Assembly: GCA_963806005.1 (NCBI GenBank)
Contig: CAWDWJ010000008.1
Location: 276,531 to 340,530, forward strand
Length of the DNA: 64,000 nucleotides
Source of the DNA: Vulcanimicrobiota bacterium
Lineage (GTDB): Bacteria > Vulcanimicrobiota > Vulcanimicrobiia > Eremiobacterales > Eremiobacteraceae
Reading direction: 5' to 3'
Shown here: positions 1 to 64,000 of the stretch, in pieces
Position numbering within the stretch: the first letter of the stretch is position 1
Layout: every line of letters begins with the position of its first letter
Position numbers and translations under genes: made by a program
Notes under the pieces: generated by a model
Told to the model about the DNA's origin: nothing
The model's input: the letters and a program-made list of their open reading frames with translations, nothing else
Databases searched by the model: none

Positions 1-2
1 AC

Positions 3-467
3 TTGGAGATCGAAGGCCGCGGTTCGACGACGGCCATCATCCAGGACCGTCAGCTCGACGTGATCACAAAACGCCTCATCCACGTCGACCTGCATGCCAT
101 CAGCCTCGACGAGATGGTCGAGGCCCACGTGCCGGTCGTGCTCGTCGGGGCGAGCCCCGGCGTGAAGGAAGGCGGCATCCTGGACTTCGTCGTGCGCGAG
201 CTGACCGTCGAGTGTCTGCCGACCGACATCCCGGATTCGATCCAGATCGACATCAGCGAGCTCAACATGTTCGACAACGTCCACGCTCGCGACATCAAGG
301 CGCCAGATGGCGTCAAGATCATCGAAGACGAGGGCGAGATCATCGTGTCCATCCTGCCGCCGTCCAAGGCCGAGGAAGCCCCGGTGGCCGCAGTAGCGGA
401 AGTCCCGCTCGAGCCGGAGCTCATCGGCGAGAAGAAGCCGGCCGCCGAAGAAGCCGAAGCGGAGTAA
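3..467 (+). CDS. rplY: 50S ribosomal protein L25 / general stress protein Ctc, C-terminal part (5' end lies outside the window)
   Basis: ORF reaches the window edge. The translation (HVDLHAISLDEMVEAHVPVVLVG...GGILDFVVRELTVECLPTDIP) fits the L25/Ctc fold, with an Ala/Glu-rich tail. It sits directly upstream of pth, a common arrangement. Confidence 0.85.
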   Translation: MEIEGRGSTTAIIQDRQLDVITKRLIHVDLHAISLDEMVEAHVPVVLVGASPGVKEGGILDFVVRELTVECLPTDIPDSIQIDISELNMFDNVHARDIKAPDGVKIIEDEGEIIVSILPPSKAEEAPVAAVAEVPLEPELIGEKKPAAEEAEAE

Positions 468-491
468 CCCGCGCAGCCGGCGCCTGGGCCT

Positions 492-1085
492 TTGGGGAGA
501 TCGCTCGTCGTCGGTCTGGGCAATCCAGGCAGGCAGTACGAGCGCACCCGGCACAACGTCGGCTTTCGCGTGATCGAGCTCGTCGCGCAGCGCCATGGGG
601 CGAGCGCGTGGCGCTCGAAATTCGAGGGCAGGTTCGCAGAGGCAGCGTCGCTCGGCGCTGCTTTGCTCTTGCCGCAGACCTACATGAACGACAGTGGCGA
701 GAGCGTCGCGCAGGCTGCGTCCTTCTACAAGATCCCGCCCGAGCGGGTGCTCGTCGTCTGCGACGACATCAACCTGCCGTTCGGCCGCTTGCGCTTTCGG
801 CGCAGCGGGAGCGACGGCGGGCATAACGGCCTCAAGTCGATCATCCTCGCGCTTGACAGTCTGGACTTCCCACGGCTGCGCGTCGGCATCGGACGCAGCG
901 GACCCGATGCGATCGACCACGTGCTCGGCATGTTCACCAAGGACGAAGAACGAGAACTTCCCGACATCGTCGCACGTGCGGCCGACGGCGTCGAGACCTT
1001 CGTGCGTGACGGTTCCGACGCGGCGATCTCGGCGGTCAATGCGTTCGGCGGTGGCGTGCCGGAGACGGACGTCGAGCAACCGTGA
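492..1085 (+). CDS. pth: peptidyl-tRNA hydrolase
   Basis: TTG start. Contains the signature GLGNPGRQYERTRHNVGF and the later DDINLPFGRLRFRRSGSDGGHNGLKS. Confidence 0.95.
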   Translation: MGRSLVVGLGNPGRQYERTRHNVGFRVIELVAQRHGASAWRSKFEGRFAEAASLGAALLLPQTYMNDSGESVAQAASFYKIPPERVLVVCDDINLPFGRLRFRRSGSDGGHNGLKSIILALDSLDFPRLRVGIGRSGPDAIDHVLGMFTKDEERELPDIVARAADGVETFVRDGSDAAISAVNAFGGGVPETDVEQP

Positions 1086-1315
1086 ACGTCCAGCCGTCGC
1101 CCGAGAGCCTCGGACGGCTTCTCATCATCGCCGGTCTCGCGCTCGCGCTCGTCGGCGTCATCGTCAGCTTCGCTCGCGCGTTGCGTCTGGGGTCTCTGCC
1201 CGGCGACCTGCACCTCTCGGGTCGCGGCTGGCAGCTCTGGCTGCCGCTCGGCACCTCGCTTGTGCTCTCGCTTGTGCTGACGCTGCTCTTGAATCTCTTC
1301 CTTCGGCGACGATAA
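1082..1315 (+). CDS. small membrane protein, DUF2905-like
   Basis: 77 aa with two hydrophobic helices flanking a GDLHLSGRGW loop. Overlaps the pth stop by 4 nt (translational coupling). Confidence 0.6.
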   Translation: MNVQPSPESLGRLLIIAGLALALVGVIVSFARALRLGSLPGDLHLSGRGWQLWLPLGTSLVLSLVLTLLLNLFLRRR

Positions 1316-1346
1316 CATAAGAAACGGAGGCAACGTTATATAGAGC

Positions 1347-2069
1347 ATGGACGCCTTCATCGACCCGGACCCCGAATCGCTTCCCACCGCCAAACCATTC
1401 GTCGGCCGCGTCGTCGTCGTACGGCTCGATCCGTCCGGAGGCGAAGACTCTACCTTCGTCGAGGACCTTGTGTTCATGCGCCGCCTTGGCGTCCAACCCG
1501 TCGTCGTGCATGACGTCGAGCAGCGCGCGTCGGGTTCGCGCCTCGTGGGGCTCATCAACCGGATCGGTGGGGAAGCCGTCGCGATCGACGGCACCTCGGC
1601 AAGCACGCTCGTACTGGCAGCAGACGAGGACGGCCGCAGCGTCGTGCGCAGCGTGAACGCGCAGCTGCTCTCGCTCTTACTCGGACAAGGCTATATCCCG
1701 GTCTTCAGCTCGCAGGGTGCGCTTTTCTCTGGCGCTGCCGCACCGCTCGACGCCGCCGAAGCCGCTCGGGTGCTTGCCGCGTCGGTCCACGCGATCCGCC
1801 TGCTCTACCCGAGCGGCACGGGCGGCATCCCAGCCGGCGGCGACGGCATCATCACAGAGCTCACCTCGTCAGAGGCACTCGCCCTTGCGCAGGCAGGCAC
1901 GCTCTCACCCGACCAGGCCCAGCAGCTCGCCGCGGCGGCGATGGGCGTGCGCGGCGGCGTGGACGCAGCGCAGCTGCTCGATCTCCGAGTCGCTCACGCC
2001 GCGCTCGTCGAGCTTTTGACGGCACAGCATCTCGGAACGCAGATCGTCTCGCACGTGGTGCTCGCCTAG
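1347..2069 (+). CDS. amino-acid-kinase (acetylglutamate kinase)-like protein with degenerate catalytic motifs
   Basis: 240 aa with overall ArgB-like layout (GRVVVVRLDPSGG ... QPVVVHD ... GYIPVFSS). The K-x-GG and HGGG glycine motifs are replaced. Confidence 0.5.
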   Translation: MDAFIDPDPESLPTAKPFVGRVVVVRLDPSGGEDSTFVEDLVFMRRLGVQPVVVHDVEQRASGSRLVGLINRIGGEAVAIDGTSASTLVLAADEDGRSVVRSVNAQLLSLLLGQGYIPVFSSQGALFSGAAAPLDAAEAARVLAASVHAIRLLYPSGTGGIPAGGDGIITELTSSEALALAQAGTLSPDQAQQLAAAAMGVRGGVDAAQLLDLRVAHAALVELLTAQHLGTQIVSHVVLA

Positions 2070-2635
2070 CCGCTGCGGCGGCTCCCTGGATCTTCAAGCG
2101 GCGCCCCTGCACGACAGCGCGGACACTCCTCGGGCGGATAGTCGGCGAGCGGCAGTTCGAGCAACGCGCTGACGGGATAGGGCAACTCCGCGTTCCCGCG
2201 TTTGACGACCGCGCCGATGGCGACGACCTGCGCACCGTGCGCTTTCACTACCTCGATGACTTCGGCGGTGGATTTGCCCGTGGTCATGACGTCTTCGACG
2301 ATCGCCACACGCTCGCCGGGCGAGAGCGCGAAACCGCGGCGCAGGGTGGGCACGCCGCCTTCTTTCTCGGTGAAGATCGTGCGCACGCCGAGGTGGCGCG
2401 CGACGATGTAGCCGGGCAGGATGCCCCCGACCGCTGCGGAGACGACCACCTGCGGATCGTAGGGGCGCAGGCGCTCGGCGAGCGCCGCACCGACCGCCTC
2501 GGCGGTGGGCGGGTCTTCGAAGATCCTGAACTTCTGGATGAAGCGATCGCTATGCAGGCCGCTCGAGAGACGGAAGTGCCCGGAGAGCAGCGCACCGCGC
2601 GTTGCCAAGAGCTCGAGCAGCTCCGCCGGCGTCAT
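2066..2635 (-). CDS. pyrE: orotate phosphoribosyltransferase
   Basis: Starts at internal Met MTPAELLELL (CAT at 2633-2635). PRPP motif VAIVEDVMTTGKS. Start overlaps the pyrF stop by 4 nt. Confidence 0.9.
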   Translation of the reverse strand: MTPAELLELLATRGALLSGHFRLSSGLHSDRFIQKFRIFEDPPTAEAVGAALAERLRPYDPQVVVSAAVGGILPGYIVARHLGVRTIFTEKEGGVPTLRRGFALSPGERVAIVEDVMTTGKSTAEVIEVVKAHGAQVVAIGAVVKRGNAELPYPVSALLELPLADYPPEECPRCRAGAPLEDPGSRRSG

Positions 2636-3354
2636 GTCGCCTTGGGCGTGACGGGCTTGAGCGCTTCGGCTTGGGCGAGCTCCGCGCAGATCTTCTGCAC
2701 GGCGAGGCGCGGGTCGGCGGCTTTGGTGATCGGCCTGCCCACGACGATGAAGTCGGCTCCCGCCAGCACGGCTTCCGATGGTGTCGCGGTCCGTTTTTGG
2801 TCGCCGCCGGCGTCGCCCGTCGGCCGGATGCCCGGACAGATGACGGTGAATGCTTCCGAAGTGCGCGCGCGGACGATGGGCACGTCCTCCACCGGACACA
2901 CGACGCCGTCGAGTCCGCACTCCTGGGCCAGCGCCGCCCGGATGCTCACCACCTCATGTATCGTACGATCGATGCCGATCTCACGCAGGTCCTCGTCGGA
3001 GAGGCTGGTCAGCATGGTCACCGCCACGATCTTCATCGACCGGCCGTTGGCGTTAATCTCATCGCGCGCTTTCGCCGCCGCCGTCATCATGGCGCGGCCT
3101 CCGGCCGCATGCACGGTCACAAAGGTTGCGCCGCTGCGGGCGACGCTGCGGATGGCGCCGGCGACGGTGTTGGGGATGTCGTGCAGCTTGAGGTCGAGGA
3201 AGATGTTGCGTCGTGCTTCGCGCAGCTCGGCGACGATCTCGCTACCGAACGAGTAGTAGGCCTGATAGCCGACCTTATACCACTGCACGTCGGCCGCCGT
3301 GTGCCGGAAGACGTCTTGCGCCTCTTCGAGCTTGGCCTCGTCGAGAGCGATCAT
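2632..3354 (-). CDS. pyrF: orotidine 5'-phosphate decarboxylase
   Basis: Starts at MIALDEAKLEEA (CAT at 3352-3354). Motifs FLDLKLHDIPNTV and VVGRPIT. Confidence 0.9.
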   Translation of the reverse strand: MIALDEAKLEEAQDVFRHTAADVQWYKVGYQAYYSFGSEIVAELREARRNIFLDLKLHDIPNTVAGAIRSVARSGATFVTVHAAGGRAMMTAAAKARDEINANGRSMKIVAVTMLTSLSDEDLREIGIDRTIHEVVSIRAALAQECGLDGVVCPVEDVPIVRARTSEAFTVICPGIRPTGDAGGDQKRTATPSEAVLAGADFIVVGRPITKAADPRLAVQKICAELAQAEALKPVTPKAT

Positions 3355-3362
3355 GAGCTGCG

Positions 3363-4358
3363 TCAAACGTGACCATCCTTTGTCGAAAGCGGTGTGCCGG
3401 CCGGCGAGCGCTGGCCGGCGAAGCCTGGATTGGCGAGCCCGGTCAGCTGGCGCACGGTCGCGAAACGCCGGCGCGCCATCTCCGCCTCGATCGACTCGAG
3501 CACGCGGACGTGCACGAGCGGATCGCGGAAGTTCGCGGTGCCGATGCCGACGGCGCTCGCGCCTGCGAGCAAGAACTCGAGCGCATCGCGGCCTGTTTCG
3601 ATGCCGCCCATGCCGACGATCGGGATCGTCACAGCCGTCGCCACCTCCCAGACCGCGTGCACCGCGATGGGGCGGATGGCCGGGCCGCTCAGACCGCCCG
3701 AGCGGTTGGCGAGCATGGGTCGCGCGCGGGCGACGTCGATCGCCATGCCGCGCACCGCGTTGATGACGGAGAGCGCGTCGGCCCCCGCATCTTGTGCTGC
3801 GCGCGCGATCGGCTTGAGGTCGGACACGTTCGGCATGAGCTTGGCGATCACCGGCAGCTTGACGCGCGCTTTCACCGCCTTCACGACCGCCGCGATCGAT
3901 CGCGGATCGGCGGCGAAGCACTCGCCCTCGCGATCGACGTTGGGACACGAGACGTCGAGCTCGATCGCGACGACGTTGGGCAGCCCGTCCATGGCAGATG
4001 CGACCTCGGCGAACTCGCCGACCGTGAACCCTGCGACGCTCGCGATGACCGCCGTGGGCACGTCGGCAAGCTTGAGCGCGTCATGGGCCAAGAAGTGCGC
4101 GATGCCGGGGCCCTGCAAGCCGATGGCGTTGAGCATGCCGCCGGGTGTGGTGGCGATGCGCGGCATGTCGTTGCCCAGGCGCGGCGCCTTCGTGACGCTC
4201 TTGAGCGTGATGGCGCCGTAGCGGCTGACGTCGGCGATCTTCCCGTATTCCGCCCCGCGGTTGTAGCAGCCGCTGGCGGCGATGGTTGGGTTGCGCAGGA
4301 TCGCGGAACCGATCGCGACCCGGGTGTCGATTGCGCCTGCATCGTCTAGTCGCGCCAT
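3363..4358 (-). CDS. pyrD: dihydroorotate dehydrogenase, class 1B catalytic subunit
   Basis: Starts at MARLDDAGAIDT (CAT at 4356-4358). Motifs NPTIAASGC, LNAIGLQGPG, GGLSGPAIRPIA. Sits next to pyrK. Confidence 0.9.
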   Translation of the reverse strand: MARLDDAGAIDTRVAIGSAILRNPTIAASGCYNRGAEYGKIADVSRYGAITLKSVTKAPRLGNDMPRIATTPGGMLNAIGLQGPGIAHFLAHDALKLADVPTAVIASVAGFTVGEFAEVASAMDGLPNVVAIELDVSCPNVDREGECFAADPRSIAAVVKAVKARVKLPVIAKLMPNVSDLKPIARAAQDAGADALSVINAVRGMAIDVARARPMLANRSGGLSGPAIRPIAVHAVWEVATAVTIPIVGMGGIETGRDALEFLLAGASAVGIGTANFRDPLVHVRVLESIEAEMARRRFATVRQLTGLANPGFAGQRSPAGTPLSTKDGHV

Positions 4359-5200
4359 AGAACGTCCGCCGCGTCGAAGACGGTGCCGTCCGTGCAGATG
4401 CGGGCCAGATCGAAATCTCGTTGCTCGCCCGGCGCTTTCGGGTAACCCGTGCCTTGTGGGCAGCCACGGCGGACGGGCACGACGCAACCCCAGCACGTGC
4501 CCAGCGAGCAGGCGAACGTCTCTTCCATGGATGTCTGACAACGCACGCGCTCGCTCGTCGCGAGCGTGCACAGGGCGCGTAGCATCCCTGGCGGCCCGCA
4601 GGCGTAGATGATGTCAGGACGAGGCATCGAGCGCACGCGATCCACGACCGAGCCGTGGAACCCGGCGCTGCCGTCATCCGTGCAGATCTCGATGGGGAAG
4701 CCGTGCGCCGCCAGATCGCGAGCGCCGACGACGTGCTCCGCGGAACGCGCGCCGAGCACTATCGTCGTGTCTGCCTGTGCGCCACGGAGCTCGCGCGCTA
4801 GCAGCCAAAACGGCGAGACGCCGAGGCCCCCCGCCACGATGAGGGCCTTTTCGCCCGCTTTGGGCAGCGCGAATTGGTTGCCAAGCGGCCCGATGCAACT
4901 GATCGTCTCTCCTAAGGGGCTGTGGGCAAGACGCCGGGTTCTTTCGCCCCACTCTTGGAACAGCACGGTGAAGTCATCGCCGCTCGTCGTGAAGACGCCG
5001 AGCGGCAGGCGCACGACGAAGCCGCCGGGCACGTCGACGGCGACGTACTGCGCGGGGCGGGCGCCGCTCGCTATTTCCGGACAATGGATGCCCACACACC
5101 AAAAACCGGGAGGTCTATACTCCCGGCTCACGATGGTCGCAGTCTGCAACCGCGGCGCTGCTATCGGCATCTCTACCCTAGTTTTGCGCCGTTTAGACAT
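4346..5200 (-). CDS. pyrK: dihydroorotate dehydrogenase electron-transfer (FAD/2Fe-2S) subunit
   Basis: Ferredoxin-reductase-like body plus a C-terminal Cys cluster (CQTSMEETFACSLGTCWGC). An alternative start at 5170 (MPIAAPRL) is possible. Confidence 0.85.
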   Translation of the reverse strand: MSKRRKTRVEMPIAAPRLQTATIVSREYRPPGFWCVGIHCPEIASGARPAQYVAVDVPGGFVVRLPLGVFTTSGDDFTVLFQEWGERTRRLAHSPLGETISCIGPLGNQFALPKAGEKALIVAGGLGVSPFWLLARELRGAQADTTIVLGARSAEHVVGARDLAAHGFPIEICTDDGSAGFHGSVVDRVRSMPRPDIIYACGPPGMLRALCTLATSERVRCQTSMEETFACSLGTCWGCVVPVRRGCPQGTGYPKAPGEQRDFDLARICTDGTVFDAADVLWRD

Positions 5201-5313
5201 ACCCTCTGGCCGTGCGCCCCGTCATAGTGAGGAGTCGCAAGCCGGTCATCGGGACGGGTCAGGTAATGTTTCGGCGCGGTTGGGTGTTATATAGGTGAAA
5301 GGTCACGTGGATC

Positions 5314-5454
5314 ATGCAAGGTGTGCTCGTTCTCAAGACCATGGCCGATGCGATGGAGCAAGGCTTCCTCTTCTTCGACCGCTCCAAAGAGGGCTACTAT
5401 ATCGTCCGCAAGATGACACCGCGCGGTTGGGCTCTCGCCATCGTCGAGAAATAG
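5314..5454 (+). CDS. small hypothetical protein (46 aa)
   Basis: ATG ORF MQGVLVLKTMADAMEQGFLFFDRSKEGYYIVRKMTPRGWALAIVEK, too short for the ORF track. Followed by a plus-strand hairpin with a T-run at 5502-5530. RBS is weak. Confidence 0.3.
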   Translation: MQGVLVLKTMADAMEQGFLFFDRSKEGYYIVRKMTPRGWALAIVEK

Positions 5455-5501
5455 CCTCAGTAATGTAGGGTGCCAATTCATTGGCACCCAGCTCTCCCCG
5501 T

Positions 5502-5530
5502 AAAGGCGCGACTCCGGTCGCGCCTTTTCT
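5502..5530 (+). terminator. rho-independent terminator (plus-strand sense)
   Basis: 11-bp stem AAAGGCGCGAC / GTCGCGCCTTT with loop TCCG, followed by a T-rich run (TCTATTT). A second perfect 7-bp hairpin lies at 5470-5487. Confidence 0.6.
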
Positions 5531-6287
5531 ATTTCACCTGATAGACGACGGACACGGTCGCAGTCACCGCGTCGGTACCCGGCAAGAGCGATGCCGAGCT
5601 GCGAAAGGCGGCTTGCATCGGCGCGATGCCGCCCTGCGCCTCTGAGGCGTTCGTGATCGACTGGATACCGGTGATCGTCAGGTGCGCGGCAGCGGCGATG
5701 GCGTCGGCGGACTGACGCGCCGATTGCACGGCGTTCGCCAGCGCCTTGCGGTAGAGACTGTCAGCGTTGCTAGATTGGTAGTTGAGGCCGAACGACTCGT
5801 TGGCACCCGCACCGATCGCGGCGTCCAGCACTTTCCCGGCAAGGCTCACCGGGCTTGTCACTTCGAGCATCTCCGACGCGACGTATTGACCAGCCGTGGC
5901 CGCACTGGCGCTGACCGCGGTTTGGGCGACCGGCGGCGCCGGCTCGCGATAGGAGAGGTTATACCCGACGGTCTTGATCGAACCCGCGTTGATGCCCAGC
6001 GCTTTGACGGCCGAGATCACCTGCGCCGAGTTCTTGTTGATCGTGTCGATCGCGCTCGCCGCGCTCGGCGACTCGGCTCTGATCCCGACGTTGACGCGCA
6101 CGATGTCCGGAACGTATGTGACCGTGCCCGTGGCGACGACGGTGATCTGCTGCGGCATGTGCATGGACATCATATGCATCATGTTCGTGGACATCGGCAT
6201 CGGCGCGGTTGTCTGCGCGGCAGCCGCCTCGACGAATGCCACAAGCGCACAAGCGGCGATGGTGGCGGATAGGAGCGATCGGGACAT
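5529..6287 (-). CDS. SIMPL / DUF541 periplasmic protein
   Basis: Start at MSRSLLSATIAACALVAFVEAAAA (signal peptide) with RBS AAGGAG upstream. Body matches the SIMPL family pattern (TVTYVPDIVRVNVGIRAE...). Confidence 0.8.
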   Translation of the reverse strand: MSRSLLSATIAACALVAFVEAAAAQTTAPMPMSTNMMHMMSMHMPQQITVVATGTVTYVPDIVRVNVGIRAESPSAASAIDTINKNSAQVISAVKALGINAGSIKTVGYNLSYREPAPPVAQTAVSASAATAGQYVASEMLEVTSPVSLAGKVLDAAIGAGANESFGLNYQSSNADSLYRKALANAVQSARQSADAIAAAAHLTITGIQSITNASEAQGGIAPMQAAFRSSASLLPGTDAVTATVSVVYQVK

Positions 6288-6327
6288 CTGTATCTCCTTG
6301 TCGATCGCCGCGACCGCGCGTGCGGCG

Positions 6328-6870
6328 CTAGTCCGGAAATCGAGTGCGTTCGAGTGCTTCATACCGGGTCGTGTGACCTGCCGGCATCGATCGGAAGAGC
6401 GTCAAACCGCTGACCGTCAGGGCCGCTCGGTCGGGCAGCGCTGGGAGTGCGCCATTTGCGGTCTGGGTCGGGCGGCAGATCGTGACGTGTGGAGCGGCGT
6501 CGTGTTCGAAGGTGAAGCCGAGGCGCTCGTATGCCGCGCGCACGCGACCCGCGCAGGCGGCGAATGCCGCGCTCTCCTGTGCTGGACCGATCCACAGCAC
6601 GCGCGGGCGCCGCTCGTTTGGAAATGCACCGGCACGGGAGAACTCAAGCTCGAAGGGCCGGCACGCCGCACTCGCCTCGCGCAGCGCCTGCGCCACCGCG
6701 GGGAGGACGTCGGCCGGCGTGCTGCCCAGGAAGGCGACCGTGACGTGCAGCTTCTCGGGCGCTTCGAACCTGCCCGCGACCCCTGCGGCGGCGAACGCGG
6801 CCGCCGCGCTTGACGCAAGCGCGCGCACGGCGTCGTCGATCTCGACCGCCACGAACAGGCGTAGCTTCAT
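6328..6870 (-). CDS. thpR: RNA 2',3'-cyclic phosphodiesterase / 2'-5' RNA ligase family
   Basis: Start MKLRLFVAVEI (CAT at 6868-6870, RBS TAGGAG). Two H-x-T motifs (LHVTVAF and PHVTICR). Confidence 0.8.
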   Translation of the reverse strand: MKLRLFVAVEIDDAVRALASSAAAAFAAAGVAGRFEAPEKLHVTVAFLGSTPADVLPAVAQALREASAACRPFELEFSRAGAFPNERRPRVLWIGPAQESAAFAACAGRVRAAYERLGFTFEHDAAPHVTICRPTQTANGALPALPDRAALTVSGLTLFRSMPAGHTTRYEALERTRFPD

Positions 6871-6990
6871 CGGGCTCCTATGATTCGCAGCACACAAGGG
6901 CTTGTCCCGCGCGACGGTCTCATGACGGGTTAATGATGGCCCAATCGCCATCCGAGTAAATTAGATGTAGCGTCATTATCAAGAGCACCG

Positions 6991-7016
6991 TGAAGCAACG
7001 GACCTTCAGGTCCGTT
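6991..7016 (+). promoter_or_regulatory. palindromic hairpin/operator-like element, copy 1
   Basis: TGAAGCAACGGACCTTCAGGTCCGTT; perfect 8-bp arms AACGGACC / GGTCCGTT. Abuts the TTG start of the response regulator. Near-identical copy at 13278-13303. Confidence 0.4.
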
Positions 7017-7741
7017 TGGCCGCACGGACGAGAGGGAGCCCGATCCTGGAAGCAGCGCCATCTGCCTCGCCAAAGTCGAAACAGCGCATCCTCGTCGTCG
7101 AGGACGATTCGAACATCGCCCGCGTGCTGCAGCTCGAGCTCGAACACGAGGGCTTTGAAGTCGAGGTCTGCGGCGATGGAGCATCGGCCATCGAGCGCGC
7201 TCTCAAGGCCCCCGACCTCATCATCCTCGACGTGCTGCTGCCGCGCATCGACGGGCTCGAGGTCTGCCGCCGCGTCCGCAAGCACTCATCCGTGCCCATC
7301 ATCATGCTCACCGCCAAGGATGCGGTGCCGGATCGCATCACCGGGCTCGACACGGGCGCTAACGACTATCTCACCAAGCCCTTCTCGATCGAAGAGCTGC
7401 TGGCGCGTATCCGCGTGCAGCTGCGCGAGCGCGAGCCCGGTCCACGACTGCTCGCGGCGAAAGACCTGACGCTTGACCGCGATACGCGTGACGTCACGCG
7501 TGGCGGGCGGCACATCTCATTGACCGCCAAGGAATTCTCGCTGCTCGAGTTCCTCCTCATGTACCCGAACAAGGTCCACTCCCGCGATGAGATCTTCAAC
7601 AGCGTGTGGGGATCCGACTTTCTGGGCGAATCCAACCTCATCGACGTCTACATCCGCTATCTGCGGAACAAGGTCGACGTCGGGAGCGAGGAAAAGCTGA
7701 TCCAGACGGTTCGGGGAGTCGGTTATTCGCTCCGCATCTAG
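7016..7741 (+). CDS. OmpR-family response regulator
   Basis: Receiver domain (RILVVEDD ... LIILDVLLPRIDG) plus winged-helix output (TVRGVGYSLR). TTG at 7016 is the only start codon in frame. Confidence 0.9.
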   Translation: MAARTRGSPILEAAPSASPKSKQRILVVEDDSNIARVLQLELEHEGFEVEVCGDGASAIERALKAPDLIILDVLLPRIDGLEVCRRVRKHSSVPIIMLTAKDAVPDRITGLDTGANDYLTKPFSIEELLARIRVQLREREPGPRLLAAKDLTLDRDTRDVTRGGRHISLTAKEFSLLEFLLMYPNKVHSRDEIFNSVWGSDFLGESNLIDVYIRYLRNKVDVGSEEKLIQTVRGVGYSLRI

Positions 7742-7799
7742 ACGCCAGATCCCGTTCTTCGCCAGCCTCCGTTCGCGCATCACCTTCGCCTACGCGGGG

Positions 7800-9206
7800 G
7801 TGCTGGCACTGTTCGTCATCCTCTTCGTCGTGGTGGTCTATGCGGGTGCACGTGCCGTGCTGCTCACCGCCGCCGCCGACCGCATCACGACCGTCGCCGT
7901 CCAGGTGGAGCGCGAGCTGCAGACCCTTTCGGCGAACCCCTTCGGCGCCGTCTCGACCCGCACTGCCCTCGCCGATCAGAGCTTCCTTGACGGCTTTTCA
8001 GGCGGCGGTCTCTTCATCGAAGCCTTCAATCAGTACCGCCGCCCTATCGGCAAGAGCACAAACCTCGGCACAAGCGATCTCCCCGCGACGCTCGAGCAAC
8101 CATGGAAGCCCCACTCAGCGGTGGACCACCCCGGGGCCTGGGGGTTCTCAAACATCCCAGGCGGTCGCATGCTCGTCAACGTGCAGAGCCTGCGCAGTGC
8201 CGGACGTGTCGAAGCCACCGTCTCCATCGCCGAGTCGCTCGGCACCATGGACGCCATCCTCAAGGGGTTTCGCAACTTCCTCATCCTCGGTCTGCTCGTC
8301 GCGCTTGGTTTCATCGTCATCGCGAGCGTGTCGTTGGCGCGCGCCGCGCTGGGCCCGATCGGTCACATCACTCGTGCTGCGCAGGAGATCGGTGGCGACG
8401 ATCTCGCCAAGCGTTTGAACTGGACGGGGCGAGGCGACGAGCTGGGCGCGCTCGCCCAAACTTTCGACGAGATGCTTGCGCGGCTTGAAGCCGCGTTCGC
8501 CCGCGAACGGCGCTTCATCGCCGATGCGTCGCACGAGCTCAAGACGCCGTTGACCGTCATCAACGCCAACGCGCAGATGCTTGCACGGTGGGGCGCGCAC
8601 GATCCGACGATCATGGGAGAAGCGCTGTCCACGATCGAGACGGAGAGCGCGACGATGGCCCGGGTCATCAACGCCATGTTGACGCTCGCCAAGACCGACA
8701 ACCCGGAGGCGCTGACCTTCGAGACGGTGGATCTGAGCCGCGTGGTGCGCGAGGTCGGGACCGCGCTTGCGCCCACGGCCCAGGCCAAAGGCGTGGCGCT
8801 CGACGTTGCCGTCGACCCGAGCAGCGAGGTGTGCGTCCGCGGCGAGCCGGGTCTGTTGCGCCAGCTCGTCACAAACCTCACCGAGAACGCGATCAAGTTC
8901 ACCGACAAAGGCTCAGTGCAGCTCGCCGCCGGACTCCACGATGGCCACGCACGCCTCACCGTGCGTGATTCTGGGCGGGGCATTTCGCCGGACGCACAAG
9001 CGCACGTCTTCGAGCGCTTCTACCGCGCGGATCCGGCCCGATCGCGCGACATCGAGGGCACGGGCCTCGGACTTGCGGTGGTCAGCAATATCGTGCGGGT
9101 GCATGGCGGCAGCGTGAACGTCGACAGCCGGATCGGTGAAGGGACCACATTCACCGTCGACCTGCCGCTTGCGGGGCCCTCCGAGACGTCCCCGCCTGCG
9201 AGTTGA
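7800..9206 (+). CDS. sensor histidine kinase (TM-sensor-TM-HAMP-HisKA-HATPase)
   Basis: H-box FIADASHELKTPL, N-box TNLTENAIKF, G-box GTGLGLAVV. GTG at 7800 is the first canonical start, but a kinase-like N-terminus continues in frame upstream (see findings). Confidence 0.9.
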   Translation: MLALFVILFVVVVYAGARAVLLTAAADRITTVAVQVERELQTLSANPFGAVSTRTALADQSFLDGFSGGGLFIEAFNQYRRPIGKSTNLGTSDLPATLEQPWKPHSAVDHPGAWGFSNIPGGRMLVNVQSLRSAGRVEATVSIAESLGTMDAILKGFRNFLILGLLVALGFIVIASVSLARAALGPIGHITRAAQEIGGDDLAKRLNWTGRGDELGALAQTFDEMLARLEAAFARERRFIADASHELKTPLTVINANAQMLARWGAHDPTIMGEALSTIETESATMARVINAMLTLAKTDNPEALTFETVDLSRVVREVGTALAPTAQAKGVALDVAVDPSSEVCVRGEPGLLRQLVTNLTENAIKFTDKGSVQLAAGLHDGHARLTVRDSGRGISPDAQAHVFERFYRADPARSRDIEGTGLGLAVVSNIVRVHGGSVNVDSRIGEGTTFTVDLPLAGPSETSPPAS

Positions 9207-9313
9207 GCGGCGCGTTTCTCATACACCCCTCATCTGAGCCTTACGGGGTGCTCATGCGCTTGAGCCGATGGTCCGGGTAGTATGAGGAAGAGCGCTCCCC
9301 AAAGCCCGCCAGG

Positions 9314-10300
9314 GTGACTCGCCCCGTCATGCACAAAACGCTGTCCGCCGCCGTCCTGCTCGCCGCCATGCTCGCGCCGCTGTCGGGAGCGCTGCCGCGT
9401 GCCGCGCTCGCCGATGACGTCGTGGCCACGCAGACGCCACCCGTCCTCACCGTGCACTCGACCGGCGGCACGATCACCATCACGTCGAGCGACGATGCGG
9501 CCGTTCGCGTCACCTCAGGGCCAGCTGCTCAGCAGATACGCGTCAACCGGTTCGACCCGAGCCAGATGGGAACCGCACGCATCATGCTGCCCGAGCGATT
9601 CGTGCGCCGGCCGTACGGCCACGGTTATCGCGTGTATCGCCTGCCGGCCCGTCAGTTCAACGTGCCTATGGGGCGCTTCGGCAGCGAGGGCGTCAACGTC
9701 GAGAACCCCGGAGGAGATATGTCGATCGCGATACCCAAGCACGTCGGCGCGGTGTTCATCAACGCCGACGCGGGCAACGTGGCGATCGAGAAGATGCGCG
9801 GACCGTTCATCATCTCGGCCACCGGCGGCGAGGTGCGGATGACCGATGTCGTCGGCCGGGGCCTCGTGCGCACGACGACCGGTGACGTCACGCTCGGTGG
9901 GGTCGGCGGCGACATGCACGTGCAGACAGCGAGCGGCACCGTCACGGTCTACGGCAGCTCGGCGAACAGCGTCGACGTGCAGACCGACAACGGCCCAATC
10001 ACCTGGCGATTCGCTCGTTGCGGCACGGGCGTCTATCGTTTCCATTCCAATGGAGGATCGATCCGTTTGGGCTTTCGAGCCGGCGCGGCTGCGCAGGTGG
10101 ACGCACAGAGCGATACCGGAACGGTGCAGACCCTCTTCCCCGGCTCCCCCGGGACGGGGACGGCCGTCGTGAACCAATCGTCGCAGCATGCGCTCTCCAT
10201 GGCCGTGAATGGCGGTGGCCCTGAGATCACCGTCACGACGACGAGCGGCGACATCACGCTCGAGCCGGTCAGCGAACCATTACCGACACGCTCGCCCTAG
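9314..10300 (+). CDS. DUF4097-type beta-strand repeat protein, secreted
   Basis: Signal peptide followed by repeated G-D/E-V-x-h units (GGEVRMTDV, TGDVTLGGV, SGTVTVYG, SGDITLEP). Confidence 0.7.
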   Translation: MTRPVMHKTLSAAVLLAAMLAPLSGALPRAALADDVVATQTPPVLTVHSTGGTITITSSDDAAVRVTSGPAAQQIRVNRFDPSQMGTARIMLPERFVRRPYGHGYRVYRLPARQFNVPMGRFGSEGVNVENPGGDMSIAIPKHVGAVFINADAGNVAIEKMRGPFIISATGGEVRMTDVVGRGLVRTTTGDVTLGGVGGDMHVQTASGTVTVYGSSANSVDVQTDNGPITWRFARCGTGVYRFHSNGGSIRLGFRAGAAAQVDAQSDTGTVQTLFPGSPGTGTAVVNQSSQHALSMAVNGGGPEITVTTTSGDITLEPVSEPLPTRSP

Positions 10301-10355
10301 CGGGCGACGACCGTCATCGAGGTCGCCATGCGACCGCTCGCGTAGTGGGAGTCAG

Positions 10356-11189
10356 ATGGCTCACGTGACGCCCATTCGCCGGAACGTCGTGATCGGCGGC
10401 GATGAGATCTCCTACCTCGAAGCAGGGCGAGGATCGCCGCTTGTGCTGCTGCATGGCGTCGGCCACTCGTCGACGGCGTGGCTGCGCTGCTTCCCGGCGC
10501 TCGCGCGCCACCACCGGGTCCTCGCGCCGGACCTCCCAGGTCACGGCCATAGCGCGGCTCCGCAAGCCCACTTCGACCCCCCGTTCTTCGCCCGTTTCAC
10601 GCAAGCGTTCATCTCAACGCTCGGGCTTGAGCGCGTCGACGCCGCCGGCAACTCGCTTGGCGGCTTGACCGCGCTGCTCGCCGCCCTCGATCAGCCTGCT
10701 GTGTTCCGCAGGCTCGTGCTTGCCGATCCGCTCGGTTTCACGAAGCCGCCCGTGCCGCCGCTTGACGACGCGGTGCTCCACATCATCGGGCTGTGGCTGT
10801 CGTTCCCGCGCACGCGCGCGCTCGTCCGCGCCGGCTATGCCGCAAGCTTTTTCGACGCCAAAAAACTCGATGAGGCTTCGGTCGATGAGATCGCCGCGCG
10901 ATCGATGGACGCCTCGCGGATGGACGCTGCTCGACGCACGCTTCGCGAGGCCTTCCATTACTCCAAGCATCTCGTGCCCCTGCACGAGCGGCTATCGCAT
11001 CTCGAGCAGCCCACGCTTGTCATCTGGGGCAAGAACGACCCTGTCCTTCCATCCAAGGACGCCGAGACCGCGCGGCGGGTATTGCCCGCCCCGCGCATCG
11101 AAGTGCTCGAGCGTTGCGGGCACTGTCCGCACGTCGAACAGTTCGAGGCCTTTTGCGCACTGGTGCTGGATTTTTTGGACGCGCCGTGA
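10356..11189 (+). CDS. alpha/beta hydrolase
   Basis: Start MAHVTPIRR (ATG 10356, RBS GTGGGAG). LVLLHGVGHS oxyanion region, nucleophile elbow GNSLGG, C-terminal CGHCPHVE. Confidence 0.8.
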   Translation: MAHVTPIRRNVVIGGDEISYLEAGRGSPLVLLHGVGHSSTAWLRCFPALARHHRVLAPDLPGHGHSAAPQAHFDPPFFARFTQAFISTLGLERVDAAGNSLGGLTALLAALDQPAVFRRLVLADPLGFTKPPVPPLDDAVLHIIGLWLSFPRTRALVRAGYAASFFDAKKLDEASVDEIAARSMDASRMDAARRTLREAFHYSKHLVPLHERLSHLEQPTLVIWGKNDPVLPSKDAETARRVLPAPRIEVLERCGHCPHVEQFEAFCALVLDFLDAP

Positions 11190-12502
11190 GATCGATCGTC
11201 GCCGGACTGCTCTTCGCCGTGTCGTTCACGGCGGCCGCGCACGCGCAAACCCCTTCCAGCCCGACCCCGGTGCCATCGGCCTCTGCGAGCCCCAATCCGA
11301 CATCAAGCGGTCCGACGGCAACGCCGATTGCTACGGTCTCTCCCACACAGCGACCAATCGTGCCGCCCCGCGATGCGCCCCCCGTTCGGTCCACCACGCC
11401 GCCGATCGCGCCCGCCACCTCGCCGCCACCGCCGCCTCCACCCGACAACATGTGGCTCGGCAGCAGCGCCGCGATCAGCGTCCCCTTGACGATGCACGCC
11501 GAGCGCCCGTTCGTCCAAGTCTTGATCGACGGGCACCCGGCCACGTTCGTCGTCGATACGGGTGCGGTCTCATCCATGATCGAGAGCACCGAGGTGGACG
11601 GTGATCCGCACCCACCCGTGATCTCGTTGCAGATCGGTGAACTGCGCTTCCCTCGGCTTGCGGTGATCCGCGCCAACGTGCGATCGTATGCCGAGACGTA
11701 TCTCGGCGCCCCAGCGGACGGGATCATCGGCCGCGACCTGCTTGCGCGATATCCGGTCATGCTGGATTTTCCCGGTCATTCGCTGACCGTCTTCCGTGAC
11801 AGCCAAAGCGCAGCGGCCGCGCAGGCTCCCGGCGCCGTTTCGATCCCGCTGCACGTCATCGGTGGGTTGCCGGCGGTGGAGGGCTCGCTCGATGCTCAGC
11901 CGCCGTTGTGGTTCGCGCTGGCCACGGGAGCGAGTTACCAGATGCAACTCGCGCCGTCGGCCGACCATGCGAGCCGCTATGACAGCGAGCGCTCGCTGCC
12001 GTTTCTGGAAGCGACGCCCACAGACGAGGTCTCCGGTGTGCTCGTTCGAGCGCACGCCCTGACCGTCGGATCGTTGACTTTCAACCAGCCGCTGCTCGTG
12101 CTTCTCGACGTGCACCGCGCCGCCCCGGCGGCGGAACTGGCCGGGGCGCTGGGCGCGATGCTGCTCTCACGTGTCGGCGTGTTCATCGATGAGTTGGCGG
12201 GAAATGCCGCGATCGTCGCCCCGGCGGGCGCCACCGCAGCGCGCTTGTACGATCCAAGCGGCATCACGCTGCTCATGCGCCGTGGCACGATCGTCGTGCG
12301 CGGGGTCGCGCCGGGAACGCCCGCAGATCTCGCGCACATCCGCCCGGGCGATGAGCTCGTCTCTATCAATGGTCTTGTGCCCGCCACGCTTGAGTTCGCC
12401 CGCGAGCTGCTTGACGGCAGCCCAGGGACAAAGGTCGTCGTCGCCTTCCGGCGCTGGCACATCACGCACTCGGCGACTTTGACTTTGCACGTGATCATCT
12501 GA
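11186..12502 (+). CDS. secreted retropepsin-like aspartyl protease with C-terminal PDZ domain
   Basis: GTG at 11186 overlaps the preceding stop. Signal peptide, Pro-rich linker, D-T-G motif (FVVDTGAVSS), a second lobe with A-T-G (FALATGASY), and a PDZ-like tail (GVAPGTPADLAHIRPGDELVSING). Confidence 0.7.
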   Translation: MRSIVAGLLFAVSFTAAAHAQTPSSPTPVPSASASPNPTSSGPTATPIATVSPTQRPIVPPRDAPPVRSTTPPIAPATSPPPPPPPDNMWLGSSAAISVPLTMHAERPFVQVLIDGHPATFVVDTGAVSSMIESTEVDGDPHPPVISLQIGELRFPRLAVIRANVRSYAETYLGAPADGIIGRDLLARYPVMLDFPGHSLTVFRDSQSAAAAQAPGAVSIPLHVIGGLPAVEGSLDAQPPLWFALATGASYQMQLAPSADHASRYDSERSLPFLEATPTDEVSGVLVRAHALTVGSLTFNQPLLVLLDVHRAAPAAELAGALGAMLLSRVGVFIDELAGNAAIVAPAGATAARLYDPSGITLLMRRGTIVVRGVAPGTPADLAHIRPGDELVSINGLVPATLEFARELLDGSPGTKVVVAFRRWHITHSATLTLHVII

Positions 12503-13260
12503 TGATCCGGGTCCGCGATTTGGGCCACGTACGCATCGAGAGGGTGGAGTTCCCAAGCGCAGAGGGCACGGTGCGCGGCCTCGTGTATTCGGGCGGGCCT
12601 TCGGCGACCTGCGTCGTCTTGGCCCATGGCTACTCCTCGAGCAAGCACAATGTGGACGCGCTTGCTTTTTACCTCGCGACGGAGGGCGTCACCTCGCTGG
12701 CTTTCGACTTCTTGGGGCACAAGCTGGGCTCGAGTTCGCTTCCCCTCCGCTCTCCGCAGGATCTGCGCGCAAACGTGCTCGACGCAGTCGCCCACGCGCG
12801 CACGCTCCCAGGCGTGCGCCAGATCGTCGCCTGTGGCCACAGCATGGGAGCGGCCGCTTCGATCGGCGCCGCCGTGGAATCGAGCAGTATCGACGGCGTC
12901 ATCGCGATGTGCACGGCGTTCGGACGTAACTCGGCGCTCAACCGCTCGTCCATGGTGGGAGGCCTGCGCAATCGCGCGGCCTACGTCGATGGTCCGTCGC
13001 CCGACGAGCTCACCCAGACCATGGACACCTATACGCACCGGGTGGCTGAGATTGCACCACGGCCGCTGCTGGTCATCGCTGGAAGCAAGGACTCGATCGT
13101 CGCGCCATCGGCCGTCCGGGAGCTTTTCGACGCGGCGAAGGAGCCCAAGACCTTCGAGCTCATCGAAGCGACGCACACCGACTGCGCCGAGCGGGCGAAA
13201 TTTGTGGTACTGCGCTGGCTGCGGGCGCGAGGCTTCTCGCCGCCGCGGTCGAACGCCTGA
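12502..13260 (+). CDS. alpha/beta hydrolase (dienelactone-hydrolase-like)
   Basis: VVLAHGYSSS and nucleophile elbow GHSMGAA. Start is adjacent to the preceding stop. Confidence 0.75.
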   Translation: MIRVRDLGHVRIERVEFPSAEGTVRGLVYSGGPSATCVVLAHGYSSSKHNVDALAFYLATEGVTSLAFDFLGHKLGSSSLPLRSPQDLRANVLDAVAHARTLPGVRQIVACGHSMGAAASIGAAVESSSIDGVIAMCTAFGRNSALNRSSMVGGLRNRAAYVDGPSPDELTQTMDTYTHRVAEIAPRPLLVIAGSKDSIVAPSAVRELFDAAKEPKTFELIEATHTDCAERAKFVVLRWLRARGFSPPRSNA

Positions 13261-13277
13261 CCGCGACGCACTTCAAA

Positions 13278-13303
13278 TGAAGCAACGGACCTTGAGGTCC
13301 GTT
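13278..13303 (+). promoter_or_regulatory. palindromic hairpin/operator-like element, copy 2
   Basis: TGAAGCAACGGACCTTGAGGTCCGTT, 15 nt upstream of the 13318 start. Differs from copy 1 only in the loop. Confidence 0.4.
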
Positions 13304-13317
13304 CCGGGAGGCAAGGC

Positions 13318-14010
13318 GTGTCGATGATGAAGACGGTTTTTGCGTTCGTGTCGATCGCGGTGGTCGCTCTCGCGGTCACTGGATTCTCGCATGCCGGCGC
13401 AGACCGCGCGACGATGGCTATCGCGGCGGCACAGGCGCCGACGCCGACGGTTTCCGTCACCACCTTGCCAGCGATGCCGGGCACGCCGACCAAGTCGCCG
13501 GCAACGCCGGCCCCGACGCAGGAGCCGGTCATGCCTCTTATCACCCCAGTGCCGACCGTTGCGCCGACACCCGGTGGCGTGCCGACGCCCCCACCGGTCG
13601 GCGTGGCCTACATTCAGGTCATGGGTCAGGTCTCAAATCCGGTCAACCTGACGCTCGGCCAGCTGCAGCACATGAAGGCGCTGTCGCTGACGCTGCACTT
13701 CCATACGTATACCGGCGTGCCGCTGAACGAGATCCTCGCGCTTGCGCAGCCGACGTTTTCAGACGATCCCGAGACACTCATGCGCAAGTACGTCTACTTC
13801 CAGGGCTTTGACGGCAAGAGCGCGATCTTGAGCTTCCCGGAGTTTTCCAAGCAGTTCAACGGCCAGCTTGTCCTACTCGCCTATCTGGTCGACCTCAAAG
13901 ACGTCAAGCAGCCTGGTTTCGCACAGCTCGTCGTGCAGGGTGACAAGTCGCAAGCCCGCTTCATCAAGGTGGCGCGTATCATCATCGGCGAGCCCGCCAC
14001 GCCGCACTAG
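13318..14010 (+). CDS. secreted protein with Pro/Thr linker and a molybdopterin-oxidoreductase-like (Oxidored_molyb-type) domain
   Basis: Signal peptide, PT-rich linker, then a pattern recalled from YedY/MsrP-like domains (NLTLGQL ... GVPLNEIL ... LLAY ... QLVVQGD). The domain assignment is from memory only. Confidence 0.55.
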   Translation: MSMMKTVFAFVSIAVVALAVTGFSHAGADRATMAIAAAQAPTPTVSVTTLPAMPGTPTKSPATPAPTQEPVMPLITPVPTVAPTPGGVPTPPPVGVAYIQVMGQVSNPVNLTLGQLQHMKALSLTLHFHTYTGVPLNEILALAQPTFSDDPETLMRKYVYFQGFDGKSAILSFPEFSKQFNGQLVLLAYLVDLKDVKQPGFAQLVVQGDKSQARFIKVARIIIGEPATPH

Positions 14011-14046
14011 TCGCAGGCATCCCGTCTTCAGCACCGGGAAACGAGC

Positions 14047-14080
14047 GGGCGTCTGGAGTAACCAGACGCCCGACCTTCTT
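14047..14080 (+). terminator. terminator hairpin after 13318-14010
   Basis: 10-bp perfect stem GGGCGTCTGG / CCAGACGCCC with loop AGTAA, followed by a T-rich tract. Confidence 0.6.
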
Positions 14081-14081
14081 T

Positions 14082-14157
14082 GGGGATGTAGCTCAGCTGG
14101 TAGAGCGCTTGCTTCGCATGTAAGAGGCCAGGGGTTCGAGTCCCCTCATCTCCACCA
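14082..14157 (+). tRNA. tRNA-Ala (anticodon CGC), CCA encoded
   Basis: Folded by hand into a 76-nt cloverleaf: acceptor GGGGATG/CATCTCC with the G3:U70 alanine identity pair, D arm GCTC/GAGC, anticodon stem CTTGC/GTAAG, loop TTCGCAT, T arm AGGGG-TTCGAGT-CCCCT. Confidence 0.95.
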
Positions 14158-14195
14158 CAGTCGCGCCTACGGCTAACAATCCTTGGCAGCACGCA

Positions 14196-14852
14196 TTACA
14201 GGATCGTCTCCGTGAGTGGCCCCCAGTTCCCCATGTTCTTTGAGGAACCGATAAGCATCTCAACTGGCCATTTCGATCCGGAAAGTACAAATCCGGTCGC
14301 ACGAGTATAACCCTCCATCAGTACGATGTCCCCGCCGACTCGGACTGCCACTGGCATTGCGTACTTTTTCCCTTGCTGGTAGTCGCGTGCAACGCTGCGA
14401 ACGTTTGCGACCAATTCATGTAACCTTTTAGTCTCTGACTGGGAGAGGCCGTAATTGGACGAGATCGATCCGATATCGTTACGGGCAATGGCGTCAACGG
14501 CCACCGATATCAACTGCGTGTATCGACTTACTTGGATCCATTCGATGATTTTTGCGTAACGCAAGTTCTTGAGCGGCTCGGGCGACAATGAGTACCGCAC
14601 CCACAGTGTGTCATACGGGAATCCCTTGAAGAACCTTGTATTCGGATAACCGCGATAATGTCCAAGCACTGCTGCACGGACGGCATTTTGTTTGACATCG
14701 TTCGGATCACCGTTGTCGATGAGGTCCTCGCGCGTGGAATTTTTTGAAGCGAGGGCGCCAGCAACATGAGATCCAAAACGCGGCGAGTCGACCTCCGCTC
14801 GCAGGAACTCCAGCACCATTTCGTCGGCCGTGGCGGGAGCAATCAATTGCAT
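14196..14852 (-). CDS. hypothetical protein (module 1 cargo)
   Basis: 218-aa ORF in a visibly lower-G+C stretch right next to the tRNA. No family recognised, and no tyrosine- or serine-recombinase motifs. Confidence 0.6.
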   Translation of the reverse strand: MQLIAPATADEMVLEFLRAEVDSPRFGSHVAGALASKNSTREDLIDNGDPNDVKQNAVRAAVLGHYRGYPNTRFFKGFPYDTLWVRYSLSPEPLKNLRYAKIIEWIQVSRYTQLISVAVDAIARNDIGSISSNYGLSQSETKRLHELVANVRSVARDYQQGKKYAMPVAVRVGGDIVLMEGYTRATGFVLSGSKWPVEMLIGSSKNMGNWGPLTETIL

Positions 14853-14975
14853 ACTTTAGGACCATCTATTTCTTGTCCAACATACTTCAGGACCGCGTTT
14901 TGCGTTGACCTGCCGATCAGTATTAGCAAACCGGACCAACATGAACGTCGCGCCCATTCTCCTAGCGCGAGTCAA

Positions 14976-15986
14976 CTAGTATGTCACCTGAACCAAGAAC
15001 TCTCCGCTCCACTTGGTTTCAAGGTTAGCGTTACCCCAGGCGCTCTGTCCGACATACATGTCTGTGATTTGCCAGTCTGCAGGGTCTGTATCCATCATCC
15101 CACCGGGAGAGCCCCCACTGATGAGAGCTCTTAAGCGCGGGGCGATGTTAATGCCATCCATCGTAATTGAGTCCCCTGGATTGAGGAGACTATGTCCATA
15201 GCTGGTGATGGGGTCACCAATACAGTACGGATTTGTGAGTTGGCAAAAGAATTCACCACGAGAGCCAGTGTAACAGCCTGCCCCCGTGTCGGTGCCTGGA
15301 TAGCATTCTGAACCGAGTTCCAGTTGGTAAAAAAGGGTTTGGCCTCTTGCGGAGCTGAGAATGAGAGACGCTATGACCTGACTTTGATTGACCCCGCATT
15401 CAACGCTCGATGCGGATTGGGATGCTGCTACCAATGTCACGGTTCCTTGGAAGTTAATGGCTGTAATCTCTTTTAAAGTAGGGTCGACTCCCGGATAAAT
15501 AGCACTCGGGTTTGTCCGGACGAAAGTTGGGTCGTTTGGCTGAAGAAAGAAATCAAACTCTTGGAAGTGGCCGCAGTCAGTTGTTGCGGTTTGACCCAAG
15601 GTAGTTGAAATCCATGCTCCTGTAGTGGGATTACGTTCAAAAGACACTGACATTGGATCATAGGCCATTGCCAAAGTGGATGAGGTGTATAGTTCCTCAG
15701 TCGTCGAAGGATTTGTAATGCTAAAGGGCTTCCAAATTACTCCGTCCTGCTGGCCCCACGATAGGACATTCCAATTAGCTCCACCGCCCGTTGAATATGC
15801 GACTTGAAAAGGGGGCTGGGTTTCAAGGAGAGCAAAGTTGTTTGTGGCCAAGAATGGTTCTACAGTGCAGTTTGTGCAATCCGTTACCAGAGGCGGTGCT
15901 GGAGTCTGCGGCGGACCTGGGATGACGCCGTGGCCACAGGCGACCAGAACCGTCCCTGCTACTAACGCGATGATAAACCGGTACAT
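14976..15986 (-). CDS. hypothetical Cys-rich lipoprotein (module 1 cargo)
   Basis: Start MYRFIIALVAGTVLVAC (lipobox; CAT at 15984-15986; RBS GGGAGGG 4-5 nt upstream). About 10 Cys in the mature part. No family recognised. Confidence 0.65.
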   Translation of the reverse strand: MYRFIIALVAGTVLVACGHGVIPGPPQTPAPPLVTDCTNCTVEPFLATNNFALLETQPPFQVAYSTGGGANWNVLSWGQQDGVIWKPFSITNPSTTEELYTSSTLAMAYDPMSVSFERNPTTGAWISTTLGQTATTDCGHFQEFDFFLQPNDPTFVRTNPSAIYPGVDPTLKEITAINFQGTVTLVAASQSASSVECGVNQSQVIASLILSSARGQTLFYQLELGSECYPGTDTGAGCYTGSRGEFFCQLTNPYCIGDPITSYGHSLLNPGDSITMDGINIAPRLRALISGGSPGGMMDTDPADWQITDMYVGQSAWGNANLETKWSGEFLVQVTY

Positions 15987-16156
15987 ATGCCCTCCCTTGA
16001 GCCCAGCGGCGTACCGCGCCAAGCGCTACCCGCCATCGGATCAGCCCAATCGTAACCACCAGCGGTAAACGCATCGTAAAATTCAAATCTTTGTACCGCC
16101 TGGCGTGACACGGACATCAACTCTCAAAGCGAAGCCTTGTGGGAGCACCCCATACC

Positions 16157-16221
16157 TGCATCAGGTTCTTGAAGTTAATTCGCATGTAAGAGGCCAGGGG
16201 TTCGAGTCCCCTCATCTCCAC
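16157..16221 (+). repeat. att-like repeat A: tRNA-Ala 3' half (16179-16221) with only about 22 bp of the conserved arm
   Basis: 43/43 identity to tRNA positions 14113-14155. The arm is limited to the CATCAGG..TTAA-proximal part; no heptamer block. Confidence 0.85.
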
Positions 16222-16242
16222 TCTTGGGTTGCGCTTTCGAGT

Positions 16243-19037
16243 CTAGACCTTGAGTGCTTCTTCGACCGCCTGATCTTCCGACCACGCCGCACCTTCGGCC
16301 GCGAGCTTTTCTATCTCCGCTTCGCTCAGCTGATCGCGCAGTGCGGCCATGAGCTTCTCGTGGCCCCACTTCTCCGTGGGCTCACGCTCATACCCACTTC
16401 TTTGTAGTTGCACATCGACGTAGCCGATGAGGCGCGCCGCATCGTGCATGATCTCCGCGCAGCGCCAAGAGCAGCGCAAAATGCTGCAACGCGATCGCGA
16501 TGCCGAGTGCATTTTGCGCTTGCCGCGCCCAGCGCAGACCCTCGCGATGCGGCCTCACGCGCTCCATCGACGTCTCCCAGCGCAATGCGATAGGCAGCGA
16601 TGTTGTATGTAGCTCACCGCCAAGATCGACGCGTTCTTACCACGCGCGTCAGATCTCTAGGGCCTCGCCTGCCAAGCGTAGTGCCTGCTCAACCTGCCCA
16701 TCGGCGAACTCCAACTCCGCGAGATTTCCCAGCACCACAGCTGTGCCCTGCCTCGTTTCCCAGCGCCTTGTACGCTGCAAGCGCCTGCGCATACAACTCG
16801 CGCCCGCGACGACATCGCCGCGAGCCCGCTGGATGCCCGCTCTGCGGATCAGGCAGTCAGCCACTCCCGGTTTATCTCCGTAACTCGCGCATCGCCGCAA
16901 GCGCGCGTGCGTTCACTCACTGGCCTCTTCAAACGGCCCATTTGAAAAAGACCGAAGCGCAAGAATGCAGCGCCCAGGCCTGCCCCATGCTCGTCGCCCA
17001 CCGACTGGTAGAGCGCGAGGGCGCGTTGCAGCGCAGTCGTGCTTGCGCTTGCCGGAGGAAATCTGGCTAAGCGCACGCCACAGCCGGGCCGCCACGTGCG
17101 GGTGGCATCGATTCATCAAGGCTCGCTTGTGCGCAGGCTCGATCCAATAGCGCCCCTCCACCGTGAGTCCGCCACGCAGCCATAGCATCTGCCAGCGCTC
17201 CGGCCACGGCACCACCCAGCGCCACATCGTGTCCGTCTTTGAGCGACCACTCCAACACGGCGCGGTAGTTGTCCAGTTCCCGTTCCACGCTCGCCAGCCA
17301 CGCCGCGGTCGAGCCTGTGCCGAAGCGTCTTATCGGCCTCTTGCGCCTGATCGCGAAAGTACTCGGCGTGACGGCGAGCCAGCTGTTCGCGCTGCGCCAG
17401 CTGCTGTCAGCTTCTCCAGCGCATAGGCGCGCGTGGATTCGAGCAAATGGTAGCGTTCTTGCTCGCCTGCGGTGTCGGCCACGACCAACGACTTGTCGGT
17501 CAGCGATGAGAGCAGGTCTAAGATGTCGATCTCATCGAGGTCCTCGCCGCTGCACACCGCCGTGGCCGCATCCAGACTGAAGCCTCCGGCGAAGATACCC
17601 ACCCGATTGAACAGCATCTGCTCCTGCGGGGTGAGCAGGTCGTAGCTCCAGTCGATGAGCGCGCCGAGCGTCTTCTGCCGCGGGAGTGCCGTGCGGCTCC
17701 CGCCGGTGAGAATCTTGAAGCGTTCGTTGAGCCGTTGGGCGAGGTTCGGGATGCTAAAGACCTTCACCCGAGCGCGGCAAGTTCGATGGCCAGCGGAATA
17801 CCATCCAGACGGCGGCATATGTCGGCGACAATCGGTGCGTTGTCGTCGGTCGAGCGCAAAGGACTTGTCAACCGACCGCGCCCGATCGACAAACAGCGCC
17901 ACCGCGCCAAATTCCATGATCGCTGCCGGCGTGAGATCGGCAATCTTATGCGGCACGTCGAGTGAGGGAAGCCGCAAGTACCTCTTCGCCACTCACCCCA
18001 GCGCCTGGCGTGACGTGGCAAGCAGGCTGCACATCAGGGCAACTGCGGATGATCTGCGTTGGCGATCGCGGCGACAGCTTCCAAGACATGCTCGCAGTTA
18101 TCCAAGATCAGCAGCAGCTTCTTGCGGCTCAGCCACTGCGGAATGGACTCGTCAATTCTGCGGCCCTCGACTTGGGGCATGCCCAATCTCTTTGGCGATA
18201 ACGCTTGAGACGAGTTCGGGGTCGGTGATCGGGCGCAAAGTCGACAAGCCACACGCCATCGGGATTGTGGTCGAGGACTTCGGCTCCCACTTGCAGCGCT
18301 AGCCGCGTCTTGCCGACGCCGCCGGAACCAAAGAGCGTCAGCAGCTTATGCTGACTCAGCAGAGACTTCACTTCTTCAAGGTCGTGCTCGCGACCGCGAA
18401 AGCTCGTCGGCTGAATGGGAAGGTTGTTCGGAATCGTATCGAGTGACTTGAGCGGCGGAAACTCTGCTGGCAGACCTTCGATGGTCAGCTGCCAGACTTG
18501 TTCGGGTTCGGTGAGGTCCTTGAGCCGGTGCGAGCCGAGATCAACCAGCGATGCGCCGGCGGGAAGATCGCTATGGGCTAGTTCGCGGGTGGAACCCGAC
18601 AAGAGAATCTGGCCGCCGTGGCCGATGGACATGAGTCGTGCCACTCGGTTGACGGCCGGTCCGAAGTAGTCGCCGTTACGCTCCGAAGCCTCGCCGGCAT
18701 GCAGCCCGATGCGTACTCGCAAGCCGCCAACTGCAGAAAAATCTTCTTCGCTCAAGGCCCGTTGCGCTTCGAACGCAGCCGCGACAGCATCCGAGACGCG
18801 GGCGAAAGCGACGCAAAACGCGTCGCCAATGGTCTTGAACACGTACCCGTCGTGTTGATCGATCGCATCGCGCTCAAAAGCGCATCATGGCGCTTCACCG
18901 CGTCATCCATCGCCTCGCGCTGCGATCTCCCAACGCTGCGTGGAGCCCTCAATGTCGGTAAAGAGAAACGTGACCGTGCCAGTAGGCAAAGAGACGGGGG
19001 CATTTGCCGCTGGGACTGCCCCCTGGGGGTTGGACAT
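16243..19037 (-). pseudogene. cyclase-STAND(NB-ARC-like)-TPR gene, decayed copy 1
   Basis: Homologous pieces lie in at least five different frame segments: N-terminus MSNPQGAVPAANAPVSLPTGTVTFLFTDIEGSTQRWE from 19037; FKTIGDAFCVAF...GSGGVGKTR in 18129-18842; LLLILDNCEH in 18034-18252; DICRRLDGIPLAIELAA in 17764-18021; C-terminus ...AAWSEDQAVEEALKV ending at 16243. Confidence 0.85.
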
Positions 19038-19192
19038 AGGCGTTGTATTCTGCTGGGGTGCTATTTGCGCCTACCCAACCATGCCGGGCATTGGGGCCAC
19101 ATCGGGCTGGCTCCGACTCATCACGTGAGGCCGTAAAGCTGGCTGAATCTGCGTGCCCGCAAGTTGCGTCCGCGTCACTCCAGTGAGTCTAA

Positions 19193-19365
19193 GCGCACGG
19201 CATATCGTACGGCAATCCCGCCATACCACCAGCAACATTCTGCAACTCCCTGCAACATTCTGCAACATGCGAACGCGCGTGTCATCTGGCGGAGCCTTAT
19301 TTCATCATGGTCCTGCAATTAGTTCGCATGTAAGAGGCCAGGGGTTCGAGTCCCCTCATCTCCAC
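19193..19365 (+). repeat. att-like repeat B: conserved arm (19193-19322) + tRNA-Ala 3' half (19323-19365)
   Basis: Core 43/43 identical to the tRNA. The arm carries GTACGGCAAT and four heptamers at 10-bp spacing (19230-19266). Confidence 0.9.
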
Positions 19366-19544
19366 AAACCTTCGCTACGCGAATTCACATGCTCGTTTGG
19401 ACTTCCCAACATCAGAGCGAGACTCATGCCAAATCGTTGTTGATTGCCGGCGACCCAACTTGTGGTCGAAATTCAGCCCCCGAAAGCGATGCAACGTGCG
19501 TCACGCCTAAGAAACGCCGGACGCTTGCGCTGGCCGCGTTACTT

Positions 19545-20015
19545 CTATTGCTTGATGAAGTTTACCGTGAACGGTGCAACGCCGCTTACCTGAAAGATCG
19601 TACCGCCCTTGGCCGTGACCCAGTGACGGACAAGGGCCGGAATAACAACGTAAGAACCTGGTCCGAGAGCGGTTGTCTTGGACCGATCCATCTTGTCGCC
19701 AACGCCGAACATTACCGTGCCGCTTAGAATGGTAAGGCGCTCGGTATCTGGATGCCAGTGCAATGGTATTGTATACCCATCGGGTAGCTTCAGCCGCATC
19801 GTGTACGGTGATCCGGTCTTTTTAGGATCACCATCCATTATCGCAACCTGTACGCTGGGCAGTATCTTAGATGGCATCCATTTTATGTCAACCGGTGTCA
19901 CCATCTTTGCGGCATTGGCGACACCCGACATCCCCGTTGTATTTGCCAAGGCAATCATACCCAAGCTCATGGCAATTACCGTGGACAGAAACGCTGCAAA
20001 AACCAACTTCTGCAT
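19545..20015 (-). CDS. secreted cupin-domain protein (module 3 cargo)
   Basis: Signal peptide MQKLVFAAFLSTVIAMSLG; cupin motif PLHWHPDTERLTILSGTV. Close paralog at 34712-35182. Confidence 0.8.
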   Translation of the reverse strand: MQKLVFAAFLSTVIAMSLGMIALANTTGMSGVANAAKMVTPVDIKWMPSKILPSVQVAIMDGDPKKTGSPYTMRLKLPDGYTIPLHWHPDTERLTILSGTVMFGVGDKMDRSKTTALGPGSYVVIPALVRHWVTAKGGTIFQVSGVAPFTVNFIKQ

Positions 20016-20080
20016 GATACCCTTCCCGTCGCGGTTGGCAGTTTAATCTATGCCGTTCAAACTCACAATACCGATGAACC

Positions 20081-20254
20081 GTACGGCACTCGTACGGCAA
20101 TCCCGCCTTAACACCAGCAACTTTCTGCACATCACAGCAACTTTCTGCAACGGACTAACGTAGAAGCTGCCCGGCGAACCACGATTTCATCAGAGTCTTG
20201 TGTTTAATTCGCATGTGAGAGGCCAGGGGTTCGAGTCCCCCTCATCTCCACCAC
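20081..20254 (+). repeat. att-like repeat C: arm (20081-20207) + tRNA-Ala 3' half (20208-20254)
   Basis: Core differs from the tRNA by one substitution (GTAAGA to GTGAGA) and one extra C in the T stem; identity runs through CCACCAC. The arm has a duplicated CGTACGGCA and the heptamer block. Confidence 0.85.
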
Positions 20255-20317
20255 GGCTCGTCTATCAATGTGCGCCACTATGCAACATGTGAGCGCGGCC
20301 TTGCCTCCACGTTCGCC

Positions 20318-23111
20318 TTAGACCTTGAGCGCTTCTTCGACCGCCTGATCTTCCGACCACGCCGCACCTTCGGCCGCGAGCTTTTCTATCTCGGCGTCCC
20401 TCAGATGCTCGCGCAGTGCGGTCATAAGTTTCTCGTAGCCCCACTTCTCGGTGGCCTCACGTTCCTACCCGAGTTCTTTGTATTGCATATTGACGTAGCC
20501 GATGAGCCGCGCCGCATTGTGCAGTTCGCCGCGCAGCGCCTAGAGCAGCGCGAAATGTTGCAACGCGATCGCGATGCAATATGCAGTTTGTGCTTGTCGC
20601 GCCAAGCGCAGCCCCTCGCGGGCAGCTTCACGCGCTCCATCGCACATCTCCCAGCGCAATGCGATAGGCAGCGATGTTGAGGTAACCAATCGCCAAGTTC
20701 GTCGCGTTCTTCCCACGCGCCAAGATCTCCAGGGCCTCGCCTGTCAGGCGCAGCGCCTGCTCGACCTGACCATCTCGCGAACTCCAGCTCCGCAAGATTT
20801 GCCAGCACCATAGCTGTTCCGGCCTCATTTCCCAGGGCCTTGAATGCGCCGCGAGCGCCTGCGCATACAACTCGCGCGCCGCGACAACATCGCCGCGATC
20901 CCACTGGATGAGCGCCTGCTGACTCAGGCAGTCGGCCACTCCCGGCTTATTCCCCAACGTGCGCATCGCCGCAAGCGCCCGTGTGTTCGCTTCGCTGGCC
21001 TCTTCAAGGTGGCCCATTTGAAAGAGACCAACGCCAGATAGTGTAAAGCGCCCAAGCCGCCCCATCTTGTCGCCTACCGATTCGTATAGCGCGAGGGCGC
21101 GTTGCGCATAGTCGTGCTTGCTCTTGCCCATGGAAAGCGTGGCTGATGCCCGCCACAGCCGGGCCGCTACCTGCGGGTGCACCGATTCGTCAAGGCCAAC
21201 TTGCGCAAGGTCGATCCAATAGCGTCCTTCGGCCGTGAGTCCGCCATCTCGCCAGAGCCGCTCCAGCGCTCCAGCCAGGGCACCACCCAACGCCATATCG
21301 TGTCCATCTTTAAGTGTCCATTCCAGTACGGCGCGGTAGTTGTCCAGTTCCACTTCCGAGTCGCCAGCCACGCCGCCAGTCGATCCCGCTGCCGAAGCGC
21401 TGGTCCGCCCCCTGCGCCTGATCGCGAAAATACTCTCGCGTGGCGGCGAGCCAGCGGTTCTCGTTCGCATGCCGCCATAAGCTTATCCAAAGCATATGCT
21501 CGAGTGCATTCCAGCAAACGGTAGCGTTCCTGCTCGCCTGTCGTGTCGGCCACAACCAGCGACTTGTCGGTCAGTGATGAGAGCAAGTCTAAAATGTCGA
21601 TGTCATCGATGCCCGTCGCCAGCTGCACACCGCCGTGGCCGCATCCAGGCCGAAGCCCCCGGCAAAGATGCCCAAACGGTTGAAGAGCATCTGCTCTTGC
21701 GCGGTGAGCAGGTCGTAACTCCAGTCGATGAGCGCACTCAGCGTCTTCTGACGCGGCAGCGCAGCACGGCTACCGCCGGTGAGGATCTTGAAGCGTTCGT
21801 TGAGCCGCTGGGCGAGCTTCGGGATGCTCAGAATCTTCACCCGAGCGGCTGCCAGTTCGATCGCTAGCGGAATACCATCCAGACGGCGGACAGATTTCAG
21901 CGACGATCGGGTGCATTGTCGTCGGTTAGAACGAAGCGGGTGTCGGATGCGATCGCTCGATCGACAAAGAGTGCGATCGCGCCATAGGCGGATGCTGTTT
22001 CTGCGGAAAGTCCCGCCAGTTGGTTCGGGCAGCGAAAGCGATGGCAAACGGTAGGTAAACACTCGCCACCGATGCCTAGCGCCTGACGTGACGTGGCGAG
22101 GATGCGCACCTTGGCCGCGGTGCTAAGAATCGCTGTGGCAAGTCCGGCCACAGCATCGATCAAGTGCTCGCAGTTGTCGAGAATCAGCAATAGGTGCTTG
22201 CGTTTCAGCCACTGCGGGATAGCCTCCGCAATTTTGCGTCCCCGCTGTTTGGGTGATGCCCACCACTTTGGCGATCAAGCTTGCGACAAGCTCGGGATCG
22301 GTGATTGGAGCCAGATCGACGAACCACGCGCCATCTGGGATACTCGTCTAGCGAGGTCGGCGGCGACTTGCACGGCAACCGCGTCTTGCCAATACCGCCT
22401 GCGCCGGATAGCGTCAGCAGACGGTGTTCACCGATCAATGACTTGACCTCCTCAAGGTCGCGCTCGCGACCGCGGAAGGTCGTGAGGTGTATCGGCAGGT
22501 TATTCGGCGACGCATCGAGTGATCGCAGCGCCGGAAATTCTTGCTGCAGGCCAGCGCCGCTCAGCTGCCATACATGCTCGGGCTCGGCGAGGTCTTTGAG
22601 GCGATGCAAGCCGAGATCGGTGAGCGCGACATCCGCCGGCGAGTCGCTGCGCACTAACTCGCGGCTCGCTCCAGAGACTAAGATCTGCCCTCCATTGCCT
22701 ATGGACAGCAAGCGCGCAACGCGGTTAACGGCTGGGCCGAAGTAATCGCCATCGCGCTCGTCGGCCGTTCCGGTGTGGATCGCCATCCGCACGCTGATGC
22801 CATTGACGCTTGAGAAATCCTCGGCTTTCAAGCGCTCGCTGTGCATCGAGTGCAGCCGCAATAGTATCTTCGGGCCGTCGGAACGCAACACAAAAAGCGT
22901 CGCCGACCGTTTTGAAAACAAACCCATGATGATGTTCGGTTGCCGTTCGCATAAGCGCATCATGGCGCGCGACTGCAACCTTCATCGCCTCGCGCTGGGT
23001 CTCCCAACGTTGCGTCGAGCCCGTGATATCCGTAAACAGAAACGTGACCGTGCCAGTAGGTAAAGTTACGAACTTCTTGGATTTCTCTTTCGCCCCACTC
23101 GCGCGTGGCAT
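20318..23111 (-). pseudogene. cyclase-STAND(NB-ARC-like)-TPR gene, decayed copy 2
   Basis: N-terminus MPRASGAKEKSKKFVTLPTGTVTFLFTDITGSTQRWE at 23111. Homologous pieces are spread over ORFs 22725-23111, 22205-22978, 21897-22190, 21589-22062, 21167-21628, 20628-21470 and 20422-20904. There is also an in-frame TAG at 20465-20467 where copy 1 has TAT. Confidence 0.85.
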
Positions 23112-23336
23112 GAGGGTCAGGGTTCGGCTGTGTGGAGGTCGAGCCCTAGTCTATGGAGCCGGCGCCGGGCTAGGCGGAGCGACTAAGACCCTGTTCTGCT
23201 TACCAAAAACGCGGAGGCACCGCGTGAGGGTCTCGGCTCGACATGAACATCATTATCCATATTTGAATCTTCGAGACGCCAGGGCCCAATTGGGAGAGCA
23301 GGGCGGATGATTTCTGTACCAGCAGTACTAACTCGG

Positions 23337-23509
23337 GCGCACGGCATATCGTACGGCAATCCTACCTAAACACCAGCAACTTTCTGCACATTACTGCAAC
23401 ACTCTGCAACATGCGAACGCCCGTGCTAGGTGAAAAAGCTCGGTTTCATCAGGGCCGCGTAATTAATTCGCATGTAAGAGGCCAGGGGTTCGAGTCCCCT
23501 CATCTCCAC
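23337..23509 (+). repeat. att-like repeat D: arm (23337-23466) + tRNA-Ala 3' half (23467-23509)
   Basis: Core 43/43 identical to the tRNA; arm collinear with B, E, F and G. Confidence 0.9.
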
Positions 23510-23567
23510 ACTCAAGATTTTGCAGCTGTGTCGATTCTGTTGGCGCTAGTAGACCTCAAAATTCTTC

Positions 23568-23687
23568 TCAGACCTTCAGCGCTTCTTCGACCGCCTGATC
23601 TTCCGACCACGCCGCAACTTCTCTCGCAAGCTTTGCGAATTCAGCGTCTCTGAGCTTCTCCCGCAGCTGGGCCATCAACTTGACCGC
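23568..23687 (-). pseudogene. orphan 3' tail (last ~39 codons) of a former cyclase-STAND gene
   Basis: Encodes AVKLMAQLREKLRDAEFAKLAREVAAWSEDQAVEEALKV-stop, collinear with the C-termini of copies 1 and 2. Lies out of frame behind and under the end of the intact gene 23641-26460. Confidence 0.75.
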
Positions 23688-26460
23688 AGACAGCGAGGGC
23701 TTCTTCAAGGGCCTGCTCTTGCGACCAAACTGCGCCCTCGGTCATGAGGGCTGCAAAACGCACTTCTCCAAGTTGATCGCGCAGCGATCCTATTAAAGCA
23801 TCAATATCCATAGGAACGCGTCTTGTCTCGCGCACCCAGCCCTTGCTGTCCGCTTTCCTGTAACCCAGGAGCTTCGCCGCCCGATCAAGGTCACGGTCGT
23901 GTGCTGCGAGGGCTATGCACGGCTGCAGCGTTACTTCACGCGCGTCGAGCACCTCATCGCGAAGGATTCGCAGGGCGCTGCGCATGGCCGACCGAGCCTC
24001 ATCAAAGCGTTCCGTCAAAGTGAGGTACGCGGCCTTGGCACTGAATATGAGCGCTTCCATGTCGTTTTCGTGGAGCGTCTGCACTATGGCTAGCGCTTCT
24101 TCCGTCAGCTCGAGCGCCCGGGGCACATCATTCGTCGCTTTCTCCAACGCCGCTTCATCCAAGAGCATGATCGCCAGGTTGCGGTCAACCCCCCGCTTCT
24201 TGTAGTAGCGTAATGCGGCGGCGAAGTGGTGCCTCGCGAGTTCGAACTGTTTTGTGTGCGTGTACAGTTTGGCCAACTGCTGCAGCGAGGCTGTTTCACG
24301 ATAAATGTCATGAGCGCGCCGAGCAGCGTCGAGCGCCTCGGTCAATGCTGATTTCGCTTCGTCAAGCCGGTCATATGTTGTGTTCATTTCACCAAGATAA
24401 AAGAGGGCTCGGGCCAATATACGGTCATCCCCAAGCTTACGCGCTGCAGCTACAGCACGTTCGATGGTGGTTTCGTAGACCTCGTCTTCCGAGAGAGCTA
24501 TATGCGTGCGCGTCAGCGCTAAATCGATGGCAACGCTCAAACCAGGGTTACTGTCTGGCGCGATGCTCGCGCGTGCCGCTTCCAGCCAGTGCCGGCCTTC
24601 CAGTTTGTGACCAATCCAGTAAGCCCAGAGGTGTTCGGCAATTTCCGCTCCCAGGGCGCGATCGTTGCCTTGATCTAAGCACCATTGCAAGGCGGCGCGG
24701 ATATTGTCCAGCTCGGCTTCAATGAAGGCCAACCAGGCGGGCGCTGGGAGCACTTGCCACCGCTCGGCGATCTGAAGCGCGTATCTCGCGAAAAAGCGTG
24801 CGTGCCGCTGGGACGTTGCGTCGAATTCTGCTTGCCTTCGCACGAGCTCCAACCCGTATTGACGCAAAGACTCCAGCAACCGGTAGCGCTGCGTCTCGGC
24901 GCCAGCATCAACCGTGACGAGTGATTTATTAACGAGCGATGATAGAATGTCGAGGATCTTAAACTCGTCAATTGTCTCGTCCGAACAGACGTCACTCGCC
25001 GCTTCGAGCGTCCAGCCGCCTTGGAAGATGGAGAGACGGCGGAAGATCGTTCGTTCAGCCTCGTTGAGCAGCTCGTAGCTCCAGTCGATTGCTGCGCGCA
25101 TGGTCTGCTGGCGCGGGAGAGCCGTGCGATCGCCCCCGGTCAGCAACCGGAAACGCTCATCCAAACGTTGTGACAGTTGCTTGAGATTGAGAATGGTCAC
25201 ACGGGCAGCCGCCAGTTCTATTGCCAAAGCGATGCCGTCCAGACGGCGGCAAATGTCGGCGACGATCGGCGCCGCATCGTCGGTGAGCATGAACCGCGCG
25301 TCAATCGCTGCAGCTCGCGCCACAAAAAGGGCCACAGCCTCATGTTTGAGGGCCTCTTCTGCCGACAACGCGACATTACGGGAAGGCACGGATAACGAAG
25401 GCATACGGTAGACCTGCTCGCCCCGCACGTTGAGAACTTCGCGGCTCGTTGCGAGCACCGCCACCCTCGGACAATTCTTGACCATAGCTGCCACCACGCG
25501 CGCCGTCTCGCCGACGATATGTTCGCAGTTGTCGAGGATAAGCAAGAGGCTCTTGTTCTTGAGGTACAAGCAGAGGTCGTCCAGAGGCTTGCGCACCGGT
25601 TGCAGTTGCAGGTCGAAGACCTCAGCGATTGCGCTCACAATCCCGTCGTCGGTTCCCATTTGGGCGAGGTCGACGAACCAAACGCCATCACCGGATCCGT
25701 CAAGCACATCTGCTCCTACCTGCAGCGCCGTACGAGTCTTTCCTACTCCTGCAGTACCAACAAGCGTCAGCACTTGAGATTTGGCGAGCAGCGACTTGAT
25801 GTCGCTTAGCTCATGCTCGCGACCAACAAAAGGAGTCGCCTGGCGCGGAAGATTGTTCGGTAGCGTCTCAAGCGAGCGCAGCGATGGAAAAATTTCTTCA
25901 AGTCCGGGCGCGACCAACTGGTATACGTGCTCGGGGCGGACGAGATCGCGCAGCTGATGCTGGCCGAGGTCCCGAACGCCGGACTGTGCAGGCATCAATC
26001 CTTGTAGCAGATCGGTCGCGGCTTGGGAAATGAGCACCTGGCTGCCATGACCGATCGCCAAGAGTCGCGCGACCCGGTTGACCGGTGGCCCGAAATAATC
26101 TCCGTCACGTTCTTGCGCGGTCCCCGTGTGGATCGCCATGCGCACGCGTATACCCTCCACCGAAGCGAAATCTTCAACGCTGAGTTCGCGCTGTGCATCT
26201 ATGGCCGCCGCTATGGCGTCTTGTGGCCGCGCAAAGGCGACACAAAACGCGTCGCCCACCGTCTTGAACACCCAACCGCGATACTTTACCGCGGCTGCGC
26301 GCAGCAGCTCGTCGTGGCGCTTTACTGCCGCTTCCATAGCCTCGCGGTGCTGCTCCCAACGCTGCGTCGAGCCTTCGATGTCGGAAAATAGAAAGGTCAC
26401 GGTACCCGTCGGTAGAGTGACGGGGCCTTTGGGCTCGGCCCCACTCTCGGGTGGCATCAT
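23641..26460 (-). CDS. class III adenylate/guanylate cyclase - STAND (NB-ARC-like P-loop NTPase) - TPR protein, intact (module 5 cargo)
   Basis: Start taken at MMPPESGAEPKG (26460) by alignment with the paralogs. Cyclase motifs FSDIEGSTQRWE, FKTVGDAFCVAF, GDYFGPPVNRVARL. Walker A GTAGVGKTR, Walker B LLLILDNCEH. About 400 aa of TPR-like helical repeats. Confidence 0.85.
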   Translation of the reverse strand: MMPPESGAEPKGPVTLPTGTVTFLFSDIEGSTQRWEQHREAMEAAVKRHDELLRAAAVKYRGWVFKTVGDAFCVAFARPQDAIAAAIDAQRELSVEDFASVEGIRVRMAIHTGTAQERDGDYFGPPVNRVARLLAIGHGSQVLISQAATDLLQGLMPAQSGVRDLGQHQLRDLVRPEHVYQLVAPGLEEIFPSLRSLETLPNNLPRQATPFVGREHELSDIKSLLAKSQVLTLVGTAGVGKTRTALQVGADVLDGSGDGVWFVDLAQMGTDDGIVSAIAEVFDLQLQPVRKPLDDLCLYLKNKSLLLILDNCEHIVGETARVVAAMVKNCPRVAVLATSREVLNVRGEQVYRMPSLSVPSRNVALSAEEALKHEAVALFVARAAAIDARFMLTDDAAPIVADICRRLDGIALAIELAAARVTILNLKQLSQRLDERFRLLTGGDRTALPRQQTMRAAIDWSYELLNEAERTIFRRLSIFQGGWTLEAASDVCSDETIDEFKILDILSSLVNKSLVTVDAGAETQRYRLLESLRQYGLELVRRQAEFDATSQRHARFFARYALQIAERWQVLPAPAWLAFIEAELDNIRAALQWCLDQGNDRALGAEIAEHLWAYWIGHKLEGRHWLEAARASIAPDSNPGLSVAIDLALTRTHIALSEDEVYETTIERAVAAARKLGDDRILARALFYLGEMNTTYDRLDEAKSALTEALDAARRAHDIYRETASLQQLAKLYTHTKQFELARHHFAAALRYYKKRGVDRNLAIMLLDEAALEKATNDVPRALELTEEALAIVQTLHENDMEALIFSAKAAYLTLTERFDEARSAMRSALRILRDEVLDAREVTLQPCIALAAHDRDLDRAAKLLGYRKADSKGWVRETRRVPMDIDALIGSLRDQLGEVRFAALMTEGAVWSQEQALEEALAVCGQVDGPAAGEAQRR

Positions 26461-26630
26461 TGTTCGACTTCGCGTTTCTGCGGATGGAGGCCTAGTAGAC
26501 CCCACGCCTAGGCAGGGCGCACAACGCACAGGACACCCGTAAGGCCACGCAGGTAATCGTGTAATGCTCTTCTAGGCAGCTATTCAAATTGGGCTTGAGA
26601 GCTGGCGCGCTCGTGGCCGGAGCGTTCTAC

Positions 26631-26800
26631 GCGCACGGCATTTGTACGGCAATCCCGCCCCAACACCAGCAACTCTCTGCAACTTACTGCAACATTCTGC
26701 AACGTGCGAACACAGATGCTATCTGGCGGAGCTCGATTTCATCAGGGTCCGGGAATTGATTCGCATGTAAGAGGCCAGGAGTTCGAGTCCCCTCATCCCC
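26631..26800 (+). repeat. att-like repeat E: arm (26631-26759) + degenerate tRNA-Ala 3' half (26760-26800)
   Basis: Core has CAGGGG to CAGGAG and CATCTCC to CATCCCC changes, then diverges. Arm is intact with four heptamers. Confidence 0.85.
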
Positions 26801-26902
26801 GTCATCCCAAGCCTTTGTGACGATAAGTTCTCGCGCTGCGCTCAATGCGAACTTGTTTTGCTATAGTGAGCTTAGTGTAGGTGGAGTTGGTATCCACTAC
26901 CA

Positions 26903-27376
26903 CTAGCGCGTCCACGAGCTCTCCCAGACGCGGGAGAGCAGTCGTTTGAGCTGGGAGAAATCCTTGGGCCCAAGCTCAGCGCTCCATTCGTGCTCTATGT
27001 CGCCGAGGATATCGTGGACCCTTGAGTATGCGGCGCGTCCACGCTTGGTAAAGCGGACAATTCGCGCGCGGCCTTCGTTCGGCGCGTTGGACCGGGTAAT
27101 ATATCCGAGATCTTCGAGGCTCCGAAGTAGTTGGTTCATGGCTTGTTTGCTCATACCGGCCCGCTCGGCGAGCGTGCCCGGACGAACTCCATCCGGACCA
27201 GGAAATTGCAGCACCGCCATATGCGGCACACGCAGCTCTGCGAATCCTGCGGCGTTGAGCTCGCTGATAATGCGGCGGTGTATCGCCTGGGCGGGCACGC
27301 GCAGCAAAGCCCCGATAAGCATATCCTTTGCATTGAGCGATGGACTCAATGCTGCTGGATCCTTGATGGAACCCAT
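26903..27376 (-). CDS. MarR-family transcriptional regulator (module 6 cargo)
   Basis: Winged-helix pattern GVRPGTLAERAGMSKQAMNQLLRSLEDLGYITR. Confidence 0.85.
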   Translation of the reverse strand: MGSIKDPAALSPSLNAKDMLIGALLRVPAQAIHRRIISELNAAGFAELRVPHMAVLQFPGPDGVRPGTLAERAGMSKQAMNQLLRSLEDLGYITRSNAPNEGRARIVRFTKRGRAAYSRVHDILGDIEHEWSAELGPKDFSQLKRLLSRVWESSWTR

Positions 27377-27382
27377 TCGGGG

Positions 27383-27865
27383 CTATGCTTGAGGATGTGG
27401 CGGAGCCGGCGTGAGGCCGTGGCGGAGCATGATCTCGGTCATCTTCGCTCGGTCTGGCGGCCCCCCGGCCGCTGCCTTAATCACGTCGGCGCTTTCGCGG
27501 AAATACTGCGGGCCCAGTACGGCCGGCGTGATAACGCAGAGAGCCTTTACGTCCTGACTGCCATTGTTGTCGAACCGGTGAATGGCGCCGCGCGGAATGC
27601 AGAGCGCCTGGCCCGGCCCGACGTCGATCTGCTCTCCGTCAACGGTCCAGGTCAGCACCCCACTAATACCATAGATCGTTTCCTCGTAGTGGTCGTGGCT
27701 ATGCGCGGGGGCCTCCAGACGTTGCGATCCCGGGACAAAGAGCTCGAAGGCTGCGACGCTGCCATTCGAGTTGTCCCTGGTGAGCAAGAAGCGCACCGTG
27801 AGCGGTCCGAGGCTAATGGTTTCGTCGGAAGGATTGATCTGGAGGTCGATGGTCTGCTGCGTCAT
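27383..27865 (-). CDS. cupin-domain protein (module 6 cargo)
   Basis: AHSHDHYEETIYGISGVL and IPRGAIHRF cupin motifs. 6-nt gap to marR, so a probable operon. Confidence 0.8.
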   Translation of the reverse strand: MTQQTIDLQINPSDETISLGPLTVRFLLTRDNSNGSVAAFELFVPGSQRLEAPAHSHDHYEETIYGISGVLTWTVDGEQIDVGPGQALCIPRGAIHRFDNNGSQDVKALCVITPAVLGPQYFRESADVIKAAAGGPPDRAKMTEIMLRHGLTPAPPHPQA

Positions 27866-28012
27866 GGGCGTTTCTCCTTCTGGTAAATTTACTTTACTTG
27901 ATTATTGTAAACGCCATTTACTAAAATGTCAAGACTCAAGGGTGGACCCGACTATCCCAGGGCTTCCGCGAAGTGAAAGCTTGCCTCGAACTTGGGAGCT
28001 GCGGACGGCTAG

Positions 28013-28184
28013 CCGTACTGCAATTGTACGGCAATTGCTCCGTAACACCAGCAACGTTCTGCAACTTACTGCAACATTCTGCAACGAGCGCACGCCCGTG
28101 CTATCTGAAAAAGCTCGATTTCATCAAGGTCGCGTAATTGATTCGCATGTAAGAGGCCAGGGGTTCGAGTCCCCTCATCTCCAC
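28013..28184 (+). repeat. att-like repeat F: arm (28013-28141) + tRNA-Ala 3' half (28142-28184)
   Basis: Core 43/43 identical to the tRNA; arm contains GCAATTGTACGGCAATTGC and the heptamer block. Confidence 0.9.
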
Positions 28185-28610
28185 AAATTGAACTTGTATC
28201 ACCGGCGCAGATTGGTCAGCAAACGGTCAGCAACCTAGGCTCGAGCGAGCACGTTGGTTTTCGGAGCCCTTGGCTTATTGGGTTCGTTGCCCTGTGGAAA
28301 ATGCTGACTTCTACATGGTCCATGTTAGTGCAAGTCGATGACCATGCTGAGTTCTCGCTTAGGCTCTCGCGGCGATCTGGCTGCGCAAATGAGAACTATT
28401 GCAGAACTGGCAGGCCAACTTCCCGCTTCCAACCCCGCCGCTGACCTCTACAGCCTCCATTAGCGCAGACATCCACGTCTCAATTATAGCCCTAGAGTGT
28501 TCAGCGCCTCATCGAATCGGACACCGCCCTGGCGCCAATTCACAATCAAGCCCTTGATGATTGCATCGGGTAAACGTCCAATGCCGATTGCCCTCATCGA
28601 CTCGGTGTGC

Positions 28611-29261
28611 TCAGAACCCGTCGCCCGGCATTTGTTGCCAGCACCATTGCGCGTAAATGGCCTTTGGAGCGACAACCGGTCCGCGCACTTCGTCCGAAAT
28701 GGTGTCGACATACTCAATCGGGGTATGGTTTATCATGGCAAAATGGCTTGGGTCGCATACGGTACGCCGATATCTGATAAATGAGACGGCGCTTTCCACG
28801 TGGACGATCGTCGGAATATCGTTGAGCTGCGCGGTCATCGTCAAATCTCGTCTGTCCATGATGGACAGTATCACAGATCCTTGGCGTTGCGATAGAGCGA
28901 TCCCGGCTAACGATCCGATCGGCGCGACGATCCTGAGTGCAAACCTCGGATTCAGCCAATGATACTCGACACTGGTCACCTCGCCCTGGCAGGTCGGTTC
29001 GTTGAAGTTGATGTTAATCAGACCTGCCCGAGTTTCACCTAGATAGCTGCCACTGACCCCCTCCTTCCAAATTTTCACGGGCGCTTCACCGGCGATGGCA
29101 GCGATGGTCGACTGAACCGCTTGTTCGCACTCAACGCTCACCGGCTCAGCGTCACGCATCGTTGTGTTCGGAGAGATGGATGGCCCATACGGCCCAGAGC
29201 CGGCCGTCAGGGCAAGCGACACGAGAACGACGAGGATTAACAATGGGAGCGCATGCTTCAC
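28611..29261 (-). CDS. hypothetical secreted protein (module 7 cargo)
   Basis: Signal peptide MKHALPLLILVVLVSLALTAG. No family recognised. Lower-G+C stretch. Confidence 0.6.
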   Translation of the reverse strand: MKHALPLLILVVLVSLALTAGSGPYGPSISPNTTMRDAEPVSVECEQAVQSTIAAIAGEAPVKIWKEGVSGSYLGETRAGLININFNEPTCQGEVTSVEYHWLNPRFALRIVAPIGSLAGIALSQRQGSVILSIMDRRDLTMTAQLNDIPTIVHVESAVSFIRYRRTVCDPSHFAMINHTPIEYVDTISDEVRGPVVAPKAIYAQWCWQQMPGDGF

Positions 29262-29314
29262 GGGTCGCCATTTCGTTTCCGACCACGTGGTTTGCCTCCC
29301 GCGGCTGAGCTAAC

Positions 29315-31600
29315 CTACGCGACTCCGTCGCTGCGCTTTTCAATAAACAACTGCCGGAAGACAGTGACCTTCAAGAAATCTAGTGGCACCAACAACACAG
29401 CGACCCCCACGAAAAGCGCGAGCACAATAGACAACGGCAGCGGCGCCATGGCAACGCCATAGACCGCCAAGACAGAGACAGCCACAATGTCGGCAAGTGT
29501 GGTAAACAGCACCCATCGGCTGGGGCGCGATGCGTAAAGATGATCGCGCTCTCTAACCAAATAGATCGTGGCCTGTCCCGTGTATATCATCGCCAGAAAC
29601 GTTAGTGTTTGCAGCCGTGGCAGGTCGAGCGCCCATTCGCGCTTGCCAACGAAGTACGCCACAAGGGTGAAAGCCGTCCACGCGAGCGCAAGAGGCAGAG
29701 CGCCTGCAAGCAGAGTTGGTATGTTCCAACGGTTGGGGGTACGGGAAATGCGCACGCGATCCTTGGCTAATGACAACGTGACGAAGTCGTTGGCGAAGAG
29801 CATGAATATCATGAGTCGCGGAGTCAAGAGCATAACACCGCCGAGAAAGAAGAACCCAGATGACAACAGCAAGGCCGCGTGGAGCGCCTTCACCATTTTG
29901 TTCAGTGTCCACGTCAACAGGCGTTGAAAGACGGCCCGCCCGGTATCAACAGCGCTGACAGTACCAGCAAGCCCGGGCTCAGTCAGCACCAGACCTGCGG
30001 CGGACTTGGCAATGTCCGTTGCCGAAGCAACTGCCACGCCCACATCTGCTTGGCGTAAGGATGGGGCGTCGTTGACACCGTCGCCGGTCATGCCAACGAC
30101 ATGTGCGTCGCGCTGCAGCGCTTTGATAATCCGCAGTTTGTCTTCCGGATAGATGCCTGCATCAAACTCGTGAATATCGAGCTGGGCCGCGACTGTTCGT
30201 GCGGTCGCTTCCGTATCCCCCGTCAACATGCGCACGTCGATGCCGCGCTCTCGAAGGTTGCGAACAACTGAGTTTGCATCAGCGCGTACAGTGTCGGAAA
30301 AAGCGACCAGTCCGGCCAGCTGCAATTTTTCGCCCGATCCAGCCGCAACCGCCAGGATCCGCGCTCCGGACGAAGCGAGGCGTGTAACATCAGCCTCGAT
30401 GTCGCGTTCAGGGGCAGCCAACTGAGCAACTATCGTTGGAGCGCCTTTGACGATTGTGAGGACGCCCTGAGTAGTCCGGACTTGAGCCTGCGATCGCTTC
30501 GTTAGAGGGTCGAATGGCTGAAAGTCCACCCGTGTGCCGAGCGAACGGCCCGTGCCTGCAACGTCGAGAATGGCGATGTCAAATGGGTCCCGCGTGCCTG
30601 GGTCACATGCGCAGGCAGCAAGCGCAGAAACGTCCTCCGCAGCGTACGGCGGATATGCCACGATTTCGCACACGCGAAGGCGGTTCTCTGTGATGGTCCC
30701 CGTTTTGTCAGTGCACAATTCATCCATTGTCGCAGCCTGGTCGACCGCCGATAGCCGTGTGACAAGCACGCCTTTGTTGGCAAGGTCGAGGGCCGCGAGC
30801 GCAGTCGTTAACGTAAAGACGGCAGGAAGCGCGACCGGCACGGCTGTGACAAGTAAGATGAGCACAAAAGGGAACATCGCAGCCAACGGCAACCCTTTTG
30901 CCGCGGCGTATGCGAATAGCGCTCCGACCAGCACGGCATCGAAGAGCACCAAATACCGGACGACCGCGGAGACAACCGCATCCATTTGTCGTGGTTCCGT
31001 GGCTTCATGAACCAGCTCTGCGGTTTTCCCAAAGCGCGTCGACATGCCCGTTGCGACAACCGTGCCCGCCGCCTCGCCGCGGGTCACTATCGATCCCGAG
31101 TACACGGGGTCCCCAGCGGCGCGCTCGAGCGGAATCGATTCACCCGTCAGCGCCGACTGGTCGACGGTCATGTTGCCGCTGAAGATTTCCGCGTCTGCGG
31201 GAACAAAGTCACCCATTCGCAGGTACACGGCGTCGCCCGGCACAATCGCCTCGGCTCCAATCGATTGCCATTGACCATCGCGCAGAACGCGCGCGGTGAC
31301 CTGCAACCGCCGGCGGAGCAGCTCGAGTGCTCGCTGCGCCCGATCTTCCTGCGAAAAGCTCAAAAAGGCGTTGAATACCAGAAGTGCGGCTATGATCGCG
31401 CTTTCCAGCGGCCTGCGGCGCAAGACCTCAAGGATGATGCTCGCCTCAAGCATCCACGGTACCGGACCCCAAAGCTTAAGCGCGAACCTAATAAGAGGCG
31501 TGGAAGGGGGTCGCGGTATTTCGTTTGAGCCAAACCTATTGAGGCGATCAAGCGCTTCACTTTTGGTCAAACCTTGGTTCTGCTGCGGCGCAAGGTGCAT
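29315..31600 (-). CDS. cation-translocating P-type ATPase, type IIIA (H+-ATPase)-like (module 7 cargo)
   Basis: Phosphorylation motif CTDKTGTITENRL, hinge GMTGDGVNDAPSLRQADVGVAV, N-terminal GLTKSEALDRLNRFGSNEI. The subtype is judged only from motif resemblance. Confidence 0.8.
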   Translation of the reverse strand: MHLAPQQNQGLTKSEALDRLNRFGSNEIPRPPSTPLIRFALKLWGPVPWMLEASIILEVLRRRPLESAIIAALLVFNAFLSFSQEDRAQRALELLRRRLQVTARVLRDGQWQSIGAEAIVPGDAVYLRMGDFVPADAEIFSGNMTVDQSALTGESIPLERAAGDPVYSGSIVTRGEAAGTVVATGMSTRFGKTAELVHEATEPRQMDAVVSAVVRYLVLFDAVLVGALFAYAAAKGLPLAAMFPFVLILLVTAVPVALPAVFTLTTALAALDLANKGVLVTRLSAVDQAATMDELCTDKTGTITENRLRVCEIVAYPPYAAEDVSALAACACDPGTRDPFDIAILDVAGTGRSLGTRVDFQPFDPLTKRSQAQVRTTQGVLTIVKGAPTIVAQLAAPERDIEADVTRLASSGARILAVAAGSGEKLQLAGLVAFSDTVRADANSVVRNLRERGIDVRMLTGDTEATARTVAAQLDIHEFDAGIYPEDKLRIIKALQRDAHVVGMTGDGVNDAPSLRQADVGVAVASATDIAKSAAGLVLTEPGLAGTVSAVDTGRAVFQRLLTWTLNKMVKALHAALLLSSGFFFLGGVMLLTPRLMIFMLFANDFVTLSLAKDRVRISRTPNRWNIPTLLAGALPLALAWTAFTLVAYFVGKREWALDLPRLQTLTFLAMIYTGQATIYLVRERDHLYASRPSRWVLFTTLADIVAVSVLAVYGVAMAPLPLSIVLALFVGVAVLLVPLDFLKVTVFRQLFIEKRSDGVA

Positions 31601-31919
31601 GAGCGTTATCTGGCCCGCGAAGTCAGATCCGTCGTGGAATTCTCCTCGCTAAGCCTGCCGGACGTCCTCGAGATGTTCGCGTTCAAGCGCTTACGTGTGC
31701 GCGGGGCGTAGAGACAAGCACGTTAGCAACTCCCGGTATAGATTACGCTCATACACGGCACTGTCGCGATCACTAGCGATCAGGTGTGCGCGGATAAGGA
31801 ATTTTCGCGGCATGTCATCCAACGGGTCACCTTCAATCATTTCTCTCGCAAGAGCGCCAGCGACCGGAGCATCACCTCTTTTTAGCGCATCGTCAGCCAA
31901 TCAACGCTCAGCGTCCCTT

Positions 31920-32810
31920 CTAGTGCCTCCCAGCCGCGCGAGCTGGCACTGATCGCAGGTATCTGATCAGTGCGGCAATCTCGATATCCGTCATCTGCGC
32001 GGTGTACGGCCACGGCATGAAAGTACTTATGGTCGTGGCGTCTGGCCGCTTACCCACCCGCAACGCACGTACGATCTCCGCATCGCTCCATCGGCCGATG
32101 CCGGTCGGCGTGATATTCTGAGCCTTTGGATAATCAGGCGGCACGCCTGGAATCGGTCCACCCGAGAGGCCCGCACCGTGGCAGCCAATGCAGCCGCCGA
32201 CCTGCGCCATGTAATGGCCATACTCAACGGTGACTGCCGGCGGCATTGTGGCAACGTGCGCCATCGAATGATCAATCACGGAAGCAGCCGGCGGTGGCAA
32301 TAAGCCAGCTCCCAACAAGATGCGGCCGAGGGGACGGACGTCGGACGCAGGTAGCTGACTATTTTCCGGCGGTACGCTTTTCACATAGGCGATGATGTCC
32401 GCGAGATCAGCATCTGAAAGGTGGGAGAAGGCGTCCGACGGCATCACCAGCAGCGCACGACCGTCCGGCGCGACACCATCGCGAATCGCGCGCGCGAGGT
32501 CCGCATCGCTCAAGCTCGAGCCGATTCCTCCCGCGCCACGCGTCAGGTTCGGCGCCACAATCCGAAATGGCGGCACATCGAGAAAGACCTTGCCGCTTAA
32601 ACCTGCGCTATGACAGTCGGAGCATTTCGCAATAGCGAATGCAAGATGCCGGCCGCGCGCAATACTTGCCGCGTCGGTCGGAACGGTGAGCGTCTCCGCG
32701 GCGACGGAATAGGTCCTATTAAGCTTCGCGCTGCCTACAAGGTACAACGCGCCGACGACGACGATGACAAGAACAACGAGGGCGAGAATTATCCGCAATA
32801 CCCACCGCAT
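31920..32810 (-). CDS. membrane-anchored dihaem cytochrome c (module 7 cargo)
   Basis: N-terminal TM helix and two CxxCH motifs (CSDCH, CIGCH). Confidence 0.8.
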   Translation of the reverse strand: MRWVLRIILALVVLVIVVVGALYLVGSAKLNRTYSVAAETLTVPTDAASIARGRHLAFAIAKCSDCHSAGLSGKVFLDVPPFRIVAPNLTRGAGGIGSSLSDADLARAIRDGVAPDGRALLVMPSDAFSHLSDADLADIIAYVKSVPPENSQLPASDVRPLGRILLGAGLLPPPAASVIDHSMAHVATMPPAVTVEYGHYMAQVGGCIGCHGAGLSGGPIPGVPPDYPKAQNITPTGIGRWSDAEIVRALRVGKRPDATTISTFMPWPYTAQMTDIEIAALIRYLRSVPARAAGRH

Positions 32811-32989
32811 CGAGAGCCCTCCGGTCGTCAGGGACGTTAGACGGTGTTCAGCGCCTTCCTGGCCGTTTGCGCGCTAATCCAAGTCAGGCTCTAACCAGAG
32901 GCGGTTTATTACGCTGGGCTTAGGATCGCAGGCGCGTCAGCTCGCGACCCGAACTGCTGGCAAGACATAGCCGGGCAGTAGTGCCTCGC

Positions 32990-33163
32990 GCACTGCAAAT
33001 TGTACGGCAATTGCTCCATCATACCAGCAACTTTCTGCAACTTACTGCAACACTCTGCAACAGGCAAACACCCGTGCTATCTAGCAAAGCTCGATTTCAT
33101 CAGGGTCCTGGAATTAGTTCGCATGTAAGAGGCCAGGGGTTCGAGTCCCCTCATCTCCACCAC
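32990..33163 (+). repeat. att-like repeat G: arm (32990-33117) + tRNA-Ala 3' half (33118-33163)
   Basis: Core identical to the tRNA through CCACCAC (46 bp). Heptamer block at 33025-33061. Confidence 0.9.
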
Positions 33164-33199
33164 GCGTATTGCATGACAGGCATGTAGCGATCAGACCAT

Positions 33200-34633
33200 T
33201 CACTCGGTGATTCCCTTGATCCAGTCAATGATGAGGTCCGGATAACCGGGAACCATGTACCACCAAAAGAATGGGTCGTGTTCCCCAGGCGCGATGTGGA
33301 GTATGTGCGGGGCATTCGGCAGAATGATTGCCTCCACGCTTGCATTGCCGTTCCCATGTGTAAGGCTCTCGATCGCACGAATGCTAGGTTCGATCGCTGA
33401 AAGTTCGTCGCGCTGGCCGTAGACCAAAAGGACCGGAACGCTGACGTTTTTCCAGTACGTCCGTGAGTCGTAGTTGGCCACTAGGGGATACCAGGACCAC
33501 AGCCAGCTCGAGCGCGGGGGAATACCGAGCCATGAAAACCATGGCTCATGCTCATCACGCCGCATAGCCGCTTGGAGCTCGGGATATCCTTGTCTGGTTC
33601 GCGCAACGGTAATGAACTGTGAGTAGAGTGTGAACGCCGCCTCACCAGTTTTCCCCGTCCAGCCGCTGTCGCGCAACTCATTGTGAACACGGAATAGATC
33701 CTGTTCGTATGTGTGACTGGCATTGCTGTCGGCGGCGACGATAAAAGCAACGTCACGAGTTTGCGAGGCGATCAAGGGTGAAATGAAGCCGCCTTGACTG
33801 TGGCCCCAAATCCCAATCTTTGACGGGTCAATGTCAGCTCGCGCCTTTAAGAGGTGGATCGCGGCTATCGCATCGTCAGCCAGCACCGGATAACCGACCG
33901 TGCGCCAATCGCCGCCCGATTCCCCCGACCCCCGCTGATCGTAAATAAGCGCCGCAACGCTGCGGCGTGCTAGCCGATCGGCAATGAAGCGATTGGTGCC
34001 CCACCGTGTCTCGAACCCGGAACCTTGGAGGAGCACAACCGCCGGATGCCGGCCTGGCGTGTTCGGAACGTATAGAGATCCGGCCAAAGTCACGACGCCG
34101 CTCTTAAAGCGAATATCCTCCGAAGTGTAGGGGAAGTCAGGAGCGTTGGATCGCTTGACTGTAAACGTCCCCGATCCCATATCTCCGGTGAACTCTCCCG
34201 TGATGGTATCAGCAGCAAGGGTCCCAGAGAAAGTGGTTCCGCCTGAGTCGCCCGCGAGGTCGAATTTGATTGTGTGATTGCTAAGAGTGACTGAGTTGAG
34301 CGGATACTCAAGTACTGCTTGGGATGCAGATGAGAATCGGCCCGAATAGCCGCCTGTGCGATTTCGCTCAAACGAAAAGCTCACGGGAAGCATGGCCCCA
34401 CGTTCGGTGAGCCAGGTGCTCCAATATCCTACCAGGCCACTATCAGAGCTTCCGATGGAAACGCGCTCGCCGGGCCGCGAATAGATCGTGTCGCCGGCGG
34501 ACGTGGTGGCCAAGGGAGTCGTCGCCGTCGGTTGGGATCCGGATTTGGCGCTGGGTGTTGATCTGACGCCACACCCGAGTGAGCATGCAATCAGGATCGA
34601 GAGCATCCACGGTCTGAATCGAACGATCTTCAT
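33200..34633 (-). CDS. alpha/beta hydrolase lipoprotein (S9/dienelactone-hydrolase-like)
   Basis: Lipobox LIACSLGC; HPAVVLLQGSG; nucleophile elbow GHSQGG. Confidence 0.75.
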   Translation of the reverse strand: MKIVRFRPWMLSILIACSLGCGVRSTPSAKSGSQPTATTPLATTSAGDTIYSRPGERVSIGSSDSGLVGYWSTWLTERGAMLPVSFSFERNRTGGYSGRFSSASQAVLEYPLNSVTLSNHTIKFDLAGDSGGTTFSGTLAADTITGEFTGDMGSGTFTVKRSNAPDFPYTSEDIRFKSGVVTLAGSLYVPNTPGRHPAVVLLQGSGFETRWGTNRFIADRLARRSVAALIYDQRGSGESGGDWRTVGYPVLADDAIAAIHLLKARADIDPSKIGIWGHSQGGFISPLIASQTRDVAFIVAADSNASHTYEQDLFRVHNELRDSGWTGKTGEAAFTLYSQFITVARTRQGYPELQAAMRRDEHEPWFSWLGIPPRSSWLWSWYPLVANYDSRTYWKNVSVPVLLVYGQRDELSAIEPSIRAIESLTHGNGNASVEAIILPNAPHILHIAPGEHDPFFWWYMVPGYPDLIIDWIKGITE

Positions 34634-34711
34634 GACGGTGCGCTCTTTTTGGGTTTCAAATATCGTCGGTCCGCACTCTCACCGTACATGTTGCGCCCGC
34701 CGTGTCACTTC

Positions 34712-35182
34712 TCATTGCTTGATGAAGTTTACTGTGAACGGTGCAACGCCGCTTACCTGAAAGATCGTACCGCCCTTGGCCGTTACCCAGTGACGTACAT
34801 AGGCCGGAATGACGACGTAAGAACCTGGTCCGAGTGCGGTTGTCTTGGACCGATCCATCGTGTCGCCAACGCCGAACATAACTGTGCCGCTCAAAATGGT
34901 AAGGCGCTCAGTATCTGGATGCCAGTGCAATGGTATTGTATACCCATCGGGTAACTTCAGGCGCATCGTGTACGGTGATCCGGCCTTCTTAGGATCGCCA
35001 TCCATTATCGCAACCTGTACGTTCGGCAGCTGCTTAGATGGCATCCATTTTATGTCATTTGGTGTCACCATCTTTGCGGCATTGGCCTGACCTGAGATCT
35101 CCGTCGTACTTGCCAAAGCAATCGTAAACAGGCTCATCGTAATTACCGCGGCCAGAAACACCGCAAACACTAACTTCTGCAT
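34712..35182 (-). CDS. secreted cupin-domain protein, paralog of 19545-20015
   Basis: Start MQKLVFAVFLAAVITMSLF (CAT at 35180-35182). Near-collinear with the module 3 cupin, including its 5' leader. Confidence 0.8.
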   Translation of the reverse strand: MQKLVFAVFLAAVITMSLFTIALASTTEISGQANAAKMVTPNDIKWMPSKQLPNVQVAIMDGDPKKAGSPYTMRLKLPDGYTIPLHWHPDTERLTILSGTVMFGVGDTMDRSKTTALGPGSYVVIPAYVRHWVTAKGGTIFQVSGVAPFTVNFIKQ

Positions 35183-35243
35183 GATACCCTCCCTGTCGCG
35201 GTTGGCGGTGGGGTCTAGGTTCACACGCACAATACCGATGAAC

Positions 35244-35282
35244 CGTGCGGCAATCCCGCCATAACACCAGCAACTTCTGCAG
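35244..35282 (+). repeat. truncated arm remnant H (no tRNA core)
   Basis: CGTGCGGCAATCCCGCCATAACACCAGCAACTTCTGCAG matches the gene-proximal start of arms B-G, then breaks off inside the heptamer block. Confidence 0.6.
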
Positions 35283-35503
35283 ATTTATACGGGCGTGATA
35301 CATCCGTACGGGGAAACCCTGTAACAAAACACAAGATAGCTGAGTGGAACTCGCACCGCCTGTCGATACGGTCGCTCGCAAGCCAGATCTTGTGTTATTT
35401 TCGGAGCTGGCGCCGCCGGCGTCGGCAATCTTCCGGTTACACTGGCCACTCCAGATCCGACTGGTAAAGACCACCTTAAGGCGTACCCTAGAAAGGCAAT
35501 GAC

Positions 35504-36187
35504 ATGGCGGATTCAAGCATCCTGATGCCCGGCGCCAGCGAGGCGTATCGTCAGTCGCGCGATCGACTGCGCAGCGCGGAGATCGAATTGCGCGACCGGA
35601 TCGAAGAGGTCGCTACGATGCGGCGCAGCCTGCCGCCGGGTCCGGTCGTCCCCGACTACGAGTTCATCGAAGGCGGCAAGCGCGTTCGTTTGTCCGAGCT
35701 GTTCGCAGACGGCAAGCCCTACTTGATCCTCTATCACCTGATGTACTGGGCGAACGACGATAGCTTCTGTCCGATGTGCTCGCTCTGGATCGACGGGTTT
35801 AACGGTATCGCGCCGCACGTAACGCAGCGGGCAAACTTCGTCATCGCGTCGCGCGCGCCGGTCGATAAATTGCAAGCTTGGGGCGCCCACCGCGAGTGGC
35901 ATCGCCTGCGCCTGCTTTCGGACGATGGTCCGGCGTTCGCGCGTGCCATCGATGCCGAAGATGCCGACGGCAACCCGGATTCGACGATCGTCGTCTTCGC
36001 AAAGGACGGCGACAAGGTGCGCCATGTCTACACGGCCCATCCTATGCTCGAAGACCGCGAGCGCGGGATCGACTTGCTCTGTCCCGTCTGGCATCTTTTC
36101 GACCTCATGCCGTCCGGCCGCGGCGACTGGTATGGTTCCAATGATGGTTTCGACGCCTCGTTGCGGGCGCTGGCAGCCAAAGCATGA
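35504..36187 (+). CDS. DUF899 thioredoxin-fold protein
   Basis: Family pattern: AEIELRDRIEEVATMRRSLPPG ... YHLMY ... CPMCSLWIDGFNG. Confidence 0.75.
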   Translation: MADSSILMPGASEAYRQSRDRLRSAEIELRDRIEEVATMRRSLPPGPVVPDYEFIEGGKRVRLSELFADGKPYLILYHLMYWANDDSFCPMCSLWIDGFNGIAPHVTQRANFVIASRAPVDKLQAWGAHREWHRLRLLSDDGPAFARAIDAEDADGNPDSTIVVFAKDGDKVRHVYTAHPMLEDRERGIDLLCPVWHLFDLMPSGRGDWYGSNDGFDASLRALAAKA

Positions 36188-36303
36188 AGGCGATACACAT
36201 CCCGGGTCCCGTACCGGACGTGGAAAGGCCATTCTAGGCGTTCGCTGCTCTCTAAAAGAAGCCGTTCTTGTTAGCATCTTTCGCAAACCTGAGAGGACTC
36301 ACG

Positions 36304-37227
36304 ATGCGGGCAAGTACGACTCTTATCTGCTTCACCGTCGTCGCCATTTTGGCTGCGCCGGCAGCGCACGCCGCTGAAACCATAGTCGTCAGCAATGTCC
36401 TAGGCCCCGAAGGTCCGTTGTATGTTGACGGCAACCTCTACTACGTCGGCTGGGTCTCAGACACGTTATCAAGGTGGGACGGTAAGACGACCACCGTGCT
36501 GAACCACACTCCGGGGTGCGGCAATAATGGGCTTGCGCTCACGAAGAGGAAGACTTTCTTGCTCGCGTGCACCGACGATCCCGGCGCGATCCTCGAATTG
36601 GATATGACGGGGAAGCAGCTGCGCCGATGGGATGTGGACAGCAACGGCAGGAAGTTTGTCGGCGGCATCAATGACGTTATGGTGGCCCCCAATGGCGGCG
36701 CGTATGCCACGGTCTTTGGCCCATACAATGGCCAACCGACATCGGTGATAGGGAAGATTCTCTATCTCCCGCCCGGCGGTCAGAAATGGATTGATGTTGC
36801 GGACGACCTCGATTACGCTAACGGAATAGGCGTCTCTCCCGACCAGAAGACCCTCTACGTAAGCGAAACCGTCGGGAACTGCATGTTGAAGTTCACAATT
36901 AATAGTGACGGCTCGTTGAGCAATAGATCGAATTTCGCTCTGCTAAACCTTCTCACGAGAAATAAGGTAGACTCTTGGTGGCTTGGGCCTGATAGCATGA
37001 AGATCGACCACAAGGGCGACATCTATGTCGCTCAATGGTTTGGTGGAAAGGTGCTGAAGATATCCCCCAGCGGCAAGGTCTTGCACGTATTCGAGATCGC
37101 CGCGGGTGATGGCACGACAAATGTTGCATTCGGCGCAGGCGAGAAAGTTCTATACGTTACTGTCGTGAAAAATCCAACGGATCCGCAGGCTAGGGGGAGT
37201 GTGGTGAAGATCTCAAATGTTGAGTAG
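36304..37227 (+). CDS. SMP-30/gluconolactonase/LRE-like beta-propeller protein, secreted
   Basis: Start at MRASTTLICFTVVAILAAPAAHA. Motifs EGPLYVDGNLYYV, NDVMVAPNGGAY, ANGIGVSPDQKTLYVSET. Confidence 0.75.
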   Translation: MRASTTLICFTVVAILAAPAAHAAETIVVSNVLGPEGPLYVDGNLYYVGWVSDTLSRWDGKTTTVLNHTPGCGNNGLALTKRKTFLLACTDDPGAILELDMTGKQLRRWDVDSNGRKFVGGINDVMVAPNGGAYATVFGPYNGQPTSVIGKILYLPPGGQKWIDVADDLDYANGIGVSPDQKTLYVSETVGNCMLKFTINSDGSLSNRSNFALLNLLTRNKVDSWWLGPDSMKIDHKGDIYVAQWFGGKVLKISPSGKVLHVFEIAAGDGTTNVAFGAGEKVLYVTVVKNPTDPQARGSVVKISNVE

Positions 37228-37322
37228 GCTCTCCTAAGAGCTCACCTCCCCCTACGCCCCTAGTCCTGCGTCCTGAGAAGTTGGGGTTCGATTCCCTCTC
37301 CACTCGAAAAATAAGTCTGATA

Positions 37323-38513
37323 CTATGGAGCCTTCGAATGAACGGGGTGAGAGAGAGTCGGCCTCGACCCGTTCAACGTATCGTACTCCTCGACGAGGAA
37401 GACTTCGCCGCCCTGATCGACCACTTCGCCGTCCTGACCTTCGTACACGATGAACACCGGATGCGGCCATGGTGGCTTCACCAACACAAGTTTCGACGCC
37501 GGGAGCGTGACCGTGGTTTTCCCGCGGACTTCTCTCATCGGAATCGATCGGATATCCGAGGTCACTCGCACGCGATACCGTTTGCCGTTTCCGACGTCAT
37601 CGATCAACAACGGGTATTTCCCGGGCTGGAACCCGCTGATCGCGACTTTATGGTGCGAATCGTAGCTCAGCGTGAGCTCGATGTTGCCTGCCCTGTCCGG
37701 GGCGCTCGCGTGAACGGCGTAACGCGAATAGGGAACGAGAAAGTATGAGCCACTCTTCATCTTGTCCACGATCCCGTGAGCGTTGATCGTCGTCGGGTCG
37801 AGCACGGGCGCCTGCGCTCCTGTCACATCGCCCGCGAACTCCGTGAATTCCAGGAAATCGGGGCTCGATGGCTGTGATGGATCCTTCTTGTTCGGTTGCA
37901 GCTTGTCTGCCCAGCGCCGATACTGCCACTGGAGCTGATTGATCGGCTTCTTGCCTTTCAAGAATTGACCCGCACGGACGTCGTTGAAGGTCGCGGCGCG
38001 GCCGCGCGCCACGACGCCGGGAGGAAGGTTGGCCAATGCAGCGCTCTCGATCGTGGTCAGCGATGTGATGTAGCATCCGTTGCCGGCGAGGTTCTGCGCG
38101 AAATCGGTCGGCGCGTAGGGCGTCGGTCCGATCGGCGGCGAGAACTGTGGTTCCGACCAGATGATCCTGCCCTTGTTCGGCCCCTGCTTGAGTTCGTATT
38201 TGGCAGCATACGAGATGAGCGGCGCTTGCAACGCCGGGTTCAGCTGCCACAAGAGCGGCATGTGGTCGACGAGGCAATCGTCAAGCGCCGTGCTCCTGCA
38301 GATGAGATCGCCTGACTTCACCGGCCACGACCCCGTCTGCACATGCGGCATCGCGAAGTTGGCCTTGGTGGGCATGTAGCGGATGGTCACCGTGACTTGG
38401 TTGACGTGGAACTGAACGGCAGGCGCAGGTTGCGCCGCAAAGGCTGCCGGCCCCGCGGACAAGACCAGGCCGGCGAGCGGCACAAGAAGCGCCCTCGCCG
38501 ACCACGACATCAT
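37323..38513 (-). CDS. hypothetical secreted protein
   Basis: Start MMSWSARALLVPLAGLVLSAGPAAFA (CATCAT at 38508-38513), which avoids overlap with the permease. No family recognised. Confidence 0.55.
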   Translation of the reverse strand: MMSWSARALLVPLAGLVLSAGPAAFAAQPAPAVQFHVNQVTVTIRYMPTKANFAMPHVQTGSWPVKSGDLICRSTALDDCLVDHMPLLWQLNPALQAPLISYAAKYELKQGPNKGRIIWSEPQFSPPIGPTPYAPTDFAQNLAGNGCYITSLTTIESAALANLPPGVVARGRAATFNDVRAGQFLKGKKPINQLQWQYRRWADKLQPNKKDPSQPSSPDFLEFTEFAGDVTGAQAPVLDPTTINAHGIVDKMKSGSYFLVPYSRYAVHASAPDRAGNIELTLSYDSHHKVAISGFQPGKYPLLIDDVGNGKRYRVRVTSDIRSIPMREVRGKTTVTLPASKLVLVKPPWPHPVFIVYEGQDGEVVDQGGEVFLVEEYDTLNGSRPTLSHPVHSKAP

Positions 38514-38607
38514 TTGGTGCCGAGAGGGTAGCGTGCAGCGCGGCTCGCCGGAACGGTCGTCAGGATTCAACGTCATGCCTTTCTGAAGTCGATACCCATA
38601 TTCCTGA

Positions 38608-40167
38608 CTAATGTTCAATGCGGTGTTGCGCCACGCTGCGGTCGGGTCGTGCAATCGCCTCGTAGACCGCTCCCGTCGTCACAATGATCGCCATGACGAG
38701 CAGCGTCACCCAGCCGTAATTGAAAACCGCACGCCCGCTCGTGAGCGGGCTCGGCCAGACGATATTCAGCAGCATCAGCAACAAGTAGACCGCGCCGCCG
38801 ATCGTGATCGGCATTCCCCACTTCCCGAGGGTGAAGACGCCGCTTGGCTTCCAGCCGCGGCGCCGGGCGAGCAACGCTCCGAAGACCGTAAGGAAGAAGG
38901 CGAGGTAGATGCCCGAGGTGGCGAACGACACGAGAGCATATAGTGCGGTGACGTTTGCCGGGTAATCGAACCAGAGGATATGCACGGGCTTGCTCGGATT
39001 GACGAGCACCAGCAGCAAGAAAAGGAACGGCACGATCGTTCCGACCAGTATCGCGTTGGCCGGCGTGTGGTGGCGCGGCGAGATCTGTTTGATCGTGTTG
39101 CTGAACGGCAGCGCTCCGTCGCGAGCGAGCGCAAACGCTACGCGGGCGCCGGCGCCTTGAACCGCGGTGCCGCAGCTGAAGAACGCGACGATGACCATCA
39201 CGAGGAAGAAGTCCTGCAGCCAGGCGGGCAGCGCGGCGAGAATCGTGTTGATGCCGCCGGAAACGACGCCGCCGATCCCTGACGCCGGCGTCGCGAGCAG
39301 CAAGCCGAGCACCAAGACGAACGAGGCGATGCCGCCGTAGAGCAGCGCGTTGCGCATCGCGTTCGGGACTTGGCGCTGGGCGTCGACCGTCTCTTCGGAG
39401 ATGGCGCCTGCCGATTCGAATCCGTAGAAGATGTAGACGTTGGCGAGCACGGCGACGAGCGCAGCACCGGTCCACCAGTCGCCGCCGAAGTTCACGCCCA
39501 GCGGATTGCTCTTCAGATGCTCGACTTGCTGCGAGGAGAAAATGAATCCGATGCCCTGATGGAAGCCGTGGATCGCCAGCGCGATGAAGACGCCGAAGGT
39601 GCCGATCGTCTCCACGTAGACGCCGAAGCGCGCCACGTGCCCCATGATCTTGGCGCCGACCGAGTTCAGGATCGCCGAGAGCACGATGATGCCGCCGGCG
39701 ATCGCGAAGATCGTCATGTGGTTAGACGGGTCGAGATGCGTCTTGAACCAGATGTTCGAGAGCGAGGTGACGTAGCCGACCGCGCCCGAATCGACCGACG
39801 CCACGGTCGCAAGCAGCGCGAAGCCATAGATCCAGCCGATGAACCAGCCGTAGCGCGGGCCGACATTGTACTTCCCGTATTGGTAGAGCGCGCCGGAGAG
39901 CGGATACTCGCTGGAAAGCTCTCCGAAGACCAGCGCGACGAGCATCATGAGGCCGACGACGAGGGGAATCGTCCAGATATAGCGTGGGCCGCCGGTGCCC
40001 AGACCCAGCGTGTAGAGCGAATAGATCCCGACCATCGGGCTCAGGTAGCTGAAGGCGACGGAGAAGTTGTCGAAGAGCGAAAGTACTCTCGAGAGTTCTT
40101 GCCGGTAACCGAGTGCGGCGAGACGATCGCCGTCGGGCTGGGGCTTTTCGCTTAGTGCTGTGCCCAC
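38608..40167 (-). CDS. APC-family amino acid permease
   Basis: About 12 hydrophobic segments and family-like LFDNFSVAFSYLSPMVGIY. Start taken as the in-frame GTG at 40167 (VGTALSEKPQ...), overlapping the upstream stop. The long Arg-rich extension up to 40320 is implausible. Confidence 0.75.
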   Translation of the reverse strand: MGTALSEKPQPDGDRLAALGYRQELSRVLSLFDNFSVAFSYLSPMVGIYSLYTLGLGTGGPRYIWTIPLVVGLMMLVALVFGELSSEYPLSGALYQYGKYNVGPRYGWFIGWIYGFALLATVASVDSGAVGYVTSLSNIWFKTHLDPSNHMTIFAIAGGIIVLSAILNSVGAKIMGHVARFGVYVETIGTFGVFIALAIHGFHQGIGFIFSSQQVEHLKSNPLGVNFGGDWWTGAALVAVLANVYIFYGFESAGAISEETVDAQRQVPNAMRNALLYGGIASFVLVLGLLLATPASGIGGVVSGGINTILAALPAWLQDFFLVMVIVAFFSCGTAVQGAGARVAFALARDGALPFSNTIKQISPRHHTPANAILVGTIVPFLFLLLVLVNPSKPVHILWFDYPANVTALYALVSFATSGIYLAFFLTVFGALLARRRGWKPSGVFTLGKWGMPITIGGAVYLLLMLLNIVWPSPLTSGRAVFNYGWVTLLVMAIIVTTGAVYEAIARPDRSVAQHRIEH

Positions 40168-40625
40168 GCCCAGCCCGTTATGCGCCAGCCGGCCGCGATC
40201 TTTTTCAGCGCCACCGTGAGGACCGAGCCAGACTCCGTCACCGGTTTCCCGTGTTGTTTGTACGTATAGGTGACGGGAACGACGACGTAGGCTCGAGCAC
40301 CGGTGACAGCGACGTGCCACGGAGTACCCAGAGTCACGATCCCGTCGGTGATCCCATTTTTCTTGGCGTCCGCGTCATAGGCGTTCGACCAATCGACGCA
40401 CGCCGTCGGGCCCTGCCACTCGTGCGGCGGCACGTCGTCGATGATGGACGCCGGCGAGGCGCATGCCGCCAGCGCTGATTTGGCGTCGCCCTTATTGAAT
40501 CCGTCGATGAATTGATGGACCGTCGCCATCACGGCGGTCTGTTCGGACGCGACGGCCGATCCCGCCCCGAAGGCGAGGATGAGGCCGGCGGTCACAGTCA
40601 AGATGACGAATCGTCTGAACTCCAT
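40152..40625 (-). CDS. SnoaL/NTF2-like (DUF4440-type) secreted protein
   Basis: Start MEFRRFVILTV (RBS GGAGGA). VHQFIDGFNKGD near the N-terminus and WRITGWAW at the C-terminus. Confidence 0.6.
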   Translation of the reverse strand: MEFRRFVILTVTAGLILAFGAGSAVASEQTAVMATVHQFIDGFNKGDAKSALAACASPASIIDDVPPHEWQGPTACVDWSNAYDADAKKNGITDGIVTLGTPWHVAVTGARAYVVVPVTYTYKQHGKPVTESGSVLTVALKKIAAGWRITGWAWAQH

Positions 40626-40706
40626 GCTTCCTCCGACGTAGCACAATGCGACCTGCTCGATGAGTGAGTCAGGCGTCTCGGCGTGGACGTTGAAGAACGC
40701 GGGGCC

Positions 40707-41183
40707 CTACCCCTGCGAAAGGCGATCGGCCGGCGGCTCCCACACGAGTTCGGCGACATCGAACACCAACTGCACGTCTTTTTGCTCCAACGGTTCCGGC
40801 GGCGGATCAGGCACTCTCACCTCACCGCACAGCACGCAGATGGAATCGTTGAGGAAGCGGTATTTCTCCTGATCGGTCACGTGCCACGCCGCGCCGACCA
40901 CTTGCCGCCGGCCCGGCGGATACGCTCGACCATAGCCCTGGTAATCCACCATGACGAGGCCACCGCCGTCGAGCTCGATGAAGCCTTGCATGTTCATCGC
41001 AAACGCGCGGTCGGTTCTGCGCCGGGGATGGTTGCCGGCACGGAACTTTCCGGTGAGCCGTCCTTCGCATCGCCCCTCCGCGAAATAGTAATGGTGCTCT
41101 TCGGTTCCATTCGGACCCGTCAAGTCGATCTGCCAGCCATCGGGGTAGAAGAATTTCACGGTGTACAGAGGTCGAAGTTGCAT
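40707..41183 (-). CDS. DUF3237-family protein
   Basis: 158 aa; the pattern LYTVKF ... EGRCEGRLTGKF resembles DUF3237/UPF0311 from memory. Confidence 0.55.
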   Translation of the reverse strand: MQLRPLYTVKFFYPDGWQIDLTGPNGTEEHHYYFAEGRCEGRLTGKFRAGNHPRRRTDRAFAMNMQGFIELDGGGLVMVDYQGYGRAYPPGRRQVVGAAWHVTDQEKYRFLNDSICVLCGEVRVPDPPPEPLEQKDVQLVFDVAELVWEPPADRLSQG

Positions 41184-41369
41184 GGCTCTTCCTTCTAGAC
41201 ACGAGGGCAGTAGACGAGACGTCGATTCATGTTCTTTCTCCTCGCCTGCGCGCGGGAGAGATGCGCCGGAGGACCGTGGAAGATTGCGCTGCGAACGCGG
41301 CCCTGGTCATCCATGGGGGTGGCCCGCCGGGTCGTGGTCCGAGCCCGGGAGAGGAAGGAGCTCTGAGTC

Positions 41370-43046
41370 GTGGTCGTCCCCTGGTACCGATCGAAGTGGG
41401 CCCTCGCCGGCGGCGTCATCCTCGTGCTGGGGCTGGTCGGCGCCGTCGCCCTTTCCTTCTTCTTCCAGGTCGACCGCTTCCGCCCGCTGCTCATACAACT
41501 CATCGAGATCAATACCGGACACAAAGTCCAGATCGATTCGCTGGAACTCCACTTCGTGCCGACCGTGCACCTCCAAGCCGTGAATGTCCGTGTGAGGAAC
41601 TCGCAGGGCTTCCCGCAGGGTGACGCCATCATCGTGAAGTCGGTCGATCTCGACGTCGGGCTGGCCGCGGTGCTGTCGCGTAAGCTCGATGTGACGGCTA
41701 TCGTACTCAGCGGCATCCAGGTGAATCTCCTCCGCAACCCCTCCGGCCGTACCAACCTCGAGCTTCCGGTTGCAATCGGTCCACCGCGGGAGACCGCGGT
41801 CGCCCCTGGGGGTGGCGCCTTGCTGACGCTCAATCACGTCGGTGCGGTGGCCGTGACGGACGTAGCGATCACCGTGGCCGGCTACGACGGACGCACCAGC
41901 AAGGTGACCCCGTCGCTCACGTTGAGCGGTGTGAATGCCACCATGCGTTCGATCAACCTGAGCGCACCCGACGCGCTGAAGCGACTCGAAGTGAGCTCGG
42001 TCCTGCGAGGCGTGAGGATCACGACTCCTGCGCTTGCCAAGCCGGTGCAGTTCGACGCGGGCGACCTTCTCATCAAGAAGAGCGCCGCGCGGGGAACGTT
42101 TTCAGCAACGCTCGACACCATTCGTGTCACGGGGAGCGTCGCGGTCGCCAGTATCCACCCGTTCTCCACGATCGCCTTCGAGGTCGTCATCCCCGACCTC
42201 GACATCAAAAAGATGGAGGGCCTCGTGCTCCGCAATGCAAGCGCCCGTTCTGCGCCCTCGACGCCGCGGCGCTTACTTGCGCGCGGAGCGGTCAGAGTCG
42301 CGCGGCTCGTGCTTGGCCCGTTCGAGGCGACGCAAGTGCGTGGGCGGCTGAGCGTCTATAGCACCACGATCCAAGCGGACTCCTATGCGCTTTCAACCTA
42401 TGGCGGCACTGTCCAGGGCGCGGCGACGCTCGTTCACTCCGCCGCTGGTCTCCCCACAACCGTCACCGCGACGGTGCGCGGCGTCAGCGTCGAGCGGCTG
42501 GCGACCCTGCTCTCTCCCGGGTCACAAAGGAAGATCACGGGGACGCTTGAGGCAGATCTTAGACTGGCAACCGTGATGGGGCACGATTTCGAGCAAGCTC
42601 TCACGGGGAACGGAACCTTTGCGGTGCGCAACGGATCTTTTCCGAGATTGGACCTCAAGACCACCTTGGAGAAGCTGGCTATGGCGGTGCATCTCATCAC
42701 CGTGCCCGCAGGACCCACGCGGTTCAGCTACCTTGGCGGAGATATTCGCATCGCGCAGCAGCGCGTGTACAGCAACGCACTTCGGCTCGAGGCACAAGGT
42801 CTGGAGGGGACGGCGCGGGGGAGCTTCGGCTTCGATAAGACCCTTGACTATACGGCGACGGGCGCGATCAAGGCCCCACCATCAGCCGCATCGGGGGGCG
42901 TCATGTCACTTCTGGGGCGGATGATCAGGACGCTCATGCCGGGGACGTCGGGCGCAGCCGGTATCCAGGTGCCGTTCACCGTGCGAGGGACCTTCCACGA
43001 TCCCAAGTTCGCGCCGGCGGGCAACCCGGAGCCGATTCGGGGCTGA
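41370..43046 (+). CDS. AsmA-family protein
   Basis: N-terminal TM anchor, then the AsmA-like repeat-poor beta-rich body (IDSLELHFVPTVHLQAVNVRVRN ... C-terminal VPFTVRGTFHDPKF). Confidence 0.75.
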   Translation: MVVPWYRSKWALAGGVILVLGLVGAVALSFFFQVDRFRPLLIQLIEINTGHKVQIDSLELHFVPTVHLQAVNVRVRNSQGFPQGDAIIVKSVDLDVGLAAVLSRKLDVTAIVLSGIQVNLLRNPSGRTNLELPVAIGPPRETAVAPGGGALLTLNHVGAVAVTDVAITVAGYDGRTSKVTPSLTLSGVNATMRSINLSAPDALKRLEVSSVLRGVRITTPALAKPVQFDAGDLLIKKSAARGTFSATLDTIRVTGSVAVASIHPFSTIAFEVVIPDLDIKKMEGLVLRNASARSAPSTPRRLLARGAVRVARLVLGPFEATQVRGRLSVYSTTIQADSYALSTYGGTVQGAATLVHSAAGLPTTVTATVRGVSVERLATLLSPGSQRKITGTLEADLRLATVMGHDFEQALTGNGTFAVRNGSFPRLDLKTTLEKLAMAVHLITVPAGPTRFSYLGGDIRIAQQRVYSNALRLEAQGLEGTARGSFGFDKTLDYTATGAIKAPPSAASGGVMSLLGRMIRTLMPGTSGAAGIQVPFTVRGTFHDPKFAPAGNPEPIRG

Positions 43047-43056
43047 GCAGAGAGTG

Positions 43057-43998
43057 TCAGCGATCGAACCACCGGTATTGCAGCGTCAGTCCGATGGTGG
43101 CGAATTTCGAGCCGAGCTGGCCGCTGAGCCAATTCGAATACGCAAGCTTCGTCGAGAATCCGCTCGAGAGCGGGGTCGAAAGCGTCAGGCCATAGCGCGA
43201 ATTCGCCAGGATATCGTGCGTCGCCACACCGTTCACGCTCACCATGCCGCCGGTATAGTACGTCCCGTCGGCAGCGAGCCATAGGCCCGGGCGGAAGTTG
43301 TAGCCGGCGTGGACCTGAAAATCCGACACCGGCTCTTGGGCACGCTTCTGTCCCCCGAAGAAGTCGTTGTTATTGGTGAAGAGCCAGACACCCGCCGATC
43401 CGTCTGCGAACCACTTCCCCATCGGGTGTTCAACACCGATCTCCGGTTTGAAGGCCCAGCGGTTCGAACCGACGTTGATGAGGTACGCAGGATTGTAGGC
43501 ACCGGTCGGTGCGACGACAGCGACGCTCACCCCGACCGTCGTCGTCGGCTTGCGTCGCGCGAACTGTTCCGGGGTGAGCGCCGGGTCGCCGATGAAATTC
43601 CACGCGAAACGCATGGTGATGTCGTTAAACCCAGACCGCGAAATCGCCCTGCTCTGGTCGCCGACTTGCCCGGTGAGATTTCCGTGGAGATACGGAAGGA
43701 GGACGGCGAGGCTCGCGGTCTCCCCCCAGAGCCCGAAGGTGTGTTCGTACCCAAACTTGCCCGCGTTGATCGAAGCGTGCACGTCCGTGACTGGAAGTGA
43801 TGGATCGAGCGACACGGCTCCGCCTGAGTACGAGTAACCCAAGATCAAGAAGTTGGTGCCGATCGGAGCGGCAGAGTAGGCACGAGCCTCCAGATCCTCA
43901 GCCTGTGCTGCGATGCCGCTCATCATGACGGCGAGCATCATGATGATGACGATCGCCAGTGCGGTGCTGTGATGCACGCTTCTTCTCACGCGCCACAC
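43057..43998 (-). CDS. outer-membrane beta-barrel channel (MetA-pathway/phenol-degradation-type transporter family)
   Basis: Signal peptide, alternating beta-strand pattern, C-terminal aromatic residue (..LQYRWFDR). Confidence 0.65.
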   Translation of the reverse strand: MWRVRRSVHHSTALAIVIIMMLAVMMSGIAAQAEDLEARAYSAAPIGTNFLILGYSYSGGAVSLDPSLPVTDVHASINAGKFGYEHTFGLWGETASLAVLLPYLHGNLTGQVGDQSRAISRSGFNDITMRFAWNFIGDPALTPEQFARRKPTTTVGVSVAVVAPTGAYNPAYLINVGSNRWAFKPEIGVEHPMGKWFADGSAGVWLFTNNNDFFGGQKRAQEPVSDFQVHAGYNFRPGLWLAADGTYYTGGMVSVNGVATHDILANSRYGLTLSTPLSSGFSTKLAYSNWLSGQLGSKFATIGLTLQYRWFDR

Positions 43999-44224
43999 TA
44001 CCGTGTCAGTGCGGTGGATACCTCGGAGCGATTCTCGTCGTGAAGGCCGCGCGCGTCGTCGAGGAGACCGAGCTCTCGAACGACATCGCGGTGCACAAGC
44101 GCCGCCCGAGCCTCGCGCTTCCCAAAGCCCAACGGGTTAGAACTCCGCACAGCCCGCAACGTGCCTGCGTTTGGCGCGAGCCAGGCCGAGGGTCCTGCGG
44201 GTGGGCGGTTGAAGCCCTGAAGCG

Positions 44225-47005
44225 ATGCCACGTGCCAGCGGAGCCAAGCCCAAACCGAAGAAAACCGTGCCGTTGCCAAGCGGCACGGTCAGCTTTCTGT
44301 TCACCGATATCGAAGGCAGCACGCGACGCTGGGAGTCCCACCGCGACCAGATGCAGCACGCCGTCGCCCGGCACGACAAGCTGCTGCGAGCGGCAAGCGC
44401 AAAGCACGGCGGCGTGGTGTTCAAGACCGTCGGCGACGCGTTCTGCGTGGCGTTTCGGCGGCCGGAGGACGCGCTCGGCGCCGCGCTCGACGCGCAGCGG
44501 GCTCTCGGGGAAGAAGATTTCACAGGCGTCGACGGCTTGCGCGCTCGCATGGCGATCCACACCGGAACGGCGGACGAACGCGACGGCGACTACTTCGGCC
44601 CGACGGTGAATCGCGTCGCGCGGCTCCTCGCTGTCGGCCACGGCGGACAGGTGCTCGTCTCAGGGACGTCGGCGGATCTGCTGCAGGGATCGATGCCGGC
44701 GCGCACGAGCCTGCGCGATCTCGGCGAGCATCTGCTGCGCGATCTCACCCGCCCCGAGCAGGTCTATCAACTCGTCTCTCCCGGACTGCCCGAGATATTT
44801 CCCGCGCTACGCTCGCTCGGCGCGCTGCCCAACAATCTGCCGCGCCAAGCGACGAGTTTCATCGGACGCGACGAGGAGCTTGCCGAGATCAAGACGCTCG
44901 TCGCCAAGTCGCAGCTCGTGACGCTTGTAGGGACGGGCGGCGTCGGCAAGACTCGTGCGGCCTTGCAAGTGGGCGCGGATCTGCTCGACGGCTCGGGTGA
45001 CGGCGTGTGGTTCGTCGACCTCGCGCAGGTCGCCGGCACGTCGTACGTCATTCCAGAGATCGCACGCGTCTTCAGCATCCAGCCGCAGGCGGACCACGAC
45101 TTTCTCGATGACTTGCGCTTCTATCTAAAGGGCAAGCATCTGCTCCTCATCATCGATAACTGCGAGCACGTGGTCGCTGAAGCCTCGCGGGTGATCTCCG
45201 AGCTGATCAAGACGTGCCCTCGCGTCTACGTGCTCGCTACCAGCCGTGAAGGCCTCAACGTGCACGGCGAACATGTCTACCGCATGCCGTCACTGTCCGT
45301 GCCCTCGCCCCTTGAAAAGCCGGACGCGGAGGCGGCATTACGCTATGGCGCCGTCGCGCTCTTCGTCGCGCGCGCCTCTGCGCTGGATTCCCAGTTCTCG
45401 TTCACCGATGAGAAAGTACCGATCGTGGCTGACATCTGCCGCCGGCTCGACGGCATCGCGCTCGCGATCGAGCTTGCGGCCGCGCGAGTGACGATCCTCA
45501 GCCTCAAGCAACTGTCGCAGCGGCTTGACGAGCGTTTCCGCCTGCTCACAGGCGGCGATCGCACGGCGCTCCCGCGGCAACAGACGATGCGCGCCGCCAT
45601 CGATTGGAGCTACGAGCTACTCTCGGAAACCGAACAGACGGTCTTCCGCCGGCTCTCCATCTTCCAGGGCGGGTGGACACTTGAGGCAGCCTCCACGGTC
45701 TGTTCGGACGATTCACTCGATGAGTTCGCGATCTTCGACACCATGTCGCTCTTGGTGAACAAATCCTTGGTGGTAGTGGAGTTCAGCGCTGAGACCCAGC
45801 GCTATCGCCTGCTCGAGTCCTTGCGGCAATACGGCCTGGAGCGGCTGAATCAGCGCACCGAAGTCGACGTCATCGGCCGCCGCCACGCACAGTACTTCGC
45901 GGAGTTCGGCCGGCGGATCGGTGAGAAGTGGCAGACGATGCCGGATGTCGTCTGGCTGGCCGCCATCGACGAGGAGATCGACAACATCCGCGCGGCGCTC
46001 AGCTGGAGCCTGGAAAAGGGAAACGATCCCACGCTCGGCGCCAGGCTCGCCGAACAGTTATGGGTGTTCTGGTTTGGCCGCAGCCCTCACGAGGGCAAGC
46101 GCTGGATGGAAGCAGCCCGGGCCGCGGTGGATGCCGAGCCCGATCCTGTCTTGAGTCTCGACATCGATCTAGCCCTGACGCGCTTGCGTGTCGGACGTTC
46201 GCGGGAAGAGACGCTCGCGCTGTGCGAGCGAGCACTCACTGAGGCACGAGCACTCGGGGATGAGCGCAGGCTCGCCCGAGCGGTCTTCTACTGGGGCGAG
46301 GTGCTGGTCTTCGAAAATCGATGCGGCGAGGCGGAGGTGGCCTTGACCGAAGCGCTCGAGCACTCGCGAAATGTCGGCGATCAATACCGCGCGACGTCCG
46401 CTCTGCAGATACTCGGCAAGGCATATGTGCGGCTCGGACGTGTCGATGAGGCGCGCAAGGCCTTCAACGAGGCCATGCGGTACTACGGGGTACATTCGGC
46501 CGAACGGAATCACGCGCTGGCGCTCATCGATAATGCGAACTTGGAAAGGGTGAGCGGCGACCCGGAACGCGCCATCGCCTTGACGCTCGAGGCGCGGAAG
46601 ATCGCGCAGATCCTGCGCGATCGCAATCTCGAGATCATCGCGGAAGCCGCTTCTGGTTGGCACTCGTTGCTCACTGGGCAGTTCGACACCGCGCGGGCGG
46701 CGGCCCACAGATATCTGACGATCAGCATCGAGGAGCGTTTCGAATATGGGGTCGCGACCGCCGTTCAGTCGCTTGGCGGCATCGCCGTTCACGATGAGGA
46801 CTTCGAGCGAGCTGCCCTGCTGCTCGGGTACTCTGAAGCAAACGTACAGAAATTCTTCGCAAGAAACCCGTGGGTCGACTTCGACGTGGAGTCGTTTCTG
46901 GGGCCCTTGCGCGAGCGGCTCGGCGAGGAGGCGCTCGCTGCGCTTATGGCCGAGGGGGCCGCTTGGCCTCAAGAGCGGGCCGTCGAAGAGGCCTTCAAGG
47001 TCTGA
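44225..47005 (+). CDS. class III adenylate/guanylate cyclase - STAND (NB-ARC-like) - TPR protein, intact, outside the array
   Basis: MPRASGAKPKPKKTVPLPSGTVSFLFTDIEGSTRRWE; FKTVGDAFCVAF; Walker A GTGGVGKTR; Walker B LLLIIDNCEH; canonical tail AAWPQERAVEEAFKV-stop. No att-like repeat on either flank. Confidence 0.9.
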   Translation: MPRASGAKPKPKKTVPLPSGTVSFLFTDIEGSTRRWESHRDQMQHAVARHDKLLRAASAKHGGVVFKTVGDAFCVAFRRPEDALGAALDAQRALGEEDFTGVDGLRARMAIHTGTADERDGDYFGPTVNRVARLLAVGHGGQVLVSGTSADLLQGSMPARTSLRDLGEHLLRDLTRPEQVYQLVSPGLPEIFPALRSLGALPNNLPRQATSFIGRDEELAEIKTLVAKSQLVTLVGTGGVGKTRAALQVGADLLDGSGDGVWFVDLAQVAGTSYVIPEIARVFSIQPQADHDFLDDLRFYLKGKHLLLIIDNCEHVVAEASRVISELIKTCPRVYVLATSREGLNVHGEHVYRMPSLSVPSPLEKPDAEAALRYGAVALFVARASALDSQFSFTDEKVPIVADICRRLDGIALAIELAAARVTILSLKQLSQRLDERFRLLTGGDRTALPRQQTMRAAIDWSYELLSETEQTVFRRLSIFQGGWTLEAASTVCSDDSLDEFAIFDTMSLLVNKSLVVVEFSAETQRYRLLESLRQYGLERLNQRTEVDVIGRRHAQYFAEFGRRIGEKWQTMPDVVWLAAIDEEIDNIRAALSWSLEKGNDPTLGARLAEQLWVFWFGRSPHEGKRWMEAARAAVDAEPDPVLSLDIDLALTRLRVGRSREETLALCERALTEARALGDERRLARAVFYWGEVLVFENRCGEAEVALTEALEHSRNVGDQYRATSALQILGKAYVRLGRVDEARKAFNEAMRYYGVHSAERNHALALIDNANLERVSGDPERAIALTLEARKIAQILRDRNLEIIAEAASGWHSLLTGQFDTARAAAHRYLTISIEERFEYGVATAVQSLGGIAVHDEDFERAALLLGYSEANVQKFFARNPWVDFDVESFLGPLRERLGEEALAALMAEGAAWPQERAVEEAFKV

Positions 47006-47029
47006 AGATATTCCGCGCGCTGCGGTGAA

Positions 47030-47944
47030 GTGAACACCATGCAGACTCAAGCGCCCTCTATCTCTGAGATCTTCGGGCCCGCCGGGTGGCGAGACGGCCG
47101 GCGCGACGTCGCCCTCCACCTTGCGGACCAGATGCTGACCCACCACTGGCACGTCGATCAGCTGTCGTGGAGCACGCTGCCGCCGCTGCCTATCCCCAGC
47201 GACCGCAGCGACACGCGCAAGCTCGTGCGCTTCTACAAATCGGTGGTCGCCGTGCAGACGAGAGCGGAGGAGATCGCCGTCTCCATCGCGCGGCGCCTGC
47301 TCGTGTATGCCAACGAGGAGCGGCTCGAGGTTTCGTTCCGACGAGCGCTTGGCGCACTGCTCAACGACGAGGCGTCGCACGTCGCCACCATGCTCAAGCT
47401 CGAGATGCTCGCCGATGTGACGTATCCCGGCGTGTCGGCTCGACCGGATGAGAGCCCGTTGTTCGAAGCGCTCATGCCCGCCATCGAGACGCTCGAACCG
47501 GCCGTGCTCGCCGTCTTCATGGCCTCCTATGAGGCCTCGGTCGCGATCCGTTCCTACCAGGAGCAGCAGACCTACCGGATGCCCTCCATACTCTCGGAGA
47601 TGGGCGCACATGCCGCTGAGGACGACGGCCGACATGCGAAGACTTTGCGCGTCGTCGCCCACGAGTTCTTGCAGCTCTTCCGCTCGCGCTATGGCGACGA
47701 CGAGCGGGGCACGTCGCCGGAGTGGCGCGCGCGCATACTGGAACCGTTCAGCCGTTTTTGGACATTGATGCCCGCCCATGAGTTCTACCTCGCAGGCAGC
47801 GATCGCCGTCAGCTCCGCCACGTGCGCGAGCTCGTGGCGCACGATATCGCGATCATGACGAGGATCCTCGACTTCCTGGGCGTGTCGGCCGAGGCGCAGG
47901 ATTATGGCCAGGTCAAGGCCATCGCGGATCTCTTGCCGGCGTAG
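47030..47944 (+). CDS. ferritin-like (putative di-iron carboxylate) protein
   Basis: Helical protein with two E-x-x-H-type motifs (NDEASH, AEDDGRH). 24 nt downstream of the cyclase-STAND gene on the same strand. Confidence 0.5.
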   Translation: MNTMQTQAPSISEIFGPAGWRDGRRDVALHLADQMLTHHWHVDQLSWSTLPPLPIPSDRSDTRKLVRFYKSVVAVQTRAEEIAVSIARRLLVYANEERLEVSFRRALGALLNDEASHVATMLKLEMLADVTYPGVSARPDESPLFEALMPAIETLEPAVLAVFMASYEASVAIRSYQEQQTYRMPSILSEMGAHAAEDDGRHAKTLRVVAHEFLQLFRSRYGDDERGTSPEWRARILEPFSRFWTLMPAHEFYLAGSDRRQLRHVRELVAHDIAIMTRILDFLGVSAEAQDYGQVKAIADLLPA

Positions 47945-47956
47945 CGGGCGCGCCGC

Positions 47957-49956
47957 TTAATCGTCTCGTATGCTTTGCGCGAGGTGGCCGCTCCAGCGGT
48001 AGAGGCCGAAGATGACCAGCGCGAACGAAATCCCGCCCAGCCACACCGCCGTGGGGCCGAAGGCATCGCCGACGACGGCGAACGGATTGGCGTTGCTGCT
48101 GGCGACGATGACGCCGGCGAGCAGGACGCCGAAGAGGCTTTCGCCGACGATGGAACCCGACGCGACGAGCACGCCCATGCGCCGGGCCACGTCCGGGTTG
48201 GGCCGTTTCGCGGCTCCAGCGATTGTAGATCCAGCCGACGACGGCGCCGAGCACCGCCGCCGAGGTCGTCGCCGCCGGCAGATAGATGCCCAGACCCACG
48301 GCGAGCGGCGGGAGCTGGAAGCGCGTCCGGGCACGAAGCACCTCATCGACCGCGATGACGCCCAGGCCGATCAACGCACCGGTGCCGATCAAATCCCAGC
48401 GGATCTGTCCTTCGATCACTCCCTTGGCTAGCGCCGAGATGAGCGTCGCTTGCGGCGCCGGCAGCGCGCAGTGCGGGCCGCCGCTGAAGCCGTATGCTTT
48501 GTTGAGCAGATCGAGGATCGGCGGGATCACGATCGAGCCAAAGATCACGCCGGCGATGAGCGACACCTGCTGCCGCCACGGCGTCGCGTCGACGAGCTGA
48601 CCGGTCTTGAGGTCTTGCAGGTTGTCGTTCGAGATCGTCGCGACGTTGAGCAAGACGGCGGTGATGAAGAGCGCATACGCGACGAGCGCCGGTGCTCCGC
48701 TCACTCCGGCGCTCTTGGCGACGGCGAGCACGAGCAGCGCCGCCCCGATGACGCTGAGGATGCCCAGGCCGGAGACCGGGCTGTTCGACGCACCGATCAA
48801 GCCGGCCATGTATCCGCATGCCGCCGCGACCAAGAACCCGGCGAACACCACGTAGATCACACCGGCGGCGACGAGCGGCACGCCGAGCGACATGACGGGC
48901 GTGCCGTGCAGGAAGATCGTGAACAAGAACGCGAGCGGAACGAAGCACGCCAGGCTGATGAGCGCGACGGTCGTGATGGGCAGATCCCGTTCCGTGCGTG
49001 GCAGAGCGCTGCGATCGCCGTGCAGGGCGGAATGGCGCGATGCAGCGATCGACGACATGATCCCCGTGTAGACCGGTCGCACGAGCCGGCCGAGCGTCCA
49101 GATCGCGGCAGATGCCGATCGTGCCGGCGCCGATGAAGCGGACCTGATGGGCCCAGACGGCGATCGCCACGTCGGCCGGCGCTCCAGCGATCGGATGCAG
49201 CGCGGTGAGCAACGGCGTCACAGACGCCCCAGGCGATCACAAGACCGGCGAGGATCGCAAGACCCGACCGAGAGACCGATCAGGTGGCCGGCGCCGACCA
49301 GCGCGAGCGACAAGCCGACGCCAAACCCGGTCGCCCCGGCCCCGACGCGGAAATAGCGCGGCCACTGTGTCGGTGAAGAGACGCGCGTGCGACGACGGAG
49401 CGCAAAGCCCGCTGACGCGAGCGAGCCGATCGACGAGAGCGAGCAGACCACGCGCGGTTCTGCTCGACCGAGCCGCCGTCTCGCCGCGCGACCCGACGCC
49501 GACCTTCAGCACTTCGGCGGCGGCGACGCCTTCGGGATACGGCAGATCGGATTTCGTGACGAGCGCGCGCCGCAGCGGCACGCTGTACATCACGCCCAGG
49601 ATGCCGCCGATCGCACAAACCGCGAACGACTGCCAGATACGGGAAGCCCGTCCACCAGCCGACCATGACGAGACCGGGCAGCACGAAGATGATCGCCGAC
49701 AGCGTGCCTGCCGCCGAGGCGACCGTCTGCACGATGTTGTTCTCGAAGATCGTCGCGTTCTTGAAGGCTCGAGCACCGCCATCGAAATGACGGCGGCGGG
49801 AATCGATGAGGCGAACGTCAGGCCGACCTTGAGCCCGAGATAGACGTTAGCGGCCGTGAACACGAGCGTGATCGCGGCGCCGAGCAGTATCCCACGCCAG
49901 GTGAGCTCGAGGCGGAAATCATCGGTCGTGTTGGGCGGCCCGGTCGTCGCGGCCAC
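47957..49956 (-). pseudogene. OPT-family oligopeptide transporter, multiply frameshifted
   Basis: N-terminus at 49956 (LTWRGILLGAAITLVFTAANVYLGLKVGLTFASSIPAAVISMAVL). Continuation is found in ORFs 49280-49732, 49237-49956, 47913-49082 and 47957-48346, in different frames. At least four frame changes. Confidence 0.8.
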
Positions 49957-50016
49957 GTGCAGACTCCCCCGGCAAGAACAACCCGACGGTCCGAGTAAGA
50001 CCGTGCGGCAGGTGCG

Positions 50017-51947
50017 TCATTTGCGCGGCCGCCGTGTGATGCCTCCTCGGTCGCACGCCACTGCCCGAGCGGATGCACCCGTCAATAATCGGTCAGCTCC
50101 CCGAAGCGGGAACGCCACGCGCAGCGCGTTCAGCACCGCCATCACGTCAATGACCTCTTGCGTGATAGCCCCGGCGATGGGCGGCAGGTACCCCGCGACG
50201 GCGACGATCATACCGATCATGCTGAGCGCCATCCCACCCATCGCGCTCTGCAGGGCGATGACGCGCATGCGCCGCCCGATGTGGATGAGCTCGTCGACTT
50301 TGCCCAGCACGGGCTCCAGGATGACCGCATCTGCCGCTTCTGAGGTGATCTCGCTCGCCTGACCGAAGGCGAGGCCGACCGTGGCAGCCTGCATGGCCGG
50401 CGCATCGTTGATCCCGTCGCCGACGAAGAGCGTCGGCGCGAGCTTCGTCTGCGCTTCGACGATCACCACTTTCTCTTCGGGCGTCTTACCGGCTTGCACG
50501 TCGGCGATGCCGACACGCTCGCGCGAGATAGCTCACTTCGACCTCGCGATCGCCCGACAGTATCATCACCCGGTTGACGCCATGCCGCGGCGTCAGGTGG
50601 CGGACGAACGTGTGGCTGTCGGCACGCGGCTCGTCGTGGAAGCGAAGCAGCGCGGCGAAGCGGTCGTCGATGAAGACGAGCGATTCGAGCCCGGTCGTGG
50701 CCGGGGCCAGGTCTGCGGGAAGGGTCCGGTCGGCTCTTACCACCGCGTCGCGGCCGGTGATCTCAGACGGTCCGACCGTCGATCGCGCCGCGCAGGCCCT
50801 GACCCGGACTCTCACCGATCTGCGCGACCGCCGCGAGGGTCAGCCCTCGAGCGCGCGCCGCGGCGAGCACCGCTGTGGCCAGCGGATGTTTTGAGTACTG
50901 CTCGAGGCACGCCGCCGCCCGCAAGACCTCGTCGTCGGCGAAGCCCGCAGCACAGGCAACGTCTGTGAGCGTCGGCTGGCCGTACGTCAGCGTGCCGGTC
51001 TTGTCGAAGATCACGGTGCGGCACGTATCGATGCGCTCGAGCATCGCCGGGTTCTTGATGATGACGCCACGGCGAGCTGCAAGCGAGATCGCGCCGATCA
51101 CCGCGACTGGGATTGCAAGCAGCAGCGGGCACGGGGTCGCGATGACCACGACCGCCAAAAAGCGCTCGGCATGCCCGCTCACAAGCCACCCCACCGCAGC
51201 GACCCCGAGCGCGAGAGGCGTATACCACGCGCCGAGCATGTCGCCAAGACGGCGTAGTTGGGGACGCTTGGCTTGCGCCTCTTCCATCACCCGCATGATC
51301 CGTGCATAGCGCGAATCGATGGGCAGCCTGGTCGCTTGGATGGTGAGCGCGGCGTCTCCGTTGATCGCGCCGGAGAGCACCTGCGCGCCACGCACCTTGG
51401 GCATCTTGTAGGGCTCGCCCGAGAGATACGACTCGTCCATCCAGCCGTGGCCTTCCGTCACGACGCCGTCGACCGGCACGAGCTCATGGGGAAGGACGAC
51501 AAGCGTTTCTCCGACCGTGATATCGTCGAGCGAGATGTCGGCGATGCCGGATCCGTGCTTGCGGTGGGCGATGTGCGGCATGCGCCGCGACAACGCTTCG
51601 AGGATCGACGACGCCCGTCGCGTGGCGAACTGCTCGAGCGCTTCGCCCCCGGACAGCATGAGAATGACGATGCAGGCGACGATGTATTCGCCCAAGAGCG
51701 CCGCGGTCGCGATCGACACGCCGGCCAGCAGGTCGGATCCGAACTCGCGCGCGAGCAGCTTGCGAGAGAGGTCGATGAGCAACGGCACGCCGCCAATGAC
51801 GACGACGGCATACAAGGGCAGCATGTACGCCGAGGCCGGTTGCGCCGCGGCGTAGCGCAAGGCGAGATAGAGCAGGATGCCTGCGAGGCTGCAGATCGCG
51901 ATGAACGCCTGGGGCGGCTGCTTCACATGAACAACCCTACGTGCCAC
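50017..51947 (-). pseudogene. P1B-type heavy-metal ATPase (TM4 motif T-P-C-P), two frameshifts
   Basis: 50763-51947 carries TGEPYK-like SGEPYKMPK, ATPCPLL and DKTGTLT. 50486-50815 and 50017-50499 carry the rest ([21 protein letters not shown]) in two other frames. No N-terminal metal-binding domain. Confidence 0.8.
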
Positions 51948-52085
51948 ATCTGGAGAAGAAACGAACGATTCGTGAAGGCTTCGGCAATCGTCGCTCGGCC
52001 GGTCGGCTCGGCCCGGAACCTAGGCCCGTGTTTGAGCGCTCGAAACGGAGTGCCCGCCGATGCCCGTCGTGCGTATGATGGGACT

Positions 52086-52565
52086 ATGAGCACGCCTATC
52101 GCCACGCTTCGCTATTCCATCAGGCCAATCCCGACGAGCCTCGCCACGCGCGTCCGCGAGACGCTGACGGACGATTTCGGTAACGCACTCACCGTCTGGG
52201 AATCCGACTCACCGGCCCCGTGCAGGCATTGCCTGCGTGTGGCAGCTGCGGGAGAGCGGCTCATCGTCTTCGCGTATCGGCCATTCGACGGAGGCGGTCC
52301 GTACGCCGAGGTCGGCCCGGTCTTCATCCACGCGGACGCCTGCGCAGCGTATGGCGACCACCAGCTGTTCCCGCAGGATTTCGTGCAGCGCCTCCTGACC
52401 ATGCGCGGGTATAACGAGCGCGGCACGATCGAGACCGCTGAGCTGTCGCAACCGGGCGATCCCGAAGCGTCGCTCGAGCGGCTTTTCTCCCACGAGCGCG
52501 TGCGCTTCGTCCACGTCAGAAATCCCGCCTGGGGTTGTTTCGACTTCCGCGTCGATCGGGCCTGA
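52086..52565 (+). CDS. DUF1203-family protein
   Basis: 159 aa starting MSTPIATLRYSIRPIP; CRHCL and GPYAEVGPVFIH patterns typical of DUF1203 (from memory). Confidence 0.65.
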   Translation: MSTPIATLRYSIRPIPTSLATRVRETLTDDFGNALTVWESDSPAPCRHCLRVAAAGERLIVFAYRPFDGGGPYAEVGPVFIHADACAAYGDHQLFPQDFVQRLLTMRGYNERGTIETAELSQPGDPEASLERLFSHERVRFVHVRNPAWGCFDFRVDRA

Positions 52566-52592
52566 CGAAGAGCAGAGAGCCGGGGGCTTGAG

Positions 52593-53186
52593 TCAGCTTC
52601 CCAGGATGGCGAGCTCGCGGGCGGCTGTGGCGTTGCCCGGGTCGATTCTGAGCACTTGATGCCAGTACTTGCGCGCCTGTTCCACATCTCCACTATGCAG
52701 GCTTGACCAGGCCGCGAAATCCCAGCTGAACATGTCGTTGGGAGCGTAGCGCGCGCTCTGCAGAAAGGCGTCGCGAGCCTTGAGGTATTGCTTGTCCATG
52801 AAGTACGTGCGGCCTAGATCGAAGGCGAGCGGCGCGTAGGTCGGGCTGTACGAGAGCCCTGTGCTGGCGATATCGATCGCCGCTTGACGGACCGCGCGGT
52901 CGGCGCCGGCCTTCGCATATTCGAGCTCCCACCACGCGTGCCAGCTCTGGGGCACTTTAGGATCGACCCGCGTCGCCTTCTTATAGTAGTACTCCGCATC
53001 GGTCAGGCGGAAGACGCGCTCGAAGTTGACCCCGCGATAGTAGACCGTGAAGGCGATGAGCGGCCGGAAAAGCAGCCAGCCGCCGACGAGCACGACGACG
53101 AGGATGATCCAGCGGTCGTAGGTGCGGACGATGTACGGGCGCTCGTCGGAGGGTGGTGGCGCTGCGCTCACGGGCGCGGCGTTCAC
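52593..53186 (-). CDS. TPR-repeat membrane-anchored protein
   Basis: One TM helix (WIILVVVLVGGWLLF) followed by TPR-like repeats. Start overlaps the ccdA-like stop by 4 nt. Confidence 0.7.
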   Translation of the reverse strand: MNAAPVSAAPPPSDERPYIVRTYDRWIILVVVLVGGWLLFRPLIAFTVYYRGVNFERVFRLTDAEYYYKKATRVDPKVPQSWHAWWELEYAKAGADRAVRQAAIDIASTGLSYSPTYAPLAFDLGRTYFMDKQYLKARDAFLQSARYAPNDMFSWDFAAWSSLHSGDVEQARKYWHQVLRIDPGNATAARELAILGS

Positions 53187-53866
53187 GCGATCACCGTGAA
53201 GAAGAGCGCGAGGAAGACGAGGATGTAGCCCGCCGCCATCTCAGCGGCGATATGCCATTTCTTCACCGCCGGGTGATGCGTGTACCACGGGGCGAGCGAG
53301 CCCACGAACAACACGGGCACGCCGTGGCCCACCCCGAAGGCGAACATGAGCAGGGAACCGAGGGCCAGCTGGCCTTGGAAGGTCGTGACGGCAAGCGCCC
53401 CGATCATGAATGGGGTCGCGTCTGGAGCGATGAGGAACGCGAAGCCGGCACCAAGGAGGTAGGCGCCGATAGCTCCGTGGCCCGCGACGGACATCCATGG
53501 CAGCTCCCAACGGATGTCCACGAGCCGGATCATGGAAAGGCCTATGAGCAGGCACAGCGCAGCCGTGAAATAGTAGAGGAAGCCCGTCATGGTGAGCAGC
53601 GCGCCGAACGACCCCGCGACCGCGCCCAACAGGGAGTAGATGGTGCAGATGCCCGCGACGAAGGAAAGCGAGAGCCCAACTCCCTCCCAGAACGACTTCG
53701 CTTCCTTGCCCGCATAATTGACGATTGCCACCATGCGAGGGACGCTGGACGGGCTCAGGCTCGAGACGACTCCGCCGAAGAGCATGATGGCGAGCGCTAA
53801 CCATAGATGATGGTAGACGACGTCGCGCATGTTCTCGGTGAGTTCCCAGATGTTGCCCCAATCCAT
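53183..53866 (-). CDS. ccdA: cytochrome c biogenesis / thiol-disulfide transporter CcdA (DsbD family)
   Basis: Six hydrophobic helices with family-like layout (SLSPSSVPRMVAIVNYAG ...). Confidence 0.7.
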   Translation of the reverse strand: MDWGNIWELTENMRDVVYHHLWLALAIMLFGGVVSSLSPSSVPRMVAIVNYAGKEAKSFWEGVGLSLSFVAGICTIYSLLGAVAGSFGALLTMTGFLYYFTAALCLLIGLSMIRLVDIRWELPWMSVAGHGAIGAYLLGAGFAFLIAPDATPFMIGALAVTTFQGQLALGSLLMFAFGVGHGVPVLFVGSLAPWYTHHPAVKKWHIAAEMAAGYILVFLALFFTVIA

Positions 53867-53953
53867 ACATTACCCTTATCGGCGGCAGGCGCTGGAGCGT
53901 CCAGGGCCAAGGGGTGCGGGACACAACACATGCCCGATCGGAAGGTACGCGAC

Positions 53954-54187
53954 ATGATCACGCACGCGGACTTGGAGCGGCTCATCCGCCAGGCGATCCC
54001 TGATGCTCGCGTGGAGACGCGCGACAGGACCGGGACCCTCGACCATTACAACATCTCGGTGACGTCGACCGTCTTTTCGGGCAAGCCCTTGCTCGACCAG
54101 CATCGAATGGTCTATGACGCCCTCTCAGAGGCGCTCAAGGATGGACGGCTCCACGCCGTCGAGCTGAAAACGGAAGTGACACGATGA
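53954..54187 (+). CDS. BolA-family protein
   Basis: MITHADLERLIRQAIPDARVE...HRMVYDAL..LHAVELKT. RBS GGAAGG 8-9 nt upstream. An alternative ATG at 53930 is possible. Confidence 0.8.
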   Translation: MITHADLERLIRQAIPDARVETRDRTGTLDHYNISVTSTVFSGKPLLDQHRMVYDALSEALKDGRLHAVELKTEVTR

Positions 54188-54516
54188 CGAGCGATGTGAA
54201 ACAGCAGATCGACGCGGAGATCGCGACGCACAAGATCCTTGTCTATGGCAAGGGCACGAAGCAGGCGCCGCGCTGCGGTTTCACGCTCGAAACCATCGAT
54301 TTCTTCACCCAGATCGGCTTCCCGTTCGAGGTGCTCGACGTGCTGGGCGACGATGCCAAGCGTCAAGCGCTGACCGAGATGACCGACTGGCCGACCCTTC
54401 CCAAGGTCTTCATCAACGGCAAGTTCTACGGCGACACGGACATACTTGGTCCGATGCTCGAGAACGGAGAGCTCGAGCGCGTGATCGCTGACGCCTTTGC
54501 CGACGCGCGCACCTAG
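54184..54516 (+). CDS. monothiol glutaredoxin (Grx4 family)
   Basis: Active site PRCGFT and WPTLPKVFINGKFYGD. 4-nt overlap with bolA, the classic BolA-Grx pair. Confidence 0.9.
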   Translation: MTSDVKQQIDAEIATHKILVYGKGTKQAPRCGFTLETIDFFTQIGFPFEVLDVLGDDAKRQALTEMTDWPTLPKVFINGKFYGDTDILGPMLENGELERVIADAFADART

Positions 54517-54640
54517 GCGCTCCGCGCGAAACGCGATTCGCCGGAACGGGACGCCGGGAACGCCCGCGCAGCGGCGAGGTGGAGGGCGTTTGTCACCCCT
54601 CCGACGAAACCGCATGTCCCGGGCTTGGCAGACTCTTTAG

Positions 54641-56149
54641 GTGCCACGCTCTCACGTATTTACAAAGGGCATGCGAATACTTTTCGGACGCGGCGCAGAC
54701 GAGCCGGGCTCAGCCGCACCACCCCCAACCGGCGGTCTCGAGCGAACGGCGTACACCGCTGCCGCCGTATTGCTCGTCGCCCTCTTGGTCTCGATCGTGG
54801 GATCCGTCGTCACCTACGTCCGCGTCAACGCGGCCTACGTTCGCCAGAACTCCATCGCTCTCGCAGAAGAGCAGCTCGAGGATTGCATGCGCAACCAGCT
54901 CGACGAAGAGGCCGCGCTGCGCGGGTTCTTGGCGTCCGGGCAGCGGGTGTTCCTCGAGCCCTACTACCGGGCGCATCCCGACTTCGCCACGCACGTCGAC
55001 GAGCTGCAGCGCCAGCTCGAACGCGCGTCGTTGCAGGAGGGCTACGAGATCGCGTTCGACATGCGACGCTCGCACGCCATCTGGGAGAAGGAGATCGCAC
55101 AGCCGCTCATCGCCCAACCGTCGGCCGGGGGCGAGCTCATGCGCATCAAGAGCGGAAAGATCCTCTCCGATGAGATACGACGCGACCACGACCAGCTGAC
55201 ACTCATCCTCGAAGACCAGTCGACGGCCGCCCAAGACGCCGTCAAGACGTTGCTCCTGCGTGCGGCCTTGCTGACCGCCGCCCTCATGTTGCTCTTCGGC
55301 CTGTCGGCCATCATCGCCGACATCGTGCGATCCCGGACCCAGGTGGCCCTCGAGCGCGAGCGCATGGTGGGCGACACGCTGCAGCGCGCGTTCCTCAGCG
55401 GCTGGGACGTCATCTCCTATCTCCGCGTGGGGACGGCGTATCTGTCGGCCGCCCGCAACGTCGCCGTCGGCGGCGACCTCTTCGACGTCCACCGTATCGA
55501 CGAGAACCGCTGCCTGCTCGTGGTCGCCGACGTGTCCGGCAAGGGCCTCGACGCCGCGGTGGACACCGCGTTTGTCAAGTATTCGCTGCGTGCGCTCGTC
55601 GAGGACCACCACGACCCGACGACCCTGCTGCGCAAGTTCAACACGTCCTTCATCAAATCGATCCGCGACGAGACGTCGTTCGTCAGCCTGTTCGCGGGAG
55701 TGCTCGACGCCAGGTCGCAGACCCTGCGCTACGCGAGCGCCGGCCACTCGCCCGTCTACCTGCGGCGCGGCGACCAGGTGAGCCAGCTGCCGGTGACCGG
55801 GCCGCTCATCGGCTTGCGCAGCGAAGACGAGTTCCCGTCGGTCGACGAGGTGCTGTTCCCGCACGACATCCTCGTGCTGGCCACCGACGGGTTCACCGAA
55901 GCACGCGACACCGCGGGGGTGATGATCGATGACGCCGGCGCCATGCGCATCATCCGCGAGGCGCCCAAGCAGCCGCAGAAGCTGGCCGACTACATCGTCG
56001 CCGCGGTGACCCGCGCTTCGGGCGGCCGCATCGCCGACGACCTGGCGCTGCTCATCATCGAGCTTGCTCCCCCGGAGGGGGCAGATGCCAAGGCCGCCCG
56101 CGCGGGCCAAACCCAGGCCGCATCAGCGTTTGCGGCGTCTCGGGCGTAA
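54641..56149 (+). CDS. CHASE3-sensor PP2C/SpoIIE-family serine phosphatase
   Basis: TM - CHASE3-like (EEAALRGFLASGQRVFLEPYY) - TM - PP2C (GGDLFDV, VADVSGKGLDAA, LATDGFTEA). The exact start is uncertain. Confidence 0.8.
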   Translation: MPRSHVFTKGMRILFGRGADEPGSAAPPPTGGLERTAYTAAAVLLVALLVSIVGSVVTYVRVNAAYVRQNSIALAEEQLEDCMRNQLDEEAALRGFLASGQRVFLEPYYRAHPDFATHVDELQRQLERASLQEGYEIAFDMRRSHAIWEKEIAQPLIAQPSAGGELMRIKSGKILSDEIRRDHDQLTLILEDQSTAAQDAVKTLLLRAALLTAALMLLFGLSAIIADIVRSRTQVALERERMVGDTLQRAFLSGWDVISYLRVGTAYLSAARNVAVGGDLFDVHRIDENRCLLVVADVSGKGLDAAVDTAFVKYSLRALVEDHHDPTTLLRKFNTSFIKSIRDETSFVSLFAGVLDARSQTLRYASAGHSPVYLRRGDQVSQLPVTGPLIGLRSEDEFPSVDEVLFPHDILVLATDGFTEARDTAGVMIDDAGAMRIIREAPKQPQKLADYIVAAVTRASGGRIADDLALLIIELAPPEGADAKAARAGQTQAASAFAASRA

Positions 56150-56365
56150 GTGGCGTCCGGACGCTGCGGGCTTGCCTGTGAGGACTGCGGAGAGGTGCTG
56201 TGGATCAGCCAGGGCATGCTGCACGTGCGCTGGCTGCGCGATCGCGAGCATATCGTCCGCGAGGTGGCGCTGCATTCATCCGCGGGCCTGGAGACGTGGA
56301 TGAACGACGGCCTCGCCTTTCTCGACGAGCACCGGGGTCACGGCGTCGTGGTCGTCAGCGAGTAA
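56150..56365 (+). CDS. hypothetical small protein (71 aa)
   Basis: GTG start abutting the phosphatase stop codon; high third-position G+C. No family recognised. Confidence 0.4.
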   Translation: MASGRCGLACEDCGEVLWISQGMLHVRWLRDREHIVREVALHSSAGLETWMNDGLAFLDEHRGHGVVVVSE

Positions 56366-56371
56366 GCGGCG

Positions 56372-56403
56372 AATAAAAAAGAGCGAAGGGCAACTTCGCT
56401 CTT
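56372..56403 (-). terminator. rho-independent terminator of the 13-aa peptide gene
   Basis: Stem AAGAGCGAAG / CTTCGCTCTT with loop GGCAA and a run of T on the minus strand. Confidence 0.7.
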
Positions 56404-56434
56404 CCTCTATGTAACGCTCGACGTTACCTTGTGG

Positions 56435-56476
56435 TTATTTCTTCTTCTTGGCCTTAGCCTTTTTCTTCTTTGCCAT
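56435..56476 (-). CDS. tiny Lys-rich peptide MAKKKKAKAKKKK (13 aa)
   Basis: ATG preceded by GGAGGTG (7-nt spacer) and followed by its own terminator. Leader is homologous to that of 56697-56852. Confidence 0.45.
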   Translation of the reverse strand: MAKKKKAKAKKKK

Positions 56477-56649
56477 TTTCGAACACCTCCATCCTGCGGA
56501 GTAAATGGGGTGACTCGCTCACTACTTGAGCTTGGATGACGTAGTTGCCCTTGGCGCAGGTTTTTTCCTTCTGCCCGACCCACCGATCCGTTGCGCTCAG
56601 ATCGCGGATGATTTTTTCTCGCGCGCCTCACCGCGCGCTTCGTCACAAG

Positions 56650-56678
56650 AAAAAAGAGCGAAGGTTCTCTTCGCTCTT
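56650..56678 (-). terminator. rho-independent terminator of the 51-aa basic protein gene
   Basis: Same stem sequence AAGAGCGAAG / CTTCGCTCTT as at 56379-56403, with a 5-nt loop and a T-run on the minus strand. Confidence 0.7.
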
Positions 56679-56696
56679 GTCAATCTTCGGGTTGGT

Positions 56697-56852
56697 TCAG
56701 CTTCCGAGCGCGCGTCGTACCTTTGCTCTACGCACCGCCTTCTTGACGGCTCGTTTGACTCTGCGCCGGCGTACTGCCTTGCGGACCTTCGCTCTGCGGA
56801 CGGCCTTTCTGACCTTCCGTTTCGCGACGGCCTTTCTGATTCTCTTCGCCAT
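56697..56852 (-). CDS. small Arg/Lys-rich repeat protein (51 aa)
   Basis: MAKRIRKAVAKRKVRKAVRRAKVRKAVRRRRVKRAVKKAVRRAKVRRALGS. GGAGGTG 5 nt upstream of the ATG; own terminator; internal 27-nt repeats. Confidence 0.55.
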   Translation of the reverse strand: MAKRIRKAVAKRKVRKAVRRAKVRKAVRRRRVKRAVKKAVRRAKVRRALGS

Positions 56853-56939
56853 AGTGACACCTCCATTCTGCGGAGTGAATGGGAATGGCTCACACGGGAG
56901 CTCGGATATTGTACTTGCTTCTCGTAGAGAGGTATTCCT

Positions 56940-57989
56940 TTACGCGTGAATGCGCGGATCGACCCGGTCGCGCAGCGGCATTCCCATGCGATGATACTTC
57001 GCAGCGATCATCTCAGCGAGAATCGCGACCGCGATCTCTTCCGGGGATTGCGCACCGATGTCAAGACCGATCGGGCCATGCAGGCGCTCGACGACGTCTG
57101 CGGCGATGCCGGCGTCGAGCAGGCGCGCGCGCCGCTGCGCTTGCGTCTTCTTCGAGCCGATCGCGCCAACGTAGCGCGCACGACCGGGCAGCACCCGCAC
57201 CAAGGTGGGGTCGTCGAACTTCTCGTCGTGCGTCAGCACGGCGATATAGGTGTTCTCGTCGATCGTCAGACCGGGCAGGGCGTCATCTGGCCATTCGACG
57301 ATGAGCGAGGCCGCGTCCGGAAAGCGCTCGCGGTTGCACAGGGTCGGACGCGGGTCGATCACCGTCACCGCAAAGCCGGCCCGGGCCGCCATCGAACACA
57401 GCGCCATGGCGATATGGACCGCCCCCACGAGGATCGCCTGGGGACGGGGTATGCTGACGTCCACGAACATCTGATACTCGCCGACCGCGACGGTGGTCGA
57501 GCGTCCGGCGGCGATGAGGTCGCGCGCGAGCTCCGCGGCCTGGGCCTGCGCCTCGTCGTCGCCGAGGTCGCCCGTCACCCTACCCTCGGCCGCCACCACG
57601 ACCTTGCGTCCGACATTGCGCGGCCCGCGCACGATCGTGCAGACGGCGAACGCGCCGCCGGCGCTCGTGTCGGGAAGCGATACGAGCGGCTCGATGAAGA
57701 CGTCGATCGCACCGCCGCACGAGAGCCCGACATCCCACATCATGTCGCGATTGATGCCGTAGCGGACGATGGCCGGCGCGCCGCTTTCGATGACCGCTTT
57801 GGCCTCCTCGGCAACCGCGGATTCCACGCAGCCGCCGCTCACCGATCCCGCGACGAGTCCCGAGGCCGAGATCGCCATCTTCGCGCCTTCAGAGCGCGGC
57901 GCGGAGCCGTCGACCTTGATGACCGTGGCGAGCGCCAGACGTTCGCCCCGCTTTTGCCATTGCGCGATGCTGTCGATGATGTCTTCCAT
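56940..57989 (-). CDS. XdhC/CoxI-family molybdoenzyme maturation protein
   Basis: Start MEDIIDSIAQWQKRGERLALATVI (CAT at 57987-57989). Motifs SVSGGCVE, and a Rossmann-like AILVGAVHIAMAL. Confidence 0.8.
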   Translation of the reverse strand: MEDIIDSIAQWQKRGERLALATVIKVDGSAPRSEGAKMAISASGLVAGSVSGGCVESAVAEEAKAVIESGAPAIVRYGINRDMMWDVGLSCGGAIDVFIEPLVSLPDTSAGGAFAVCTIVRGPRNVGRKVVVAAEGRVTGDLGDDEAQAQAAELARDLIAAGRSTTVAVGEYQMFVDVSIPRPQAILVGAVHIAMALCSMAARAGFAVTVIDPRPTLCNRERFPDAASLIVEWPDDALPGLTIDENTYIAVLTHDEKFDDPTLVRVLPGRARYVGAIGSKKTQAQRRARLLDAGIAADVVERLHGPIGLDIGAQSPEEIAVAILAEMIAAKYHRMGMPLRDRVDPRIHA

Positions 57990-58009
57990 GGTTGGATCCG
58001 CTCCCCGCG

Positions 58010-59254
58010 TCAGCTTGCGTCCTCGAGCGTTCGGGATTGCGCGCGCGCGGGCCGCCGCCGGTCGACCGCGCGTAACGCCAGGACGAGCTGGACAAGGCTC
58101 TTGAGATTGTGCGCCGGCAGAAAGTCGTCGATGAACGGCAGCGCCGCGCGCATGCCGATGGTCTGAGGCCGGTAGTTGCGCCCACCAAGCAGCGGGTTGA
58201 GCCAGATCAAGCGATAGCTCATGCGCTGCAAGCGCTGCATCTCCCGCGCGAGCAGGCCGATGTCGCCACGGTCCCAACCGTCGCTGATGATGATGACGAT
58301 CGCGCCGCGCGCGAGCACCCTGCGCGCCCAGTTGATGTTGAACTCGTGCAGGCTCTCGCCGATGCGCGTCCCGCCGCCCCAGTCTGCCACGCTCGCCGCG
58401 ACTTCATCGAGCGCTTCGTTGACGTCGCGCCGCCGGATCTGCCTCGTGATGCGTGTGAGGCGCGTGCCGAAGACGAACGCCTCGACGCGGCCTATGGCGC
58501 GGCGCATGGCGTGGACGAATTGCAGCAGGAGGCGCGCATAACGGTCCATGGAGCCCGAGATGTCGCAGAGCAGCACGACATCGCGCTGCTTGAGGCGCGG
58601 CGCCCGCGTGCGCAGGTCGAGCGGTTCGCCGAACTGACGGAGGCTCGCGCGTAGCGTCCGGCGCGCATCGAAAACGCCGCCGCCCGCGCCCGGCGCGGTG
58701 CGCCGTGATACGCGCTTGCCAAGCTCGAGCTGTTTGTGGCGGCTCAACTCGTGCGCCAGCTGCACCTCGGCCGCGGTCAGACGCGAGAAGTCTTTTTCGC
58801 CGAGCGCTTCGGCGAAGCTATAGGTGAAGCTGCGGTCGCCCTGGGGGACCACCTTCGCATCGGCGGGCGCTACGTGAGCGTCGCTCTGCGCGGCCGGTTC
58901 GGCGTGTGGTCGGCCCTGCTCGGCGGCTGCCTGTTGGGCCGGGAGCGCGGGCCGACCGTCGGCGTCGGCGCCCGGCACGTTCTCGTTGTGCTCGTCTCGC
59001 TCGTCAGGTCCGCGCGACATCCCTGCGCTCGACCAGAACGCGTCGAAGGCGGCGTCGAAACGGCGCCGCTCGTCCGCGCTGCGCACGAAGACGCAGCGTC
59101 CTGCCGCTTTGACGTCTTCGCGTGAGGAGAACCCGATCTGCGTGAGCGCTCGGGCGAAGAGCACGATGCGATCGGGCTGGGCGCCGAGGCCGAACCTGCG
59201 CAGCACGCGGCCGAAGATGATGAGGTTGAGCGCGATCGTTGGGGCGCCCGTCAT
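58010..59254 (-). CDS. coxE: VWA-domain protein, CoxE family
   Basis: CoxE-like N-terminus (FGRVLRRFGL) and VWA MIDAS (VLLCDISGSM). 4-nt overlap with coxD. Confidence 0.75.
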   Translation of the reverse strand: MTGAPTIALNLIIFGRVLRRFGLGAQPDRIVLFARALTQIGFSSREDVKAAGRCVFVRSADERRRFDAAFDAFWSSAGMSRGPDERDEHNENVPGADADGRPALPAQQAAAEQGRPHAEPAAQSDAHVAPADAKVVPQGDRSFTYSFAEALGEKDFSRLTAAEVQLAHELSRHKQLELGKRVSRRTAPGAGGGVFDARRTLRASLRQFGEPLDLRTRAPRLKQRDVVLLCDISGSMDRYARLLLQFVHAMRRAIGRVEAFVFGTRLTRITRQIRRRDVNEALDEVAASVADWGGGTRIGESLHEFNINWARRVLARGAIVIIISDGWDRGDIGLLAREMQRLQRMSYRLIWLNPLLGGRNYRPQTIGMRAALPFIDDFLPAHNLKSLVQLVLALRAVDRRRPARAQSRTLEDAS

Positions 59255-60165
59255 GCGGGGACGGCGGCCTTCTTCGCCTCGTGCACGCGTGCCGCCAGGC
59301 CTGCGTGACGGATCTTCTTGACGTCTTCTTGATACTTGAGGAGCGCGCCGATGGTCTGGGCTGTGACCGTCTCGTCGAGCGTCGTCGTGCCGAGCGCGAC
59401 GAGCGCGGCTGCCCAGTCGATCGTCTCCGCCACGCCGGGCTGCTTGTAGAGCGCTTCCGAGCGCAGGGAAGCGACGAACGCCGCGGCCTCTCGGGCGAGC
59501 GTCCGGCTGATGCCGGGGACCTTGGCTTCGGTGATCTGGGCTTCGCGGGCCAGGTCCGGGTAATCGATCCAGTGGTACAGACAGCGGCGTTTGAGCGCGT
59601 CGTGGACCTCGCGCGTGCGGTTGCTCGTGAGGACGACGATAGGTGGATGCTTGGTCGAGAACGTGCCGATCTCGGGCACAGTCACGGTGAAATCCGACAA
59701 GAGCTCGAGCAGAAAGGCTTCGAATTCCTCATCGGCACGATCGATCTCGTCGATGAGCAGCACGGCGGGGGCATCGCCGCTGTCCTCGATGGCCTGCAAT
59801 AGCGGGCGCTTGATGAGGAACTCAGGACCGAAGATCTCGCGCTCGGTCGCCTCCGAGGATGCAAGACCGCCGCGCGCCTCTGCAAGTCGTATGTGGAGGA
59901 TCTGCCGCGCGTAGTTCCATTCATACACCGCGTGGTTGACGTCGAGGCCTTCGTAGCATTGCAGGCGGATGAGCCGGCGCTGCAGACCGTTCGCCAGCAC
60001 TTTGGCGACCTCGGTCTTGCCCACGCCCGCTTCACCTTCCAGGAAGAGCGGTTTGCCCAGACGCAGGCCTAGGAAGATGGAGACCGCCAGACTGCGGTCC
60101 GCGATGTAGCGGTGCTCTTCGAGCAGACGGCTCACGTCCTCGATGGACTGCGGCATGTGCTCCAT
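59251..60165 (-). CDS. coxD: MoxR-type AAA+ ATPase, CoxD family
   Basis: Start MEHMPQSIEDV. Walker A GEAGVGKT, Walker B LLIDEIDRA. Confidence 0.8.
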   Translation of the reverse strand: MEHMPQSIEDVSRLLEEHRYIADRSLAVSIFLGLRLGKPLFLEGEAGVGKTEVAKVLANGLQRRLIRLQCYEGLDVNHAVYEWNYARQILHIRLAEARGGLASSEATEREIFGPEFLIKRPLLQAIEDSGDAPAVLLIDEIDRADEEFEAFLLELLSDFTVTVPEIGTFSTKHPPIVVLTSNRTREVHDALKRRCLYHWIDYPDLAREAQITEAKVPGISRTLAREAAAFVASLRSEALYKQPGVAETIDWAAALVALGTTTLDETVTAQTIGALLKYQEDVKKIRHAGLAARVHEAKKAAVPA

Positions 60166-60232
60166 GGGCTTACCTGGGTTCACGATGAGAAAGCGGGCCG
60201 CCTGCGCGCGACAAAAGTCGTGCCACGTATGA

Positions 60233-60796
60233 GTGTGGCAGGGCGATTCCGGCCCCGTCGCAAAACGGTGGACAGTGATCCGTTGGCTTGTCGGCGGCCT
60301 CGTGGTGGTCGCCGTTGTCGTCCTCATCGCAGCCCTGTATCCGAATGCGAACGCTCCCGACCGTGGGCCGGCTCAAGTGATCGGCGGTCAGATGCCAGCG
60401 CTGACCCTGCCCGCGCTGCGCGGCCCCGATGTGAGTCTCACAGCCTTGCGCGGCAAAGACGTGCTCGTGAACGTGTGGGCGACCTGGTGCGGACCGTGCC
60501 GGCGGGAGATGCCGGCGCTCGGCAAGCTGACACGGGCGATGGGACCGCGGCTCACCGTCGTGGCCATCGATCAGGGGGAAGATGCGCAGGTCGTGAACGC
60601 CTATGTCAGACAGTTCGGAGTGGATTTCCCGGTCTATCTCGATCGCCAGCAGCGCGTCGGCACGATGATGCACTTGGTCGGCCTGCCGAGCTCGTTCTTC
60701 GTCGATCGCTCGGGAGTCGTCCGCGACGCGGTTGATGGCGAGATGACCTATCAGATGATGATGGAGAAAGCGCAGCGGCTCGTCGCCGGCGGTTGA
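60233..60796 (+). CDS. TlpA/ResA-like thiol-disulfide oxidoreductase
   Basis: TM anchor and WATWCGPCRREMP active site. An alternative GTG start at 60275 is possible. Confidence 0.85.
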   Translation: MWQGDSGPVAKRWTVIRWLVGGLVVVAVVVLIAALYPNANAPDRGPAQVIGGQMPALTLPALRGPDVSLTALRGKDVLVNVWATWCGPCRREMPALGKLTRAMGPRLTVVAIDQGEDAQVVNAYVRQFGVDFPVYLDRQQRVGTMMHLVGLPSSFFVDRSGVVRDAVDGEMTYQMMMEKAQRLVAGG

Positions 60797-60803
60797 TACA
60801 CTG

Positions 60804-61487
60804 ATGAAACAGCGATTCCGTAGAGCCGCGATCCTTCCCACCCTCAAGGCGATGGCGCTCGTCGCGCTCGCCGTCTTCTTGTTCGCCGTGGTGGCGACGG
60901 GCGGCTGCAGCTCGAGCTCGACGCCGAACGTCATCAACAACTCTCCGACGCCGACGGTGACGCCGACGCCGTCCGGGTCTCCGACGCCGACGCCGTCCCC
61001 GACGCCGACGCCCACGCCTACCCCGACCGCGGTCGATTTCGTCGTCCTGGCGTATTCAAGCGTCGCACCGACCACCGATCCTACCTATGGGCAGATCGAC
61101 GGATTCGGCGTCGCGACCGCCAAGCCGACCTCGACGCCGCTCCCCGCCGTCGTCTCGCAAGTCGTCACCGTGCACTGCAACCAGACGATCCAGTTCTTCA
61201 ACCTCGATCGTCTGCAGCCGCACACGGCCTCGCTCTTAGGTCCCGCGACGCCGCCGACGTGGCCCGCATGGAACAACGTCAACGGTGCGATCGTGGGCAG
61301 CTCGCTGCTCACCGCGATCACCTACCCGCAGTTCTCGACGGGAACGCTCTTCGCATACCCATCGACCTCCTCGAGCTCGCTTGTGTACTCCACCGGCACG
61401 GCTGCGGGTGTGTTCTACTTCGGCGACTACTATCAATACCAAGCAAATCCGGCGATGAGGACCGCGATCGACATCCTCTGTCCTTAG
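60804..61487 (+). CDS. lipoprotein with PT linker and a cupredoxin-like domain lacking the copper ligands
   Basis: Lipobox ATGGC and a (PT)n linker. C-terminal domain is collinear with 61631-62251, but the C-x2-H-x5-M position reads FGDYYQYQANPAM. Confidence 0.6.
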   Translation: MKQRFRRAAILPTLKAMALVALAVFLFAVVATGGCSSSSTPNVINNSPTPTVTPTPSGSPTPTPSPTPTPTPTPTAVDFVVLAYSSVAPTTDPTYGQIDGFGVATAKPTSTPLPAVVSQVVTVHCNQTIQFFNLDRLQPHTASLLGPATPPTWPAWNNVNGAIVGSSLLTAITYPQFSTGTLFAYPSTSSSSLVYSTGTAAGVFYFGDYYQYQANPAMRTAIDILCP

Positions 61488-61630
61488 TCCCGGTTTTTTC
61501 AGCATAGCATTCAGCACCGTTTCATCCCCTCGCAGTACGCTCATGTAGGCGGGTGGGATGTTGCGCCCTGTCGTTCCACCCGCCACAATCGCGGATCGCG
61601 ATATGATCGGGGCGGGAGGAACGGGATATC

Positions 61631-62251
61631 GTGAATCTTCAAGCGATTTTCAGATTACCGGCGACTTTGGGGGCGATCGCCGTCGCGAGCGCACTGGCCG
61701 TGGCGGCGTGCGGCGGCGGTGGCGGCAGCAGCCTCAACGGCCAAGGCTGTATGTCCTACGGCGGCGGCGGCGGTAATGGATCCGGAAACTGTGCGGGCCA
61801 TCCAGCGCCGAGTCCGACGCCGGCGCCATCTGTGGCAGCGGTCGGGATTTTGCTCAGTGGGGAATCGATGGTCGCGGCCGTCACCTACGGCAACGTGCTG
61901 GGCTTCTTCAACGGTGTGAGCGGCAACCCGCCGAGCGGTTCGGGCGTCGTGAATCTCACCGCCGCAACCAACGTCCAGTTCTTGAACTTCGAACCCAGTG
62001 CCGGCGGCTTTGGTCAGCACACGGCAAGTTTCATCCAGGCGTGGAGTGGATCGTTTCCGGCAACACCGACGATCCCGTCGACCGCCGCTGCCGCGGGCAC
62101 GTCCATCAGCAGCACCGGTTTTAGCACGGGACCCATCAACCCGGCCAGCGCGTCGGCCATCTACAATTCAGGCGGTCCGGGGATCTTCATCTTCGGCTGC
62201 GCCTTCCATTATGTGTCAAATGGCATGCGCACGGTCATCATCGTGACCTGA
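61631..62251 (+). CDS. cupredoxin-like (type 1 copper) lipoprotein
   Basis: Lipobox VAAC and a Gly-rich linker. Candidate ligands are His in QHTASF and C-x2-H-x5-M in FGCAFHYVSNGM. Confidence 0.6.
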   Translation: MNLQAIFRLPATLGAIAVASALAVAACGGGGGSSLNGQGCMSYGGGGGNGSGNCAGHPAPSPTPAPSVAAVGILLSGESMVAAVTYGNVLGFFNGVSGNPPSGSGVVNLTAATNVQFLNFEPSAGGFGQHTASFIQAWSGSFPATPTIPSTAAAAGTSISSTGFSTGPINPASASAIYNSGGPGIFIFGCAFHYVSNGMRTVIIVT

Positions 62252-62325
62252 CGTCAAGCGCGCTCCGCTCGGCGCAGTGAGGGGCTGGACGAACGTCTAG
62301 CCCCTTCGCATTGCCTGATCTAGGC

Positions 62326-63363
62326 TTAGCTCGCCTTGCTCCGCGCGCTGAGGGAGGGGAGTATTTTGATGAAGTTCTGCGCGAGCGTGTCGTAGTCGGG
62401 TGACTCGTACTCTTCGACGCGACCCGCATCGCACAGCTGCGTGAGCGCGGGGTCGATGGGCAGCTGGGCGAGCAGCGGCGCACCGCTCTCCACCACGAGC
62501 TGCACGCCCTTTGACGCACCGAAGAGCTCGAAGCGAGTGCCCGTCTGGGCGTCCTGGAAGTACGACATGTTCTCGACCAGGCCGACGATCGGCACCTTGA
62601 GCTGCTGCGCGAGCTTGACCGCCTTGCTGACGATCATGGTGGTCAGGCCTTGCGGCGTCGTCACGAGCACGACGCCCGAGACCGGCAGCGCTTGCAACAC
62701 GGTGAGCGGAGCATCCGACGTGCCCGGCGGCAGGTCGATGAAGAGATAATCGATCGCGCCCCATTCCAGGTCCGTGTAGAACTGTTGGATGGCGCGCGAG
62801 ACCATGGGGCCGCGCCAGATCACCGCGTCACCTTCGTTGTCGAGGATGAGGTTCATGGACATGATGGGGATGCCACCGCGCGTGGCGGGCGGGTGCGGCT
62901 TCTTGTCGGCGCCTTCGTAGGGCCGCTCGCTGACGCCGAACAGACGCGCCATGCTCGGGCCTGTGATGTCCGCGTCGAGGATGCCGACCTTGTATCCGCG
63001 CTTGTGCAACGCGACGGCGAGCAATGCGGTGACAAGCGACTTGCCGACGCCGCCTTTGCCGGACATGATGGCCACGACGTGCTCGATGCCGGGCTTGCGC
63101 GTGCGCTCGGGTGGTGGCGTCTTGGCGGCCATCGCCGGCCGCTCGCGCGGAGGCGGCACCGTGCCGTCGGCGATGAAGCGGTTGAGATCGGCGACGAGCG
63201 CATCGAGGTCGAGACGGTGCGCGCCCGCCCCCTGACGGATAGTCTCGTGCGTCGAGACGTGACAACCTGCGCAGGGCAATCCGTGCGCGCCGAAGACGCG
63301 GTCGGCGCCGGGATGCTTCTCGACGACTTCCTTGATCGTGATGTCGGGTGAGATGGAGCTCAT
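62326..63363 (-). CDS. Mrp/NBP35 (ApbC) Fe-S cluster carrier ATPase with N-terminal DUF1858-like domain
   Basis: Deviant Walker A SGKGGVGKS. N-terminal ITIKEVVEKHPGADRVFGAHGLPCAGCHVS. Confidence 0.85.
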   Translation of the reverse strand: MSSISPDITIKEVVEKHPGADRVFGAHGLPCAGCHVSTHETIRQGAGAHRLDLDALVADLNRFIADGTVPPPRERPAMAAKTPPPERTRKPGIEHVVAIMSGKGGVGKSLVTALLAVALHKRGYKVGILDADITGPSMARLFGVSERPYEGADKKPHPPATRGGIPIMSMNLILDNEGDAVIWRGPMVSRAIQQFYTDLEWGAIDYLFIDLPPGTSDAPLTVLQALPVSGVVLVTTPQGLTTMIVSKAVKLAQQLKVPIVGLVENMSYFQDAQTGTRFELFGASKGVQLVVESGAPLLAQLPIDPALTQLCDAGRVEEYESPDYDTLAQNFIKILPSLSARSKAS

Positions 63364-63435
63364 GCTTCCCTAGCGTTCGCCACAAAGGACCGCAAATACC
63401 GCTCACGAACCCCGTCGCACGGAGATTTGATACAG

Positions 63436-64000
63436 ATGCGATGTTCCATCGTTGCTCGCTGCGCGTCGCTTGCCGCCATCGTCGCAGTCGCGAGCGTCAC
63501 CCTCGCCGGGTGTTCGGGTAACGCGCCGAGCGGCCAGAGCGCCGGTACCTCCGGATCCGTCGTCAAGATCGGCGCCGACCTTCCCGTCTCAGGCGGCGAT
63601 GCGTCCGACGGCGTGCCGACCGCGAACGGCGTCAAGCTCGCGGTCATCGATGCGAACAAGCGCAAACTCATCCCCGGCTACACGATCGAGGCGTCGGTCG
63701 TCGACGACGCGGTCAACGGCGTCCACAATCCGAGCCAAGGCGCCAAGAACATCCAGGCGTTTGCAAGCGACCCGGCCGTGCTCGGCGTCGTCGGCCCGTT
63801 CAATAGCAACGTGGCCAAGGCGGAGATCCCTCTTTCCAATAGCCTGGGCATCGCGCTCGTCAGCCCGGCGAACACCAATCCGGATCTGACGAAGGGTCCC
63901 CTCGCGCTCGAGCTGCGCACGACCAATCCGAGCGCCATCACCTATTTCCGCGTCTGCACGACCGACGACATCCAGGGCCCGGCTGGCGCCGACTACGCGG
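63436..64000 (+). CDS. branched-chain amino acid ABC transporter substrate-binding lipoprotein (LivJ-like), 3' end outside the window
   Basis: Hand-translated, because it is open-ended and so absent from the ORF track: MRCSIVARCASLAAIVAVASVTLAGCSG...VKIGADLPVSGGDASDG...VLGVVGPFNSNVAKAE. Confidence 0.75.
   Translation, partial: MRCSIVARCASLAAIVAVASVTLAGCSGNAPSGQSAGTSGSVVKIGADLPVSGGDASDGVPTANGVKLAVIDANKRKLIPGYTIEASVVDDAVNGVHNPSQGAKNIQAFASDPAVLGVVGPFNSNVAKAEIPLSNSLGIALVSPANTNPDLTKGPLALELRTTNPSAITYFRVCTTDDIQGPAGADYA

Follow-up and report, generated by a model that had tools for sequence, protein, structure and literature searches.

The block between 14.2 and 38.6 kb of the 64-kb stretch of DNA analysed here (the window) is probably a non-autonomous integrative cassette array, moved in trans by a tyrosine recombinase that would be encoded elsewhere. 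The inserted block (14158 to approximately 38600; 24.4 kb) begins at the 3' end of a single intact tRNA-Ala(CGC) gene, identified by ARAGORN and by the Rfam tRNA model (69.4 bits), and displays the hallmark of integration at such genes: the tRNA has been restored, and displaced 3' fragments have been left behind as direct repeats. Seven to ten compact cassettes, each carrying one to three genes, are stacked at this site (Table 1).

The repeated segment is 42-43 nt in length (TTCGCATG...CTCCA(C)) and, within the tRNA gene, starts with the first anticodon-loop base and ends with the discriminator; by inspection, this core corresponds to the anticodon stem-loop. The seven further direct copies reported in a preliminary description of this DNA were recovered at the same seven starts and with the quality ascribed to them: mismatch-free copies begin at 16179, 19323, 23467, 28142 and 33118, the last of which extends its match through CCAC to approximately 46 nt, and two degenerate copies carry one substitution and one inserted C (20208) or three substitutions (26760). 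The number of such matches expected in shuffled sequence is 0.00. Start-to-start spacings between successive cores, beginning with the tRNA gene, are 2066, 3144, 885, 3259, 3293, 1382 and 4976 nt. A conserved arm of approximately 130 nt precedes six of the seven copies (the exception being that at 16179), bearing out for those six the repeat unit of arm plus core, approximately 175 nt in length, that had been proposed. Within the modules, the distance from core to cargo stop is 20-430 nt and that from cargo start to arm 60-230 nt, and cassettes are as small as 885 bp. Nine of the 11 distinct cassette types are oriented towards the tRNA, the 5' end of each lying beside its own arm.

Table 1. 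Features of the tRNA-Ala(CGC) locus, in window coordinates
Feature	Position	Strand	Content and remarks
tRNA-Ala(CGC)	14082..14157	+	Intact (ARAGORN, Rfam); attachment core 14113-14158, anticodon loop through 3' end
M1	14158..16221	-	218-aa protein (14196-14852) and 348-aa secreted protein (14976-16022); GC 0.52; ends in core 16179-16221 with approximately 22 nt of proximal arm only
M2	16222..19365	-	Frameshifted adenylate-cyclase/STAND/TPR pseudogene; arm 19193-19322, core 19323-19365
M3	19366..20251	-	Single cupin gene (19545-20015); arm 20078-20207, degenerate core 20208-20251
M4	20252..23509	-	Adenylate-cyclase/STAND/TPR pseudogene; arm 23337-23466, core 23467-23509
M5	23510..26802	-	Intact 962-aa adenylate-cyclase/NB-ARC/TPR protein (23641-26529); arm 26630-26759, core 26760-26802
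M6	26803..28184	-	MarR regulator (26903-27376) and cupin (27383-27865); own promoter-like site at 27932-27904; arm 28012-28141, core 28142-28184
M7	28185..33163	-	216-aa protein of no assigned function (28611-29261), P-type ATPase (29315-31600), di-haem cytochrome c (31920-32810); arm 32988-33117, core 33118-33163
Decayed cassette	33164..35400	-	Alpha/beta hydrolase (33200-34633) and cupin (34712-35230); distal-arm remnant at 35244-35276, core lost
Decayed cassette	35401..37310	+	DUF899 (35504-36187, probable assignment) and SGL/gluconolactonase-like gene (36268-37227); decayed core at 37283-37310
Last inserted segment	37311..38600	-	Secreted protein of approximately 400 aa, no assigned function (ORF 37323-38654); no att remnant recognised
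Amino-acid permease	38608..40320	-	Original chromosomal gene next to the tRNA; delimits the 24.4-kb insertion on the right

The array had earlier been taken to end at 33163; decayed units instead run on for approximately 5.4 kb further, to approximately 38.6 kb, low GC content persists to approximately 38000, and decay grows with distance from the tRNA. Several of the cassettes are related to one another or to cassettes in other genomes. The pseudogene of M2, for which tblastn matches are spread across three frames, lies in a cassette that shares 81.6% nucleotide identity with one found in two related loci (L003 and L011), with flanks at 72%; that of M4 is heavily frameshifted, with at least six frame changes in tblastn. 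A 300-nt stretch of the first decayed cassette (34714-35013) is 94% identical to the cupin region of M3, and the SGL gene of the second is 87.6% identical to the single cassette of another locus (L012), which retains both arm and core. The DUF899 match in that second decayed cassette appears to belong to the ORF listed, judging by a length equal to that of the DUF899 gene of locus L014 (227 aa). The two proteins of M1 have no match in Pfam, PADLOC, PHROGs or the PDB, and the AlphaFold2 model of the tRNA-adjacent 218-aa protein has a pLDDT of 39.

The properties of the site point to recognition by a site-specific recombinase. Across 14 units from 8 genomes, identity between unit and tRNA extends to the 3' end from precisely the first anticodon-loop base; this anticodon-loop sublocation is reportedly the classic target of tyrosine integrases (Williams 2002). 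The arm consists of two CGYACGGCA boxes and four CTGCAAC-type boxes, (C/T)(A/T)GCAAC, in a 10-bp phase, an arrangement that is invariant and is kept across genomes whose flanking protein is just 55-86% identical. Identity over the arm alone is 68-86% within genomes and between genomes alike (the arms inside the window differ by 17-31%), which indicates that the array was not built by local duplication. The arm displays neither coding periodicity nor RNA covariation, as expected for protein-binding DNA. It was rejected as an RNA gene, for which Rfam gave weak tmRNA- or tRNA-like matches on the core alone; as a coding sequence comparable to that of SSV-type integrases, which are split by their own attP, in that substitutions lack a 3-nt periodicity (one arm frame is open in 10 of 12 units); and as a shared promoter, no sigma-70-like site being consistent among the units. 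Folding of the unit as single-stranded DNA gave z-scores of 0.09 (plus strand) and -0.36 (minus strand), with no attC-type folded site; inverted repeats of at least 8 nt were absent from two of three units, and the units contain no dif-like dyad (28-bp core with inverted 11-bp arms and a 6-bp spacer). No conserved second arm was found on the right side of the cores. Lambda-type integrases normally require sites on both arms in order to integrate, and the presence of a conserved arm on one side of the core suggests that the cassettes may excise or be co-mobilised, rather than integrate alone.

Comparison with related loci established that the block is an insertion and that cassettes of this kind are exchanged. 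The host is an uncultured soil bacterium of the phylum Eremiobacterota, and collinearity with all of its relatives stops exactly at the 3' end of the tRNA-Ala gene. One locus (L016) represents the empty site: the stretch 14158-38600 is missing, and the orthologous permease gene (72.7% nucleotide identity) begins approximately 52 nt past the tRNA. The permease is also the neighbour of the tRNA, after an AbiE pair, in three further loci (L019-L021). Arm-plus-core units were found at the same tRNA-Ala in at least 8 other Eremiobacterota genomes or contigs, with differing cargo. Two of these loci (L003 and L011) share a block of 3156 bp that is 99.4% identical, between flanks that are 68-74% identical; this block starts inside one core, ends 5 nt beyond the next, includes the arm at its right end and excludes the arm to its left, and thus corresponds to the exchange of a whole cassette between genomes. 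Cassette order differs as well, in that the same 320/324-aa cassette (93% identical) occupies the first place in L003 and the third in L011. L003 and L004 match at 99.9% identity as far as a core, past which they are unrelated, and L013 and L014 diverge from the tRNA 3' end onwards. A stretch of L004 (15788-15856) that had appeared to be a clean junction of arm plus TTCGCAT with foreign DNA proved on realignment to be equally well a decayed core, and therefore was not used as evidence for the crossover point.

Since the window derives from a 366.8-kb contig of a metagenome-assembled genome, the array might have arisen by the chaining, during assembly, of single-module strain variants across the shared repeat of 43-175 bp, and many metagenome contigs do break exactly at the tRNA 3' end (for example L022, L024 and L025), an indication that the locus is heterogeneous in populations. 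Such an artefact is nevertheless very improbable. Multi-unit arrays of the same architecture were recovered from different projects and assemblers (L003-L007, L011 and L041), and three of them (L003, L005 and L007) agree at 99.98-100% over several units; the divergence among the window's arms does not make collapse or mis-joining easy; and the progressive decay along the array is a pattern of biological origin. The recurrence of the same tRNA and arm/core layout in independent NCBI, ENA, JGI and Logan assemblies argues strongly against an artefact.

The absence of any recombinase from the window, as claimed in the preliminary description, stands for the ORFs of at least 110 aa that were searched against Pfam: no tyrosine or serine recombinase or transposase was found. 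No integrase, resolvase or transposase family was present in the 50 main ORFs of the 64 kb, and in the other 140 ORFs of at least 110 aa no recombinase family was found among the best 25 of 37 Pfam families, a scan that covers matches down to about E=2e-4. The intI-type integrase family PF00589 was absent both from ORFs of this size in the window and from the neighbourhood of the relatives' arrays. Approximately 15 related loci, read over 10 kb to either side, likewise contained no recombinase, with none adjoining the arrays; no helper element at tRNA-Ala was found in any sampled locus, and no full-length element related to the cassettes was found within the same distance. Nor are the same modules always accompanied by resident integrases in related genomes: compact, one-site cassettes instead vary cassette by cassette.

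Several candidates for a hidden recombinase were rejected. The cargo proteins without an assigned function had no sequence match in Pfam, PHROGs, PADLOC or the PDB, and a 768-aa protein beyond the last core of one locus (L033) combines a transposase-type HTH with a PDZ-like body and has no catalytic domain. Two close homologues of the cyclase/STAND cassette protein (L043 and L044) are chromosomal paralogues outside any array. Two relaxed arm patterns gave no match in IMG/VR, and an exact IUPAC scan for the arm gave none in GTDB genome contigs and a single match in JGI metagenomes (L002), which is a chance match to a Gln-rich coding repeat. These patterns were too strict, because diverged arms were later found by blastn in JGI and GTDB loci. 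A blastn search of phages and plasmids with arm plus core matched the tRNA part alone, and the use of spurious arm-translated ORFs as probes led to one extra unit (L040) and to no recombinase.

That ordinary integrase-carrying islands or prophages accreted serially at the tRNA and then lost every integrase and backbone gene (in effect, the classical formation of CIMEs by decay) had been put forward as the simpler alternative. Good documentation exists, for tycheposons (Hackl et al., 10.1101/2020.12.28.424599), of tandem integration that displaces older elements inward and of their later decay into remnants without an integrase; such decay also underlies the definition of CIMEs (PMC5704250), and the distal cassettes of the present array are clearly decaying. 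This history fits the locus poorly and appears improbable: at least 20 cassettes in at least 8 genomes contain no integrase, excisionase, replication, transfer or phage gene, nor a fragment of one, the arm is conserved, and the cargo of even the smallest modules is tightly packed between core and arm. In addition, the 3.2-kb cassette shared at 99.4% identity moved recently between genomes while intact and integrase-less, so that the integrase-less form is itself the mobile unit.

In the preferred model, that of an array mobilised in trans, the circular form of a cassette would consist of one recombination site and one to three cargo genes, the site comprising the arm of approximately 130 nt followed by the copied part of tRNA-Ala(CGC), anticodon loop through 3' end. 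A site-specific recombinase, presumably of the tyrosine type and encoded either by a helper element or at another chromosomal location, would join this site with the tRNA gene by a crossover within or close to the 7-nt anticodon loop, TTCGCAT. The tRNA 3' half of the incoming cassette would rebuild the gene and the old 3' half would be displaced downstream, such that repeated insertion would stack the cassettes, with the oldest and most decayed lying furthest from the tRNA. Recombination between direct repeats would excise cassettes singly or in blocks, permitting loss, reshuffling and horizontal spread among Eremiobacterota. As no recombinase was identified, the central actor of this model is one that we infer. 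The array may be partly fixed and inactive, in view of the degenerate cores or arms at 16179, 20208 and 26760 and of the distal units.

The exchanges might alternatively be the work of general recombination, the arm and core being relics of an ancient integrative element that now serve as portable homology, such that cassettes are swapped by RecA-dependent events after uptake. The units would then act as homologous flanks of approximately 175 bp, with no dedicated site-specific recombinase active today. Consistent with this possibility, no recombinase was found in the window or the related loci, many units are degenerate, and 43-nt identical cores together with arms that are 70-86% alike would suffice for some exchange; homologous recombination across 175-bp repeats could yield some of the comparative patterns, and the ends of the L003/L011 block within cores are also expected from core-core homologous recombination. 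We nonetheless regard it as rather unlikely. Purifying selection on phased arm motifs across genus- or family-level divergence is hard to explain on these terms, an exact core of 43 bp between arms that are approximately 20% divergent offers RecA a poor substrate, a site-specific origin is indicated by the strict left edge that every unit has at the anticodon loop, and the manner in which unrelated new cargo gains an arm and core is left unexplained.

The array invites comparison with several known systems. CIMEs at tRNA genes and other gene 3' ends, such as those related to ICESt1 and ICESt3 of Streptococcus thermophilus (Pavlovic 2004, Bellanger 2011, in PMC5704250), are likewise att-flanked, devoid of integration and transfer genes, placed in tandem at a target gene's 3' end and mobilisable in principle by the recombinase of another element; in the present array, core copies similarly bound every module. 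CIMEs, however, are decayed ICEs or IMEs, usually one per locus beside a helper, whereas the present cassettes are stacked in greater number, bear no remnants of an ICE or IME backbone, have no helper in the sampled loci, and form a family conserved at one tRNA across a bacterial lineage. Tycheposons (10.1101/2020.12.28.424599) and Islander-type islands (PMC4383910) also target and restore tRNA genes, leave displaced partial tRNAs as direct repeats, shift older elements inward through repeated integration and carry niche-adaptive cargo, but are defined by their own integrase, often with replication genes, and are typically 10-20 kb in length; the present units are 0.9-5 kb and possess neither type of gene.

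The likeness to integrons noted in the preliminary description holds as a functional analogy: the cassettes are small and mostly of one or two genes, with a single site each and one chromosomal attachment point, they vary cassette by cassette, include repeated paralogues and are strongly co-oriented, and, as in CALINs, no recombinase lies nearby. The analogy does not extend to mechanism, in that there is no intI and no attC hairpin (folding z-scores about 0), the site is a double-stranded, lambda-like arm with a tRNA-derived core and lies 5' rather than 3' of most cargo genes, the attachment point is a working tRNA gene instead of attI, and the cassettes appear to be self-promoted, with no common Pc promoter evident. 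Xer-dependent modules (IMEXs, and the pdif modules of Acinetobacter plasmids) are also non-autonomous and bounded by recombination sites, with a recombinase encoded elsewhere, and in cer and psi resolution sites the core is flanked on a single side by approximately 180 bp of accessory sequence, which the one-sided arm resembles; the core in the present array, unlike the 28-bp 11-6-11 dif-like site, comprises the tRNA's anticodon stem-loop and the remainder of its 3' half. On the best reading, the cassettes work like integron cassettes or CIMEs and belong to neither family.

A more ambitious reading, which we offer tentatively and regard as fairly unlikely, is that the locus is a dedicated, tRNA-anchored platform for cassette capture, and so a functional analogue of the integron that would have evolved independently in Eremiobacterota. 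A conserved chromosomal recombinase encoded off the array, rather than a transient helper, would recognise the one-sided, double-stranded arm and core, and would insert, excise and shuffle self-expressed cassettes at tRNA-Ala(CGC), and a further process would attach arm and core to host genes, among them the expanded cyclase/STAND/TPR family.

Integrons are the textbook example of single-gene cassettes being stored and exchanged at a chromosomal platform, and integrase-less islets beside tRNA genes are usually dismissed as decayed islands. In this locus, compact integrase-less units with a conserved, structured site are the units exchanged between distantly related Eremiobacterota genomes, and up to about ten of them accumulate at a single tRNA. 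If the recombinase were found, the array would represent a second way of achieving cassette-based genome plasticity, by a different mechanism that is double-stranded, lambda-like and tRNA-anchored, would provide a concrete explanation of some 'orphan' tRNA-associated islets, and would yield a new pair of att site and recombinase of possible use in genome engineering. To our knowledge, almost nothing has been known of the mobile elements of Eremiobacterota, and the locus shows how gene flow in this phylum may work.

The single tRNA in the window, a tRNA-Ala(CGC) on the + strand, was located by ARAGORN at 14082-14157 and scored 69.4 bits in Rfam. The segment from its first anticodon-loop base to the discriminator, TTCGCATGTAAGAGGCCAGGGGTTCGAGTCCCCTCATCTCCA(C), termed here the core, recurs downstream as seven copies in direct orientation, while 0.00 core matches are expected in shuffled sequence. 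The copies at 16179, 19323, 23467, 28142 and 33118 are free of mismatches (and that at 33118 continues to match the tRNA through CCAC), the copy at 20208 carries one substitution and one inserted C, and that at 26760 carries three substitutions; the repeat coordinates and copy counts of the preliminary description, which had recognized this repeated 3' half of the tRNA, were correct. In every copy together with its preceding sequence, identity to the tRNA starts exactly at the first anticodon-loop base, the preceding bases being TTAA, TTAG or TTGA as opposed to TTGC in the tRNA. Williams is said to have described in 2002 an 'anticodon-loop' sublocation as characteristic of tRNA-targeting tyrosine integrases, and we take the left core boundary of the array to be that sublocation.

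A conserved arm of ~130 nt precedes six of the seven core copies, forming a unit of ~175 nt; within the window its motifs are confined to the array, and no conserved sequence was found to the right of the cores. Alignment of twelve units from five genomes demonstrated, in order, the invariant blocks CG(C/T)AC(G/T)GCA and (C/T)GTACGG(C/G)AA, four GCAAC-type boxes at 10-bp spacing (ACCAGCAAC, CTGCA(A/C)..,.TGCAAC and TCTGCAAC), and finally C..AC and TTTCAT.A before the core. The arm matched no Rfam family, displayed no covariation, and on neither strand folded better than shuffled sequence. Most units keep one reading frame open, yet the variable columns number 27, 25 and 23 per codon position, and because the substitutions lack codon periodicity a coding function was rejected. 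On these grounds the arm looks like putative protein-binding DNA, and the geometry of the site suggests that the corresponding recombinase would be a tyrosine integrase acting with arm-binding or accessory proteins. Such a one-sided arm is presumably unusual for a lambda-type attP; it is reminiscent of cer/psi, whose accessory sequences also lie on one side, or of attI with its direct repeats. The arm further contains, in inverted orientation, a copy of the presumed crossover region: ACATGCGAAC at 19265-19274, as compared with GTTCGCATGT at the start of the core (19322-19331), with 47 nt between them, and at about columns 88-97 of alignment A5 in other arms; its TGCGAAC part is kept in most units, and it could be a candidate second, inverted core-type binding site.

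The cargo of the seven cassettes, M1 to M7 counted outward from the tRNA, is encoded entirely on the minus strand, with 5' ends toward the arm of its own cassette. The spacers extend 20-430 nt from core to cargo stop and 60-230 nt from cargo start to arm, and therefore leave no room for remnants of a recombinase. A predicted sigma-70-like promoter (TTGACA-17-TACAAT, 11/12 to consensus) was observed at 27932-27904 (-), between the M6 arm and the cupin/MarR operon, and suggests that cassettes may carry their own promoters. The adenylate-cyclase/NB-ARC/TPR family has undergone a very large expansion in Eremiobacterota, with 7756 proteins in the database at E<=1e-100, and since its genes are found both on the chromosome (window 44225-47005 (+), and the related loci L043 and L044) and in cassettes (M2, M4 and M5), cassettes may take their genes from host paralogues. 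A 300-nt stretch of the M3 cupin gene (19547-19846) is 94% identical to its counterpart in the cupin gene of a decayed distal cassette (34714-35013), far above the identity of their arms, which points to a probable recent event inside the array, either duplication of one cassette's sequence or gene conversion from one cassette to another.

Cassettes and decayed units downstream of tRNA-Ala(CGC), with window positions
Feature	Position	Strand	Content
M1	14158-16221	-	two genes, no assigned function; GC 0.52; vestigial arm only
M2	to 19365	-	adenylate-cyclase/NB-ARC/TPR pseudogene, frameshifted
M3	to 20251	-	lone cupin gene; 885 nt spacing to next core
M4	to 23509	-	frameshifted pseudogene, adenylate-cyclase/NB-ARC/TPR family of M2
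M5	to 26802	-	962-aa adenylate-cyclase/NB-ARC/TPR protein, intact
M6	to 28184	-	MarR regulator and cupin; own promoter-like site
M7	to 33163	-	216-aa protein without assigned function, P-type ATPase, di-haem cytochrome c
Decayed unit past last good core	distal-arm remnant 35244-35276		hydrolase and cupin
Decayed unit	decayed core 37283-37310	+	DUF899 and SGL
End of insertion			secreted protein, about 400 aa

Homologues of the gene immediately before the tRNA (13318-14010) assign the window to a MAG contig of 366.8 kb from Candidatus Eremiobacterota, a phylum known also as Vulcanimicrobiota. In an empty-site relative (L016), an amino-acid permease orthologous to window 38608-40320 follows the orthologous tRNA after ~52 nt, and collinearity with the window breaks off at 14157 and picks up again at 38680; this gap corresponds to an inserted block of ~24.4 kb, from 14158 to about 38600, which coincides with a dip in GC content. 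The preliminary description had ended the array at 33163, and good cores do extend through that position, but decayed units continue to about 38600, their decay growing with distance from the tRNA. The SGL gene in this distal region shares 87.6% identity with the only cassette of another relative (L012), which retains its arm and core, and we infer the DUF899 gene to be the ORF at 35504-36187 from a Pfam match in the window and an equal-length DUF899 gene in the related locus L014. Farther along, an OPT oligopeptide transporter occupies two ORFs (47913-49082 and 49237-49956 (-)) as opposed to a single 658-aa gene in L012, and this split probably reflects either a sequencing error or a frameshift that has made the gene a pseudogene.

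The upstream synteny, the tRNA and the type of arm-plus-core unit described here recur in a series of related loci (L003-L008 from NCBI and JGI, L011, L012, L013, L033, L039, L040 and L041), with differing cargo that includes PDZ proteins, a TonB-dependent receptor, a LanC-like protein, RibD_C, an outer-membrane protein and cyclase/STAND proteins, while more distant relatives (L014, L016, L019-21 and L029-30) possess the tRNA without units. Of the unit-bearing loci, L003 belongs to GCA_036741695.1, L011 to CAVXUM010000004.1 and L013 to CAVTNB010000001.1. The cross-genome comparison proposed in the preliminary description demonstrated cassette-by-cassette differences, for example between L003 and L011: these have flanks at 68-74% identity and, between them, a common block of 3156 bp at 99.4%, which starts within one core, stops 5 nt past the next, and includes the right-end arm but excludes the left one. 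Such boundaries indicate that the mobile unit is [rest of core]-cargo-arm-[core]. A cassette encoding a 320/324-aa protein (93% identity) occupies position 1 in the L003 array and position 3 in that of L011; L003 and L004 match at 99.9% as far as a core, after which they are unrelated; and L013 and L014, 90-99% identical, diverge from the last tRNA base (3.7 kb as opposed to 0.8 kb). Arm-only identity is 68-86% whether arms of the window array or arms of different genomes are compared, with no clustering by host; the array was therefore built up from independent cassettes rather than through local duplication. The feature is real, and it moves as single cassettes; an assembly artefact, which the preliminary description had named as a potential refutation, is made very unlikely by the data from related loci.

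Several additional observations concern the same site. The flanks of L013 and L014 are 89.8% identical upstream and 98.9% identical downstream (in a beta-lactamase-fold gene), a contrast that suggests a possible recent recombination tract ending at the tRNA hotspot. JGI and Logan metagenome contigs (L022, L024 and L025-L028) terminate within or 2 nt past the tRNA-Ala 3' end, suggesting assembly-graph branching and population-level heterogeneity at the site. In a more distant lineage (L019-L021), an AbiEii/AbiEi toxin-antitoxin pair lies between tRNA and permease (about 10996-12406 in L019) with no arm-plus-core unit beside it; either the hotspot serves something else there, or its site has been erased.

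Pfam scans of 50 main ORFs and of the other 140 ORFs of at least 110 aa (for the latter, the best 25 of 37 matched families, down to ~E=2e-4) detected no integrase, resolvase or transposase in the window, in agreement with the initial impression that the 64 kb contain no recombinase ORF. Unannotated cargo proteins had no matches in PHROGs, PADLOC or PDB sequences, and an AlphaFold model of the tRNA-adjacent 218-aa protein (pLDDT 39) was too poor for use. Gene tables and Pfam scans likewise revealed no recombinase gene in any of about 15 related loci. In L033, an isolated distal arm motif (ACGGCAAATCGTACGGCGAT, 8590-8612) lies just beyond the last core, and is followed at 8624-10930 by a 768-aa gene whose product is a fusion of a transposase-type HTH with a PDZ-like body, the latter akin to the adjoining cassette protein. 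The preliminary description had offered, as a simpler alternative, ordinary islands that decayed through loss of their integrases; this is unlikely, as cassettes move between genomes in their integrase-less form.

The best explanation, the mechanism of which we in part infer, is that these are non-autonomous integrative cassettes that would be inserted at and excised from tRNA-Ala(CGC) by a recombinase encoded elsewhere. That enzyme might possibly be the integrase of a transient helper element (an ICE or phage) that co-mobilises the cassettes in a CIME-like manner, or, also possibly, a dedicated chromosomal recombinase analogous to that of integrons. The units might instead now provide only portable homology for RecA-mediated exchange, a possibility against which the selective conservation of the phased arm motifs argues.

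The original 'integron-like' label holds for a functional resemblance to cassette arrays, in particular to CALINs, which likewise lack a nearby integrase (PMC4889954), but not for the integron apparatus: intI, the attC hairpin and the attI/Pc arrangement are absent, and for most cargo genes the site is on the 5' side. While the array resembles CIMEs in its tandem accretion (PMC5704250), it does not match their definition as products of decay from an ICE, and tycheposons and Islander-type islands are defined by an integrase of their own, which the array lacks. No published system of compact integrase-less cassettes, each with an arm and a tRNA half, was found in the open-access literature.

Follow-up and report, generated by a model that had tools for sequence, protein, structure and literature searches.

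The closest described counterparts of the proteins considered here are the mycobacterial Rv0386-, Rv1358-, and Rv2488c-type proteins, in which a cyclase, an NB-ARC-type P-loop module, and helical repeats occur in the same order; Rv0386 is known for its Gln/Asn pair at the adenine-specifying positions. A core of NB-ARC, winged helix, and TPR is also shared with AfsR/SARP regulators, PknK-type kinases, MalT, and PH0952 (6mfv). The outputs of the AfsR/SARP and PknK-type proteins are DNA binding or kinase activity, however, whereas the output domain here is a nucleotide cyclase, and MalT lies in another STAND clade, the present module being NB-ARC/AP-ATPase-like. The Avs antiphage proteins share the tripartite single-gene logic of an N-terminal enzyme, a STAND NTPase, and a C-terminal TPR-like sensor, but their effectors are nucleases, proteases, or NADases rather than a signaling cyclase. 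Pycsar and Pucsar have the class III cyclase fold in common with the present proteins. CBASS, which the first-pass annotation had also cited for cyclases as signal generators, is a less precise parallel: its signal comes from CD-NTases, the fold of which is unlike that of class III cyclases, and a class III cyclase is the only nucleotide-generating domain here. Cyclase-STAND fusions have been predicted in silico as "Immune clade 1" of cNMP cyclases (preprint 10.64898/2026.08.12.744502), and a 2026 survey of STAND proteins in Nature does not mention cyclases. In Sinorhizobium meliloti, about 28 cyclases feed the Crp-like protein Clr (PMC5498481); CyaD1, CyaD2, and CyaK of this species are described as receptor-like rather than as STAND-gated cyclases, and its plasmids encode homologs of the present proteins that are 42 to 43% identical over the cyclase, the STAND module, and part of the TPR region.

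The window, the whole 64-kb stretch of DNA that was analyzed, contains four paralogous cyclase-STAND-TPR genes (Table 1). Their tblastn E-values range from 0 to 1e-96, so that four paralogs in 64 kb are far above chance. The count given in the first-pass annotation was correct, with two of the genes intact (copies 3 and 4) and two decayed (psi1 and psi2). We consider that these genes probably encode ligand-gated adenylyl cyclase sensors, members, themselves without the LuxR domain, of an expanded Rv0386-type signaling family that is widespread in soil bacteria and occasionally captured by cassettes.

Table 1. Positions of the cyclase-STAND-TPR paralogs and associated features in the window
Feature	Position	Strand	Evidence or remark
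Intact tRNA-Ala(CGC), head of cassette array	14082..14157	+	
psi1, pseudogene	16246..19037	-	Fills cassette 16225-19368; tblastn
psi2, pseudogene	20294..23114	-	Fills cassette 20254-23512; tblastn, six HSPs, frame changing
Boundary repeat, 3' side of copy 3	23337..23512	+	~110-nt arm with CTGCAAC motifs plus 45 nt of tRNA-Ala 3' end
Copy 3, intact cyclase-STAND-TPR gene, 939 aa	23641..26460	-	ORF list, Pfam, tblastn
TPR-like alpha-helical repeat sensor of copy 3	23686..24825	-	Residues ~546-925; Pfam, AF2 model
NB-ARC-type STAND module of copy 3	24826..25848	-	Residues ~205-545; Pfam, motifs, AF2 model, Foldseek
Class III cyclase domain of copy 3	25891..26412	-	Residues ~17-190; Pfam, alignments, structure search
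Boundary repeat, 5' side of copy 3	26630..26805	+	Same arm plus tRNA fragment
Copy 4, intact paralog outside island, 926 aa	44225..47005	+	Pfam, tblastn
Conserved codirectional gene, 304 aa, function unassigned	47030..47944	+	25 nt downstream of copy 4

Copy 3 occupies an ORF of 23641-26529(-) with a probable ATG start at 26460, and its product is 100% identical to database protein P0001. Pfam matches above the cutoffs bear out the three-domain architecture read by the first-pass annotation: Guanylate_cyc, at 48.6 bits (9.6e-13) in copy 3 and 49.8 bits in copy 4 against a cutoff of 21.9, and NB-ARC, at 28.2 in copy 3 against 23.5, together with TPR_12 and TPR_MalT. Copy 4 has the same Pfam domains, and the two proteins are 60% identical. 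The Walker motifs read as they had been given, Walker A (G235 to T242) being GTAGVGKTR and Walker B (D310) LLLILDNCEH, and the general patterns GxxGxGKT and hhhhDN are conserved. In the STAND module, a P-loop nucleotide-binding domain (NBD) is followed by a helical ARC domain and then by a winged helix, a layout that the secondary structure of the AlphaFold2 (AF2) model fits and that precomputed HTH_77 winged-helix matches support. For this module, the best Foldseek matches were the STAND-TPR protein 6mfv, Apaf-1, CED-4, and plant NLR NB-ARC domains, and 6mfv was also the best match of the whole chain; no Avs structure was among the best 50 Foldseek matches. Residues 546 to 925 form all-helical repeats with pLDDT values mostly above 85 in the AF2 model, and NCBIfam gave a weak AfsR match over residues 221 to 859.

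The cyclase domain of copy 3 has the complete catalytic set, metal-binding Asp27 and Asp70 and transition-state residues Asn128 and Arg132, as well as the adenine-specifying pair Lys66/Asp121 (alignments to GRESAG4.3 and Ma1120); all six residues are invariant or nearly so in 52 relatives. PDB sequence matches of the domain were GRESAG4, Ma1120, Rv1900c, and Rv1264, and Foldseek superpositions on Ma1120 and Rv1900c gave TM scores of 0.75 to 0.89, normalized by target length. Judged by profile, copies 3 and 4 are class III nucleotidyl cyclases, and given the conservation of the catalytic residues, including the Lys/Asp pair, their product is most likely cAMP.

The kinship with Rv0386-like proteins proposed earlier held up, as did the lack of a LuxR helix-turn-helix. 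The Rv0386-like protein of Mycobacterium sp. JS623 aligns through its cyclase, STAND, and TPR parts with 38% identity across 750 aa (E 2e-135), and the alignment reaches the last helices before the HTH, which indicates true full-length homology. The JS623 protein ends in a GerE HTH (1.7e-17), whereas both window proteins are without a LuxR/GerE domain, which would leave cAMP as their only output; the two also differ at the adenine pair, Lys/Asp in the window proteins and Gln/Asn in the mycobacterial homolog. The STAND-TPR core is 34 to 38% identical over about 600 aa to the products of regulator genes on plasmids that bear the annotations protein kinase (pknK in one record), BTAD (SARP-type), wHTH, or LuxR.

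Among relatives the TPR part evolves fastest (32 to 73% identity, versus 66 to 84% for the cyclase). Omega was 0.09 to 0.20 for copy 3 against its chromosomal ortholog L009g1 and 0.07 to 0.38 across the individual domains, again highest in the TPR part; every domain is thus under purifying selection, although dS is saturated (about 1 to 3 in most comparisons), so that these rough values show only that no domain evolves neutrally. Copy 4 is a syntenic core gene: L139/L140 keep its gene order and carry an ortholog with 89% identity to it. The 304-aa gene that follows it has a 90% identical counterpart at the same position in L139 and gave no match in Pfam, PADLOC, or PDB sequences. Copy 3 has a GC3 of 0.65, versus 0.79 for copy 4, and is compositionally foreign by this measure. 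In several assemblies its nearest relatives (74 to 77%) occur as a tandem pair flanked by GST and sat/cysC genes, without tRNA fragments. The first-pass annotation had itself named a lack of island association in other genomes as evidence against its conflict reading, and this is largely what was found, copy 4 and the copy 3 relatives lying in chromosomal synteny.

In the window, by contrast with copy 4, psi1, psi2, and copy 3 each fill one repeat-bounded unit of 3,144 to 3,293 nt (~3.2 kb), and the suggestion that the genes are carried on cassettes and undergo decay is borne out. After the intact tRNA-Ala(CGC), the ~45 nt of its 3' end recur as seven direct copies, six of them preceded by a conserved ~110-nt arm. 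Arrays that target tRNA genes have been described as a full tRNA followed by cargo between partial tRNA copies (10.1101/2020.12.28.424599). The tRNA-Ala and its seven 3' fragments have the layout of such tycheposon-like islands, but the tyrosine recombinase of the latter was not seen in this array: no integrase was present in the major ORFs scanned from about 0.7 to 49 kb, and jackhmmer with a Vulcanimicrobiota integrase as query found nothing in the 64-kb window. Nor was a sigma-70 promoter found in the cassette. The boundary repeat was considered as an attC-like hairpin site and rejected, since it folds no better than shuffled sequence (z = -0.85). Exact matches to the arm repeat numbered 0 in 185k species genomes, and the arm-plus-core pattern was absent from IMG/VR and occurred on four metagenome contigs only. 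With its single-gene cassettes, its 170-nt arm-plus-tRNA-fragment repeat, one orientation, and no recombinase in sight, the vehicle is odder than the cargo.

Both psi1 and psi2 are multi-frameshift pseudogenes, each recovered by tblastn in five to six fragments in differing frames, and psi1 also has in-frame stops. Two unrelated core genes at 47963-51926, for OPT and a P-type ATPase, are likewise broken across three frames when compared with their orthologs, and local indel errors may therefore be present. The two pseudogenes are 83 to 87% identical at the DNA level over several blocks and form one clade with an intact cassette-borne gene on metagenome contig L016. The cassette copies span at least two subfamilies, and their recurrence is therefore more than one recent duplication.

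These observations bear on the idea that the cassette copies are functionless passengers, caught by chance and then decaying, with only the chromosomal copy 4 of any importance. The loss of two of the three copies, the abundance and frequent duplication of the family, and the unrelated cargo of other cassettes would suit it. We regard it as quite unlikely, since all 939 codons of copy 3 are intact and its omega is low, as given above, at least two subfamilies are represented among the copies, the psi-type gene of L016 is intact, and three of about 13 cargo genes exceeds expectation, on a rough estimate, even at a family share of 1% of genes.

The same features raise the question of conflict, as paralog expansion, tandem duplication, pseudogenization, and cassette carriage are also typical of immune receptors. 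In an antiphage system the TPR region would bind a phage or mobile-element protein, the cyclase would be switched on via STAND oligomerization, and the cyclic nucleotide would trigger an unlinked abortive-infection effector, Avs-like sensing thus being joined to Pycsar-like signaling; an orphan PycTM-like protein with three transmembrane segments (3TM), conserved in the phylum, is one candidate effector. The established Avs logic of STAND, TPR, and N-terminal enzyme fits such a system, as do the expanded and clustered paralogs, the decay of two of three cassette copies, the second case of cassette carriage on L016, and the assignment of cyclase-STAND fusions to "Immune clade 1" in the preprint cited above. 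We nevertheless consider an antiphage role unlikely. The ordinary cAMP predicted as product would cross talk with housekeeping CRP signaling, the core is homologous to PknK-, SARP-, and LuxR-type regulators, and orthologs lie in conserved core synteny. The remaining cargo of the island itself (cupins, MarR, a P-type ATPase, cytochrome c, and a hydrolase) is metabolic or stress related and not defensive.

The distribution of the family points the same way. It occurs at no fewer than 599 places in species-representative genomes of Vulcanimicrobiota, Chloroflexota, Ignavibacteria, Verrucomicrobiota, Actinomycetota, Proteobacteria, and other phyla, and more than 8,000 database clusters match, yet the family is almost missing from viral contigs, with only three in IMG/VR. 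Carriage by phages, suggested by three "Bacteriophage sp." matches, was rejected, all being UNVERIFIED records; the best of them, the one inspected, is an unannotated faecal-metagenome contig of 75% GC. In a census of 112 immediate neighbors at 60 loci from many phyla, a small sample rather than a formal defense score, the commonest neighbor and sole recurrent partner was another paralog, and the others were heterogeneous metabolic and regulatory genes from 143 Pfam families. Only a handful of the 112 matched PADLOC models, mostly candidate or generic ones; there was no enrichment for defense, and the defense-island context of Avs was absent from the 60 loci. Ten contexts that were inspected were mostly metabolic or regulatory. 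cNMP_binding/HTH_Crp genes lie near some relatives, and other signaling neighbors include histidine kinases, response regulators, GGDEF-EAL proteins, and ECF sigma factors. Toxin-antitoxin (TA) genes, an integrase, and a RES toxin in some contexts would speak for conflict.

The first-pass annotation had proposed that STAND plus cyclase makes a defense module and had suggested comparison with the Avs and PycC families. At E ≤ 0.01, PADLOC matched no Avs, PycC, or CBASS model to the window copies, its matches being limited to two weak ones, to mad8 and to a generic TPR model; PycC controls beside PycTM genes scored about 5e-87 to 7e-95, and the cassette relative on L016 gave a weak partial PycC match (4e-5). 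This result, the core synteny, and the mixed neighbors tell against the proposal. Its remark that no cNMP effector adjoins the genes was right for the window: a cNMP-binding or PycTM-like gene was not found in the 64 kb, nor was the PycTM or CNBD-TIR neighbor of Pycsar and Pucsar, and phmmer with three cNMP-binding/Crp queries from related loci, a search of limited sensitivity, found nothing there.

At related loci in four syntenic genomes (L025-L029), a homolog and a PycTM-like 3TM gene (PADLOC 2e-11) are separated by 1.8 kb, and another such gene adjoins a homolog in L043, giving two independent contexts in favor of an antiphage role; further related loci that were searched had no PycTM or CNBD-TIR effector. 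The same PycTM-like family adjoins true PycC in other phyla. Within Vulcanimicrobiota/Eremiobacterota, however, no cyclase lies within 10 kb at 17 of 22 PycTM-like loci; at least seven directly follow clpB. By a rough judgment, the two juxtapositions may be chance, given the many paralogs per genome. After an effector-side survey of 32 loci, the PycTM-like gene was rejected as a consistent partner. A hub-and-spoke form of Pycsar, in which cassette-traded STAND cyclases, each for one invader protein, signal to a single unlinked effector of the PycTM-like type, seems to us improbable. Nothing that we found favors antiphage defense over ordinary signaling.

For the ligand-gated sensors that we prefer, we infer the following product, switch, ligand, and receptors, the steps of the switch being taken from established STAND and class III cyclase behavior. 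The proteins would be cytosolic one-protein signal transducers. At rest, the TPR arm would hold the NB-ARC module in a closed, ADP-bound state, and the protein would be monomeric; because class III active sites form only across a dimer interface, the cyclase would then be inactive. A ligand on the TPR sensor would allow nucleotide exchange and NB-ARC oligomerization, which would bring the N-terminal cyclase domains together to convert ATP to cAMP; unlinked proteins of the CRP family, or others that bind cNMPs, would then sense the cAMP. It is mostly in the TPR region that the paralogs differ, so each probably adds a separate input to one shared cAMP pool, as has been proposed for the S. meliloti cyclases and Clr; many sensor cyclases per genome, with CRP-type genes near some relatives, would be in keeping with such multicyclase networks. 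In this genome one stable core paralog would have been joined by three that arrived on ~3.2-kb single-gene cassettes gathering at the tRNA-Ala gene, redundant cassette copies later decaying.

If the conflict reading, the minority one, were true, Avs-type sensing would be tied to cyclic-nucleotide signaling, and these genes would offer a concrete candidate for the in silico prediction of the preprint. If ordinary signaling is the true reading, little is added to the STAND-regulated adenylyl cyclases, a large family that has been annotated already. To our knowledge, no STAND-gated cyclase has been dissected mechanistically, which makes the family worth a biochemical look; since a cyclase must dimerize to work, it is a natural readout for induced-proximity activation. 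We found no paper tying Eremiobacterota to adenylate cyclase, and the little-studied phylum Vulcanimicrobiota (Eremiobacterota) would, on the signaling reading, have an expanded cyclase set like those of rhizobia and mycobacteria.

Two intact genes in the window, copy 3 and copy 4, encode proteins that combine a class III nucleotide cyclase domain, an NB-ARC-type STAND NTPase, and a TPR array. Pfam assigned Guanylate_cyc to residues 41-193 of the 962-aa ORF of copy 3 (48.6 bits; cut-off 21.9), together with NB-ARC (28.2; cut-off 23.5) and TPR_12/TPR_MalT repeats. Two further copies, psi1 and psi2, were each broken into 5-6 pieces with changing frames in tblastn, with in-frame stops in psi1. 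The four paralogs of the first-pass annotation, examined by ORF calls, Pfam, and tblastn, are therefore two intact genes and two decayed ones. Elsewhere in the window, an OPT transporter gene and a P-type ATPase gene each lie in three frames relative to intact orthologs in L139, a homologous locus; these are either pseudogenes or local assembly indel errors, a caveat on the pseudogene status of psi1 and psi2.

Features of the window, with groupings in a neighbor-joining tree of the N-terminal ~260 residues
Feature	Position	Strand	Description	Tree grouping
tRNA-Ala(CGC)	14082-14157		Sole tRNA found by ARAGORN	
tRNA-Ala 3' fragments (ends)	16224, 19368, 20253, 23512, 26805, 28187, 33163			
psi1	16246-19037	-	Decayed copy; tblastn with either intact protein	With psi2 and the L016 cassette gene, separate deep clade; relatives sit in cassettes
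Cupin gene	19545-20015		In its own 885-nt cassette	
psi2	20294-23114	-	Decayed copy; tblastn with either intact protein	As psi1
Copy 3	ORF 23641-26529; likely start ATG 26460	-	939 aa, identical to database protein P0001	With P0002, P0003, P0005; 74-77% overall identity
Cupin gene	34712-35230		Past the last tRNA fragment	
Interval of ~2.4 kb	40707-43046		158-aa ORF and AsmA-family gene	
Copy 4	44225-47005	+	Intact, 926 aa, 60% identical to copy 3, domain set identical	With P0020, P0022; relatives in core chromosome
304-aa gene	47030-47944	+	Begins 25 nt past copy 4	
OPT transporter	47963-49992		In three frames	
P-type ATPase	50104-51926		In three frames	

An AlphaFold2 model (pLDDT 86.5, pTM 0.76) places a cyclase fold at residues ~19-183, followed by a linker, a P-loop NBD, helical domain, and winged helix at ~215-545, and an unbroken alpha-helical repeat array up to residue ~925. 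The best whole-chain match in Foldseek was 6mfv, an archaeal STAND-TPR protein from Pyrococcus horikoshii, followed by the NB-ARC modules of Apaf-1, CED-4, and plant NLRs; the cyclase part matched the Ma1120 and Rv1900c structures, and no Avs structure appeared in the top 50. Pfam, the model, and Foldseek agree on the architecture originally proposed. A sequence search of the PDB gave matches confined to the cyclase domain, namely trypanosomal GRESAG4, Ma1120 from M. avium, and Rv1900c/LipJ and Rv1264 from M. tuberculosis. Both here and among 52 aligned full-length relatives, the metal-binding residues D27 and D70, the adenine-specifying K66 and D121, and the transition-state N128 and R132 are invariant or nearly so; the same holds, among the 52 relatives, for the Walker A motif (G235-x-x-G238-x-G240-K241-T242) and Walker B D310. 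Conservation of the catalytic, specificity, and Walker residues indicates that both enzymatic modules are maintained in working form and predicts cAMP as the product. Domain-wise dN/dS between orthologs was 0.07-0.38, highest in the TPR part, values that show constraint only, because synonymous sites are saturated in most comparisons.

A protein of Mycobacterium sp. JS623 with a LuxR-regulator annotation is 38% identical across 750 residues, which bears out the suggested kinship to Rv0386-type proteins; it differs from the window proteins in carrying a C-terminal GerE HTH, the Rv0386 architecture, and in having Gln and Asn in place of Lys66 and Asp121. Taken by itself, the STAND-TPR core shows 34-38% identity over ~600 residues to Rhodococcus genes with a protein kinase annotation (one record, pknK) and, in the same range, to wHTH regulators and to a BTAD-domain (SARP-type) regulator from Streptomyces. 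On these alignments the core is thus a shared module, joined in bacteria to kinase, DNA-binding, or cyclase domains, all regulatory. We consider it likely that the cyclase-STAND-TPR proteins are STAND-gated adenylyl cyclase sensors that signal via cAMP. In S. meliloti, a single Crp-like regulator, Clr, is thought to receive different signals from many cyclases (PMC5498481). The cyclase-containing form is also borne by Sinorhizobium plasmids (42-43% identity), and the family as a whole is extensive: each of the 8000 scored candidates matched at E≤1e-10, at least 599 places match in species-representative genomes of many phyla, and full-length relatives at ~47% identity are plentiful in soil metagenomes. 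In IMG/VR, the family was found on only three contigs. GenBank matches labeled as phage were set aside as unverified records, the one inspected being a 75% GC contig.

The first-pass annotation had cast these genes as a candidate sensor/defense module. Predicted conflict systems do include cNMP cyclases (PMC7159879, PMC8195603), and the idea of an immune cyclase-STAND protein is not new, since a 2026 preprint on Pucsar describes a phylogeny in which "Immune clade 1" of cNMP cyclases includes fusions to NACHT and AP-ATPase STAND modules, and proposes an immune role (10.64898/2026.08.12.744502). When copies 3 and 4 were scanned with PADLOC, none of its system models, Avs, Pycsar, and CBASS included, matched them; the sole matches were weak ones to a generic TPR model and to mad8. 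In ten inspected homolog contexts the neighbors were mostly metabolic and signaling genes; cNMP_binding/HTH_Crp genes lay close by in two, and two others were near toxin-antitoxin genes, an integrase, and a RES toxin. One homolog contig (L017, 1-22772) holds three cyclase-STAND-TPR paralogs within 22 kb, a divergent gene for a cNMP-binding FAD oxidoreductase 157 nt from one of them, a Crp-type HTH gene, a tyrosine integrase, and a RES toxin gene. For a census of neighbors we took the closest plausible gene to either side at 60 loci drawn from many phyla, which gave 112 proteins. The commonest neighbor family was cyclase-STAND-TPR itself (5 proteins, tandem paralogs), the remainder being spread over 143 Pfam families; PADLOC matched only a handful, mostly with candidate or generic models.

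The one lead favoring defense was a PycTM-like gene in another homolog locus, L025, encoding a 203-aa three-TM protein (PADLOC PycTM, 2e-11) and lying 1.8 kb downstream of a homolog with 47% identity. We traced this lead from the effector side, through 49 relatives at 32 genomic loci. A cyclase-STAND-TPR gene lies near the PycTM-like gene in four Vulcanimicrobiota genomes that share synteny, and again at L043, where the arrangement differs; the other 17 Vulcanimicrobiota loci have none within 10 kb, one of them (L039) showing a marginal cyclase-HMM match (E 3e-5) at the locus end. In at least 7 of the 17 the PycTM-like gene directly follows an ~870-aa ORF, which is clpB in both loci scanned (L036, L039). 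This ORF ends within ~20 nt of the PycTM-like start at L035, L036, L039-L042, and L046, with no cyclase nearby; the Vulcanimicrobiota three-TM genes of these loci are PF18967/PycTM-like. In other phyla the PycTM-like family adjoins a genuine ~250-aa PycC (PADLOC 1e-87 to 1e-95), the positive control here. The Vulcanimicrobiota gene, a relative of the Pycsar effector, is an orphan and is conserved vertically. From this survey, the linkage therefore comes down to two juxtapositions, independent of each other, and the cyclase family is highly expanded in this phylum; we counted the linkage neither for nor against a defense role. Profiles, predicted chemistry, core homology, synteny, and neighborhoods give no support to the reading of the cyclase-STAND-TPR genes as a defense module, and a conflict role is unlikely; what is seen is largely what the first-pass annotation had given as grounds against it, housekeeping-type regulatory cyclases without island association elsewhere.

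The copies differ in history. The database protein P0022 is 89% identical to copy 4, which therefore belongs to the vertically inherited core, since its surroundings also match: both loci run from an amino-acid permease gene through SnoaL-like and MetA-pathway porin genes to the cyclase, and on through a gene for a 301-aa protein (at the P0022 locus) to an OPT transporter and a P-type ATPase. In L139 the porin gene directly adjoins the SnoaL-like gene, whereas in the window the ~2.4-kb interval separates the two, either an insertion here or a deletion there. The 304-aa gene beside copy 4 has a 90% identical counterpart in the same position in L139/L140 and no match in Pfam, PADLOC, or PDB sequences; the two neighbors, this gene and the core cyclase, may be functional partners. 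Among the relatives of copy 3, P0003 and P0005 are, in several assemblies, the first gene of a tandem cyclase-STAND-TPR pair between a GST gene and sat/cysC, loci with no tRNA fragment. From the tree groupings and the relatives' locations, copy 3, which is related to a chromosomal gene, was therefore acquired horizontally (GC3 0.65, versus 0.79 for copy 4), and cassettes have captured at least two different subfamilies.

These cassettes lie downstream of tRNA-Ala, in a region (~14 to 38 kb) of 58% GC between window flanks of ~65-66%. The 3' ~45 nt of the tRNA gene recur seven times in direct orientation, six of the seven following a conserved arm of ~110 nt that holds three CTGCAAC motifs, and delimit units of 0.9-5 kb. 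Three cyclase copies fill one unit each (3144, 3259, and 3293 nt). All plausible cargo genes (14196-35230) are on the minus strand; the remainder comprise two cupins, a MarR regulator, a P-type ATPase, a dihaem cytochrome c, an alpha/beta hydrolase, and several proteins without a family match, and we saw no integrase or defense genes among them. The two secreted cupin genes are nearly identical (300 nt at 94% DNA identity). Neither IMG/VR nor any of 185,579 species genomes contained the arm-plus-core repeat, which was present in four metagenome contigs from soil or peat (L013-L016). In L016 an intact cyclase-STAND-TPR gene of 924 aa comes directly after it, oriented as in the window; the cargo of the other contigs is unrelated (a SARP-like regulator, a TPR protein, DUF4760). 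The L016 gene, 1254-4028(-), an intact relative of psi1 and psi2, has the Walker A sequence GSGGVGNTR, in which the Lys-to-Asn change would impair nucleotide binding unless it is a sequencing error. That the cassette copies are functionless passengers is quite unlikely.

Given the repeats, the L016 gene, and the unrelated cargo elsewhere, "exchangeable cassettes" is therefore fair wording, and the cyclase gene is a recurrent cargo, subject to decay, as had been proposed. The array resembles tycheposon-type tandem integrations or an integron-like array, but has no visible recombinase, and no integrase was found anywhere in the window. The more unusual feature is the vehicle itself: a tRNA-Ala array of arm-plus-tRNA-fragment repeats with uniform gene orientation and no visible recombinase.

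What the first reader, a model, noticed from the sequence alone, without database searches (positions are those of the whole stretch)
23568..23687. Recombination scar: orphan C-terminal tail behind the intact cyclase-STAND gene
Between repeat D and the intact gene lies a second complete copy of the family's last ~39 codons (AVKLMAQLREKLRDAEFAKLAREVAAWSEDQAVEEALKV-TGA, stop at 23568-23570). The intact gene has its own ...WSQEQALEEALAV but no stop there. It reads 16 further codons (CGQVDGPAAGEAQRR) through the orphan tail in a different frame. A further short echo of the TAGACCT.. motif lies at about 23545-23566. This looks like replacement of an older resident gene by recombination within the 3' coding region, leaving the old cassette end attached to the att site.
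Basis: seen in the sequence. Interest (0 to 1): 0.6.

Follow-up and report, generated by a model that had tools for sequence, protein, structure and literature searches.

The report
Leftover gene tail from paralog replacement
A 37-codon leftover of an older sensor gene sits just behind the present gene, and together with a matching leftover at the gene's start it shows that the middle of the old gene was swapped for a different family member, an ordinary but unusually clear recombination scar.

Summary
On the minus strand, 23681-23568 is a 37-codon tail plus TGA. It matches the tails of the two neighbouring broken cyclase-STAND genes (83.5% of 97 nt, E 3e-25; 79.5% of 112 nt, E 1e-23). It matches the intact gene's own tail only weakly (32 nt, E 0.002). 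The intact ORF (23641-26460, 939 aa) has no stop at its family's usual end and reads 15 codons through the orphan in another frame.

The intact gene is a mosaic. Codons 1-42 and the orphan tail belong to one lineage ("R/KV-type", ending ..AAWSEDQAVEEALKV). Codons ~51-924 belong to another ("AVC-type", ending ..AVC plus 0-12 residues). Informative sites give max-chi2 85.6, reached by 0 of 5000 permutations.

The interior of a resident cassette gene was therefore replaced. The 5' crossover lies at the end of a conserved block. The 3' join has no homology (4 unassigned bases, 23685-23682).

The "echo" at 23545-23566 is not above chance. The junction was found in none of 31 related genomes. No reads were available to check the assembly.

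This is a known kind of scar (homology-facilitated illegitimate recombination, C-terminal displacement). The scan's index showed no such scar on other DNA.

The parts
23568..23681 (-). Orphan tail: the last 37 codons (KLMAQLREKLRDAEFAKLAREVAAWSEDQAVEEALKV) plus TGA of a lost R/KV-type cyclase-STAND gene
   Evidence: E 3e-25 and 1e-23 to the D and B tails. In some searches, homology to R-type tails in many genomes starts at 23681/2.
23682..23685 (-). 3' junction: 4 bases (GGTC on the gene strand) that cannot be assigned to either parent, with no homology across the join
   Evidence: AVC-type homology to the G015 ortholog ends at 23686. No R-type hit other than self starts before query position 16, which is 23685.
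23641..23685 (-). Read-through extension of the present ORF: GQVDGPAAGEAQRR plus TGA (23641-23643), read through the orphan tail one base out of its frame
   Evidence: The extension is absent from all 27 fetched homologs.
23686..26334 (-). Imported AVC-type body (about codon 43 to Cys924), including the gene's own tail ..WSQEQALEEALAVC
   Evidence: 73.6% nt identity to G015:C347 over 2733 nt. The body is 72-78% aa identical to P0003-P0006.
26335..26460 (-). Resident R/KV-type 5' end: codons 1-42 (MMPPESGAEPKGPVTLPTGTVTFLFSDIEGSTQRWEQHREAM). The crossover lies between codons 42 and 51 (26335-26308).
   Evidence: 93% nt identity to G023:C1:135412-135534 and G024:C3:241401-241523, genes otherwise about 46% aa identical. 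Of 14 informative sites, 13 are R/KV-like.
23510..23567 (.). 58-nt spacer between the orphan stop and the att core copy, collinear with R-type cassette ends in relatives
23467..23509 (+).
26626..26802 (+). Arm (about 135 nt, with GTACGGCA x2 and TGCAAC repeats) plus a degenerate core copy (4 mismatches) that closes cassette E
14082..14157 (+). Intact tRNA-Ala(CGC), the anchor of the cassette array

Best explanation
The orphan tail is a recombination scar. Cassette E of a tRNA-Ala-linked cassette array once carried a complete R/KV-type adenylate cyclase-STAND(NB-ARC)-TPR gene. Its interior, from about codon 43-50 to 38 codons before the stop, was replaced by the matching part of a diverged paralog (AVC-type, about 44% aa identical over the body to the lineage whose N-termini best match).

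The 5' crossover was homologous and in frame. It falls at the end of the about 90-nt block (LPTGTVTFLFSDIEGSTQRWE..) that is almost invariant among paralogs. The AVC-type donor lacks the conserved KV-type 3' block, so the 3' end was joined illegitimately, right at the end of the donor ORF. The donor stop codon was lost, the resident's last 37 codons remained, and the new ORF runs 14 foreign codons into them out of frame before a chance TGA.

This has the topology of homology-facilitated illegitimate recombination, or of ectopic gene conversion with one non-homologous end.

Shown here: the two lineages, both breakpoints, and collinearity with unreplaced cassettes in relatives.
Inferred: that it was a single event, its direction (R-type resident, AVC-type incoming), and the enzymology. 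The scar itself probably has no function.
For: 1. Orphan against the tails of B and D gives E 1e-23 and 3e-25. Against the gene's own tail there is only a 32-nt HSP, E 0.002.

2. C-termini of the 27 fetched homologs fall into two classes, and the gene's own tail is AVC-type.

3. Boundaries: AVC homology ends at 23686. R-type homology starts at 23681/2 in independent hits from several genomes.

4. 5' mosaic: in residues 1-47, 13 of 14 informative sites are KV-like. In residues 51-939, 211 of 229 are AVC-like. Max-chi2 is 85.6, reached by 0 of 5000 permutations.

5. Nucleotide sliding window:
- nt 1-135: 88% to an R-type gene against 62-67% to the AVC ortholog.
- nt 136-2790: 61-87% AVC against 27-71% R.
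- last 90 nt: 79% R against 9% AVC.

6. Database-wide:
- The 13 proteins best matching residues 1-47 (38-44 of 47) are only 43-57% identical over the body. 11 of the 13 carry tails 25-29/37 identical to the orphan.
- The 10 best overall hits (64-78% over the body) match the N-terminus at 4-33/47 and the orphan at 11-18/37.

7. Arm, core, spacer and orphan are collinear with full-length R-type cassette ends in G018 and G020.

8. AVC-type genes at 4 of 4 examined loci in relatives have no arm or core, which fits the cassette frame being R-type.
Against: The evidence has these limits:
- Only one genome shows the junction (0 of 31 other family genomes), so no pre-event or donor allele was recovered.
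- The 165 nt upstream of the start codon match nothing, so the resident cannot be traced beyond the ORF.
- No AVC-type donor is in the 70%-complete assembly.
- The assembly could not be checked with reads. The best run holds 0.08 of the sampled words.
- The AVC and KV groups for the chi-square test were chosen from hits ranked by similarity to this same protein.
- A sister orphan in G020 loses homology within about 6 nt of the same point but has unrelated DNA upstream. A single simple event does not predict this.
Confidence: 0.7

Rival explanations
1. The scar comes from a deletion, not a replacement. An AVC-type gene and an R-type gene lay head to tail, either as tandem genes in one cassette or in adjacent cassettes. 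One illegitimate deletion then removed everything from the AVC stop codon to 38 codons before the R-type stop.
For: - Head-to-tail paralog pairs with 12-nt spacers exist, for example G015:C347, where the AVC ortholog is followed directly by another family member. Several triplets appear.
- Internal-deletion derivatives exist: the G020 265-aa mini-gene and the G000:C8:206629-207066 remnant.
Against: A deletion does not explain why the first 42 codons of the surviving gene are R-type. A second, independent conversion at the 5' end would be needed, so this model takes two events where replacement takes one.
Confidence: 0.13
2. The junctions are an assembly artefact. The metagenome assembler switched between paralogs or strains, so the junctions do not exist in any cell.
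For: - The 5' breakpoint lies at the end of a block shared at 93% identity among paralogs, which is where assemblers can switch.
- No reads were available.
Against: - The 3' join has no shared sequence that could mislead an assembler.
- The genome is in 8 contigs, and the array of 3-kb repeats is resolved.
- No second near-identical copy of either end is in the assembly. Within G000, one search found only the query itself and a 76% match.
Confidence: 0.06
3. The last about 118 nt of the gene were duplicated in tandem. The copies then diverged, or the distal copy was converted by the neighbouring B/D paralogs.
For: The two tails lie 118 nt apart, start to start (family D3).
Against: - The two tails are only about 61% alike, and each matches a different paralog lineage.
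- The distal copy is collinear with R-type cassette ends through the spacer and core.
- The 5' mosaic is left unexplained.
Confidence: 0.03
4. The orphan tail is a functional element. It might be a silent 3' cassette kept for switching the C-terminus, or a target for programmed frameshifting into the KV tail.
For: - A sister orphan exists in G020.
- The last about 50 nt of the tail are 94-100% identical over 30-54 nt between paralogs that are otherwise about 45% aa identical.
Against: - The G020 orphan is truncated at its 3' end and sits in an unrelated context.
- No promoter-like or terminator-like site, no Rfam match and no Pfam domain was found for the tail.
- A frameshift would give a protein with two tails in series.
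Confidence: 0.03

Closest known systems
Homology-facilitated illegitimate recombination (HFIR). Described for natural transformation in Acinetobacter, Streptococcus pneumoniae and Pseudomonas stutzeri, as cited in PMC5361080 (passages read). PMC3240628: abstract only, from the search listing.
   Same: One end of the incoming DNA is anchored by homology, here the conserved 5' block. The other end is joined without homology. Recipient DNA between the two points is replaced.
   Different: Neither the route of DNA entry (transformation or an intragenomic paralog) nor the enzymes are known here. The anchor is a paralog-conserved coding block of about 90-126 nt, not orthologous flanking DNA.
C-terminal displacement that leaves 'orphaned' 3' regions in Rhs, CDI and T6SS effector-immunity loci (Kirchberger et al. 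2017, PMC5361080, passages read, which cites Jackson et al. 2009)
   Same: A new variable part enters behind a constant 5' region. The old 3' end is pushed downstream and stays as an orphan.
   Different: Here the orphan is only 37 codons of a conserved tail, not a toxin tip with its immunity gene. Only one orphan is present, not a string. The proteins are cyclase-STAND-TPR sensors, not polymorphic toxins.
Tandem accretion of integrase-less elements at a tRNA gene: CIMEs (Guedon et al. 2017, PMC5704250, passages read) and tycheposon islands (bioRxiv 10.1101/2020.12.28.424599, passages read)
   Same: This is the setting of the scar. An intact tRNA is followed by direct repeats of its 3' part. 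Each repeat closes a unit that has no integrase, and older units are pushed away from the tRNA.
   Different: Units here are 0.9-5 kb, mostly one or two genes. Six of seven share a conserved arm of about 135 nt. No matching integrase was found on the contig. This setting is context, not the finding itself.

Membership tests
HFIR-type replacement scar | One junction lies inside a stretch of donor-recipient homology | tested here: met
   The 5' switch falls between codons 42 and 51, directly after a block 93% identical to R-type genes of another genus.
HFIR-type replacement scar | The other junction has no homology, or at most microhomology | tested here: met
   AVC homology ends at 23686 and R-type homology starts at 23681/2, leaving 4 unassigned nt.
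HFIR-type replacement scar | Recipient sequence between the junctions is lost, and recipient sequence outside them is kept | tested here: met
   R-type codons 1-42 and the last 37 codons are kept and the interior is AVC-type.
HFIR-type replacement scar | The donor entered as foreign linear DNA, by transformation or conjugation | not testable with these tools
   No donor allele was found in G000. AVC-type genes do exist in the genus (G015, 72% aa identity).
Rhs/CDI-type orphan module | The orphan keeps a complete variable tip with its cognate immunity gene and can be re-used | tested here: not met
   The orphan is 37 codons of a conserved tail, 58 nt from the att core, with no ORF behind it.
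Adenylate cyclase - STAND (NB-ARC) - TPR proteins | Class III cyclase domain, then an NB-ARC/AAA NTPase, then TPR repeats | tested here: met
   Pfam hits: Guanylate_cyc 9.6e-13 (residues 41-193), NB-ARC 1.4e-6 (245-365), TPR_12 1e-9 and TPR_MalT 2.4e-9.
tRNA-linked tandem accretion (CIME / tycheposon-like island) | Direct repeats of the tRNA 3' part flank each unit behind an intact tRNA | tested here: met
   The tRNA plus 7 copies of its 3' 43 nt. Five copies are exact, one has 4 mismatches and one has 1 mismatch and 1 indel. A 30-mer from the core gives 6 matches against 0 in 100 shuffles.
tRNA-linked tandem accretion (CIME / tycheposon-like island) | A tyrosine integrase of matching specificity, in the array or acting in trans | tested here: inconclusive
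   No PF00589 hit on contig C8. There are 3 hits over the cut-off (4 in all) on C1 and C2, of untested specificity, and the genome is 70% complete. The unknown ORFs tested (two of cassette A, one of cassette G, one overlapping ORF in cassette F) have no Pfam or PHROGs hit.
tRNA-linked tandem accretion (CIME / tycheposon-like island) | Variable unit content at the same tRNA in related genomes | tested here: met
   Arm-plus-core copies behind tRNA-Ala(CGC): G020 has 3, G018 has 1 plus further core copies, G023 has 1 and G016 has 1 (G016 is unpublished).
Integron | intI next to attI, and cassettes ending in attC | tested here: not met
   No integrase-family hit on the contig. The repeats are tRNA-derived cores with a shared arm. 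Folding of an attC-like structure was not tested.

The most novel reading that the evidence does not exclude
The scar may be one visible failure of a recurrent process. In this family the near-invariant 5' block (codons about 17-42) and the near-invariant last about 50 nt would act as recombination handles, letting whole sensor bodies (NB-ARC plus TPR) be swapped between paralogs and into att-flanked cassettes. A scar appears only when the donor lacks the 3' handle, as AVC-type genes do.

Three things would then be traces of the same process: the sister orphan in G020 with nearly the same 5' limit, the G020 mini-gene, and the G000:C8:206629-207066 remnant. That remnant's 5' breakpoint (after ..KRHDALM) coincides with this gene's 5' crossover.
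Probability: 0.15. Interest if true: 0.55.

Novelty: new member of a known kind. Interest (0 to 1): 0.35.

Why it matters
The locus preserves both junctions of a paralog-replacement event. Direction and mechanism can therefore be read from the sequence, which is rarely possible.

It shows three things:
- The large cyclase-STAND-TPR family of Eremiobacterota diversifies by exchanging gene bodies between distant paralogs (about 44% identity), not only by point mutation or duplication.
- A gene inside an att-flanked cassette can be re-loaded without moving the cassette.
- An ORF annotated as intact can carry a foreign 14-residue C-terminus made from out-of-frame pseudogene DNA.

For annotation, the 939-aa product should be flagged as a chimera. 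The scar does not point to a new mechanism.

Tried and rejected
1. Close AVC-type loci in public contigs. The search for related loci in genome contigs and metagenome contigs returned only relatives of 41-63% identity. The genomic context of the 77% relatives P0003 and P0004, and of P0026 and P0094, could not be seen.

2. Right-hand boundary of the resident upstream of the ORF. The 165 nt between the start codon and the arm match nothing in cassettes B and D, G018, G020 or the AVC loci, or in 401 genomes of the phylum (the leftmost hit starts at query position 182).

3. Search of 1.84 billion representatives with the 37-aa orphan. It gave 17 hits, all of 32-454 aa and at most 76% identical. 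No intact gene has a closer tail than cassette D.

4. Read support. No run holds more than 0.08 of the sampled words, so read laying was not used and nothing is concluded from these runs.

5. The 'echo' motif at 23545-23566 is not above chance.

6. Functional signals around the scar. There are no promoter-like or terminator-like sites in 23300-23900, no Rfam family other than the tRNA in 13000-38000, and no Pfam domain for the tail.

7. Positional orthology of cassette E with G018's second cyclase cassette. Only the core and about 140 nt behind it match the window's cassette G. None of the other cassette proteins is encoded in the G018, G020 or G023 loci. This was left open.

8. The tail census in G000 listed 13 tail sites. 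Its HSP filter did not list the orphan itself, so it is not a complete count.

9. Literature. A search for 'Eremiobacterota' together with 'adenylate cyclase' found 0 papers.

Full report
**Setting.** The window lies in a metagenome-assembled genome (8 contigs, 70% complete). Homolog names place it in Eremiobacterota.

An intact tRNA-Ala(CGC) at 14082-14157(+) is followed by seven direct copies of its 3' 43 nt, from anticodon loop to discriminator+C. The copies end at 16221, 19365, 20251, 23509, 26802, 28184 and 33160. Five are exact, the one ending at 26802 has 4 mismatches, and the one ending at 20251 has one mismatch and one indel. A 30-mer from the core occurs 6 times against 0 in 100 shuffles.

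Six of the seven copies, all but the one ending at 16221, are preceded by a conserved arm of about 135 nt (about 180 nt with the core). The arm contains two GTACGGCA motifs and three or four TGCAAC repeats.

The units between the copies are:

| Cassette | Coordinates | Content |
|---|---|---|
| A | 14156-16221 | two ORFs with no family hit |
| B | 16222-19365 | cyclase-STAND gene, broken |
| C | 19366-20251 | cupin |
| D | 20252-23509 | cyclase-STAND gene, broken |
| E | 23510-26802 | the intact cyclase-STAND gene |
| F | 26803-28184 | MarR + cupin |
| G | 28185-33160 | unknown ORF, P-type ATPase, cytochrome c |

The ORFs tested show no integrase domain and no PF00589 hit lies on this contig. 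Arrays with the same arm and core follow tRNA-Ala(CGC) in same-genus genomes G020, G018 and G016 (G016 is unpublished) and in G023 of another genus, with different content. This looks like tandem accretion of integrase-less units at a tRNA, as described for CIMEs (PMC5704250, passages) and tycheposon islands (bioRxiv 10.1101/2020.12.28.424599, passages). It is the context of the finding, not the finding itself.

**The observation.** On the minus strand, the intact ORF (ATG 26460, stop 23643-23641, 939 aa) ends ...MTEGAVWSQEQALEEALAVCGQVDGPAAGEAQRR. One base out of register, 23681-23571 reads KLMAQLREKLRDAEFAKLAREVAAWSEDQAVEEALKV, followed by TGA at 23570-23568.

Cassettes B and D end ...EKLMAALRDQLSEAEIEKLAAEGAAWSEDQAVEEALKV(TAG) and ...EKLMTALREHLRDAEIEKLAAEGAAWSEDQAVEEALKV(TAA).

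Searched against the whole window, the orphan matches as follows:

| Compared with | DNA match | Protein match |
|---|---|---|
| D tail | 83.5% of 97 nt, E 3e-25 | 30/37 |
| B tail | 79.5% of 112 nt, E 1e-23 | 28/37 |
| gene's own tail | 32 nt, E 0.002 | 18/36 |

The stop codons of B, D and the orphan lie 21, 66 and 58 nt from the preceding core copy.

**Two lineages.** The 27 fetched homologs fall into two C-terminal classes.
- The closest relatives of the intact gene are P0003 and P0004 (77%), P0006 (74%) and P0005 (71%). With the next tier (about 60-67%) they end ..EEAL(A/S)(A/V/I)C followed by 0-12 variable residues. I call these AVC-type.
- More distant members (54-62%) end ..AAWSEDQAVEEALKV. 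I call these KV-type, and the sub-group containing B and D R-type.

None of the 27 has GQVDGPAAGEAQRR. So the Cys after ..LAV is ancestral, and the extension of 14 residues is not.

**The 3' junction.** The nearest genomic AVC-type ortholog is G015:C347 (72% aa). It aligns with cassette E from window 23686 upward, which is the Cys codon. It ends ..AICKEFTSTEVHPTK and is followed 12 nt later by the start of another family member.

In the other direction, R-type tails from many genomes align with the orphan starting at 23681 or 23682. No hit other than the window itself starts before 23685. Four bases (GGTC, 23685-23682) belong to neither parent, and there is no homology across the join.

None of the 31 other genomes of the family contains the junction.

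A sliding comparison showed that residues 1-40 are 90% identical to the KV-type P0026 but only 60-70% identical to the AVC-type relatives.

I scored sites where E agrees with only one group. The groups were AVC (P0003-P0006) and KV (P0026, P0029, P0030, P0031, P0033). In residues 1-47, 13 of 14 informative sites are KV-like. In residues 51-939, 211 of 229 are AVC-like. The best single breakpoint gives chi2 85.6, reached by 0 of 5000 permutations. The caveat is that the groups were picked from hits ranked on this same protein.

At DNA level, nt 4-126 of the ORF (down to window 26335) are 93% identical to G023:C1:135412-135534 and G024:C3:241401-241523. Those genes are only about 46% identical to E overall. 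In all 401 phylum genomes searched, no hit covers the 181 nt upstream of the ORF.

A three-way nucleotide window compared E with an R-type gene of G023 and the AVC ortholog of G015:

| Segment of the ORF | Identity to R-type | Identity to AVC-type |
|---|---|---|
| nt 1-135 | 88% | 62-67% |
| nt 136-2790 | 27-71% | 61-87% |
| last 90 nt (the orphan) | 79% | 9% |

**An independent prediction.** If both ends come from one resident gene, proteins that best match E's first 47 residues should carry tails like the orphan. A database search restricted to residues 1-47 gave the 13 best hits I examined (12 fetched, plus P0026). I compared them with the 10 best overall hits:

| Group | N-terminal 47 aa | Body (residues 51-924) | Tail vs orphan |
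|---|---|---|---|
| 13 best N-terminal matches | 38-44/47 | 43-57% | 25-29/37 in 11 of 13 |
| 10 best overall hits | 4-33/47 (the 4 is the N-terminally truncated P0006) | 64-78% | 11-18/37 |

The two exceptions in the first group are P0142 (13/37) and P0150 and P0026 (22/37 each), which makes three below 25; P0142 is the only one with a different tail type. The best N-terminal match, P0094, even shares the orphan's ..KLMAALREKL.. motif.

**Direction.** The orphan, the spacer, the core copy and the arm align as one collinear block with the ends of full-length R-type cassette genes in G018 (77.8% over 351 nt) and G020 (77%). R-type genes sit in arm-and-core cassettes in both relatives. AVC-type genes at the four other loci examined (G015, G003, G019, G026) have no arm or core nearby, although two of those contigs are short. 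So the cassette frame is R-type and the AVC body is the newcomer.

**Mechanism.** The simplest account is a single patch replacement.
- The 5' side was a homologous, in-frame crossover at the end of the only long block that is nearly invariant among paralogs.
- The 3' side was an illegitimate join. The AVC donor's 3' end is too diverged from the KV block to recombine (only a 32-nt HSP).

This is the topology of homology-facilitated illegitimate recombination. The same logic has been proposed for orphaned 3' regions in Rhs, CDI and T6SS effector loci (PMC5361080, passages).

The consequences are a lost donor stop codon, a 14-residue foreign C-terminus and a dead 37-codon remnant. I found no promoter-like or terminator-like site, RNA family or protein domain that would suggest a function for the remnant.

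Shown: the lineages, both breakpoints and the collinearity. Inferred: a single event, its direction, the enzymology and the donor's origin. No AVC-type copy other than E is in the 70%-complete assembly.

**Rivals.**
- A deletion that fused neighbouring genes explains the 3' scar but not the R-type 5' end.
- A local duplication is contradicted by the lineage assignment of the two tails.
- An assembly chimera cannot be excluded without reads, since no run holds the region. However, the 3' join offers no shared sequence for an assembler to switch on.

**Unexplained.** G020:C4:428599-428690 is a sister of the orphan. It is 87% identical, shares the derived ..LREKLRDAE-AKLAR.., and loses R-type homology within about 6 nt of the same point. 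Yet it lacks the last 6 codons and has unrelated DNA upstream, and it lies about 130 nt behind a 265-aa mini-gene (cyclase domain plus the last about 70 codons).

In G000, outside the window, C8:206629-207066 holds the first about 55 codons joined to the last about 65 codons of an R-type gene. Its 5' breakpoint falls after ..KRHDALM, the same place as E's 5' crossover.

These may be chance, shared ancestry, or signs that breakpoints in this family cluster at the edges of its conserved end blocks. I give the last reading about 15%.

**Verdict.** It is a clear example of a known kind of scar in an uncultured phylum, of moderate interest. Claims that rest on the unpublished genome G016 are limited to two side remarks: a one-cassette array at its tRNA-Ala, and synteny of its right flank with window 48021-49924.

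Noticed in passing
window 14082-33160: tRNA-Ala(CGC) is followed by seven units, each closed by a copy of the tRNA's 3' 43 nt. Six have a shared arm of about 135 nt with two GTACGGCA motifs and 3-4 TGCAAC repeats at about 10-nt spacing. No integrase is on the contig. Unit content differs in G020, G018, G023 and G016 (G016 is unpublished).
   Followed up: partly
window 16243-19136 and 20318-23111 (minus strand): The cyclase-STAND genes of cassettes B and D are broken. tblastn pieces fall in 5 and 7 HSPs across all three frames, and D has in-frame stops. B is 81-82% identical in DNA to intact cassette genes in G020 and G018.
   Followed up: partly
window 33161-48000: The island may reach further than the last clear core copy. 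There is a weak arm remnant at 35245-35281 (E 8e-4). Window 36288-37237 is 87.6% identical to the single cassette cargo of G016, whose right flank matches window 48021-49924. Both rest on the unpublished genome G016. A fourth family member (P0021, KV-type, 926 aa) lies at 44225-47005(+).
   Followed up: partly
L091 (G020:C4:427099-430190), positions 574-1592: A 265-aa mini-gene (cyclase domain joined to the last about 70 codons of an R-type gene) is followed about 130 nt later by a truncated orphan tail. That orphan is 87% identical to the window's orphan.
   Followed up: partly
G000:C8:206629-207066 (outside the window): Remnant of an R-type gene: the first about 55 codons (one frameshift, ending ..KRHDALM) are joined to the last about 65 codons.
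   Followed up: no
window 23568-23620 and family tails: The last about 50 nt of the KV-type tail (..AAWSEDQAVEEALKV plus stop) are 94-100% identical over 30-54 nt between paralogs that are otherwise about 45% identical in protein. Whether this exceeds what codon bias and amino-acid conservation would give was not tested.
   Followed up: no
L061 (G015:C347), positions 1-738: The AVC-type ortholog in G015 is followed 12 nt after its stop by the start of another family member on the same strand. Runs of two or three head-to-tail paralogs also appear in G018:C1, G020:C4 and G023:C1.
   Followed up: no
window 23641-26802: Cassette E (GC 0.57-0.60) and the whole array (GC 0.51-0.65) are poorer in G+C than the flanks (0.66-0.67). 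The AVC ortholog in G015 is also 0.60.
   Followed up: no

Follow-up and report, generated by a model that had tools for sequence, protein, structure and literature searches.

The window examined, a stretch of 64 kb of Eremiobacterota DNA, possesses according to ARAGORN and Rfam one real tRNA gene, a functional tRNA-Ala(CGC) gene on the plus strand at 14082..14157 (Rfam score 69.4 bits; alignment with its partial copies), the upstream neighbours of which are conserved housekeeping genes. It is followed by a ~23 kb cassette array, 14156..37303 (~23-24 kb of the window), with the GC content dropping between 14 and 38 kb to 51-61% as compared to ~65-68% outside, and with the chromosomal flanks fixed by an empty site in a related genome (L153) and by synteny with another (L125). 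The 43 bp ahead of the CCA end of the tRNA gene (14113-14155, TTCGCATG...CTCCAC) constitute a shared core, TTCGCATGTAAGAGGCCAGGGGTTCGAGTCCCCTCATCTCCAC, which begins with the first anticodon-loop base, ends just past the discriminator base and is present 7 times downstream of the gene as direct repeats around inserted DNA. Repeat finding and a pattern search both arrive at the gene plus seven downstream 3' copies, the number given by an earlier reading of the letters alone (hereafter the sequence-only reading). The core region is anticodon-stem-like, TTAR-TTCGCAT-GTAA, with the anticodon loop between the imperfect inverted repeat TTAR/GTAA, and the CCA is retained in just two of the seven halves. 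As the equivalent of attB, the tRNA-Ala(CGC) gene anchors the array.

The cores split the array into nine units of 0.8-5 kb each with mutually unrelated cargo genes. The first cassette (C1, 14156-16221), which has the lowest GC content, codes for two proteins without assigned function, while C2 (16222-19365) and C4 (20252-23509) each harbour a fragmented cyclase-STAND-TPR gene and C5 (23510-26802) an intact such gene coding for 962 aa. These three cyclase genes (adenylate-cyclase/STAND-NTPase/TPR) are paralogues; as the assemblies are MAGs, the fragmented ORFs (the two cyclase-STAND cassettes as well as the right-flank OPT and P-type ATPase) could be assembly indels instead of pseudogenes. A cupin is encoded by C3 (19366-20251), MarR and another cupin by C6 (26803-28184), an uncharacterised protein, a P-type ATPase and a di-haem cytochrome c by C7 (28185-33160), an alpha/beta hydrolase and a cupin by C8 (33161-35286), and DUF899 and SGL (SMP-30/gluconolactonase-like) proteins by C9 (35287-37303). 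The minus strand holds all genes up to 35.3 kb.

Six of the seven halves are preceded on their left by a collinear arm, with starts at 19193, 20078, 23337, 26630, 28012 and 32988 by repeat finding, within 1-3 bases of where the sequence-only reading had placed them. The full site measures ~175 bp, composed of the ~130-bp arm and the 43-bp tRNA-Ala 3' part; the six copies in the window, 173 nt each including the tRNA part, are pairwise 69-84% identical. All are located on the plus strand, copy 1 at 19193..19365 (arm 19193-19322, heptamers 19230-19266, half 19323-19365), copy 2, with a 1-nt insertion in its tRNA half, at 20078..20251 (heptamers 20115-20151), copy 3 at 23337..23509 (heptamers 23374-23410), copy 4, the tRNA half of which has a mutated acceptor end, at 26630..26802 (heptamers 26667-26703) and copy 5 at 28012..28184 (heptamers 28049-28085). 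The arm of copy 6 (32988..33117, plus strand), at which the analysis started, contains in this order ACTGCA (32992-32997), GTACGGCAAT (33002-33011), four heptamers (33025-31, 33035-41, 33045-51 and 33055-61) and TTTCATCA (33095-33102), and abuts at 33118 the core of its tRNA-Ala 3' half (33118..33160, plus strand, by repeat finding), which shows 0 mismatches in the 25-nt T-arm/acceptor segment 33138-33162.

The four-heptamer block of 37 bp, CWGCAAC-N3-CTGCAAC-N3-CTGCAAC-N3-CTGCAAC, had been proposed for every arm and indeed matches all six, four of them perfectly and two with 2-3 mismatches, with the second heptamer of these two reading CTGCACA and in one of them (copy 2) also the third reading CAGCAAC. 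Outside the six arms this pattern with its 10-bp spacing has no match in the 64 kb (0.00 expected from 100 shuffles). Ahead of the heptamers, where one or two repeats had been read, each arm carries one perfect copy of GTACGGCAAT and, 11-12 bp upstream of it, a degenerate copy, ACGGCA or ACTGCA. Relative to the core, the ACGGCA/GTACGGCAAT pair is positioned at about -126 and -116 and the heptamers at -93 to -57 on one face of the helix, followed by the almost invariant proximal segment TTTCATCA. The CAGG..CCTG inverted pair, which had been assigned to the core-proximal segment, does not hold up, as it differs between arms (for example CAGGGCCGCG and CAAGGTCGCG) and is therefore no family feature. 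To the right of the cores no arm motif recurs; the conserved repeats are confined to the left side.

The seventh half (16179-16221) is part of a short-arm site on the plus strand, 16156..16221, with arm similarity limited to the core-proximal ~25 nt (CATCAGGTTCTTGAAGTTAA; profile positions 110-171 only), which possesses neither heptamers nor GTACGGCAAT and closes the first, lowest-GC cassette. Two further remnants on the plus strand are absent from the sequence-only reading. A truncated eighth arm at 35243..35286, which closes the second cupin cassette copy, runs through GTGCGGCAAT and heptamer 1 into the beginning of heptamer 2, beyond which the DNA is unrelated. The final tRNA half, GGGGTTCGATTCCCTCTCCAC (37283..37303), is degenerate; it follows the SGL gene and marks the distal end of the array. 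Proximal sites are intact and distal sites truncated or degenerate.

The distance from arm to core is fixed, whereas in the window the start of the gene that leads the left-hand cassette lies a variable 14-180 bp away, with the arm on the upstream side of this gene. To which unit the arm belongs is evident from the cupin cassette present in duplicate, as its two copies are alike in upstream sequence and arm subtype; the arm is therefore part of the left cassette and the half to its right the displaced older half. This geometry, with the arm on the left and the half on the right, is expected if a circle of half, genes and arm recombines with the tRNA gene inside the anticodon loop. As likewise expected of a displaced host half, the halves in L125 and L148 carry host- or lineage-specific substitutions that are also present in the tRNA of the same genome (GGTC in both, in addition the AATCC T-loop variant in L148).

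At least six further assemblies of Eremiobacterota carry this arm and its motifs, likewise downstream of tRNA-Ala. Syntenic loci were fetched via the conserved YedY-like gene just upstream of the tRNA, with the sites placed by an nhmmer arm profile. L153 represents the empty site, in which the tRNA gene is directly followed by the amino-acid permease that has its window equivalent at 38.6 kb. A single cassette closed by arm and half is present in L125/L126 (SGL), L127, L145 and L148, with the L127 cassette coding for a PDZ-containing 604-aa protein and being followed by the ancestral terminator; L001 has at least two cassettes within the 8 kb examined, L124 has four and L140 a degenerate site. 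In the more distant L139, L141-144 and L149-150, variable genes without an arm are found downstream of the tRNA. A junction pattern that leaves the heptamers unspecified (CATCA-N11-TT-NN plus the core start) retrieved only two contigs among 185,579 species genomes, both from Eremiobacterota/Vulcanimicrobiota MAGs and both with the full arm, the heptamers and GTACGGCAAT.

Across an alignment of 13 non-redundant arms, from genomes with a flank protein 55-86% identical to that of the window, little or no variation is seen in heptamers 1, 3 and 4, the ACGGCA/GTACGGCAAT pair, TTTCATCA and a handful of scattered positions. Of GTACGGCAAT it is the GTACGG core that is (nearly) invariant, the full decamer showing single substitutions in the arms L125a, L124a and w28122, and in heptamer 2 the last two bases are variable. 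Conservation amounts to ~0.7-0.9 in the 3-nt spacers and ~0.5-0.8 in the remaining arm; as the spacers are also fairly conserved, part of the conservation may reflect recent common descent and not binding-site selection. The last heptamer and the core are separated by a constant 56 bp except for a 1-nt deletion in the L127 arm, and the L145 arm is short by exactly one 10-bp unit with the phasing kept. Failure of the heptamers to be conserved in homologous arrays had been named by the sequence-only reading as an observation that would speak against the element; heptamers and GTACGGCAAT are however kept in arrays found by a pattern without those motifs, and this objection therefore does not apply. 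A match to a known IS end, MITE or ncRNA family had been named likewise, and none was obtained in Rfam, inverted-repeat and phage/plasmid searches.

Cassettes have moved between these genomes as units bounded by the core. L001 and L124 stem from separate studies; although their chromosomal flanks show an identity of 73.7% at the DNA level and 65% in the flank protein, a common block of 3156 bp is 99.4% identical. It starts within one tRNA half, stops 5 bp beyond the following one and holds a 925-aa cyclase-STAND gene (916/925 residues identical) together with its arm. A 3.16-kb block 99.4% identical between ~74% identical flanks is evidence of recent movement in cargo-only form. A second cassette common to L001 and L124, which codes for a beta-propeller protein, is 93% identical in DNA and 90% in protein and is positioned after the real tRNA in L001 and after the third half in L124, with an identical junction, CTCCAC|CACTCTCAAAG..., in both, so that the cassette order differs between the two. 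In a similar way, the SGL gene of the window is 87.6% identical to that of L125, where the homologous cassette ends with a full arm and half, versus ~72% in the flanks, and the DUF899 protein of the window is 92% identical to the copy in L139, where the flank protein is just 53% identical. Arms of one genome are no closer to one another than to arms of other genomes. Core-bounded units lacking an integrase have therefore been exchanged horizontally, the near-identical cassette of the two diverged genomes ending exactly at the cores.

Beyond these assemblies, an exact look-up of the cupin cassette protein returned no record, and blastn of the arm gave no match in 50,697 phage and 72,556 plasmid records. 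Scans of viral contigs gave chance matches in coding DNA only and no phage or viral contig with an arm, and matches of the heptamer pattern in metagenomes were dismissed as an unrelated 10-bp satellite, (CTGCAACACA)n, with the tRNA half missing at 120 of 120 loci.

A gene for the recombination enzyme is not part of the DNA examined. No integrase, Xis/RDF, resolvase or transposase, the families Phage_integrase, Resolvase, Recombinase and rve included, was detected in the annotated ORFs of the array, in another 128 segments from stop to stop (65 aa or longer) between 13.8 and 38.9 kb outside intact annotated genes, or in the scanned flanking ORFs of the window. The called genes of the related loci fetched, including the distal end of the L124 array, do not comprise a recombinase gene either, this distal end has neither a terminal arm nor an integrase, and none of the ~20 cassettes seen retains an integrase fragment. 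An element-encoded integrase next to the att site, as expected of tyrosine-integrase elements, is thus absent here, and the key enzyme is consequently hypothetical. As candidate recombinases, a 348-aa and a 443-aa protein were set aside as presumably secreted on account of signal-peptide-like N-termini, and a 218-aa and a 216-aa protein because of the lack of Pfam, PHROG and NCBIfam hits and because they are missing from other arrays. A 768-aa HTH_29/HTH_32 protein beside the L145 site was rejected as a PDZ/multi-pass membrane protein to which a transposase-HTH fragment is fused; it matches a 598-aa protein (L145) and the 604-aa protein (L127), both of which have only weak PDZ hits.

These observations suggest that the arm is probably the element-borne (attP/attR-type, P) arm of a ~175-bp recombination site on cargo-only cassettes served by a recombinase in trans. 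Of the proposal that the phased repeats represent arm-type integrase/RDF binding sites or iterons next to a crossover core, the recombination-site arm beside a crossover core stands and its recombination context is well supported; the iterons find no support, as there is no rep gene, and for the integrase/RDF part no recombinase or Xis gene was found in the DNA examined. In the mechanism that we favour, cargo cassettes of 0.8-5 kb would insert into the segment from the anticodon loop to the 3' end of tRNA-Ala(CGC) of Eremiobacterota. The presumed circular cassette, in which the core is followed by the tRNA 3' half, the gene(s) and the arm before the core is reached again, would recombine with the tRNA gene or any earlier half, upon which the cassette-borne half would restore the tRNA and the displaced half come to lie to the right of the arm of the cassette. 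Successive insertions would stack the cassettes, with the oldest, distal sites decaying. As the recombinase is not encoded in the cassettes, it must act in trans; most likely it would be a heterobivalent tyrosine integrase, which may bind the anticodon-stem-like core and the proximal TTTCATCA segment. Its crossover region would coincide with the anticodon loop between TTAR and GTAA. The phased heptamers presumably are binding sites of an oligomeric protein, either the arm-binding domain of the integrase or a directionality factor (RDF). The ACGGCA/GTACGGCAAT pair and the heptamers would accordingly be bound by the arm-binding domain and/or a head-to-tail directionality-factor oligomer, and the distal repeats with their bound protein could shape the recombination complex. 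Such putative arm-type repeats are conserved only to the left of the core, with none on the right.

The locus is of the same kind as the ssrA and tycheposon islands, which arise by serial site-specific insertion at a tRNA-like gene. In Dehalococcoides, tandem islands at ssrA, about half of which are without an integration module and have been proposed as cis-mobilizable elements, show a 15-bp conserved motif adjoining each 20-bp repeat, and 16 islands possess a serine recombinase (DsiB) module (PMC3146451). Shared with these islands are the stacking of units downstream of one tRNA-like gene, the bounding of the units by direct repeats of the 3' end of the gene with a motif just upstream, and, with the integrase-less islands proposed to move in cis or trans, the lack of an integration module in the cassettes of the window (PMC3146451). 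In contrast to the Dehalococcoides islands with DsiB in 16 of them, no recombinase is found in any cassette or genome fragment here; the 20-bp repeat and 15-bp motif have as counterparts a 43-bp core and an arm of 130 bp with two classes of phased direct repeats, and the units are, with 0.8-5 kb, much smaller. In Prochlorococcus, repeated integration of tycheposons into tRNA genes leaves partial tRNAs, newer elements push older ones distally and the tRNA islands accumulate degenerated elements and cargo (bioRxiv 10.1101/2020.12.28.424599). Partial tRNAs, distal displacement and degenerating elements equally characterize the Eremiobacterota array. On the other hand, the hallmarks of tycheposons, a deep-branching tyrosine recombinase and a replication/packaging module, are not present in the cassettes, a long conserved arm has not been reported for the partial tRNAs of tycheposons, and the tycheposon hosts belong to a different phylum. 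The locus described here differs from both in the absence of recombinase genes from every cassette of the arm-bearing assemblies examined, in the cassette-sized units and in the long, highly structured, one-sided arm.

A published parallel to the arm itself is the 283-bp attP of the tRNA-targeting ICEMlSymR7A, which contains five 10-bp arm-type IntS sites and a 40-bp segment covered by a tetramer of the directionality factor RdfS (PMC11963761). Both have a tRNA-derived core and, at a distance of 60-130 bp from it, short direct repeats, and the 37-bp span of the four heptamers could accommodate four head-to-tail winged-helix protomers of ~10 bp each. Unlike the classical lambda-type attP, in which arm sites flank the core left and right, the Eremiobacterota repeats are one-sided, and they lack the integrase gene that normally adjoins attP. 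The att-site character of the tRNA gene is evident from a core identical to its 3' segment, from the direct repeats and from the empty site in L153. The cassettes may be CIMEs: flanking sites occur without recombinase genes, and the 99.4% identical block indicates mobility of the unit, with no helper element for CIME-type mobilisation identified in the DNA examined.

Functionally, the array resembles an integron in that small, mostly co-oriented cargo cassettes with one site each and no internal recombinase are lined up beside a fixed anchor, at which insertion takes place, and are shared and shuffled between genomes. It is nevertheless not an integron, as there is neither intI with attI nor an attC-type palindrome. 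The anchor is a tRNA gene without adjoining intI, the sites are not imperfect palindromes as attC but have no inverted repeats and no hairpin potential (z = -0.6, which also discounts an attC-like fold of the arm), and the cassettes, different from those of integrons, appear to own promoter-like sequences. Going further, one might tentatively consider the locus an integron-like gene-capture platform on a tRNA gene, at which a recombinase encoded elsewhere in the genome or by a rarely sampled helper element would insert, excise and shuffle promoter-bearing 1-5 kb cassettes, with the heptamers of each one-armed site nucleating a protein filament; such a second, independently evolved cassette-array system, conceivable though less likely than not, would so far be known only from the uncultured phylum Eremiobacterota. 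Eremiobacterota is a widespread soil and cryosphere phylum for which, to our knowledge, cultured genetic tools do not exist. Should active mobilisation of the cassettes in trans be real, this phylum would possess a compact tRNA-anchored cassette-exchange system, through which genes for signalling (cyclase-STAND), metal transport, redox functions and regulators would pass between lineages. With respect to applicability, the sharply defined ~175-bp site could provide a handle for finding the recombinase, for tracking transfer in metagenomes and possibly for integration tools.

Alternatively, the arm-half units might be inert scars, leftover attR junctions of prophages or islands with a deleted integrase that resemble each other by ancestry and not by function. 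Such remnants have been described in the tycheposon and Dehalococcoides studies (bioRxiv 10.1101/2020.12.28.424599; PMC3146451), and the decaying distal sites, the fragmentation of two of the three cyclase-STAND cassettes and the absence of any array with a recombinase agree with this view. Movement of the 3.16-kb integrase-less cassette, which ends at cores and is 99.4% identical across 74% identical flanks, the shuffled cassette order and the finding that the arms of one genome are closest to those of other genomes are however difficult to reconcile with inert remnants, as are the invariance of specific motifs despite a flank protein identity of only 55-65% and the absence of even an integrase fragment from all ~20 cassettes seen, so that we regard scars as an unlikely explanation. 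Even if the sites were relics, the array would still be a clean example of island growth via serial tRNA-gene integration. A lower probability again is given to transcription control, with the heptamers as operators for an OmpR/PhoB- or MarR-type winged-helix regulator of the opposite-strand gene of the left cassette and with the link to the tRNA half incidental to mobility. Direct 7-mers phased at 10 bp are typical of winged-helix regulators, and in the window the leading gene of each cassette, on the minus strand, has its arm a short way upstream. Against an operator speak the identical arm type before unrelated genes, the SGL gene of L125/L126, which is on the other strand and has the arm downstream, and a spacing that is fixed towards the core and variable towards the gene start. 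Nor do the arms contain a conserved sigma-70-like promoter, the best promoter-like sites being cassette-specific and located between gene and arm; a promoter inside the arm was discarded on this ground and because the L125 arm is downstream of its cassette gene.

Two readings independent of recombination are still less probable. Arm and half could together be transcribed into an RNA of ~175 nt, the 3' domain of which would be tRNA-like, with T arm, acceptor 3' strand and CCA, an idea to which the tRNA-like 3' part and tmRNA-type Rfam hits on this part only, sub-threshold with 23 bits versus a gathering score of 47, lend some appeal. No Rfam family reaches the threshold, though, and covariation does not place the site in a known ncRNA family (RNAalifold covariation term +0.4; compensatory change in 1 of 28 pairs). 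An MFE z-score of -0.6 on both strands, the absent 5' acceptor strand, the CCA present in two of seven halves only and the clean loss of a 10-bp unit tolerated in the L145 arm make an RNA gene very improbable. Least probable of all is that the heptamers are iterons of a replication origin on the excised cassette circle. The likeness of four phased direct repeats to iterons is superficial, with 7-bp repeats at 10-bp spacing versus the usual ~20-bp iterons, and neither an AT-rich unwinding region nor DnaA boxes were noted; the MarR-like protein does show weak winged-helix hits to replication-initiator families, yet these reflect generic wHTH similarity, concern one cassette only and contrast with cassettes devoid of a rep gene. 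An IS or MITE end was dismissed in view of the missing inverted-repeat partner, the missing transposase and the missing phage/plasmid match. A coding sequence was likewise rejected, as the frame is open in nine of 12 arms and interrupted in the remaining three, either by 1-nt indels or by stops, and a repeat period of 10 bp is not a multiple of 3; such a repeat cannot be conserved as protein. A database search with the open-frame translation of the arm, which would hit arms annotated as spurious ORFs, returned three hits only, all on short contigs.

The first, tRNA-proximal cassette (window 14156-16221), the lowest in GC content (51-54%), codes for two proteins without a family match, one of 218 aa and one of 348 aa, the latter with a signal-peptide-like N-terminus. 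The site that closes this cassette is of a different, short-armed kind: it shares with the conserved ~130-bp arm solely the ~25 nt adjoining the core, the repeated 43-bp 3' part of tRNA-Ala(CGC), and suggests that a second element family makes use of the same core. Immediately upstream of the tRNA-Ala gene itself, where the YedY-like gene ends, lies a strong terminator-like hairpin (14046-14072) of 11 pairs, 9 of them G-C, followed by a T-rich tail.

In a more distant relative (loci L141-L143), an AbiEii/AbiEi toxin-antitoxin pair directly follows tRNA-Ala, ~300 bp downstream, and is accompanied by neither arms nor tRNA halves; tRNA-Ala therefore serves other elements, too, as a hotspot of insertion. 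At the related locus L139, the variable region downstream of tRNA-Ala, in which arms are not detectable, carries a gene (17338-18018) for a DUF899 protein that is 92% identical to its counterpart in the window (35504-36187), while the identity of the adjacent YedY-like proteins of the two genomes is only 53%. In the arm-bearing locus L145, the distal double motif of the arm (ATACGGCAAATCGTACGGCGAT) occurs once by itself at 8590-8612, 65 bp rightward of a core and with no heptamers after it. It is either what is left of another, truncated arm or an arm site of a rare, right-side type.

The arm heptamer CTGCAAC also occurs within a 10-bp satellite, (CTGCAACACA)n, which forms long tandem arrays in the metagenome loci L004-L123 from the heptamer-pattern scan (contigs Ga0105050-55, Ga0209390, Ga0335396/8 and others). 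The tRNA half is absent from these loci, and the arrays were rejected as relatives of the arm, to which they are unrelated; their source is probably a eukaryote present in a small number of the samples.

Four adenylate-cyclase/STAND-NTPase/TPR paralogues are found in the window, three as cassettes (16222-19136, 20252-23150 and 23641-26529) and one on the chromosome (44213-47005), and two of the three cassette-borne genes are broken into 4-6 ORFs. Eremiobacterota hold a very large number of members of this family: among 8000 scored candidates, chosen as word-sharing, all but three reached E <= 1e-30. Broken genes are also seen in the chromosomal right flank, where two or three ORFs each make up an OPT-family transporter (47913-50016) and a P-type ATPase (50017-52019). 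Either the two are pseudogenes or the breaks are frameshift errors of the assembly; the OPT homologue of L125, another related locus with arms, is in contrast intact.
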